Counted from the stretch's first letter, positions 1 through 35,198 are shown. The stretch is DNA of 35,198 nt from a virus (IMGVR_UViG_3300017913_001170:1-35198); one strand, 5' to 3'. Made by a program: numbers and translations. The notes: generated from the sequence alone by a model not told the origin.

Positions 1-1
1 G

Positions 2-577
2 AAGGAAAAACATCCAGATTGGGAGTACGAAGTGTTCACTGATCAGATGTTGCATGAACGCAAATGGATGAACCAACATCTGATCGAACACTACTACAAC
101 ACTAAGAAGTATGCAGGGGTGTCAGATCTTATTCGTTACGAACTACTTCTTGAACGTGGTGGATTCTTTCCAGAAGCGGACATGGAGTGTTTAGAAAATA
201 CAGATGAGTTGTGGGTAGAAGCACCACATAAAGCATATACTTGTTTTGAAAATGAATTGTACCGTCCAAACTTTGTACAACCAATTCTTGCGTGTAACCC
301 AGGCAACATGTTCGTTCGTATGTTGGTTGAGACTCTACACCAACTTCGTGCAGATCAACTTTCACCAGAACCGTTCAGATCTACAGGTAATCAGTTCCTA
401 AGTGGATTGATTCACGATAACCTATATCACTTGAAGATCTTCCCTTCACACTATTTTATTCCTCAATTCTATGTCCGTGAATCTAAACGTTATGATGGCG
501 ACGATAAGGTTTTCGCAGAACATCATTGGGGATCAACTGGAATGCCTTGGACGCAGCAGTACGGTTCTGCTACTTGA
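2..577 (+). CDS. Glycosyltransferase, GT32/Gly_transf_sug-like (5' partial)
   Basis: Frame is open from base 2 (KEKHPDWEYEVFTD...). YAGVSDLIRYELLLERGGFFPEAD matches the SDxxRxxxLxxxGGxxxDxD motif, with EAD at the DxD position. C-terminal HHWGST. Confidence 0.75.
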   Translation, partial: KEKHPDWEYEVFTDQMLHERKWMNQHLIEHYYNTKKYAGVSDLIRYELLLERGGFFPEADMECLENTDELWVEAPHKAYTCFENELYRPNFVQPILACNPGNMFVRMLVETLHQLRADQLSPEPFRSTGNQFLSGLIHDNLYHLKIFPSHYFIPQFYVRESKRYDGDDKVFAEHHWGSTGMPWTQQYGSAT

Positions 578-580
578 TGC

Positions 581-1330
581 ATGTACATATCACCAAAATA
601 TAAATTTATTTTTCTTAGAGTTCCGAAGACTGCTAGTACCAGTCTTTCGGAATTCTTTATTAAGAATATCGACGATCCAGACGCCATCTATACTGAAGTC
701 GATGACGCAAAAATTCAAGGAACCCTATCCGAAGAAAAACTTACGGAGATAAGAGGTGTCCACGAAAACTTCCATCCTTTCAAACATCTTCACTTAAACT
801 TGAAACAACTTGTCGACTATGACATCATCACTGATGAACAAGCAAGAACCTATCGTTCTGTCGCAGTTCTAAGAGATCCCATTGAAAGACAGAAGAGTTT
901 CTACTACTTCTTTAAACGTTGGGATAAAGATTTGAAGTCTAAACCTTACAGTCTCGAAGAATACAAATATATGGCTCCTCGTGGTTGGTTCGATGCGGAT
1001 AAAGCGACAGGTGAGGACAACTCAAAACTTCTTCAATCTGACTTTTTAAAATATGATGGTCAAATTCAAGGAGAGTATTGGTTGTACGAAACCTTGACAG
1101 ATAGACTGAAGTCTTTTATGGACGAGTTGGGTGTGGAGATTAAACATCCTTTACAAAATCATAAGAGTCAGTATAGAGTGGATAAGATCGACATCAAACA
1201 AAAGATTGAATTCGATCATGAAGCCTTGGGACCAATAAAAGATTATTTTGAAAACGACTTGAACCTTTACACAGTTATAAAGAAGAAATATTATGCAGAC
1301 ACAACGAGCTTACATACTTACAATCAATAA
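581..1330 (+). CDS. Sulfotransferase family protein (Sulfotransfer_2-like)
   Basis: N-terminal FIFLRVPKTASTS (5'-PSB PAPS loop) and VLRDPIERQKSFY (3'-PB motif). Confidence 0.75.
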   Translation: MYISPKYKFIFLRVPKTASTSLSEFFIKNIDDPDAIYTEVDDAKIQGTLSEEKLTEIRGVHENFHPFKHLHLNLKQLVDYDIITDEQARTYRSVAVLRDPIERQKSFYYFFKRWDKDLKSKPYSLEEYKYMAPRGWFDADKATGEDNSKLLQSDFLKYDGQIQGEYWLYETLTDRLKSFMDELGVEIKHPLQNHKSQYRVDKIDIKQKIEFDHEALGPIKDYFENDLNLYTVIKKKYYADTTSLHTYNQ

Positions 1331-2018
1331 ACCTATTTCTAAAGAGTACGCAAAACACACTGCAGAATCTTGTGATTCGGTTGGTCTTGATTGGGAATAC
1401 TTCGAAGGTTGGTGTGACATCCCAGGCGTGCTTGCGTGGGCGAGATCCGATATCAACTTGACGATCAATGAGGGTAGACCAATCAAACTTCCCCCTGCGG
1501 AGACATACTTTGAACCACGTGATGACCTACATGCAGGAGAGAAAGCAGAATGCGCTACTGTAGGTCATGCAGCGATCTGGAAAAAGATTGCAGAGGGTGA
1601 AGAGGATGTGGGTATTGTCCTTGAACACGATGCAATAATGTTGCAGAATATAGATATAGATATACCAGAGAACAGAATTGTGGTGTTGGGTTACAAACTA
1701 CCAGAACCTGAACGATATGATCATGTCACTGCAGGACCACCTGCGAGGTTCGTAGACATCCTTGGACATGAAGGTGCACATGCATATGCAATCACTAAAA
1801 AGACTGCACAGTTTATGATCGAAGAAATTGAAACGAAGGGTAGATTAGGATGCATAGATAATGCATACTTTATTCTAAATCAGAGACGAACTGCAGTACC
1901 TTTGTGTATTGCAGACCCTACACCAGCGATGGGGTGGTTGCGTGAATCAACTATTTGGGGTGGATCTGCGTACAGAAACTATCAATTTATCCCCTCGTTC
2001 GCAGAAAATTATAAATAA
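1293..2018 (+). CDS. Glycosyltransferase family 25-like
   Basis: AYILTI N-terminus, CATVGHAAIWKKI...IVLEHDA, and GAHAYAITKKTA motifs typical of GT25. Confidence 0.65.
   Translation: MQTQRAYILTINKPISKEYAKHTAESCDSVGLDWEYFEGWCDIPGVLAWARSDINLTINEGRPIKLPPAETYFEPRDDLHAGEKAECATVGHAAIWKKIAEGEEDVGIVLEHDAIMLQNIDIDIPENRIVVLGYKLPEPERYDHVTAGPPARFVDILGHEGAHAYAITKKTAQFMIEEIETKGRLGCIDNAYFILNQRRTAVPLCIADPTPAMGWLRESTIWGGSAYRNYQFIPSFAENYK
2010..2017 (+). promoter_or_regulatory. T4-type late promoter TATAAATA
   Basis: Exact gp55 consensus about 32 nt upstream of the ATG at 2050. Confidence 0.75.
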
Positions 2019-2049
2019 ACTCATAATCATATAAATTTAGAGCACAATC

Positions 2050-3069
2050 ATGGCTAGTCTTACAGAAGTAGAAAAAGATAAAAATAAAAAGAAGAGAAAT
2101 ATGGTCAAATATAAAGAGTTTGACCCATCTCAATACGTCGAATTGGAACCCACTCTGAAGGAAGCGAAGAGTGATACAGTTGTGTTCTCTTTCGGACGTA
2201 TGAACCCTGTAACGATTGGTCATGAGAAACTAGTCAACAAGGTGAAGTCAGTTGCTAAATCCAATAATGCAGACGCCCGTGTATACTTGTCCCACACCCA
2301 AAACAACAAGAAAGATCCACTGTCTTACAAAGACAAGTTTAAATTCGCAAGGAAAGCCTTCGGATCAGTCATTGTACAATCAAAAGCGAGACAAGTCTTC
2401 CAAATCGCCGCAGAACTCGAAAAAGCGGGATATAAAAAAATCATCATGGTCGTTGGATCTGATCGCATAAAAGAATTCCAAACAATTTTAGACAAATACA
2501 ACGGTAGAGACTATGACTTCGAGTCAATCAAGGTAGTCTCTGCAGGTGAACGTGATCCTGATGCAAAGGGTGTTGAAGGAATGTCTGGTACAAAACTTCG
2601 TGCGATTGCAAAAGCAGGTGACTTCGACGTATTTAAACAAGCCGCTGCATCTGGTCTGTCTGACAAAGATAAGATGGACATGATGAAACTTGTTCAGAAG
2701 AACCTCGCAGAAGAACTAGAAGAAGCGTTGACAAGACAACAACGTATGCAACGTTCACGCATGTTCAAGAGAATCAAACACAAAATCAAAAGAGGGCGTG
2801 AGAAAGCTTCAAAGAGACGTGCAACCTTAGACACTCTGAAGAAACGTGCACAGAAGGGTGCAAGAAACCTTATCAAAAAGAAATTGACTAAGGGTATGGA
2901 CTACAAGTCTATGTCATATGGTCAACGTCAAGCAATTGACAAACGTCTATCTAAGATTTCTCCTGCACGTCTAAAAGCGTTGTCTAAACGTCTGATCCCT
3001 CAGATCAAGAAACGTGAACAGGATCGCATCAAGAATAAAAATCGTCCTGCAGATCAAGGATCAAAATAA
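2050..3069 (+). CDS. Cytidylyltransferase-like (HIGH-superfamily) nucleotidyltransferase with a very basic C-terminal domain
   Basis: VVFSFGRMNPVTIGH (HIGH-like), MVVGSDR, SAGERDPD, GMSGTKLR (KMSKS-like). This family is typical of marine T4-like phages. Alternative start at 2101. Confidence 0.8.
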   Translation: MASLTEVEKDKNKKKRNMVKYKEFDPSQYVELEPTLKEAKSDTVVFSFGRMNPVTIGHEKLVNKVKSVAKSNNADARVYLSHTQNNKKDPLSYKDKFKFARKAFGSVIVQSKARQVFQIAAELEKAGYKKIIMVVGSDRIKEFQTILDKYNGRDYDFESIKVVSAGERDPDAKGVEGMSGTKLRAIAKAGDFDVFKQAAASGLSDKDKMDMMKLVQKNLAEELEEALTRQQRMQRSRMFKRIKHKIKRGREKASKRRATLDTLKKRAQKGARNLIKKKLTKGMDYKSMSYGQRQAIDKRLSKISPARLKALSKRLIPQIKKREQDRIKNKNRPADQGSK

Positions 3070-6000
3070 TGCGTTTTAAAAACTTTGTTGAGAAGACGAA
3101 AGTCACACAGGATAGAGACGTGGATGAGTTGCCAGGCACTCAACCATCAAAGTACTATTCTGGTGTAGACAAGGATGATAAAGAGAAACGTGCAAAACAG
3201 TTTGCACGACAGGCGAAGATGGACGACGATGATCCTCGTGCATACAAACCTGCGCCTGGCGACAAAGAGGCGAAGACTAAACCTTCCAAACACACCAAGA
3301 AGTTCCAACAAATGTATGGTGAACGTGAGTTGACTCCTGCAGAGAAGGACAAGATGAAAGAGTACGAGAAGAAGATCGATAAGAAAGACTTCATTGATCG
3401 TTACGGCGAAGAAGAAGGTGAACAGATCTATTACGCAACTATCACAAAGATGGCGAAGAAGAACGAAGCGGTATCCCCTGCACAACAAGCAGCGATTGCA
3501 ATCGCAAAGAAAAAGAAAGCAGGTAAGCCAGGATATGATTCTGAGGGTAAGAGTCTGAAAGAAGATTCTGAGAGAATGTTGAAACACGCTGCAGATGCAC
3601 TGCAACAGGTTTGGAACCGTAAAAAGAAAGATGCAAAACATGGTATCGAATATTACGCTGCACAGGTTGCACGTGGATACAGAGGTATCAACGCAAGAGA
3701 TCTAGTCAAAATGGTCCAAGAAGAAGTATCCCAAAAACAAATTGATGATCTAGAAAAGTTTGCAGACAGACTTCTTGCAAAGTTTAACATTGATGTGGAA
3801 TTCACAAAACACTTCAAAGATCGTATGAACGATAAACGCAACTCGCCTGAGATCAAGGTTGTGGAGTTGCAGAAACTATTCAAGAAGATCCAAAAGAACA
3901 AAGCAAAGAACATCCAAGGTAACGCAGGACTTGAAGCGGTACTGAAGGATCTTTCGTCGGATCTAAACCTTCCAGTAGTAATCAAACAAAAGGGTGACGA
4001 GATAGAACTCGTCAACAAAACTATCATGAGAAAACCTGATTTTAAAACAACTTCTAAGATCATCAAGTATGAAGAGTTCGTCAATATGGACGAAGCATCA
4101 CGTGCAGACATGAAAGTCCGTGCGAGACCACACATGATGTTGAAAGCGGGTAACGCAGGTGTTAAGTTTGATGGTCGTTTCAAAATGTATAAAAAGAAAC
4201 AAGTCCTTCGTGACGATGAAAAACCATTGAAAGAATCTATTGACGATATCACAGATCAGATTTATGATTTGATGGAATCTACCGAGATTGCAATCGCAGA
4301 GGATTCTGGTGAAGCATTAAAGAAGAAAGCGGAAAAGACAGGGATGCCTTTGAGTATCCTAAAGAAAGTGTTTGACCGTGGAGTTGCAGCATGGAGAACT
4401 GGACATAGACCAGGCACAACCGCAACACAATGGGGACTTGCACGTGTTAACTCATTCGTCACAAAGTCTAAAGGTACTTGGGGCGGTGCAGACCAAGATC
4501 TAGCCAAAAAGGTAAGGAACGAAGAAATGAACGAAGGTAAATCGTCAACAGGTTACGAACTGTATCACAAAGACTTCTCGTCTGCAATGCAACATGCATA
4601 CAAACATGCGAAAGACAAATTGAAGATTGAGATTGATCCAGAAGAGATTGATAACAAAGTTGCAACTGGGCCTCGTAAACCTTCTAAGGGTAAAACAAAC
4701 ACTTATAGACTGACAGATAAGTCTGGTAAGAAAGCAGTTCACATTCAGGTTGCAAACCTAGACAACAAAAGATACGAGTTAAACATGTATAAAGAGTCAA
4801 CAGATTTCGACGCAGTGTTCGAATCACTTGTAGAGGAAGATCTACAGGAAAATGTAAAACACAAGAAAGCAATCGAAAAAGCGCACAAGTTCTTTGTTAA
4901 GTCAAGTAAAGGTCGCAGTGATCGTATCCAAGAGAAGAACCGTTTCGCAGCGATGGAGATGTTGAAGAAAGAACTTGAAAAGATGGGTGCATCTGAGAGT
5001 GACATGATGAAGGCGTTCGGTGAACTAGACAAACACATTATGAAAGTAATGGATGAGTCGGTTGAACAGTTGGATGAACTAAGAGAACCATTCATCGTTT
5101 ATGATCCAGAGAACGGTAACGAAGTGGTTGGTACTGCATCTGATGAGAAAGGTGCAAAGGATATCATCTCTTCTGCAGGTCGTCCACCAATGAGCCATCC
5201 AAACCCAAAAGCGTTGAAGATTGCGAAGTCACGTAAGAAACAGCACATTGGTCGTAAACTGAATGCATCACATTGTTACGAGTCACTTGACGAAAACATG
5301 TCACGTGTTGCAAAAGAACTTGAAGCGTATGCACGTAAGAATGGTGGCATCGACAAGATGGACTTCATGAAAGCAGCGATGATGATGAAGAAAGGTCAGA
5401 CCAACCAACTGAAAAAGTTCGTTGACGATCTGGACACAGAACCACGTGAGAAGATTTTATCTCTAATGCAAAAGGATGCGGATCGTCGCAAAGAGTACAA
5501 AGCGGCTCAGAAGAAGATGCGTGAAGAAGTTGAACTAGAACAGATCGCAGAACTTTTGGAGAAGAAAGTATTCAAACCAGAAGAAGACGCTGCACTAATG
5601 AAACTGTACAACAAGGCAATGAAACAAATGCCTGGCAGCGCTGCACAGAAGAAAACCCTTGCAGACATCCAGAAACATCTTATGGACGTTTCTTCTAGAA
5701 TTCGCAATGAAGACGTAGAGATCGATCTTGAAGAAGGTGTAAACGATCCAGGCATCTTCAAGGCAGTGTTCCTTGCAGGTGGGCCAGGCAGTGGTAAGTC
5801 ATTCATGGTTGGTAAGACTGCGTTGACTACACTTGGTCTAAAACTGATTAACTCTGATCCTGCATTTGAGGCACAGTTGAAAAAGGTTGGTCTGAAAACA
5901 ACACCAGAAGATATCTTCACAGATAAAGGACAGGACGCACGTGCGAAAGCAAAACGTCTGACTGCAAAACAACAGGAACTTGCACTGAAAGGTCGCTTGG

Positions 6001-6542
6001 GTCTGGTTATCGATGGTACAGGTAAAGACTACGCAAAGATTGAGAAACAGGCTATCGCACTAAGAAAGTTGGGTTACGAAACTGCAATGATCTTTGTTAA
6101 CACAAACCTAGAAACTGCAGTCGCACGTGACGCAAAACGTGATCGCACACTTGGTAGAAAAGAAGTCACCAAGATGTGGAATGCAGTGCAGGACAACATT
6201 GGTAAGTTTCAAAAATTCTTTGGTGCTGGAATGGTGATTGTTGACAACTCTGATGGTGCGGATTGGCAAACTGCTTCTAACACTGCATATAAGAAGATGT
6301 CGAAGTGGGTATCTATGAAACCTAAACATCCTGCGGCAAAGAAATGGATTGATTCTCAGAAAAAGTCACGTGGAATTACTGAAGAAGACAGTACTAAACT
6401 AGCAGAGTCTAAGAAACCTCTTGAATATGGTACACAAGAGACAACAGATACATTCAAGAAGGCAACGCCAGGCGAAGGTGCACCTCAGAGGTTCGCACAA
6501 CGTATTAGGGAAAGTATCCTGAGATCTCGTAAACGTAAGTAA
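3069..6542 (+). CDS. 1157-aa multi-module protein, putative internal head polyprotein, with a C-terminal zeta-toxin/AAA_33-like P-loop kinase
   Basis: Short basic modules separated by acidic (L/M/V/I)-x-E linkers. Walker A GGPGSGKS at about 5778-5801, followed by LVIDGTG. Confidence 0.65.
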   Translation: MRFKNFVEKTKVTQDRDVDELPGTQPSKYYSGVDKDDKEKRAKQFARQAKMDDDDPRAYKPAPGDKEAKTKPSKHTKKFQQMYGERELTPAEKDKMKEYEKKIDKKDFIDRYGEEEGEQIYYATITKMAKKNEAVSPAQQAAIAIAKKKKAGKPGYDSEGKSLKEDSERMLKHAADALQQVWNRKKKDAKHGIEYYAAQVARGYRGINARDLVKMVQEEVSQKQIDDLEKFADRLLAKFNIDVEFTKHFKDRMNDKRNSPEIKVVELQKLFKKIQKNKAKNIQGNAGLEAVLKDLSSDLNLPVVIKQKGDEIELVNKTIMRKPDFKTTSKIIKYEEFVNMDEASRADMKVRARPHMMLKAGNAGVKFDGRFKMYKKKQVLRDDEKPLKESIDDITDQIYDLMESTEIAIAEDSGEALKKKAEKTGMPLSILKKVFDRGVAAWRTGHRPGTTATQWGLARVNSFVTKSKGTWGGADQDLAKKVRNEEMNEGKSSTGYELYHKDFSSAMQHAYKHAKDKLKIEIDPEEIDNKVATGPRKPSKGKTNTYRLTDKSGKKAVHIQVANLDNKRYELNMYKESTDFDAVFESLVEEDLQENVKHKKAIEKAHKFFVKSSKGRSDRIQEKNRFAAMEMLKKELEKMGASESDMMKAFGELDKHIMKVMDESVEQLDELREPFIVYDPENGNEVVGTASDEKGAKDIISSAGRPPMSHPNPKALKIAKSRKKQHIGRKLNASHCYESLDENMSRVAKELEAYARKNGGIDKMDFMKAAMMMKKGQTNQLKKFVDDLDTEPREKILSLMQKDADRRKEYKAAQKKMREEVELEQIAELLEKKVFKPEEDAALMKLYNKAMKQMPGSAAQKKTLADIQKHLMDVSSRIRNEDVEIDLEEGVNDPGIFKAVFLAGGPGSGKSFMVGKTALTTLGLKLINSDPAFEAQLKKVGLKTTPEDIFTDKGQDARAKAKRLTAKQQELALKGRLGLVIDGTGKDYAKIEKQAIALRKLGYETAMIFVNTNLETAVARDAKRDRTLGRKEVTKMWNAVQDNIGKFQKFFGAGMVIVDNSDGADWQTASNTAYKKMSKWVSMKPKHPAAKKWIDSQKKSRGITEEDSTKLAESKKPLEYGTQETTDTFKKATPGEGAPQRFAQRIRESILRSRKRK

Positions 6543-6552
6543 GGAGACTAAA

Positions 6553-6711
6553 ATGAACTGGTTAATGAAAAGAATGACAGAACGCACTACATTAGATGGT
6601 GCGTTTCTCGTTGGATTGGGACTAATGGTTCTATTCCTTGCGCCCCTTGCAAAGATCGCAGCGGGTGTCGCAATCGCATACGGTGCGTGGACAATGTGGA
6701 AGTCTGAATAA
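6553..6711 (+). CDS. 52-aa small membrane protein (not in ORF track)
   Basis: AAGGAG SD at 6541. MNWLMKRMTERTTLDGAFLVGLGLMVLFLAPLAKIAAGVAIAYGAWTMWKSE. TAATG coupling to the next gene. Confidence 0.75.
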   Translation: MNWLMKRMTERTTLDGAFLVGLGLMVLFLAPLAKIAAGVAIAYGAWTMWKSE

Positions 6712-7145
6712 TGTATGAATATAGATGTAAAATTCTTCGCATTGTAGACGGCGATACAGTAGACGTAGACATCGATCTGGGGTTTGGTATCTGGTTGAAG
6801 AAGGAACGTGTTCGTATCATGGGTATTGATACACCTGAGTCTCGTACACGTGACAAGGAAGAAAAGAAGTTTGGACTTGCAGCGAAAGCGTGGGTCAAAC
6901 ATCAGATGCCAGTTGGTAGTCACCAGATCCTGAAGACAGAGATTGACAAGTCTGGTGAAGATAAGAAAGGTAAGTTTGGACGTATCCTTGGAGACTTCCT
7001 AATGGGAGAGAAGAATACGAGACTTACAGAGATGATGATGAAAGCGGGACATGCAGTTCCATACTTTGGTGGTTCGAAAGAAGAACTTGTTGAAATGCAC
7101 ATGAAGAACAGAAAGAAACTAATCAAAGAAGGCGTAGTCGAGTGA
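6711..7145 (+). CDS. Thermonuclease (SNase-like) family nuclease
   Basis: RIVDGDTVDV, RVRIMGIDTPESR, KGKFGRILG motifs. No signal peptide. Confidence 0.85.
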   Translation: MYEYRCKILRIVDGDTVDVDIDLGFGIWLKKERVRIMGIDTPESRTRDKEEKKFGLAAKAWVKHQMPVGSHQILKTEIDKSGEDKKGKFGRILGDFLMGEKNTRLTEMMMKAGHAVPYFGGSKEELVEMHMKNRKKLIKEGVVE

Positions 7146-7483
7146 AACGTTTTAGTCAGTACACACGTATAGACGAGATCTGCGAAGACTGTAACATCTA
7201 CGATGATCTGATTGTAGAGGATGCAGAATACGAAGGTAAGAAGGTCAAATTGAATGACCCTATTCGTGGTGGATCTAAGAAGTTCTATGTGTATGTAAAG
7301 AATGAGAAGGGTAATGTCGTCAAAGTTTCTTTTGGCGATCCTAACATGGAAATCAAACGTGATGACCCTGCGAGACGTAAGTCTTTCAGGGCACGTCACA
7401 ATTGTGATGATCCTGGCCCTAAGTGGAAAGCAAGATATTGGTCTTGTTGGCAATGGCGTGACGGTGCTAAAGTCGATAACTAA
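7142..7483 (+). CDS. Conserved phage protein, putative internal protein
   Basis: GTG start overlapping the upstream stop. N-terminus MKRFSQY resembles a capsid-targeting peptide. KKFYVYV...VSFGDP...RRKSFRARHNC...ARYWSC domain. Confidence 0.7.
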   Translation: MKRFSQYTRIDEICEDCNIYDDLIVEDAEYEGKKVKLNDPIRGGSKKFYVYVKNEKGNVVKVSFGDPNMEIKRDDPARRKSFRARHNCDDPGPKWKARYWSCWQWRDGAKVDN

Positions 7484-7490
7484 ATAAATA
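7483..7490 (+). promoter_or_regulatory. Late promoter-like AATAAATA
   Basis: ATAAATA core in the intergenic gap before 7527. Confidence 0.55.
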
Positions 7491-7526
7491 CAATTAGATT
7501 TTAAATTAAAACCCAAAGGAAGAACA

Positions 7527-8669
7527 ATGACTTTCAAAAACAAAATCGACGATCTGTTCATGGAGATGGTAAAAGCATCTCTTGAAGAGAAGAAGTCCGT
7601 TAAAGACGAAGACGCATCTAACGATCAGTCTGATGATGGCGATGGGATGGATAAAGTAGATCCCAAGGCAGTCAAAAAGAAGTTCAAAGATCGTAAAGAC
7701 AAAGACATCGACAACGATGGTGATGTTGACGATTCTGATGAGTATCTACACAAGAGACGTAAAGCAGTATCTAAAGCGATTGCGAAAGATGACGAAGAAG
7801 ATATGGAAGAGTTTCATGCGCCAGGCATGGCACCAAAAGGTCGTGCAAAAGCGAAACCTGCGTCTACTAAAAAGTCTCTTTCAGATATCCGTAACAAAGC
7901 AGACAACTTTAAAAAAAAAGTTAAAGAGTCAGTAGAACTCGAAGAAGAGTCTAAAACTATCGCAAAAGTCAAGGAGATCGTTGCAAAAAAGTCTGCAATG
8001 AAAATTGACGGTGTGATGGTCGACATGTTCACTGCCTCTGCAATCGCACAGATCTACGACAAAGTCAACGATGCAAACAAGAAAAAGATGGATGGTCTAA
8101 AGATCACCAAACTTGCAGACGTTGCAATGAAGTTGATGAAACGTGAAGAACTTGAAGAGAAGACTGAATGCCCTCAGTGTAAAGGTGAAGGATGTGATCA
8201 CTGCAATGGTAAAGGATACCATGAGTCAGATAATGTTCAAGAAAAGAAGAACTATGAGTATAAGGACGGTAAAGTCCACATCTCTAAGAAAGACTTCCGT
8301 AAGGTTCACAGAGACTTTAAGAATGCAACAAAGGGTAAAGAACGTATGATGATTCTTGATCCTAAGACGCAAGCATCTATATCTGTACCAGTTGTATTCA
8401 CAGAATCTAACTTCAGAGAGACATTCAGAAATTTAATTTCAAAAAGACTTTCTGAATCTGCAAAAACTGAAGAGAAGTCAGACGAAGTTGCGAATAGATA
8501 TAATGAACTTAAACAATTAGCGCCAGTGGAATTGACGAAACTGTACATGAAACATCACGAAGATGCAGATATGGACAGTGTAAAGAAGATGGAAAAATCT
8601 GCAATGATTTCTGCGATTATTGAGAAAGAAATGGGCGGAAAAGACGCAGAACCAGAATCTGAAGATTGA
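7527..8669 (+). CDS. 380-aa charged multi-module protein (putative head-internal protein) with a DxDxDG motif and CxxCxGxG zinc finger
   Basis: DIDNDGDVDDSD, CPQCKGEGCDHCNGKG, and LEE/VQE/LSE linkers. Confidence 0.6.
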   Translation: MTFKNKIDDLFMEMVKASLEEKKSVKDEDASNDQSDDGDGMDKVDPKAVKKKFKDRKDKDIDNDGDVDDSDEYLHKRRKAVSKAIAKDDEEDMEEFHAPGMAPKGRAKAKPASTKKSLSDIRNKADNFKKKVKESVELEEESKTIAKVKEIVAKKSAMKIDGVMVDMFTASAIAQIYDKVNDANKKKMDGLKITKLADVAMKLMKREELEEKTECPQCKGEGCDHCNGKGYHESDNVQEKKNYEYKDGKVHISKKDFRKVHRDFKNATKGKERMMILDPKTQASISVPVVFTESNFRETFRNLISKRLSESAKTEEKSDEVANRYNELKQLAPVELTKLYMKHHEDADMDSVKKMEKSAMISAIIEKEMGGKDAEPESED

Positions 8670-8671
8670 TT

Positions 8672-8679
8672 CATAAATA
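8672..8679 (+). promoter_or_regulatory. Late promoter-like CATAAATA
   Basis: Intergenic, upstream of the AGGAG SD and the ATG at 8711. Confidence 0.6.
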
Positions 8680-8710
8680 GAAGTAGTCATTACCAAATAG
8701 GAGAATAAAA

Positions 8711-9028
8711 ATGGCACAATGGGGAAAGACAGATACACTGGCAGATGCTCCTGCGTATCTATCAACAGAGGCTGCACAGCCAAACAAATCTCATGACAAA
8801 GACAACGCAGTGTTCGTTGACTTGACAGAAGCAGGTGTTGCATCTAACCGTGCAAAGGGTCTGAAGACGCCAGGTTGGAACTTGTATCATACATATTCAA
8901 CTGCAGATGGACGTACTCGTCACATTACTGAGTCACTAGTACCAATGAAAGTTTCTGCTGCAGATGCAGGTGACTTGGGTGTAACAGGTGATACAACAGA
9001 CGAAGATCCAATCGTAGCAGACAGCTAA
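8711..9028 (+). CDS. Hypothetical virion protein
   Basis: Strong SD and late promoter. MAQWGKTD...GLKTPGWNLYHTY resembles structural proteins of marine T4-like phages. Confidence 0.55.
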   Translation: MAQWGKTDTLADAPAYLSTEAAQPNKSHDKDNAVFVDLTEAGVASNRAKGLKTPGWNLYHTYSTADGRTRHITESLVPMKVSAADAGDLGVTGDTTDEDPIVADS

Positions 9029-9044
9029 GACTGATTATTAAATT

Positions 9045-9419
9045 ATGATATTGACAGAATCAACCTTTCTGATGTATGCAATGAAACACTATGACAATCC
9101 TCACTGTTCTGACATATCAGAATTTGAGGAAGACATGAAACGTTTTCAGTATCTCAGAAAACTTTTCGGGCGTTATAGACAAGAGAATGAACTGAAGGAA
9201 AGGTTGATTCTGAATCACATGATCATCATCTACAACGTATTTGGTGAGAATGGGACTCATATGTTATTCATGAAATTACCTGAGTACCACGAGTACTTGA
9301 AACCGTTTTGTGAGTATTTGAACTATATGCCTAGTGTCGTGAGGTATGACGGTCTTGTCATTAACAAACATAGTATTGTTGGTGATAGACATATATGTCA
9401 AGTACTTAAAGGAATCTAA
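9045..9419 (+). CDS. Conserved hypothetical protein of T4-like marine phages
   Basis: FLMYAMKHYDNPHC...FEEDMKRFQYLRKL...LKERLILNH pattern. Confidence 0.7.
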   Translation: MILTESTFLMYAMKHYDNPHCSDISEFEEDMKRFQYLRKLFGRYRQENELKERLILNHMIIIYNVFGENGTHMLFMKLPEYHEYLKPFCEYLNYMPSVVRYDGLVINKHSIVGDRHICQVLKGI

Positions 9420-9420
9420 A

Positions 9421-9822
9421 ATGGTCGTAGATCTATTTTTAGTATATCAATTCATACGCAAACTTACTACGCCCTTCGAAAAGTGGGAAGCGTACAAGTT
9501 GGGTATTATCGATGAAAAGGGTAATATCCTAATCAAACGTAAGAACTTCTTACAGAAGAAACAACGTGATGCGTTTGGGATCTTCGATTTGATGATTCTC
9601 AATCTTAAAAAACTACTTGCGAAAGTGCCAGGCGGTTCGTCTAGACTTGCGTCTTACGCAGCTGCATTGTTTCTTATTAAAGAATTTAATGAATTTAGTG
9701 AAGATTCCCTCTTGACAGAGGATCTAGACGATGATATAATCGAGCCAGCGCTTAAGAGATTTAAAGAAGAATATCTTGATGCTCTTAAAGCTAAGGGAGA
9801 TTTGAGTGAAGGAGATTTGTAA
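9421..9822 (+). CDS. Conserved hypothetical phage protein
   Basis: AAGGA SD favours a start at 9421. YQFIRKLTTPFEKWEAYKLGIIDEKG. Confidence 0.7.
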   Translation: MVVDLFLVYQFIRKLTTPFEKWEAYKLGIIDEKGNILIKRKNFLQKKQRDAFGIFDLMILNLKKLLAKVPGGSSRLASYAAALFLIKEFNEFSEDSLLTEDLDDDIIEPALKRFKEEYLDALKAKGDLSEGDL

Positions 9823-10019
9823 TGGCAATCGGTATGGCGTTTATTGTAAGGTACTTCGGTGGTGGTGCCCCTCATGCAATTAACGAATATTATGGAGTTG
9901 GCGCTGGTATTCCAAGTAGTGGTACAATTAGATGGTCAGACTTTGACTCATACTTTAGAAACAGAGGTATTACGCCAGGCGTAAGTTCAGTTTCTTTTGA
10001 CGTAACAGTGGACGTATAA
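9822..10019 (+). CDS. Small hypothetical protein with a fibre-associated motif
   Basis: GAAGGAG SD. INEYYG...GIPSSGTIRWSDF. Confidence 0.55.
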   Translation: MAIGMAFIVRYFGGGAPHAINEYYGVGAGIPSSGTIRWSDFDSYFRNRGITPGVSSVSFDVTVDV

Positions 10020-10023
10020 GAAA

Positions 10024-10467
10024 ATGGCAAAAGGTACTATTTTTACCAAACCTAAAACTAGAAAAGAATACGAGAACCCTGAAGTACTTATACAGGGTTA
10101 TGGTCGTATGAATTTAGACACTCTCAAAAAGAAGATTGCAAGAGATCATAACGATGCTGCAAGACACTTGAAGTCTGGTATGTATGAGAGTTACGCCATG
10201 GCAATGGATATGATCAACGAACTAATCGAAGCAGTCATGGATGTCGAAAAAGAAATGGATCGTCCACGTTATAAGAGATTAAAGTCTAGACTACAAGAGG
10301 AACCTGCAAACTCTGCAGGCGGTGGTGGAGTTGCAGGAATTGGTGTAGGACCAGATGGTGAACCAGGCGTTTCACGCAAAGCATCAAACAAGTATAAAAG
10401 GCGAAATCAAAAAGATATTCGAAAATTTATAAATAGAAAGACAATGAATCTTAAATTAGGAGAGTAA
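10024..10467 (+). CDS. Hypothetical protein (LQEE linker, Gly-rich segment, basic tail)
   Basis: RLQEEPANSAGGGGVAGIGVGPDGEPGV followed by a K/R-rich tail. Confidence 0.6.
   Translation: MAKGTIFTKPKTRKEYENPEVLIQGYGRMNLDTLKKKIARDHNDAARHLKSGMYESYAMAMDMINELIEAVMDVEKEMDRPRYKRLKSRLQEEPANSAGGGGVAGIGVGPDGEPGVSRKASNKYKRRNQKDIRKFINRKTMNLKLGE
10428..10435 (+). promoter_or_regulatory. T4-type late promoter TATAAATA
   Basis: Exact consensus about 35 nt upstream of the 10470 ATG, which has an AGGAG SD. Confidence 0.7.
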
Positions 10468-10469
10468 CC

Positions 10470-10688
10470 ATGTCTATTAGAGATATTATCGCAGCAGCAC
10501 TATCAAACGAACCAGTGCAAATGCAGAAAGCATTCGATGAAGAAATCTCAGGTCGTGTATCTGCAGCTTTGGAATCAAAGTACGCAGAAATGTCTGAAGC
10601 AAAAGTCAAAGAAGAAGACGAAGTCGAAGACGATGCAGAAGAAAAAGATGATGATGACGAAGAAGAAGAGGAAGAAGACGAAGAATAA
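10470..10688 (+). CDS. gp67-like prohead core protein
   Basis: 72 aa: N-terminal helix IIAAALSNEPVQMQKAFDEEI followed by a long D/E tail, the same architecture as T4 gp67. Confidence 0.6.
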   Translation: MSIRDIIAAALSNEPVQMQKAFDEEISGRVSAALESKYAEMSEAKVKEEDEVEDDAEEKDDDDEEEEEEDEE

Positions 10689-10703
10689 GTCTTCTCTTAA
10701 CGG

Positions 10704-11204
10704 ATGTTCACATCTATTAAAATTGCAATAGTTCTAACCGTCCTCGCTACAGGTGGGGTCGGTTATATGTACGTACAGAAGTTACAATCGGATCTTGAAA
10801 CTGCACGTGAAAACGTTGCAAAGATGGAAGTCGCAGTACGTACTGCAGAAGCAAGTATCGCAACTCTACAAGAAGATGCAGCAAAGATGCAAGAACTAAA
10901 CTTGCAACTGTCTGCAGATCTTCAAAAAGCTGAGGCATATGGTGATGATCTCAGAAGTAAACTCCAACGACATAATTTGACGGCACTGGCACTCAAAGCG
11001 CCGGGTCAACTTGAAGGAAAGATGAATGGTGCAACTGCAAAACTATGGCGTGAATTGGAACAAGACACTGGCGGTGCTGGGGATTCCCCTCTTCCTAGTT
11101 GGTTGCAGCGCCCTGACACCAGAACCGAAAGTAGTGACGGTGACGGAAATCCAGAAGACAACAGTTCCGATAGTAGCACGCCCGAAACCGATCAGCCTAA
11201 CTGA
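10704..11204 (+). CDS. i-spanin (Rz-like)
   Basis: N-terminal TM followed by a long coiled coil. Overlaps a lipoprotein gene in another frame. Confidence 0.75.
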   Translation: MFTSIKIAIVLTVLATGGVGYMYVQKLQSDLETARENVAKMEVAVRTAEASIATLQEDAAKMQELNLQLSADLQKAEAYGDDLRSKLQRHNLTALALKAPGQLEGKMNGATAKLWRELEQDTGGAGDSPLPSWLQRPDTRTESSDGDGNPEDNSSDSSTPETDQPN

Positions 11205-11409
11205 CACACGTCTATACGTGGTCAATGAAGAAAACCTTGAAGAGTTCCTTGCAGAATTTGAAGAGGTCAACGGTAATCGTGCGTTTGTTGCATTCTCAGT
11301 TAAGGACTATGAAAATCTTGCATTAAATATTGCGGAGTTGCGTAGATATATAAAGCAACAAGGCGAAATAATTCTATATTACGAAGAAGCGGTGAAACCA
11401 GAATCATAA
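11026..11409 (+). CDS. o-spanin (Rz1-like lipoprotein)
   Basis: GAAGGA SD. Lipobox LFLVGC and a Pro-rich mature region. Starts inside the i-spanin gene. Confidence 0.75.
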   Translation: MVQLQNYGVNWNKTLAVLGIPLFLVGCSALTPEPKVVTVTEIQKTTVPIVARPKPISLTDTRLYVVNEENLEEFLAEFEEVNGNRAFVAFSVKDYENLALNIAELRRYIKQQGEIILYYEEAVKPES

Positions 11410-11412
11410 ATA
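11405..11412 (+). promoter_or_regulatory. Late promoter-like CATAAATA
   Basis: Overlaps the o-spanin stop, upstream of 11486. Confidence 0.55.
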
Positions 11413-11485
11413 ATACAACAGTATGCAGATGTGATAAATTTGAGGGGGTCTTATGTCCCCCTTTGTCATCTCTAGGAATACGATT

Positions 11486-11980
11486 ATGGCTGAACAACAA
11501 AGTAATTTAGAAACAGATATAGCACTTATTAAATCTGATATCAAACAGATTAATAAGTTTTTCTCAAAGGTGGAAACATCTCTTGATATTTTGACTGAAC
11601 TTCAACGTGAAGTAGCGGTCCAACAAGAGACGTTAAAATTCCAAGGGGACAAACTTGAAGATGTAGAAGACATTTGTACATCATATAAGAAAGAAGAAGC
11701 CCTTAGACTAACTGTACTCAGCGACAGATTAGAGGAATATCGTCGTATGGCCAGAGAAGATCATTCAAAACTTACAGAAAAAAATAATGCGATCCGTGAA
11801 TCTTCCAACAAAGAAATCCTTGATCGTTTAGATCAAATGGAACGTACACTCCACGAACGTATTACAGAACAGACCAAACGTATCAATTCTTTAGAGAACT
11901 GGCGTTACTACATCATGGGTGTAGGCGCAGTTTTGTTAATTCTCATTGCAAGAATCAATTGGCCTAATCTTTTTGGTTGA
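11486..11980 (+). CDS. Coiled-coil protein with a C-terminal TM (holin candidate)
   Basis: AGGA SD before the 11486 ATG. LENWRYYIMGVGAVLLILIA tail. Directly after the spanins. Confidence 0.5.
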   Translation: MAEQQSNLETDIALIKSDIKQINKFFSKVETSLDILTELQREVAVQQETLKFQGDKLEDVEDICTSYKKEEALRLTVLSDRLEEYRRMAREDHSKLTEKNNAIRESSNKEILDRLDQMERTLHERITEQTKRINSLENWRYYIMGVGAVLLILIARINWPNLFG

Positions 11981-12005
11981 CAAGTCGATCTGATTGGTGT
12001 ATAGT
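11977..12005 (+). promoter_or_regulatory. Sigma70-type early promoter for primase
   Basis: TTGACA-17 nt-TATAGT, followed by an AGGAG SD. Confidence 0.8.
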
Positions 12006-12036
12006 ACATCTATTAGATTAGGAGAAACTTTTTATT

Positions 12037-13044
12037 ATGGTTGCGTTCAACGACTTGCACTATGCCCAGATGTTGTCTGGGCGTCTCGAAAACTTTCGCA
12101 TTCGAAACACAAATCCCTACAAAATAAATTTTAGATGTCCGATCTGCGGTGACTCACAGAAGTCTCGCACGAAGTCACGTGGATGGTTGTTAGAGAAAGA
12201 GAATAGGTTCCTCTTCTACTGTCATAATTGTGGCGCCTCTCATGGGTTTCAGAACTTCCTAAAGGTAGTAGATCCTCTACTCTACAATGACTACATTGCA
12301 GACAAATTTATCAAAAAAGACAAAAAAGAAGAGTTCCAGTTCAAAGATGATACTGGAAAGAAACTGTCTGTACTAAAAGATAATCCGTTAAAGAAAATAA
12401 AAAAAGTATCGCAACTTTCCCACACTCATGCGATCAAAAGATATATAAGTAGTAGACAGATTCCGGCACGTCACCACTATCGTCTTTATTACGTCAAGGC
12501 ATTCAAAAGCTGGATTAACGGAATCATCCCTGACAAATTTGAAAACTTAGATAAGGACGAACCACGCCTAGTAATACCTTTCCTCGACAAGAATAAAAAA
12601 GTCTTCGGTGTTTCTGCCCGTGGTTTCAATCCCAATGGTGTTCGATATCTTACCATCATGTTTGATGATGTACCTAAAGTCTTTGGACTTGATACTGTAG
12701 ATTTCGAACGTCCATATCATATTGTAGAGGGCGCAATTGACAGTATGTTTCTTTCTAACGCAGTCGCAATGGCGGGTGCGGATGGAAACGTATCCGCATT
12801 TGAAAATATGGATAATGCAGTTTTTGTTTTTGATGCAGAACCTCGTAACAAAGAAATCCATCAACGGATGGAACGAGTGATCAGACAGGGGTACAAAATC
12901 TGTATCTGGCCCGACAACATGAAGGGTAAAGACATCAACGAGATGGTTCTGAATGGTGTTACAGATGTCGAACAAGTGATTAAAGATAATACGTATAAAG
13001 GTTTGGAAGCAAACCTCAGACTACAAAGGTGGAGAAAAACATGA
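12037..13044 (+). CDS. 61: DNA primase (T4 gp61-like)
   Basis: NFRCPICGDS...YCHNCG zinc finger; TOPRIM VEGAIDSMF; KDINEMV. Confidence 0.95.
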   Translation: MVAFNDLHYAQMLSGRLENFRIRNTNPYKINFRCPICGDSQKSRTKSRGWLLEKENRFLFYCHNCGASHGFQNFLKVVDPLLYNDYIADKFIKKDKKEEFQFKDDTGKKLSVLKDNPLKKIKKVSQLSHTHAIKRYISSRQIPARHHYRLYYVKAFKSWINGIIPDKFENLDKDEPRLVIPFLDKNKKVFGVSARGFNPNGVRYLTIMFDDVPKVFGLDTVDFERPYHIVEGAIDSMFLSNAVAMAGADGNVSAFENMDNAVFVFDAEPRNKEIHQRMERVIRQGYKICIWPDNMKGKDINEMVLNGVTDVEQVIKDNTYKGLEANLRLQRWRKT

Positions 13045-13736
13045 AGACACGACTGATCAGTTACAGTCAACCCCCAAAAGATACCTTTATTGGTATGGAA
13101 GATGTGCAAGATCTCATTGCGTACTGTGCAAGAGTATCAAACCCATCTAATCAATTCAACTCAGAGACCTCTGAAAAACTTCTCAATTATCTCGCAAAAC
13201 ATAAACACTGGTCGCCATTTGAAATGGTGTCTGCATGTATTGAAGTAGAGACTACACGTGATATTGCACGTCAACTTTTACGTCATCGTTCGTTTTCATT
13301 CCAAGAGTTCTCACAACGTTATGCAGATCCAGTAAAAGAATTAGAATTTGTGAAACGTGAGTGTCGTCTTCAAGATCATAAGAACCGTCAAAACTCTATT
13401 GAGATTGAAAATGACCCTGCACTTATTCAAGATCAAAAGAACTTAGATCTGATTTCAGAATGGAATCGTCGTCAGACTGGTATAATTGAAATGGTCAAAA
13501 AACACTACGAATGGGCGATTGAAAATAATATCGCTAAAGAACAGGCACGTGCAATCCTTCCAGAAGGTTTGACAGTGTCACGTCTATATGTGAATGGTAC
13601 TATTCGTTCTTGGATTCATTATGTTGAACTTCGAAGTGCAAACGGTACACAAAAAGAACACATGGAACTAGCAAGAGATATCGGCAAAGTTATTGCTGAG
13701 GTATTTCCTCTCGCAAACAAATATATTAACAAATAG
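13041..13736 (+). CDS. thyX: Flavin-dependent thymidylate synthase
   Basis: RHRSFSFQEFSQRY ThyX motif and HWSPFE. ATGA overlap with primase. Confidence 0.95.
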   Translation: MKTRLISYSQPPKDTFIGMEDVQDLIAYCARVSNPSNQFNSETSEKLLNYLAKHKHWSPFEMVSACIEVETTRDIARQLLRHRSFSFQEFSQRYADPVKELEFVKRECRLQDHKNRQNSIEIENDPALIQDQKNLDLISEWNRRQTGIIEMVKKHYEWAIENNIAKEQARAILPEGLTVSRLYVNGTIRSWIHYVELRSANGTQKEHMELARDIGKVIAEVFPLANKYINK

Positions 13737-13745
13737 GAACATCTT

Positions 13746-16043
13746 ATGACGCAAGTAACAAAGCGGGATGGATCTAAGGAAGAACTCAACATCGAAAAAT
13801 TGCACAAAGTGGTATTCCATGCGTGTGATGATATTACTGGTGTAAGTCCAAGTGAAGTTGAAATTAAAAGTCAGATCCAATTCTATAACGGAATAACAAC
13901 TACTGAAATACAAGAAACACTGATCAAGGCTGCGGCGGATCTTATTGCTGAAGAGACGCCTAACTATCAATACGTTGGTGGTCGTCTAATCAATTATCAA
14001 TTGCGAAAAGAAGTGTATGGTGGTTATGAACCGTGCACCGTAAAAGAACTAGTTGAACGTAATATTGAGAAGGGTTTCTATGATCCAGAACTACTCGAAC
14101 AATATACAGATGAAGAGTGGGAAAAAATAGATGGTTTTGTTAACCACGGGCGTGATGAGAATCTTACTTATGTTGCGATGGAACAACTACGTGGTAAGTA
14201 CCTCGTACAAAACCGTGTGACTGGTGAAATCTTCGAAACACCTCAGATGTGTTATGTTCTAATTGCTGCAACGTTGTTTCAGAACTACCCAAATGACACA
14301 CGTCTACAATATGTAAAGGATTACTACAATGCTATCAGTCAACATGATATTAGTTTGCCTACTCCTGTTATGGCTGGGGTACGCACTCCACAGAGGCAGT
14401 TCTCCAGCTGTGTCCTCATCGAAACTGATGACAGTTTGGACAGTATTAATGCTACTTCTAGCAGTATCGTAAAGTATGTAAGTCAGAAAGCGGGTATTGG
14501 TATCGGTGGTGGTAACATCCGTGCGATTGGTTCTCCAATCCGTAAGGGTGACGCATTCCATACAGGTATCATTCCTTTCTACAAACACTTTCAGTCTGCA
14601 ACTAAGTCTTGTTCGCAAGGTGGTGTACGTGGTGGCGCAGCGACTATTTACTATCCGATCTGGCACCTTGAAGTCGAAGATATGATTGTGTTGAAGAACA
14701 ACAAAGGCACAGAAGAGAACCGTGTACGTCACATGGACTACGGTGTTCAGTTTAACAAGTTGATGTACGAACGTCTGATTACTGGTGGTGATATTACTCT
14801 ATTCTCTCCCTCAGACGTGCCTGGACTGTATGATGCATTCTTTGCTGATCAAGATAAGTTCAAGGAACTATATGAGACTGCAGAACGCAACACACGTCTG
14901 CGCAAGAAGACTATCAAGGCGATTGATCTGTTCTCTATGTTTATGGAAGAACGTAAGAACACAGGTCGTATCTATCTACAGAATGTAGACAATGCAAATG
15001 ATCATGGTTCGTTCCTACCAGAAGTTGCGCCTATTCGTCAATCGAATCTTTGTGCAGAAATTGACTTGCCAACAAAACCATTAAATGATATAAATGACCC
15101 TGAAGGAGAAATCAGTCTTTGTACTCTATCTGCAATCAACTGGGGTAACGTGAGGTCACCAGAAGACTTCGAACGTGCGTGTACTCTTGCGGTTCGTGGT
15201 TTGGATGCGTTGTTGTCATATCAGAATTATCCCATTTTGGCTGCACGTCTATCGACTGAGAAACGTAGACCACTAGGTGTAGGTATCATCAACTTCGCAT
15301 ATTGGATGGCGAAACATGATCTATCTTATCAGGATGTTACACCAGAAGGTCTGGAATTGATTGACGAATATGCAGAAGCATGGTCTTACTATTTGATCAA
15401 AGCGTCTGCAGATCTTGCAGTAGAACAAGGTTCAATTAGTGGTGCGGATGAGACTAAGTATGGGCATGGTATCACGCCTAACCAAACATACAAGAAAGAT
15501 CTTGATGAACTAGTTCCTCATAAAGAACGTATGGATTGGGAAGGACTACGTGCACAGTTGAAAGAGACTGGTATCCGTAACTCAACACTTATGGCGTTAA
15601 TGCCTTCAGAAACTAGTGCACAGGTTGCGAATGCGACAAATGGTATTGAACCACCTCGTTCACTAATTTCAGTAAAACAATCAAAACACGGAGTTTTGAA
15701 ACAAGTTGTACCTGAGTACAAACGTTTGAAGAATAAATATGATCTCCTGTGGGATCAACAGACACCAGTCGGTTATCTCAAAATCATGGCAGTTCTACAG
15801 AAATATATCGATCAGGGTATCTCAGTCAATACGTCTTATAATCCTAAGTTCTATGAGGATGAAAAGATTCCAATGAGTGAGATGTTACAACACCTGTTGA
15901 TGTTCTACAAGTACGGCGGGAAACAACTATATTATTTTAATACCTATGATGGTCAAGGTGAAGTAGACGTTAGTAAACTGATGGAAGAACCCCTTGAACA
16001 AACAGATTTAGACGAATCAGCATGTGAAAGTTGCACAATTTAG
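13746..16043 (+). CDS. nrdA: Ribonucleotide reductase class Ia, alpha subunit
   Basis: N-terminal ATP cone VTKRDG, FSSCVL, QSNLCAEI, LYY, C-terminal CESC. No intein-sized insertion. Confidence 0.97.
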   Translation: MTQVTKRDGSKEELNIEKLHKVVFHACDDITGVSPSEVEIKSQIQFYNGITTTEIQETLIKAAADLIAEETPNYQYVGGRLINYQLRKEVYGGYEPCTVKELVERNIEKGFYDPELLEQYTDEEWEKIDGFVNHGRDENLTYVAMEQLRGKYLVQNRVTGEIFETPQMCYVLIAATLFQNYPNDTRLQYVKDYYNAISQHDISLPTPVMAGVRTPQRQFSSCVLIETDDSLDSINATSSSIVKYVSQKAGIGIGGGNIRAIGSPIRKGDAFHTGIIPFYKHFQSATKSCSQGGVRGGAATIYYPIWHLEVEDMIVLKNNKGTEENRVRHMDYGVQFNKLMYERLITGGDITLFSPSDVPGLYDAFFADQDKFKELYETAERNTRLRKKTIKAIDLFSMFMEERKNTGRIYLQNVDNANDHGSFLPEVAPIRQSNLCAEIDLPTKPLNDINDPEGEISLCTLSAINWGNVRSPEDFERACTLAVRGLDALLSYQNYPILAARLSTEKRRPLGVGIINFAYWMAKHDLSYQDVTPEGLELIDEYAEAWSYYLIKASADLAVEQGSISGADETKYGHGITPNQTYKKDLDELVPHKERMDWEGLRAQLKETGIRNSTLMALMPSETSAQVANATNGIEPPRSLISVKQSKHGVLKQVVPEYKRLKNKYDLLWDQQTPVGYLKIMAVLQKYIDQGISVNTSYNPKFYEDEKIPMSEMLQHLLMFYKYGGKQLYYFNTYDGQGEVDVSKLMEEPLEQTDLDESACESCTI

Positions 16044-16053
16044 AGGAAAGTAA

Positions 16054-17184
16054 ATGAGCGTTTTTGACGTTAACAATCGTACTGATCACACAAAAGTAAA
16101 AATGTTTTTGGACCCTTCAGGGGGTCCAACCATTCAACGTTATGATCAGTTGAAGTATAAATCATTTGATAAGTTGACGGACAGTCAACTAGGTTTCTTT
16201 TGGCGTCCAGAAGAAGTGGATATCTATCAGGATGCAAAAGACTTTAAGAGTCTAACTGAACACGAACAACACATTTTTACATCAAATCTGAAGAGACAGA
16301 TCCTATTGGACTCCGTGCAAGGACGTGCGCCTGTTGAAGCATTCAACCCAATTGTCAGTCTTCCTGAGATGGAAAACTGGATTCAGACGTGGACGTTCTC
16401 TGAGACGATCCACAGTCGTTCATATACACACATCATTCGTAATGTGTATCCTAATCCATCAAAAGTATTTGATGAACTGATGGACATTGCACCAATCGTA
16501 GATTGTGCAGATTCTATCTCAGAGTACTATGATAAGTTAATTGAGATGAGTTCTTGGTATAATCTACTGGGTGAAGGTCGTCACGCAATCAATGGTGAGA
16601 TCGTCGTGGTCGATCTATATGAACTAAAGAAACTTCTTTGGTTGACATTGATGAGTGTAAACATTCTAGAAGGAGTTCGTTTCTATGTTTCTTTTGCTTG
16701 CTCTTGGGCGTTCGCAGAACTTAAAAAGATGGAAGGAAACGCAAAGATTATCAAGCTTATTGCTCGAGATGAGAATCTACACTTAGGTTCTACTCAGTTG
16801 ATGTTGCGTACCTTGAAGAATAAGGACGATCCAGACTTTGCAAAAATTGCAGAGGAAACCAAAGATGAATGTATCCAGATGTTCGTGGATGCAGTCAATC
16901 AAGAAAAAGCGTGGGCAGATTACCTGTTCAAAGACGGATCTATGATTGGTCTTAACGCACAACTACTAGGTGAGTATATTGAGTATATCTGCACTCGACG
17001 TATGAAACACGTTGATCTTGAATCTCCTTATAATGTTAAATCCAATCCTCTTCCTTGGACACAGAAGTGGATCTCAGGTGCAGAAGTCCAAGTAGCACCA
17101 CAAGAAACAGAGATTACATCATACGTTTCTGGTGGAACAAAACAAGACGTATCAACAGACACATTTAAGGGGTTCGCACTATGA
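16054..17184 (+). CDS. nrdB: Ribonucleotide reductase class Ia, beta subunit
   Basis: FFWRPEE, ETIHSRSY, LEGVRFYVSF, RDENLH, QVAPQETEITSY. Confidence 0.97.
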   Translation: MSVFDVNNRTDHTKVKMFLDPSGGPTIQRYDQLKYKSFDKLTDSQLGFFWRPEEVDIYQDAKDFKSLTEHEQHIFTSNLKRQILLDSVQGRAPVEAFNPIVSLPEMENWIQTWTFSETIHSRSYTHIIRNVYPNPSKVFDELMDIAPIVDCADSISEYYDKLIEMSSWYNLLGEGRHAINGEIVVVDLYELKKLLWLTLMSVNILEGVRFYVSFACSWAFAELKKMEGNAKIIKLIARDENLHLGSTQLMLRTLKNKDDPDFAKIAEETKDECIQMFVDAVNQEKAWADYLFKDGSMIGLNAQLLGEYIEYICTRRMKHVDLESPYNVKSNPLPWTQKWISGAEVQVAPQETEITSYVSGGTKQDVSTDTFKGFAL

Positions 17185-17408
17185 TCGAAATTTACGGTAA
17201 AGACGCATGTACATTCTGCTCTAAAGCAACTGGTCTTGCAGAGACACTGGGACTTAACTACGTTTACAAAAAACTAGGTAATGATTTCAGTCGTGAAGAA
17301 CTCTTTGAAATGTTTCCAAACGCACGTACATTCCCACAGATCCGTGCGAATGGTGAATACATTGGTGGGTATGAACAATTCGTACAATATGTTAAGAAGG
17401 CAGCATAA
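17181..17408 (+). CDS. nrdC: Glutaredoxin
   Basis: CTFC, TFPQI, IGGY; follows nrdB. Confidence 0.85.
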   Translation: MIEIYGKDACTFCSKATGLAETLGLNYVYKKLGNDFSREELFEMFPNARTFPQIRANGEYIGGYEQFVQYVKKAA

Positions 17409-17411
17409 ATA
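17404..17411 (+). promoter_or_regulatory. Late promoter-like CATAAATA upstream of hemA
   Basis: Same octamer as upstream of the structural genes. Confidence 0.55.
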
Positions 17412-17433
17412 TCTCTGTAATTAACAGTAGAGT

Positions 17434-18645
17434 ATGAGTATGATTTCTAAAGATAATTTTGATGAAGTAATTTCTTCTTACAAAAAATCAGGTAAATATA
17501 GAGTCTTCAATGACATCCTTAGAGAGCGGGGGAAATTTCCCCGCTCAATTTGGTACGGAAAATACGCACCAAAGAATATTGTAAACTGGTGTTCCAACGA
17601 TTATCTTGGCATGGGTCAGAATGAATATGTGATCAATGCAATGCACACTGCACTAGATCAAACTGGTGCGGGTTCTGGTGGAACAAGAAACATTGGTGGT
17701 ACATCACACTACCACGTGACACTTGAAAGTGTTCTTGCACAACTTCACCAAAAAGAATCTGCGTTACTATTCTCAAGCGCATATGTTGCAAACGAATGGT
17801 CACTCATTGCACTCTCTCGTATCATTCCAAATATCTGTTTTATTTCTGATAACAAAAACCATGCATCGCTTATTATGGGTATGAAACATAGCCGTGCGGA
17901 TAAGATGATATTTCCCCATAATGATATGGACGAATTAGAAATTGCGTTAGAAACTGCAGTGAGAGAAAATAAAGTTCCATGCATCGTGTTTGAGTCTGTA
18001 TATTCTATGGACGGTGATGTAGGGAAAATTGAAGAAATTTGTGATCTCGCAGATAAATATAACGCAATCACTTATATTGATGAAGTTCATGCAGTTGGTC
18101 TTTATGGTGAGACAGGTGCGGGTTATTGTGAGAAATTAGGTTTAACAGATAGGATAACAATAATCAATGGGACACTCGGTAAAGCATTCGGAGTTCAGGG
18201 AGGTTACATTGCTGGTGATAGTGTTGTCGTTGACGCTATTCGGAGCGTGGCTTCTGGGTTTATTTTCACAACCTCAATCTCCCCAGTCATCTGTGCAGGA
18301 GCTATCGCCTCCATCAAATATATCAGTGACAACCCTTCCATCCATAGAAGACATCAGGAAAGGGCATCATTTCTAAAGAAACTTTTAGATGATGCAAACA
18401 TTCCTGTTCATCCAAATGCATGTACACATATTGTACCAGTAATGGTAAATGACGCCTTTAAGTGTAAAGAAGCAAGTGACCGTCTCTTGAACGAGTTCGG
18501 TATCTACATCCAACCAATCAATAGTCCAACAGTCGATGTTGGAACTGAAAGACTACGAATCGCACCAACGCCATATCACGATGACGTGATGATGGTAGAG
18601 TTGGTGGAAGCACTAAAGAAAGTTTTAAATGTCAAAGATTTATAA
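17434..18645 (+). CDS. hemA: 5-aminolevulinate synthase (PLP-dependent)
   Basis: [57 protein letters not shown] (PLP lysine), [15 protein letters not shown]. Confidence 0.92.
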
Positions 18646-18796
18646 TTTTAAAGACAAAAAATTGATGAAGGAAACAGATCTTGATGGTGGTATTCCTGTA
18701 AACAAAAATTACCTCACAGAATCTGACAAAGTTTCTGAAGAAATGAATTCATCTAATAACGATATTTACGCACGAGGTTTGAATGAATCAACTTGA
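18629..18796 (+). CDS. 55-aa hypothetical protein (not in ORF track)
   Basis: [21 protein letters not shown]... fills the gap between hemA and the YbaN-like gene. Confidence 0.45.
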
Positions 18797-18839
18797 AGCC
18801 GCATTTTTCGGCAAAACAATATGGAAAAGAGAGAGTAAA

Positions 18840-19259
18840 ATGACTAAATTGAAAAAAGCATTTTGGTTTGTCTGTGGGATTTTGTGTCTTGGTATTGCAT
18901 ACCTTGGTGTAATCTTGCCAGGCATTCCATGGTCCACACCAATCCTTGGCGCTGCGTTTTGTTTCGCAAAGTCAAGTGAGAAGTTCCACAACTGGATCAT
19001 GAATCACAAAACATTTGGCCCATTCATTACAGAATGGCAAACATATAAAAAAAAAACAAAAAAAGGCAAATACATTATGATGGCGGTCATGTCAACAGCA
19101 CTTGCATTTATGTGGTTTGGTACAGGTAATCCAAAAGCAACACTATATTTGTTTATTTTGTTTGCGTTGATTGTTACATGGGCATGGAGATTCCCAGGCT
19201 CAAAAGAAGAAGCGCAACGTCGAATTGATGCAGGAGAAAAACTCGGCTGGTTAAAGTAA
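18840..19259 (+). CDS. YbaN/DUF454 family inner-membrane protein
   Basis: GILCLGIAYLGVILPGIPWSTPILGAAFCFAKSSEKFHNWIMNHKTFGP matches the DUF454 pattern. Confidence 0.8.
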   Translation: MTKLKKAFWFVCGILCLGIAYLGVILPGIPWSTPILGAAFCFAKSSEKFHNWIMNHKTFGPFITEWQTYKKKTKKGKYIMMAVMSTALAFMWFGTGNPKATLYLFILFALIVTWAWRFPGSKEEAQRRIDAGEKLGWLK

Positions 19260-19487
19260 ATGGACGAATGGGAATATCATATTGCAGAACTCAAATGGCG
19301 CATAGAAAAACTGCGTCAAGAAACTGGGTACTACAATAAGAGTTCCCATCCCCAGCCGCAGAAAAGTGTGGAAAAACCTAAAATTGAGCCGCAGAAAAGT
19401 GTAGAAGAGATAGATGCACAAGAAAAGAGAAATGCAGAAATGAATGACATTAAAGCAAAACTCATGGGAAGAAAGCTTGCCAAATGA
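19260..19487 (+). CDS. Hypothetical protein with a duplicated PQKSVE
   Basis: GGAG SD-like sequence upstream; packs directly against the preceding gene. Confidence 0.55.
   Translation: MDEWEYHIAELKWRIEKLRQETGYYNKSSHPQPQKSVEKPKIEPQKSVEEIDAQEKRNAEMNDIKAKLMGRKLAK
19354..19402 (+). repeat. 16-bp direct repeat AGCCGCAGAAAAGTGT x2, period 33
   Basis: Copies at 19354-19369 and 19387-19402. Confidence 0.85.
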
Positions 19488-19505
19488 TGGAAAGTGGGAT
19501 ACAAT

Positions 19506-19886
19506 ATGGATGATTTGAAATTTACAACATGTGGAGATTATATGGCACAACAAGATGAACGATATGTGGTAGTAACAACTACGTCAACTTTTCGTGAACG
19601 ATACATGGTCCCTGTGAGTAAGTTACAGGAACTTAATACAGATGTTAACATCACTAATGATCCTGTGAAACAGATTGAATGGGCAGAAGACTCAGTCACC
19701 ACAGAAGAAGTCAAAGAGTTTTCTCAGAAGTGGTTGGGTGAAACTATTGTTGACACGTTTATTCTGGATGAAGAACGTGCCTTGATGTTATTTGATAGGG
19801 ACAACGGTTACCTGTCAGATTGGTCGGAAGAAAAGAAACTTGAATGGATACATGATTGGAAGGAGAAACCAGTTGGGCTACCTTAG
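19506..19886 (+). CDS. Hypothetical protein
   Basis: ORF with genome-typical codon usage; start uncertain. Confidence 0.55.
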   Translation: MDDLKFTTCGDYMAQQDERYVVVTTTSTFRERYMVPVSKLQELNTDVNITNDPVKQIEWAEDSVTTEEVKEFSQKWLGETIVDTFILDEERALMLFDRDNGYLSDWSEEKKLEWIHDWKEKPVGLP

Positions 19887-20061
19887 TGATAAATTCCACA
19901 GTTTCTGTATCAAGATGAATAATGCAACACAGACCGAACGTGACTTTGGTCCACAACATCCTGATACAATCAAAAACTATGAGATTGCAAATGAAGCAAA
20001 ATTAGAATTTCAAGAAGAAATTGTAAAAGCAGAAAAGGATTTGATCCGTAATGTCAGTTGA
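19852..20061 (+). CDS. Hypothetical protein
   Basis: Fills the gap to the next gene; start uncertain. Confidence 0.45.
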   Translation: MIGRRNQLGYLSDKFHSFCIKMNNATQTERDFGPQHPDTIKNYEIANEAKLEFQEEIVKAEKDLIRNVS

Positions 20062-20311
20062 AATATTTGGAATGGGAAACTGTGTCAATTGTACAAAGTC
20101 TATGAAGACTGCAAAGGCTTACAATCTTCCATACGAGTACTTCGATATCACATATAAGAAGTTCAGAGATATTCTGGAAAGTCGTATGAAGTTAGAAGAT
20201 GGCATGCCTCAACCTGTGATATTTTGGAACAAACGATATGTCGGAACCTATAATGATTTTCTTCAAGAGATAGAAGATACAATGGGTGGTTTTGGAGATG
20301 GGAAAATATGA
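20051..20311 (+). CDS. Second glutaredoxin-like protein
   Basis: VEIFG..NCVNC...PVIFWNKRYVGTY. Confidence 0.75.
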   Translation: MSVEIFGMGNCVNCTKSMKTAKAYNLPYEYFDITYKKFRDILESRMKLEDGMPQPVIFWNKRYVGTYNDFLQEIEDTMGGFGDGKI

Positions 20312-20463
20312 AGACAGACACATTGATTATAGTCCTGTTTTGTATTCTTTTGGTTTTCATGGGCATACAGATGAGAGATCTCAATTTGCAGATTGATCAA
20401 CTAGGTGAATCACTTTCTGATCAGTTAGAAGAATTACAGAGGATGAAAGATGGCGGGTCGTAA
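20308..20463 (+). CDS. 51-aa membrane-anchored coiled-coil protein (not in ORF track)
   Basis: GGAG SD, ATGA overlap. MKTDTLIIVLFCILLVFMGIQ... Confidence 0.6.
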   Translation: MKTDTLIIVLFCILLVFMGIQMRDLNLQIDQLGESLSDQLEELQRMKDGGS

Positions 20464-20677
20464 AGTAAAGACAGAAGCATTAGATAATCTTACTGCACAG
20501 TATAACGAAATTTGTAAAGAAAATAAAGAACTTGTTTTTGAAAACGAATTGATCAGACGACAGAACACAATGTTGTTGGAAACACTGGAAGCAGTTTGTG
20601 ATGAGAATATTATCCCAGATAACTCTACTAGGTTTCGTCTGAATAATGTTCTTAATAACATCGTGGAGATGAAATAA
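20450..20677 (+). CDS. Hypothetical coiled-coil protein
   Basis: GAGG SD upstream. Confidence 0.55.
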   Translation: MAGRKVKTEALDNLTAQYNEICKENKELVFENELIRRQNTMLLETLEAVCDENIIPDNSTRFRLNNVLNNIVEMK

Positions 20678-20679
20678 CT

Positions 20680-21357
20680 TTGAAATCCTCTAAGGTACAA
20701 CTACATCATTTGATGAAAGTCAACCCACTGACTGAAAATCAGAAGAAGTCTTTTGATATGTGGGAAGCCCGTCATAACTTGGTTATGTCTGGATCTGCAG
20801 GTACAGGTAAAACATTCCTTGCAATGTATCTTGCATTGCAACAGGTGTTAGATAAGAACACACCTTATGATAAGGTTGTCGTTGTCAGATCTATCGTACC
20901 TACACGAGACATTGGTTTCTTGCCTGGCGACGAAGAAGAAAAGAAGGATGCGTATTCGAGACCATATATCTCGTTGTGCGCAGAACTTCTACAGGACAAT
21001 GAAGCATGGTTGCATCTTATTACAGAGAATAAGGTTCAATTCCTTTCTACTTCATTCATTCGTGGACTTACATTGTCGAATGCAATCATCATTGTTGATG
21101 AGATGCAGAACTTGAACTTCCACGAACTTGATACAGTCATCACACGAGTCGGCGAAGATTGTCGATTCATCATGTGTGGTGACTATTACCAATCGGACTT
21201 TGAGAAAGATAAAGATCGAAATGGTATTCTAAACTTCATGGACATTATCAGGAGATTGAAGATGTTCAGTGTGATTGAATTTACATGGGAAGATATTGTC
21301 AGATCTGACTTTGTAAAAGACTATATTATGGTCAAAGAAAAACTGGGACTATCATAA
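20680..21357 (+). CDS. phoH: PhoH-family ATPase
   Basis: GSAGTGKT, IGFLPG, FIRGLTL, IVDEMQN, GDYYQSD, DIVRS. Confidence 0.93.
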   Translation: MKSSKVQLHHLMKVNPLTENQKKSFDMWEARHNLVMSGSAGTGKTFLAMYLALQQVLDKNTPYDKVVVVRSIVPTRDIGFLPGDEEEKKDAYSRPYISLCAELLQDNEAWLHLITENKVQFLSTSFIRGLTLSNAIIIVDEMQNLNFHELDTVITRVGEDCRFIMCGDYYQSDFEKDKDRNGILNFMDIIRRLKMFSVIEFTWEDIVRSDFVKDYIMVKEKLGLS

Positions 21358-21366
21358 GGAGATATT

Positions 21367-21513
21367 ATGGCAAAGGTAGTAGGAGTAGGTGCAGGAAGGT
21401 CATCCTTGCAACGAGTTAAGAAAACGACTTCAATTGGAAAGTCAGTTCGTTCACGTCCAAGTAACAAATCGCAAAAACGTAGCTGGAAGAAGTATAGAGG
21501 TCAAGGTAAATGA
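21367..21513 (+). CDS. 48-aa very basic protein ending KKYRGQGK (not in ORF track)
   Basis: AAGGAG SD. The C-terminal YRGQG is typical of a small conserved protein of marine T4-like phages. Confidence 0.75.
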   Translation: MAKVVGVGAGRSSLQRVKKTTSIGKSVRSRPSNKSQKRSWKKYRGQGK

Positions 21514-21605
21514 CACTTATTTTTGAACGAGTGGGTAAAACCGTATATGCACGAGAGTTTGGTGCAGATCCTTCAACCCGTTGGGTTTATACAGAACTAG
21601 ACTAA
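21510..21605 (+). CDS. 31-aa microprotein (not in ORF track)
   Basis: MTLIFERVGKTVYAREFGADPSTRWVYTELD. ATGA overlap upstream and TAATG overlap downstream. Confidence 0.55.
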   Translation: MTLIFERVGKTVYAREFGADPSTRWVYTELD

Positions 21606-22312
21606 TGAAAAAATTTATCTTTGATGTAGATGGCACATTGACTCCAAGTCGTGGTGTCATCGATCCTGATTTTGCAAAATGGTTCTGGGGGTTTATTCAG
21701 AGCAATAAAACTTGGTTAGTTACAGGTAGTGACTATCCAAAGACATTAGAACAGTTAGGTCGAGACATTTGTGAAGAAGTAGTGACTGTATATAACTGTT
21801 CTGGTAATGATGTTTGGTTCAAAGGAAGACGTGTCAACACAATACCTTTCAACCCCCCTCAGCGACTGTATGACTTGATGCACGGTTGGTTACAGACTAG
21901 TTCTTTCCCTCTACGCATGGGAAACCATATCGAAGAACGAGCGGGTACTATCAACTTCAGTATCATTGGTAGACCCCATGATCCCCCACTGACACTTGCA
22001 GAACGCAAACTTTACATCAAACATGATTTGAAAAATCGTGAAAGAGAAAGTATTGCATATCAGATCAATTACGAATTTCCTGATATTGCTGCAACAGTGG
22101 GTGGGGAAACGGGCGTAGACATCTATCGCAGAGGTGGAGACAAGAGTCAGATCCTAGAAGACTTTGATGCACCATATGATGACATCTATTTCTTTGGAGA
22201 TAAAATGCAAGAAGGCGGTAATGACTATCCTTTGGGAAAACTTCTTCCAGAGAAAAACGTTTTCGAAGTCAAAGACTGGAAACACACTTGGTCGATATTG
22301 AGTGAGTTATAG
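21605..22312 (+). CDS. Eukaryote-type (HAD-IIB) phosphomannomutase-like protein
   Basis: FDVDGTLTPSR, VTGSD, IEERAGTINFSIIGR, GGETGVDI, FFGDKMQEGGNDY. Confidence 0.8.
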   Translation: MKKFIFDVDGTLTPSRGVIDPDFAKWFWGFIQSNKTWLVTGSDYPKTLEQLGRDICEEVVTVYNCSGNDVWFKGRRVNTIPFNPPQRLYDLMHGWLQTSSFPLRMGNHIEERAGTINFSIIGRPHDPPLTLAERKLYIKHDLKNRERESIAYQINYEFPDIAATVGGETGVDIYRRGGDKSQILEDFDAPYDDIYFFGDKMQEGGNDYPLGKLLPEKNVFEVKDWKHTWSILSEL

Positions 22313-22313
22313 A

Positions 22314-22321
22314 AATAAATA
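22314..22321 (+). promoter_or_regulatory. Late promoter-like AATAAATA
   Basis: Intergenic, before the AAGGA SD of 22345. Confidence 0.55.
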
Positions 22322-22344
22322 CTACGACTCATAAGGAATAGAAC

Positions 22345-23172
22345 ATGTTTAACAGATTTATGCAAACATTAACATTGTTCACTGCGTTTGCAATCGCTGC
22401 AGTGGCTGCATGGTTTTCAGTAGTTGGATTGTCAACTATCTTTGCAGGTGCATTCTGGTCTGTTATAATCATGGCGTCTATTCTAGAAATCGGTAAACTC
22501 GTAAGTGCAGTTTGGTTACATCTCTACTGGAAATCGGTTAGTGGTCTAATCAAAGTGTACCTTTTAATCTCAGTATTCATCCTCATGGTCATCACGTCTA
22601 TGGGGATCTTTGGTTACCTGTCAAAGGCGCACATCGAAACCAAAGCGAGTGGTGGAGAATACTCTGCGCAGATTGAAAGACTAGAACAACGCATTGAAAG
22701 ACAGAACATTCAGATTGCACGTGCAAATAATACGTTGGATGATTTGGATGCTGCACTCGACAAGTATACTGAAGTTGGTGCAGTCACTAAGGGGCTCGCT
22801 GCACGTGAAGAACAAAAAGAACAACGTGCTGCATTGAACGCAGACATCGATGCTGCATACGATAAGATCGATGAGTACAAAGATCAGATTGCAGACATCA
22901 ACGTAGAAGTTCGTGCATTCGAAGTTGAAGTTGGTCCTATCAAATATGTCGCAGAACTTGTCTATGGTGATAAAGCAGAATCAAACCTTGAAGATGCAGT
23001 TCGTTGGGCGATCATTCTTATTATCGTCGTGTTCGATCCACTCGCAGTTATTCTACTGATCACATCTGCAAAAGCGATCAAAGAACAGAAACCAAAACCC
23101 AAACGTAAACCTGCAAAGAAAAACATCAACTACATTGATCCAAAAGATATTGTAAAGGTTGACCCTATATGA
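22345..23172 (+). CDS. Membrane protein (3 TM, coiled coil, 1 TM)
   Basis: Hydrophobic N-terminus, TSMGIFGYLSKAH, EVGPIKYVAEL, IIVVFDPLAV. Confidence 0.7.
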   Translation: MFNRFMQTLTLFTAFAIAAVAAWFSVVGLSTIFAGAFWSVIIMASILEIGKLVSAVWLHLYWKSVSGLIKVYLLISVFILMVITSMGIFGYLSKAHIETKASGGEYSAQIERLEQRIERQNIQIARANNTLDDLDAALDKYTEVGAVTKGLAAREEQKEQRAALNADIDAAYDKIDEYKDQIADINVEVRAFEVEVGPIKYVAELVYGDKAESNLEDAVRWAIILIIVVFDPLAVILLITSAKAIKEQKPKPKRKPAKKNINYIDPKDIVKVDPI

Positions 23173-23900
23173 ACGAGAACCAGTATTATGAGTCTTTAAG
23201 GAATAGGTTTCAAACCGCTTGTTTTAAACAAGATGATGTTCCGTCCTTAGAGACAATAGAAAAAATTTTAAAAGAATCTGTTGAAAGTACGCCTGTTTTT
23301 GGTCTTGACTATCATCATTCGGTGAAAGTTTTTGGACCAAATTATGCAGAGGATAAAAGAAAAGTTTGTTGGCAAACTTGCGAACACGACAAAACTCGTA
23401 AAATGTTTGACGCAAATAAAAAAGATCAGCCAAACATTGAAACTCTTGACAAATATCTTAATTATTTTATTCAAGATATTAAAAATAATAATGCTAAAGA
23501 AACCTCGTATAATAAATTTCAAGAAGATGCTCTTACGTTCAGTATGCAAGTCATGGCGCCTTATCTCTTAGTATTTAAGTTTGATCCAGACAAATATATT
23601 CATAAAGATAAAAAAGAAGCTCTTAAAAACAAAAAGACAAAGGCTTTACAATCTTCTATGGCCCATGCTCTTTCTGTGGCTATAATTGCAGAACATTACG
23701 GAGTGGATAGTGGTTTCTGTGGTTGTTTTTTCAAAAATAGTCATAATAAAAACAAAATATTCTATAATGATGAAGATGTATGGTTGTTTGTGGGACTAGG
23801 TTATAAAGAAGACTGGTGTCATAAAGCTAAAGGATCCCTTAATTATGAAGAAAGACAATCTGAAAAACCAAAACTGGAAGACATCATAGAGTTAACCTAA
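23169..23900 (+). CDS. Nitroreductase-like protein, AT-rich
   Basis: LRNRFQTACF N-terminus; AIIAEHYGVDSGFCGCF...LFVGLGY matches the nitroreductase C-terminal pattern. Confidence 0.55.
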   Translation: MNENQYYESLRNRFQTACFKQDDVPSLETIEKILKESVESTPVFGLDYHHSVKVFGPNYAEDKRKVCWQTCEHDKTRKMFDANKKDQPNIETLDKYLNYFIQDIKNNNAKETSYNKFQEDALTFSMQVMAPYLLVFKFDPDKYIHKDKKEALKNKKTKALQSSMAHALSVAIIAEHYGVDSGFCGCFFKNSHNKNKIFYNDEDVWLFVGLGYKEDWCHKAKGSLNYEERQSEKPKLEDIIELT

Positions 23901-23930
23901 ATATCTCTACACATAGGAGATTTTAGATTA
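23893..23930 (+). promoter_or_regulatory. Late promoter (CTAAATA) inside a hairpin that sequesters the resolvase SD
   Basis: TAACCTAAATATCTCTA-CACA-TAGGAGATTTTAGATTA pairs over about 15 bp and covers AGGAGA. Confidence 0.6.
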
Positions 23931-24496
23931 TGATTATTGCAGGCGTAGACTACAGTTTGACATCCCCCGCTATATGCGTCCACGAAGGGGACGAGTGGGA
24001 TTATAAGAACTGTCAATTTTATTATATGGTAAAACGTGACAAACTATTACATCCAGAGAAGCAGTTCAATGCAACTCTGTATCCTTCTTTTGACTACGAT
24101 ATTGAAAGGTTCGAAAAACTTTCTAACTGGTCACTCAACATTCTCAAAGAACATAAAGTAACACACGTCAACATCGAAGGTTATGCTTTCGGTGCGGTTG
24201 GTCGTGTCTTTCAGATCGCAGAAAACGCAGGACTCTTAAAGTATCAAGTACACAAAGAAGGGTTGGGTTGTTTTGTTCATGCTCCTACTGTTATTAAGAA
24301 ATTTGCAACAGGTAAGGGTAACGCAACCAAAGAAAAGATGTACGATGCATTTTTTTCTGAAACAGGGGTTGACATTCGTGAAAAAATCGGTATAATATCA
24401 GTTAAACAATGGAACCCTGTAAGTGACATTGTGGATGCTTACTATATTGCGAAGTTCGGTTTTGAAACGGAGAAAGAGAATGCAGATCAAACGTAA
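23930..24496 (+). CDS. RuvC-like Holliday junction resolvase
   Basis: IAGVDYSLTSPA, IEGYAFG, PTVIKKFATGKGNATKE, DIVDAY. Confidence 0.85.
   Translation: MIIAGVDYSLTSPAICVHEGDEWDYKNCQFYYMVKRDKLLHPEKQFNATLYPSFDYDIERFEKLSNWSLNILKEHKVTHVNIEGYAFGAVGRVFQIAENAGLLKYQVHKEGLGCFVHAPTVIKKFATGKGNATKEKMYDAFFSETGVDIREKIGIISVKQWNPVSDIVDAYYIAKFGFETEKENADQT
24369..24396 (+). promoter_or_regulatory. Sigma70-type promoter inside the resolvase CDS
   Basis: TTGACA-16 nt-TATAAT, both hexamers perfect. Confidence 0.65.
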
Positions 24497-24707
24497 GAGT
24501 TCATTGACTGGTGTTTATCGTACACGTGAAGTCAAGGTCAAACCCAGAGATTATGAGATGTGGGAGAAAGGATACGTGAGTATCAACGAAGCAATGCCTT
24601 ACCTTGATGAGAATGATCGTGCGTTTATCCTTGCAGGGATTACGGATGATGAATGGCGACAAGCGTTCGCATCAGAAATAAGTAATATCATCAACGATCA
24701 ATTCTAA
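24480..24707 (+). CDS. Conserved hypothetical phage protein
   Basis: GGAG SD. MQIKRKSSLTG...AMPYLDENDRAFILAGITDDEW. Confidence 0.7.
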   Translation: MQIKRKSSLTGVYRTREVKVKPRDYEMWEKGYVSINEAMPYLDENDRAFILAGITDDEWRQAFASEISNIINDQF

Positions 24708-24716
24708 GGAAAATTC

Positions 24717-24908
24717 ATGACTACTATGACCGCATGGTTACTTACCACCTACGTTGTGGGCACTGCATTCGGATTTTACATGGGAAAGTCTTCTCGTGTA
24801 TACGAAGCATTAGAAAAACTTATTGATCAACTTATTGATGATGGATATATCAAAACAAAAGGATCTGGTAAGAATATAGAGTTGTTGAAGTACTGGGAAA
24901 AAGAATGA
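24717..24908 (+). CDS. Small membrane-anchored hypothetical protein
   Basis: AAGGA SD; N-terminal hydrophobic stretch. Confidence 0.6.
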   Translation: MTTMTAWLLTTYVVGTAFGFYMGKSSRVYEALEKLIDQLIDDGYIKTKGSGKNIELLKYWEKE

Positions 24909-25534
24909 TAGTTATATTTAATGGACCGCCTGGTTCTGGTAAGGACGAGGCTGCAGCGTGGTTGGGTAGACGTGGGTTTGCTCATTTAAGTTTCAAACAT
25001 CACTTGTTCCGTGAAACAATGAAAGAGTTTGATGTTGATACTGTTTGGTTCATGGATGGTTTCAATAATCGTTCTATGAAAGAACTACCAGAAGAAAAAC
25101 TGCGTGGTATGTCTCGCCGACAGGCCATGATCTACACATCAGAAGATGTTATCAAACCAAAATATGGTAAGTCATACTTTGGTGATCAAGTTGCATCCCA
25201 AGTTGAAGGTGACGAAAAGTATGTTATCAGTGATGGCGGTTTCGTAGAAGAGATCGAACCTTTGATCGACAAAGTCGGCGCAGAGAATATTCTGTTGGTT
25301 CAACTTGTCCGTGAAGGATGTAGTTATCGTTCTGATTCACGTCGATATTTCAACGGCCAACTTATCGAATCTTTTAGTGCAGGATATGAGTCTGATATAG
25401 AAGATCAGTATATTCTAGAAACTGAACTTCCTATCCCCACATATCGCATATATAATAATGGGACGTTAAAAGAATTTCATGACGCCCTAGAAAACATATA
25501 TGAGTTAGTAATCGGTAGAGAGTTAATAGACTAA
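24905..25534 (+). CDS. Deoxynucleoside monophosphate kinase (T4 gp1-like)
   Basis: FNGPPGSGKD Walker A, VISDGGFVEE, SDSRRY, IYNNGTL. Confidence 0.75.
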   Translation: MIVIFNGPPGSGKDEAAAWLGRRGFAHLSFKHHLFRETMKEFDVDTVWFMDGFNNRSMKELPEEKLRGMSRRQAMIYTSEDVIKPKYGKSYFGDQVASQVEGDEKYVISDGGFVEEIEPLIDKVGAENILLVQLVREGCSYRSDSRRYFNGQLIESFSAGYESDIEDQYILETELPIPTYRIYNNGTLKEFHDALENIYELVIGRELID

Positions 25535-25550
25535 AACTGGATTCTTTGTT

Positions 25551-26303
25551 ATGAGTAAACTTGTTGGTATGCCTGTACCAAACGTCATCAATCTTAAAGA
25601 GTGTGAAGATCGTCGCATTTATATGCAGAACGAATTGTCTAAGTATAACGTCGAACCAATCTTCCATCAATACGATAGATACGAAGACTCAGATGTTCGT
25701 GCATTCTGTGATGATATGATCGAACCTTATTGGATCGATAAAGGCACCACAACTTCCCACCTTCTCACAATCAAGAAATGGTTAGAAACGACAGACGAAG
25801 AGATTGGTCTGTTCATGGAAGATGATGTTGACTTCACCACTGTCCAACACTGGAACTTTACCTTCGAAGAGTTTGTGGAACGGATGGGTACAAAGTGGGG
25901 CGCATTACAGTTAGGACTTGTACATGAAAGTCATCCTGTGATGGTTCCACGTAAACGTGAACAACAGGATCACGGTCTACAGTGTTACATGTTACGTAGA
26001 AAGTATGCAACCAAACTAGTGAAGTTCTACTTCGATCAAGGCGATGATACAATACACTATAGGATGCCAGTGGGTGCAATGTTATCTTTAGAGAACGCAG
26101 TCTTGTGGGGGTTTGGAAGAATCTTCACCTTTCCTCTTTTCAACCACAACGTAACACAGTTTAATTCTGCAAACATTTTTCAAAAGGGATCTCAGGTGGA
26201 TGCGTCTGTAAGATCATATCACACTATTCGTGCGTGGTGGGAAAATGAAGGCAGAAATATGAGTTTAGATGAAATCTTCAACAACAGTAAAATAGATTAT
26301 TAA
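25551..26303 (+). CDS. Glycosyltransferase family 25-like
   Basis: VINLKECEDRR, SHLLTIKKW, FMEDDVDF, LQLG. Confidence 0.75.
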   Translation: MSKLVGMPVPNVINLKECEDRRIYMQNELSKYNVEPIFHQYDRYEDSDVRAFCDDMIEPYWIDKGTTTSHLLTIKKWLETTDEEIGLFMEDDVDFTTVQHWNFTFEEFVERMGTKWGALQLGLVHESHPVMVPRKREQQDHGLQCYMLRRKYATKLVKFYFDQGDDTIHYRMPVGAMLSLENAVLWGFGRIFTFPLFNHNVTQFNSANIFQKGSQVDASVRSYHTIRAWWENEGRNMSLDEIFNNSKIDY

Positions 26304-26315
26304 AAGGAAAAAATT

Positions 26316-27278
26316 ATGAGTTGTCTATACAAAGGTCAAGTTATCGAATCTGAGGTATCCGCTAATTCATTTGGTGGTACAGAAATGATGCGTGAACGTG
26401 TAATCAAAAATGTGGATAAACAATGGTTGGATCAAGTAGCGATTCACTTCTCACGTCCACGACAGTTGTTTGAGGATGTCCCAAACGTCCTTTACTGTCA
26501 TGATCTTGCAGAAGATCCAGAGAATAATGTTCTTGCGAATGGAGGGTGGGAAAAGTTCGATCACTTTGTATTCGTATCTGCATGGCAACGTGATCAGTTC
26601 ATCACACGTTTCAATATCCCCTATTCAAAGACAACAGTAATCTACAATGCAGTGGAGACTCAATATGATCCAGTTAATAAAGACGTTGATACAATTCGTT
26701 TTATTTACCATACTACTCCCCATCGTGGTCTTGAGCTCCTTGTTCCTATCTTTGATGCTCTTTGTAATTCTTTTGATAACATTCACTTGGATGTTTTTTC
26801 TTCCTTCGGTATCTACGGATGGGAACAAAGGGACGAACCATACCGTGATCTTTTTAAGAAGATAGAAGATCATCCTCACATGACTTATCATGGTTGGCAA
26901 CCCAACGATGTCGTACAAGAAGCATTGAAGAAGTCTCACATCTTCCTCTATCCGAACATCTGGAAAGAGACATCGTGTATTGCAATGATTGAAGCAATCA
27001 AAAACCAAGTTATTGTTATTCACCCGAACTATGGTGCATTGACAGAGACGGCAGCGAACGCAACAATCGTGTATGAGTACACCGAAGACAAGACACAACA
27101 TGCGAACTATGCATTTAGTATTGCTGCACAGGTTCTTAATGTACAGAAAGAGAATCCGAACTACTTCAATCGATTCACCTATTCGGATCGTTACAACCTT
27201 GCACGTAATAGTATCGAGTCTTTCACAAATGTGTGGAATCAAGTTCTTTCACTAATCGTTCAGGAGTCCCAAAAATAA
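26316..27278 (+). CDS. GT-B (GT4-like) glycosyltransferase
   Basis: GGTE, VFVSAWQ, YHTTPHRGLELL, YPNIWKETSCIAMIEA, GALTET. Confidence 0.85.
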   Translation: MSCLYKGQVIESEVSANSFGGTEMMRERVIKNVDKQWLDQVAIHFSRPRQLFEDVPNVLYCHDLAEDPENNVLANGGWEKFDHFVFVSAWQRDQFITRFNIPYSKTTVIYNAVETQYDPVNKDVDTIRFIYHTTPHRGLELLVPIFDALCNSFDNIHLDVFSSFGIYGWEQRDEPYRDLFKKIEDHPHMTYHGWQPNDVVQEALKKSHIFLYPNIWKETSCIAMIEAIKNQVIVIHPNYGALTETAANATIVYEYTEDKTQHANYAFSIAAQVLNVQKENPNYFNRFTYSDRYNLARNSIESFTNVWNQVLSLIVQESQK

Positions 27279-27281
27279 CTC

Positions 27282-27310
27282 TTGACATTTGTGTGACAGT
27301 ATAGTACACT
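27282..27310 (+). promoter_or_regulatory. Sigma70-type promoter for rnh
   Basis: TTGACA-17 nt-TACACT in the intergenic gap. Confidence 0.65.
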
Positions 27311-27342
27311 GTACATAATGTAAATTTGTTGGAAACTTAAAA

Positions 27343-28203
27343 ATGGCAATCTTAGTAGATTTTAACCAAGTGATGCTCGCCTCATTCTTTGCAAATGCAG
27401 GCGGGCACAATGTAGAGATTGACGAAAATATGATTCGTCACATGTTCCTTAACTCCCTTCGTGCGAACCGTAAAAAGTTCACAGAAGAATGGGGTGAAAT
27501 CGTAATCTGTTGTGATAGTAAGAATGTATGGCGCAAAGACATCTTCCCTTATTACAAGGCAAACCGTAAGAAGTCTCGGAGTGAGTCTGATATTGATTGG
27601 AACGAACTGTTCACAGTAGTTCACAAGATCCGTGATGAGATCGACGAGTCTTTCCCTTACAAAGTAGTTAATGTTGATCGTGTTGAAGCAGATGACATCA
27701 TTGCGACTATCGTTCACGACAATGGGACCACCCTCAACACAGGTGGGGAGAAGTTCTTGATCCTATCAGGAGACAAAGATTATATCCAATTGCATACCTA
27801 TGCGAACGTTGGACAATATGACCCAGTCCGTAAACGTTGGATTCGAAATGATGATCCTGATAAATACCTAAAAGAACACATTCTTAAAGGTGACGCAGGA
27901 GACGGTGTACCCAATGTATTATCTGCAGACAACTGTCTTGCAATTGGAGAACGACAACGTCCTATGACATCCAAGAGACTGTACGCACTGTTAGACGGTG
28001 GCGAGAAGAACATGACAGAGGAAGTTCTTTCTGGTTATCATCGCAACAAGATGATGATCGACTTAAACGAGATCCCTCAGAATTATAAGGACGAGATTCT
28101 TGAAGTGTATAATAAAGACAAGATGGTTGGACGTGAAGGACTGTTCAACTTCTTCATTAAACACAAATTAAAACATTTGTTAACGGATATACAGGATTTT
28201 TAA
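27343..28203 (+). CDS. rnh: T4-type RNase H (5'-3' exonuclease, FEN family)
   Basis: ILVDFNQ, WRKDIFPYYKANR, EADDII, SGDKDYIQL, GDAGDGVPN. Confidence 0.93.
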   Translation: MAILVDFNQVMLASFFANAGGHNVEIDENMIRHMFLNSLRANRKKFTEEWGEIVICCDSKNVWRKDIFPYYKANRKKSRSESDIDWNELFTVVHKIRDEIDESFPYKVVNVDRVEADDIIATIVHDNGTTLNTGGEKFLILSGDKDYIQLHTYANVGQYDPVRKRWIRNDDPDKYLKEHILKGDAGDGVPNVLSADNCLAIGERQRPMTSKRLYALLDGGEKNMTEEVLSGYHRNKMMIDLNEIPQNYKDEILEVYNKDKMVGREGLFNFFIKHKLKHLLTDIQDF

Positions 28204-28204
28204 A

Positions 28205-28645
28205 ATGGCAACTCGAAGACTTCCTCTTTCAGAGATAGTGAGTAAAGCAGGTACACTGCGCAGTAAGAAACAAAAGATTGAGTGGTTGCAACAAAACGAT
28301 TCAGTACCACTTCGAACAATTCTTCGTCTATGGTATGACGAGAATATCGAATGGTTGGTTCCAGACTCTGCACCCCCTTACAAGAAGAATGCAACTTCGG
28401 ATGAAGGGATGATGTTGTACCACGAAACACGTAAACTTCGTATCTACGTAAAGGGTGGTGGTTATGATAACCTCAACCAAACAAAACGTGAAGGATTATT
28501 CATTGGGTTACTCGAAGATGTATGTGACCCAGATTCAGAGATGCTTTGTCAGATGATTTCAGGTGAAAAACAGAAAGGTCTGACAAAACAAACTGTGGAA
28601 GACGCATTTCCACGTATTTTTATCGATCCAATCAAGCTGAGTTAG
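28205..28645 (+). CDS. Conserved hypothetical protein usually found after rnh in marine T4-like phages
   Basis: KIEWLQQNDS...PPYKKN...KREGLFIGLLE...VEDAFP. Confidence 0.7.
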   Translation: MATRRLPLSEIVSKAGTLRSKKQKIEWLQQNDSVPLRTILRLWYDENIEWLVPDSAPPYKKNATSDEGMMLYHETRKLRIYVKGGGYDNLNQTKREGLFIGLLEDVCDPDSEMLCQMISGEKQKGLTKQTVEDAFPRIFIDPIKLS

Positions 28646-28649
28646 GAAT

Positions 28650-28829
28650 ATGAGTAAAAAGTTCAAAAATTTCCGTAATAAAAGTAAAGATTACGAATAC
28701 GACGACGAATGGAGCGACTTCAATGAAGAACGCATCCAAGAAAAGCAACGTGGTAAAAAGCGAAAGCAGAAAGTCAACGAAGGTCGTAATCGAAAACATA
28801 TGAACTTTAAAGACTTCCGTGATAGTTAA
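28650..28829 (+). CDS. 59-aa highly charged protein (not in ORF track)
   Basis: AGGA SD. MSKKFKNFRNKSKDYEYDDEW...MNFKDFRDS. Confidence 0.65.
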   Translation: MSKKFKNFRNKSKDYEYDDEWSDFNEERIQEKQRGKKRKQKVNEGRNRKHMNFKDFRDS

Positions 28830-28869
28830 AAAAACTTGAAAAAATATTAAATTTTTTTTCAAAAAACTC

Positions 28870-28898
28870 TTGACATTCTCTGTTACACATACTATATT
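28870..28898 (+). promoter_or_regulatory. Strong early promoter with UP element
   Basis: A/T tracts upstream, TTGACA-17 nt-TATATT, and a 12-bp inverted repeat flanking the -10. Confidence 0.8.
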
Positions 28899-28923
28899 AT
28901 AAGTGTAACAGAGAGAAAGAGAT

Positions 28924-29061
28924 ATGAACATTCAATCACAAATTACTGAACTTCTTAACCAAGGTGTCCCTTGGTATGAGATTGTAATTGCTTTTGGTGC
29001 CGTTGGTGGTATCATTGCGTTGTTGATCATTATCTTTGTTCTTCACTGGCAAAGTATGTAA
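28924..29061 (+). CDS. 45-aa single-TM protein (not in ORF track)
   Basis: Purine-rich leader. MNIQSQITELLNQGVPWYEIVIAFGAVGGIIALLIIIFVLHWQSM. Confidence 0.65.
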   Translation: MNIQSQITELLNQGVPWYEIVIAFGAVGGIIALLIIIFVLHWQSM

Positions 29062-29069
29062 AAAAACGC

Positions 29070-29098
29070 TTGCCAAATGGTACGAAATGTACTATTAT
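29070..29098 (+). promoter_or_regulatory. Sigma70-type early promoter
   Basis: AAAAAACGC-TTGCCA-17 nt-TATTAT, same layout as the 28870 promoter. Confidence 0.7.
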
Positions 29099-29127
29099 TA
29101 TGATGAATTAGTGAGAAAGAGTAAATA

Positions 29128-29712
29128 ATGATTGCGATAAAAGAAAAGACAATATTGACCGACTGTGACGGTGTCGTTCTTGACTGGGAATATGCTTTTG
29201 GTCAATGGATGCATCGTCACGGTTACACCGTGCAGGTTGAAGGTGTGTACGAGATGGATGTCAAGTACGGTCTTGAAAAGAAAGAAACCAAACGGTTGAT
29301 TCGGATGTTCAATGAAAGTGCGTGGATGCGGAAACTTGCTCCACTTCGGGACGCCGTCAAATATGTGAAGAAACTTCACGAAGAACATGGATATGTCTTC
29401 CATGCGATCACCAGTCTAAGTAACGATACTTACGCACAACACTTGCGGAGCAAGAACCTTCGTGAGTTGTTTGGTGAGACTGTCTTTGAACGGTTTGTGT
29501 ATTTGGACACAGGTGCAGACAAAGATGAAGTCATGGAAGAATATCGGGACACTGGTTGTTACTGGGTTGAAGACAAAGTAGAAAATGTCGACGTTGGAAT
29601 TGCAGTCGGTTGTGAAGGCATCTTGATGGCACACGAACACAACGCAGGTTACACTGGTAAAGCGACTCGTGCTCAAAACTGGAAACAGATCTACGAAATG
29701 ATTACTGCGTAA
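29128..29712 (+). CDS. HAD-family phosphatase, T4 gp30.2-like
   Basis: ILTDCDGVVLDW, AITSL, WVEDK, HEHN. Confidence 0.8.
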   Translation: MIAIKEKTILTDCDGVVLDWEYAFGQWMHRHGYTVQVEGVYEMDVKYGLEKKETKRLIRMFNESAWMRKLAPLRDAVKYVKKLHEEHGYVFHAITSLSNDTYAQHLRSKNLRELFGETVFERFVYLDTGADKDEVMEEYRDTGCYWVEDKVENVDVGIAVGCEGILMAHEHNAGYTGKATRAQNWKQIYEMITA

Positions 29713-29747
29713 CTCCTCTCTTTCGCTTACACACTTACGCAGGCAAG

Positions 29748-29779
29748 AAGACGGTTGAGGTAACTTGACCGTCTTTTTT
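29748..29779 (+). terminator. Rho-independent terminator
   Basis: AAGACGGTTGAG-GTAA-CTTGACCGTCTT stem with a GNRA loop, then a T tract. Confidence 0.85.
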
Positions 29780-29787
29780 GTATCTGA

Positions 29788-29795
29788 CATAAATA
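29788..29795 (+). promoter_or_regulatory. Late promoter-like CATAAATA
   Basis: Immediately after the terminator, heading the structural block. Confidence 0.65.
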
Positions 29796-29825
29796 TATGT
29801 AAACAATATTGGATAGGACTATAAG

Positions 29826-30077
29826 ATGCCCACATACAACTTTAGAAACATAAATACAGGTGAAGAAATCGAAGTTTCCATGAGGATTGCGGAACTAGAT
29901 GCATTTAAGGAAGAACATCCTGAGTTGCAACAATTTTTGTTAAAGGCGCCTTCGATTGGTGACCCTATAAGATTGGGTTTGAAAAAACCAGATGATGGGT
30001 TCAAGGATGTACTAAAGAATGTGAAGTCGCACCATAAGGGTTCTAGAACGATAGAGAATAAAATAAACACTTGGTAG
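29826..30077 (+). CDS. FmdB-like small protein (Cys-less variant)
   Basis: MPTYNFRNINTGEEIE...KPDDGFKDVL. Confidence 0.65.
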   Translation: MPTYNFRNINTGEEIEVSMRIAELDAFKEEHPELQQFLLKAPSIGDPIRLGLKKPDDGFKDVLKNVKSHHKGSRTIENKINTW

Positions 30078-30081
30078 AATT

Positions 30082-30375
30082 ATGCCTAGAATAGTCACAA
30101 CTGCACATTTCCATGTAGGACATGCGAGTCCCACGCCCAACCCATTTCACAAAACTCCATATACTGCGAGTCAGAACAAGGTTGAGGCGCAAGGTGATCC
30201 AGTTATTCGTATCGGCGACTCTACTTCATGTGGTGATCCTGCGACTGGTAGTTCTTCCAAAGTAAAGGCGGTTGGTGCATTCGTGCATCGTGCAGGAGAT
30301 TCGACAGGTGGTCACGGATCTTGGCCAGGCAATCAGGCAGAATCAGGAGCACCAAAAGTCAATGTAGGTAGTTAA
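30082..30375 (+). CDS. PAAR-type spike tip protein (T4 gp5.4-like)
   Basis: VIRIGDSTSCGD, GSSSKV, VHRAGDSTGGH, GAPKVNVG. Confidence 0.85.
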   Translation: MPRIVTTAHFHVGHASPTPNPFHKTPYTASQNKVEAQGDPVIRIGDSTSCGDPATGSSSKVKAVGAFVHRAGDSTGGHGSWPGNQAESGAPKVNVGS

Positions 30376-30376
30376 A

Positions 30377-30742
30377 ATGTCTAACCCAGATTATGCAGCG
30401 TTACTCGCCGCAATTGCGGCAGAAACAGATCCTGTTTTAAAACAAGCATTAATCGATCAGGCATATCGTTTCACAGAAACACCTACTGATGACGAGATAG
30501 AATTATTTGAATTTGTTGACTATGATTATATTGAACCAAACCCTGGCATCTTCTCAGATACGAGTGCATTTTACTTCACGCCAGGGTATGTCGATGTTGA
30601 CTATGTACGAGGTGCTACAGCTTCGTATGTAGATATATATTATGTAGATTCAGGATATTTCGAAGAGGGGTCGATCCCTTCCGAACCAACTTATAGCTCA
30701 TATGTAGGTGTATACTACAACAACGCTGGGGAAAGTACTTAA
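30377..30742 (+). CDS. Acidic Tyr-rich hypothetical virion protein
   Basis: Repeated YVD/DYV/GY motifs; TAATG coupling to the fibre gene. Confidence 0.6.
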   Translation: MSNPDYAALLAAIAAETDPVLKQALIDQAYRFTETPTDDEIELFEFVDYDYIEPNPGIFSDTSAFYFTPGYVDVDYVRGATASYVDIYYVDSGYFEEGSIPSEPTYSSYVGVYYNNAGEST

Positions 30743-33700
30743 TGGCTATTACTAAACGTATTGATAAAGGGTCGTCCCTTACGTACCAAGAGATGGACGA
30801 CAACATAGATGCAATCGCACCACGTACAAGTGCGACTGGATCTGTTCAAATTCCTGCAGGGACAACCGCACAACGTGACGGTTCTGCATCTAATGGATAT
30901 CTAAGATATAACACACAACTTAACCAGTTCGAAGGTTACATCAACGGTGGTTGGGGCGGACTTGGCGGTGGTGGTGGATCTGGTGATCCAAACCAAAATG
31001 CGTACAGTAACTTTGCGGTATCTGGTCAGACAACTATCGCTGCAGATCAGGCGACAGATACAATCAACTTCGCTGCGGGTTCGAACATTACCCTCACCAC
31101 AAATGCAACGACTGATACTCTTACAATCGCTGCAAACTTTACCCAAGACTTTGCGTTCTCTTCACTGACAGGTAAACCTACGACTGTCTCAGGTTACGGT
31201 ATCACAGATGCACAGGCACTTCTTGTATCTGGCACGAACATCAAAACCATCAATAATACATCTATATTAGGTAGTGGTAATATAACGGTATCTGCGACTG
31301 CGGATTGGAATACTCTTCAAAATAAACCAACCACAATCTCAGGGTTTGGTATCACAGATGCATTTGATGGTGCATGGTCTTCTTTGACTGGAACCCCAAC
31401 CACATTATCTGGTTATGGTATTACAGACGGACAAGCAATTCTAGTTTCGGGTACATCGATTAAAACAATCAACGGTGCGTCTGTACTGGGGTCTGGCGAC
31501 TTGACTGTTACTGGTTCGTATGGCGATTCAGATGTTAGTGCACACCTTAATACTTCTGGTGCAAACACAAATGAGTTTCTGCGTTGGAACGGTATCGACT
31601 TCGAGTGGGCATCAGTATCTGGTGGTGGCGGATCTGAAACAGATCCAGTTGTAGGCGCAATCGATGGTATCGTAAAAGCAGATGGTGCGGGTAATATTTC
31701 TGCTGCTGAAGCAGGAACTGACTACTCCACATTTGATGGTGACTGGAACAGTCTATCAAGTACACCTACGACTCTTTCTGGTGCAGGGATTACTGCATCA
31801 TTGTTAGACTTGACGAATCAAGGTGGCACAACAATTAATGACGGTAGTTCAGGTACTTTCTTGACTACAGATGGTAACGGTAACTTCTCGTTTGCTGCAG
31901 TATCTGGTGGCGGCGGATCTCTTGCATTCACAGACTTGACAGACACCCCTGTAAACTATAACGGTGCGGGTAGTCAACTTATCGGTGTTAATGCAGGTGC
32001 AACTGGTCTAACTTTCTACACTCAATCTGCAGGTGCGGAATCTAATGACTTGTCTCAGGTTGTGACTTGGACAACTGTACCAGACGCATATATTTCTAAC
32101 ACGAGTGTGGTTCAACACCAAGCGGATCTTCGTATCACCGAAAGTCAGATCACTGACTTGCAGAACTATATTGTAAATGAAACAGATCCAATCTTCTCTG
32201 CGTCTGCAGTTGCGAACGTTGTTGCAGATGCAACAGGTAGTGGTTTCCTTAGAAACCAAGGTGGCGAATGGTTCTACGATAACAACGTATACACAACATC
32301 GACTGCAGCAGAAACAGATCCGATCTTTAATGCACACACAACCTCAGACATTATTAACGGAACTGGTCTACTTGGTAACGGTGGTTCTGCGAACACTTGG
32401 TACTACGATACAAACACATATATCCAAGGTTCAGATGTTCCAGACAATGAAACCGATCCAGTCTTTAGTGCCCACACTACTGCAAACATTAATAACGGAT
32501 CTGGTTTCCTTAAACAAGACGGTGCGGGTAACTGGTTCTACGATGCGAATGACTATATTACTGCAGCGGGTTCTGAAACAGATCCTGTCTTCACTGCACA
32601 TACGACTTACAACATTGCGAATGGTACAGGGTATCTGAAGAATGATGGTGGCGGTACTTGGACTTATGAGTCCAACACTTTCTTAACTACAGAAGAAGAT
32701 CCAATATTCGATGCACATACAGTATCAGACATTGTCGATGGGGAAGGGTTCCTAAGACAAGATAGTGCAAACAACTGGTATTGGGATGCAAACACTTATA
32801 TCACTGCGAACGATATCCCAGCGTCAACTGCAACACTAGACGATGTTGTCGGTAACGGTAACCAGACGACGAATAGTGCTGAGTTTGGTGGATTGACAGT
32901 TGACGGAAACAATGTTATTGTTGAAGGTTCTAACAATGCATTGTTGACAAATGGCGCTGCATATATCACGTTGACTGATCTGAGTGCATCAGGTGATTTG
33001 ACTTACGACAATGAAACTGGTGTGTTCACTGCAAACCTTCAATCCACTGGAATTGTTTTGACAGATTTGTCGGTGGAATATAACGCAGCGGGTACTGCAA
33101 ACTTAACATACAACGACACCACTGGGGTGTTCACATATACTCCGCCAGACCTTTCTACCTATTTGACATCAGGCGATCTTCCTGCAGAAACAGATCCTGT
33201 CTTTACTGCATGGACTGGTTCGAGTATCACAGATGGTACAGGTTTCTTGCGCAATGACGGTTCTGGTAACTGGTCATATGATGCAAATACTTTCCTAGAT
33301 GATGCTGGTGTCCAGACAATCATTAATGGTCACTTGAATACAGGTACTGCAGGTAACAACCAAGTTCTTTCTTGGGATGCGGAAAGTGAAGATTTCTTCT
33401 GGGCAGCATCAGGAGGGGGTGGTGGCGGAATCGCATTCACGGATCTTTCTGTTACCGTCAACCCCGCATCTGGCAGCGGAGATCTTACATATGATGATTT
33501 GGGTAGTTTTTCATATACCCCACCAGATATTTCTCAGGTATCAGGTAACTTCACAGTCGGTGACAACCTTAACATTCAGGGTTCTACTTCAGATGGTGGT
33601 ATAATTACACTAAACTCTGCACAGACAGGATCTCCAACACCGTCAAGTACAAACTGGTCATATCTGACAGTGGAAAGAGGTACACAACCTAATGTTCACA

Positions 33701-35198
33701 TTCGTTGGAACGAGGGTAATGATGTTTGGGAATTTACTAATAATGGTTCAACCTACACTGAACTAGGTGGCGGTACACCTACTTTAGATGAGATATTAAG
33801 TGCATCTGCAACTTCCAACGAATCAAATGATGTTTTAAAATTATACAGAACCAATGATGGTAATGTTGGTACTGGTACTCTAAGATTCGAATCTCGTGAT
33901 ACGACACCAAATTCAGATCAGTCCATGGGTGATATTACATTCTATATGGATAACGATACAAATAGTGGAACAAATACTCTTGGTGAATATGCACGTATTT
34001 CTGCAAAAGGACAACAAGTTAGATCTGGTACACCAGCTAATAACACTGGTTACATAGACTTCCAAACTTCAACAAAAGATGGTTTGGAAAGTTTGATGAA
34101 GGTTGGGTTCGATCCATATTCATCAACAAATACCTCGGCTGGTGCAAATATTGGTACGGTGATGACCAACAATGCGTATGTCAATGGTGACTTACATGTT
34201 TACGAAGAGGTCGATACTCCCGGCGATCTTTCGTCGGACGCATTTCTCCAGATGTATCTTACTGCGTATGATCCCAACACAAATACCACGCAAAGACGTG
34301 TTGAGATTAATCACCAAAACGGTGCGATGCGTATCATTCACAGAAACCGTAACGACATATCTGAGTATGGTCAGTTGACAATTCCACATTCGGAACCAAC
34401 TCCACTGCGCATATATTACTCAGATACTGGGAATCAATACGATATTGTTTCAGATCACAACTTCGATACCAAGTTCAACACTAGAATGTTGGATGATGAT
34501 AATCTTGTAAGATTTAACTCATATGCGAACACTAAGGTTATCACCACAGGCAACGATTTCGGTGACTTCAACGGTGGGTCGTCAGACAATGCACAAATAG
34601 TCCCAGGCAATGAGGGTTATGGTGCACTTGCATTCTTTACTTGGGCGAACAATGCTAATGGTGATGCAAGTACACACAGATATATTCCATATGGACACAA
34701 TGAAGAAGTTCCACATGGCATGGGTATTCTTCGTGACTCTGGTCAGCACCAAACAGGTGCAGCGAGATGGGATCCATTTGGTGGACCAGACTTCCGTATC
34801 AGTCTAGACAATAGTGATACGGATGCGAGTTATTTCTTTGGTTCCACAGCGACATCAAATGACCCACACCCAGTAAATATGATCATGACCAATGCAGACT
34901 TCACACCCGATAATGGTGATAAGATTGGTCGTATTAAGTTTAAAGGTGGTGAATCGACTTTCTCACAGTTTGAAGAGTATGCACTGATCACTGTGACAAT
35001 GCAAGACACTACTGTGGATGCATATGATGCTAGAATGGCGTTGTATGTAAAAAATAATGGTGGGACTGGTACTGATGCAAACATTGGCGTGGTACTAGAT
35101 GGCAAACAAGCGCTCATAAAAAGCAGAGCCAACCATCATTACTTTGGTGGGTTCCCACTCTCTCAGGTTGATAACGACACCGTTCCGACTGACAATTA
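30742..35198 (+). CDS. Very large tail fibre/virion structural protein (3' partial, >1480 aa; absent from ORF track)
   Basis: Starts MAITKRIDKGSSLTYQEMDDN...IPAGTTAQR...GYLRYNT...FEGY. Frame 1 stays open to the window end. G/T/S/D/N-rich with KPTTxxGYGITD, ETDP and YTPPD repeats. Confidence 0.88.
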   Translation, partial: MAITKRIDKGSSLTYQEMDDNIDAIAPRTSATGSVQIPAGTTAQRDGSASNGYLRYNTQLNQFEGYINGGWGGLGGGGGSGDPNQNAYSNFAVSGQTTIAADQATDTINFAAGSNITLTTNATTDTLTIAANFTQDFAFSSLTGKPTTVSGYGITDAQALLVSGTNIKTINNTSILGSGNITVSATADWNTLQNKPTTISGFGITDAFDGAWSSLTGTPTTLSGYGITDGQAILVSGTSIKTINGASVLGSGDLTVTGSYGDSDVSAHLNTSGANTNEFLRWNGIDFEWASVSGGGGSETDPVVGAIDGIVKADGAGNISAAEAGTDYSTFDGDWNSLSSTPTTLSGAGITASLLDLTNQGGTTINDGSSGTFLTTDGNGNFSFAAVSGGGGSLAFTDLTDTPVNYNGAGSQLIGVNAGATGLTFYTQSAGAESNDLSQVVTWTTVPDAYISNTSVVQHQADLRITESQITDLQNYIVNETDPIFSASAVANVVADATGSGFLRNQGGEWFYDNNVYTTSTAAETDPIFNAHTTSDIINGTGLLGNGGSANTWYYDTNTYIQGSDVPDNETDPVFSAHTTANINNGSGFLKQDGAGNWFYDANDYITAAGSETDPVFTAHTTYNIANGTGYLKNDGGGTWTYESNTFLTTEEDPIFDAHTVSDIVDGEGFLRQDSANNWYWDANTYITANDIPASTATLDDVVGNGNQTTNSAEFGGLTVDGNNVIVEGSNNALLTNGAAYITLTDLSASGDLTYDNETGVFTANLQSTGIVLTDLSVEYNAAGTANLTYNDTTGVFTYTPPDLSTYLTSGDLPAETDPVFTAWTGSSITDGTGFLRNDGSGNWSYDANTFLDDAGVQTIINGHLNTGTAGNNQVLSWDAESEDFFWAASGGGGGGIAFTDLSVTVNPASGSGDLTYDDLGSFSYTPPDISQVSGNFTVGDNLNIQGSTSDGGIITLNSAQTGSPTPSSTNWSYLTVERGTQPNVHIRWNEGNDVWEFTNNGSTYTELGGGTPTLDEILSASATSNESNDVLKLYRTNDGNVGTGTLRFESRDTTPNSDQSMGDITFYMDNDTNSGTNTLGEYARISAKGQQVRSGTPANNTGYIDFQTSTKDGLESLMKVGFDPYSSTNTSAGANIGTVMTNNAYVNGDLHVYEEVDTPGDLSSDAFLQMYLTAYDPNTNTTQRRVEINHQNGAMRIIHRNRNDISEYGQLTIPHSEPTPLRIYYSDTGNQYDIVSDHNFDTKFNTRMLDDDNLVRFNSYANTKVITTGNDFGDFNGGSSDNAQIVPGNEGYGALAFFTWANNANGDASTHRYIPYGHNEEVPHGMGILRDSGQHQTGAARWDPFGGPDFRISLDNSDTDASYFFGSTATSNDPHPVNMIMTNADFTPDNGDKIGRIKFKGGESTFSQFEEYALITVTMQDTTVDAYDARMALYVKNNGGTGTDANIGVVLDGKQALIKSRANHHYFGGFPLSQVDNDTVPTDN
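32179..32820 (+). repeat. Five tandem ~40-46-aa ETDP repeats in the fibre
   Basis: Units start at 32179, 32311, 32449, 32575 and 32692. A further copy lies at 33187 and a partial one at 31636. Confidence 0.85.

Follow-up and report, generated by a model that had tools for sequence, protein, structure and literature searches.

A GC(C/T)-dependent restriction-site footprint in marine T4-like phages and a DUF4338/DruA-family GNAT as its candidate modifier

Both the motif discussed here and its anti-restriction role are already known from the C5-methyltransferase/TET modules and from CmoX. Burke et al. 2021 described marine phage C5-methyltransferases that are specific for GpC[C/T] and are accompanied by TET enzymes and glycosyltransferases (PMC8256090). 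According to Yang et al., CmoX acts at GC, and the CmoX/CmoA/CmoY enzymes of Synechococcus phage S-B43 produce 5-glycylcarboxymethyl-C at GC (PMC12783734). In marine myovirus genomes, Hiraoka et al. detected m4C-type signals at the motifs RGCY, CCNGG and GGWCC, an account in which the methyltransferases are mostly not matched to motifs (PMC8919816). Mom places glycine from Gly-tRNA on adenine N6 in SAS (PMC13219725), further DNA-acylating GNATs have been predicted in phages (PMC7824862), and DUF4338 has been termed a GNAT (PMC10853773). In the open-licence literature searched, no substrate is reported for DruA/DUF4338, and we found neither a link between DUF4338/DruA and DNA modification nor a description of flank-rescued site avoidance. 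What is new here is a closed genome that has the footprint with no detectable methyltransferase, together with the association between a GNAT gene and this footprint in cultured phages.

The window (IMGVR_UViG_3300017913_001170, the whole stretch of 35,198 nucleotides that was analysed) is, by its gene content, a fragment of a marine T4-like phage and represents about a sixth of a genome. PHROGs and Pfam matches in it include a primase, ThyX, NrdAB, PhoH, an RNase H-type exonuclease, spanins and glycosyltransferases, and no methyltransferase or TET was found (PHROGs over 47 ORFs, Pfam over 30 ORFs). The sequencing runs that contain the window are mostly from seawater, and no close cultured phage was found for it. 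The genes needed below are:

12037..16043, plus strand: gp61-type primase, ThyX and NrdA, the T4-like markers used to fetch relatives
17434..18645, plus strand: PLP aminotransferase, a hint to the host
25551..26303, plus strand: GT25-like glycosyltransferase (phrog_2835), in cultured phages found alongside the DUF4338 gene
26316..27278, plus strand: GT4-like glycosyltransferase (phrog_2170, PF00534), whose homologue holds the 72-nt overlap closing the relative G009/G011

The best listed cellular relatives of the aminotransferase, which we take to be a 5-aminolevulinate synthase, are 52-57% identical and nearly all alphaproteobacterial by name, so Alphaproteobacteria are the likely host group of this phage.

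The original prediction held that every CCNGG site of the window overlaps a GC dinucleotide, as a result of restriction avoidance combined with context-dependent DNA modification. A recount returned exactly the same 27 sites (25 CCWGG and two CCSGG) at the same coordinates; all 27 have a G before and/or a C after them, and so do the three CCGG at 11001, 12463 and 34220.

299..34607, no strand: window-wide footprint, 27 CCNGG sites overlapping GCC on at least one strand (site scan and codon null)
CCNGG positions 1-14: 299, 1422, 3132, 3255, 3528, 4410, 5631, 5748, 5784, 6468, 7412, 7821, 8870, 9628
CCNGG positions 15-27: 9975, 10363, 11001, 14820, 18918, 19194, 20923, 24929, 30325, 30542, 30581, 34219, 34603
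8869..8874, plus strand: one-sided site in CGCC context (likewise CGCC at 24929, 30581 and 11001, and TGCC at 14820)
12463..12467, plus strand: CCGG then C, read as GCCGG on the minus strand and not part of a CCNGG, a second spared specificity

The codon-shuffled null that had been proposed as a check (1000 synonymous-codon shuffles, covering 94% of the window) bears the pattern out. Unflanked CCNGG sites number 0 against 34.1±4.5 expected (minimum 22), while flanked ones, at 27 against 13.5±2.9 (maximum 22), are twice the null; unflanked CCGG is likewise at 0, with 18.4 expected and a minimum of 6. The accompanying claim that Pro-Gly is nearly always written CCW-GGC was right about the preference for GGC and too strong about its extent, which is about 80% (19/24 CCW-GGN pairs); GGC makes up 83/722 of the window's Gly codons. 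CCNGG sites preceded by A occur only with a 3' C. CGCG is wholly missing (0 vs 54 expected) and GCGCG is also absent (0 vs 18.7, both strands counted). Among the GC-containing triplets, GCT and GCC are depleted (O/E 0.47 and 0.77), whereas GCA and GCG are not (1.42 and 1.20).

The flank rule is lineage-specific. CCWGG sites are flanked in 49/49 cases in 4 of 80 NrdA-related loci, as against 318/748 pooled in the other 76; three of these 4 have a primase 90% identical to that of the window and hence are not independent. When metagenomes were scanned for a long contig belonging to the window's species, three 90% relatives were all that appeared. All of G001 (65.8 kb, about 80% identical) obeys the rule, and so do G012, G013 and G014. 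Two further contigs, G009 (117.8 kb) and G011 (119.2 kb), overlap with 100% identity at both ends, over about 25 kb at one and over 72 nt, within the syntenic glycosyltransferase gene, at the other, giving a closed genome of 211.6 kb that is 71-79% identical to the window in nucleotides where compared. In this closed genome G-flanked sites make up 115/115 CCWGG, 6/6 CCSGG, 22/22 CCGG, 7/7 CCATGG, 2/2 CCTAGG, 8/8 CCTNAGG, 4/4 CYCGRG and 29/30 CCCGT, and CGCG, CGATCG, GGWCC, GGTACC and GACGTC have a count of 0.

A phage that encodes a module of the known type offers a positive control for this logic. In the Methylophilales phage Melnitz the genes for DNA polymerase, C5-methyltransferase, TET and a kinase lie in a row, and its sites are G-flanked at 38/38 CCWGG, 7/7 CCGG and 6/6 CTGCAG; by analogy, its enzyme would have the GpC[C/T] specificity. 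The core of the original prediction, restriction avoidance plus a modification in GC context, is thus supported, since the rule is lineage-specific, covers several unrelated sites and appears in Melnitz. It could be argued that no modification is involved, and that avoidance of longer sites (HCCNGGD and the like) or a codon-pair habit mimics the rule, and the outright avoidance of other sites (CGCG, GGTACC, GACGTC) would fit such a view. Against this, all nine non-G/non-C flank pairs would have to be avoided for each of at least five cores with the same exception each time, the synonymous-codon shuffles fail to reproduce the rule, and Melnitz, with a known GpC-type module, has the same pattern, which leaves this explanation very improbable.

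Judged from the footprint, the protective motif is GC(C/T), because sites starting with CC or CT can be spared, those starting with CG never are, and sites unable to overlap GC are gone. The prediction that any GpC protects was therefore too wide: an all-GpC motif is out, GCGCG and GCGATCG being absent. The single CCNGG nuclease that it postulated would not suffice either: several unrelated sites are spared, and more than one nuclease specificity would be involved. Motifs of the RGCY or purine-C (RC) type were also rejected, because in one-sided sites all four bases precede the G (C 35, T 19, A 14, G 5); a purine before the G is needless, since spared one-sided sites occur in CGCC and TGCC context. 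About half of the CCNGG sites (73/148) are flanked on one side only, so that one modified strand would suffice. On the flank data the C of GCY and the G of the opposite-strand RGC are not distinguishable. GCY accounts for only about 4-5% of cytosines, and protection would therefore consist of modification together with purging of the remaining sites. In the clade of the window the sole direct sign for GCT is the spared CTCGAG (2/2), and CTGCAG (44/187) and CTAG (30/275) are not avoided there.

The closed genome was searched for the enzymes known to produce such a mark. Neither PF00145 nor PF01555 was found in it. Our own C5 profile, built from 57 phage C5-methyltransferase-like proteins, reached a best E of 0.21 over its 3,343 frames (controls 1e-155 and better). 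By tblastn, the Melnitz C5-methyltransferase and TET, CmoX/Y/A and the S-RSM4 Dam gave no match below E 0.1, the Melnitz TET giving nothing at E<=1, and the CmoX/A/Y proteins of S-B43 and of the NrdA relative G005 gave a best E of 0.81 against the closed genome and the window. PF12851 was empty in the closed genome, although its control match was weak. For the 7-deazaguanine systems, with a DNA transglycosylase (DpdA) and the preQ0 pathway, PF01702 was empty in the closed genome and in three cyanophages, with a model that may miss DpdA, and QueC-like scores were weak and below the cut-off. Methylation, one of the two chemistries originally proposed, is unlikely, because this relative lacks any detectable C5, N4/N6 or Dam methyltransferase and any detectable TET.

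The clade thus resembles the C5-methyltransferase/TET phages in its GpC[C/T] target (here by footprint), its occurrence in marine T4-like phages, a gene beside the DNA polymerase and a restriction-site footprint identical to that of Melnitz; it differs in that the closed relative has no detectable C5-methyltransferase or TET beside it and that PF00145 is present in 0/13 cultured carriers of the GNAT gene described below. The CmoX/A/Y system shares cytosine hypermodification in GC context in a marine T4-like phage, and S-B43 itself is depleted in GpC (0.66) with 3/3 CCGG flanked; however, CmoX is a C5-methyltransferase homologue, and a search of the closed genome turned up none of the three genes. 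As a modifier for this clade CmoX was rejected, since in a set of 80 CmoX-like loci every one with three or more CCWGG has at least one of them unflanked. The window's own genome might nevertheless hold a GpC[C/T] C5-methyltransferase/TET module, as in Melnitz, or CmoX in its unassembled part. The window is only about a sixth of the genome, the motif and footprint are those of Melnitz (PMC8256090), and a CmoY-CmoX-CmoA-like cluster lies in this same interval of G005. Yet G005 breaks the rule (CCWGG flanked 12/28), the closed genome keeps it without any of these genes, and a GNAT gene lies near the DNA polymerase in the closer relatives G014/L269 and L236, so that we regard this alternative as improbable.

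That GNAT is the candidate modifier. G009 encodes a 368-aa DruA/DUF4338 protein three genes after the DNA polymerase, and DUF4338 genes also lie near the polymerase in G014/L269 and L236. The gene is absent from the 35-kb window and is seen in its relatives. The two runs with the best coverage of the window (0.91 and 0.67 of its words) contain short contigs over the L269 gene (e.g., 931 letters with 21 differences), none of which joins the GNAT gene to the window; L001, 90-91% identical to the window, comes from the same sample as L269, and the substitutions between it and the window gave no pointer to the chemistry. The L269 protein (P0001) matches PF14236 (DruA) only, at E 1.8e-7 and 31 bits against a gathering cut-off of 27, and the Mom family PF25680 has no match in G009, G011, G014 or S-PRM1. 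A first model of P0001 was poor (pLDDT 63); an AlphaFold model from a 47-row alignment, in which S119, R127 and T192-S194 are among the conserved residues, reached pLDDT 90, and all 50 structural matches listed for it are GNAT-type. Mu Mom (8bv8) ranks first among them (Z 10.0, rmsd 3.9, 170 aligned), tied within 1 Z with other GNATs. A PDB sequence search with P0001 gave no match, and Foldseek with either model gave nothing at E<=0.001. Scoring of 7,998 candidates assigned 6,412 protein clusters to the DUF4338 family, and the protein matches 31 cultured records. In S-SSM7, S-PRM1, S-CAM9 and S-SM2 the gene lies between gp44 and gp62, the clamp-loader genes, in a slot that holds dam in S-RSM4; in HTVC008M it directly follows the DNA polymerase, the position of the C5-methyltransferase in Melnitz.

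A comparison was made between 13 cultured GNAT carriers and 11 non-carriers, chosen by us, with 80-141 kb counted per genome. PF00145 was found in 0/13 carriers and 3/11 non-carriers. The G-flank rule is displayed by 7/13 carriers vs 0/8 non-carriers that lack a C5-methyltransferase (Fisher p=0.015, kinship ignored), and GpC depletion is stronger in carriers (p=0.0013, kinship again ignored). Flanked CCGG sites amount to 28/28 in S-PRM1, 37/37 in S-CAM9, 8/8 in DSL-LC02, 7/7 in Sf-FS3, 4/4 in S-T4 and 3/3 in S-SCSM2R. S-SSM7 has no CCGG at all, GCCGG included, and shows the rule at CCWGG (117/123), CTGCAG (16/16) and CCATGG (12/14); it also has a separate true Mom gene (PF25680, E 2e-33). Seven of the 8 non-carriers without a C5-methyltransferase have zero CCGG (68-99 expected each), and ACG-2014i has 16/48 flanked. 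In the protein tree, six of the seven rule-showing carriers group in a single supported clade, separate from the one formed by the window's relatives. Carriers without the rule, in which CCGG is also less thoroughly purged, are Sf-CH8 (14/49 CCGG flanked), S-SM2 (15/38), S-B68 (75/229) and S-SRM01 (4/38); three of them belong to a separate shorter subfamily. There is a single site in S-CREM1, HTVC008M follows the rule in part (35/45 CCGG), and low-GC carriers such as L252 (4/23) and L276 (5/17) do not follow the CCWGG rule.

In a gene-content screen of 33 frames also present in S-PRM1, S-CAM9 and S-SSM7, two had no counterpart in either G008 or the non-carrier stretches that were fetched: the GNAT and the GT25-like glycosyltransferase. 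A GCY mark could accordingly have another source: this glycosyltransferase (25551-26303), acting by itself or together with the GNAT, or else some phage or host enzyme that has escaped recognition. Apart from the GNAT, the glycosyltransferase is the one gene on the shortlist; it occurs in 10/13 carriers and 1/11 non-carriers, and many of the closed genome's frames fall into no Pfam family. Its cultured homologues, however, are 27-31% identical vs 43-53% for the GNAT, it sits apart from the replisome cluster, it is absent from HTVC008M, which retains the partial CCGG rule, and no enzyme that would provide a hydroxymethyl handle turned up (ThyX was found, TET was not). A host enzyme, for its part, would need to impose the same rule in cyanophages and in a likely alphaproteobacterial phage. 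Overall, an origin of the mark in another enzyme seems unlikely.

We therefore favour, as the probable explanation, that the phage purged its host's restriction sites except those overlapping GC(C/T), and that the mark likely comes from the phage's DUF4338/DruA-family Mom-like GNAT, probably by acylation of cytosine. The hosts would carry several type II nucleases, with specificities for CCNGG, CCGG, CCATGG and others. The window's own genome would carry the GNAT gene, and the replisome-linked enzyme would acylate a base in GCY after replication. A site overlapping the mark would stay uncut, even with one strand modified, and all other sites would be selected away. With Mu Mom (PF25680, 8bv8) the candidate shares a predicted GNAT fold with a helical insertion, Mom being the best-ranked structural match, and presumably a post-replicative, sequence-specific anti-restriction modification. 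It differs in scoring as DruA PF14236 rather than PF25680, at 13% identity, and in its target: Mom modifies adenine N6 in SAS, whereas the footprint here points to GCY, including CCGG with no SAS adenine. A mark on the SAS adenine appears excluded by the footprint, because GCCGG and both orientations of GCCWGG are spared. For Mom, the acyl donor is Gly-tRNA and R111/S124/D149/R151 are catalytic; a tRNA-Gly(TCC) gene occurs in G009, S-PRM1 and S-SSM7, not adjoining the GNAT gene. DruA of Druantia (DUF4338, PF14236) is related through the Pfam match above cut-off, while the phage gene is stand-alone and lies in a replisome cluster.

As to the base, cytosine N4 is, like Mom's target, a major-groove exocyclic amine. 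This likeness, together with a motif equal to that of the cytosine enzymes in the same slot, favours N4 as the modified position, to which we give about an even chance; otherwise the mark would sit on the G of the opposite-strand RGC. An acyl group at N4 of cytosine is labile. More tentatively, an abundant marine family of Mom-like GNATs might acylate or aminoacylate cytosine N4 in GC(C/T), which would amount to a new DNA base and to a way of replacing the GpC C5-methyltransferase/TET module without a methyltransferase. If so, GNAT chemistry on DNA would reach beyond Mom's adenine, and at least two unrelated enzyme classes would provide the same GC(C/T) protection from the same gene slot in marine phages. 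Flank-rescue footprints would then read out the specificity of a modifier from genome sequence alone; in this case an oddity of genome composition leads to an enzyme-substrate prediction, giving a putative function and motif for a widespread unannotated phage gene. The cultured phages S-PRM1, S-CAM9, S-SSM7 and HTVC008M are suited to nucleoside analysis.

HTVC008M has two GNAT genes and no C5-methyltransferase, and its GATC (81/81) and GANTC (42/42) sites are all G-flanked. Paralogues of the family may mark other triplets, as in this GATC/GANTC rule.

Pelagibacter phage HTVC008M follows a second flank rule, in which G precedes and/or C follows all of its GATC (81/81) and GANTC (42/42) sites, as counted over 139.9 kb out of 147.3 kb (L299, L323-L327). 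Its genome contains two paralogues of the DUF4338 gene, the DruA-family GNAT candidate DNA modifier, and searches of it for C5-methyltransferases (PF00145) and N4/N6-methyltransferases (PF01555) gave no match. Low-GC DUF4338 carriers feature G-flank rules of their own, on CTNAG in L276 (9/9) and on CCWGG in L260-L267 (12/16, pooled from L260, L262 and L267). Other site rules were found in G008 (L130-L138), a non-carrier: 34 of the 35 CCGG sit within CCSGG, GCAGC occurs once versus 114 times expected, and CGCG is absent; neither PF00145 nor PF01555 had a match there.

Genes belonging to or resembling known modification families were identified in several other phages. S-SSM7 encodes a true Mom-family gene besides its DUF4338 gene (NC_015287.1:216832-217392; PF25680, E 2e-33). 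The NrdA relative G005 (L086), which does not obey the window's G-flank rule for CCWGG, contains a cluster resembling CmoY-CmoX-CmoA, the S-B43 cytosine hypermodification genes, within the gp46-gp45 interval (L141:9214-11949), and a gene of this cluster has related copies in 214 viral stretches. The Methylophilales phage Melnitz served as the positive control:

MZ577097.1:4010-8090 (L423), gene annotated hhaIM, then a TET/JBP gene without annotation, an unknown gene encoding 427 aa, and then a P-loop kinase gene

The unannotated gene matched PF12851 (E 3.6e-11), and this order is the gene arrangement of clade II of Burke et al. 2021 (PMC8256090).

Tetrapyrrole genes occur in the window's clade, both in the window and in the related contig G001, and glycosyltransferase/sulfotransferase genes open the window:

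window 17434-18645, ALA-synthase-like aminotransferase
G001, L091:11428-12628, heme oxygenase and ferredoxin-dependent bilin reductase
window 2-2018, cluster of glycosyltransferase/sulfotransferase genes
G009 (related contig), L123:1674-10870, APS-kinase-like and nucleotidyltransferase genes
window 30742-35198, open-ended reading frame of ~1,500 codons

The last frame, which the list of closed ORFs leaves out, is tail-fibre-like by our own reading.
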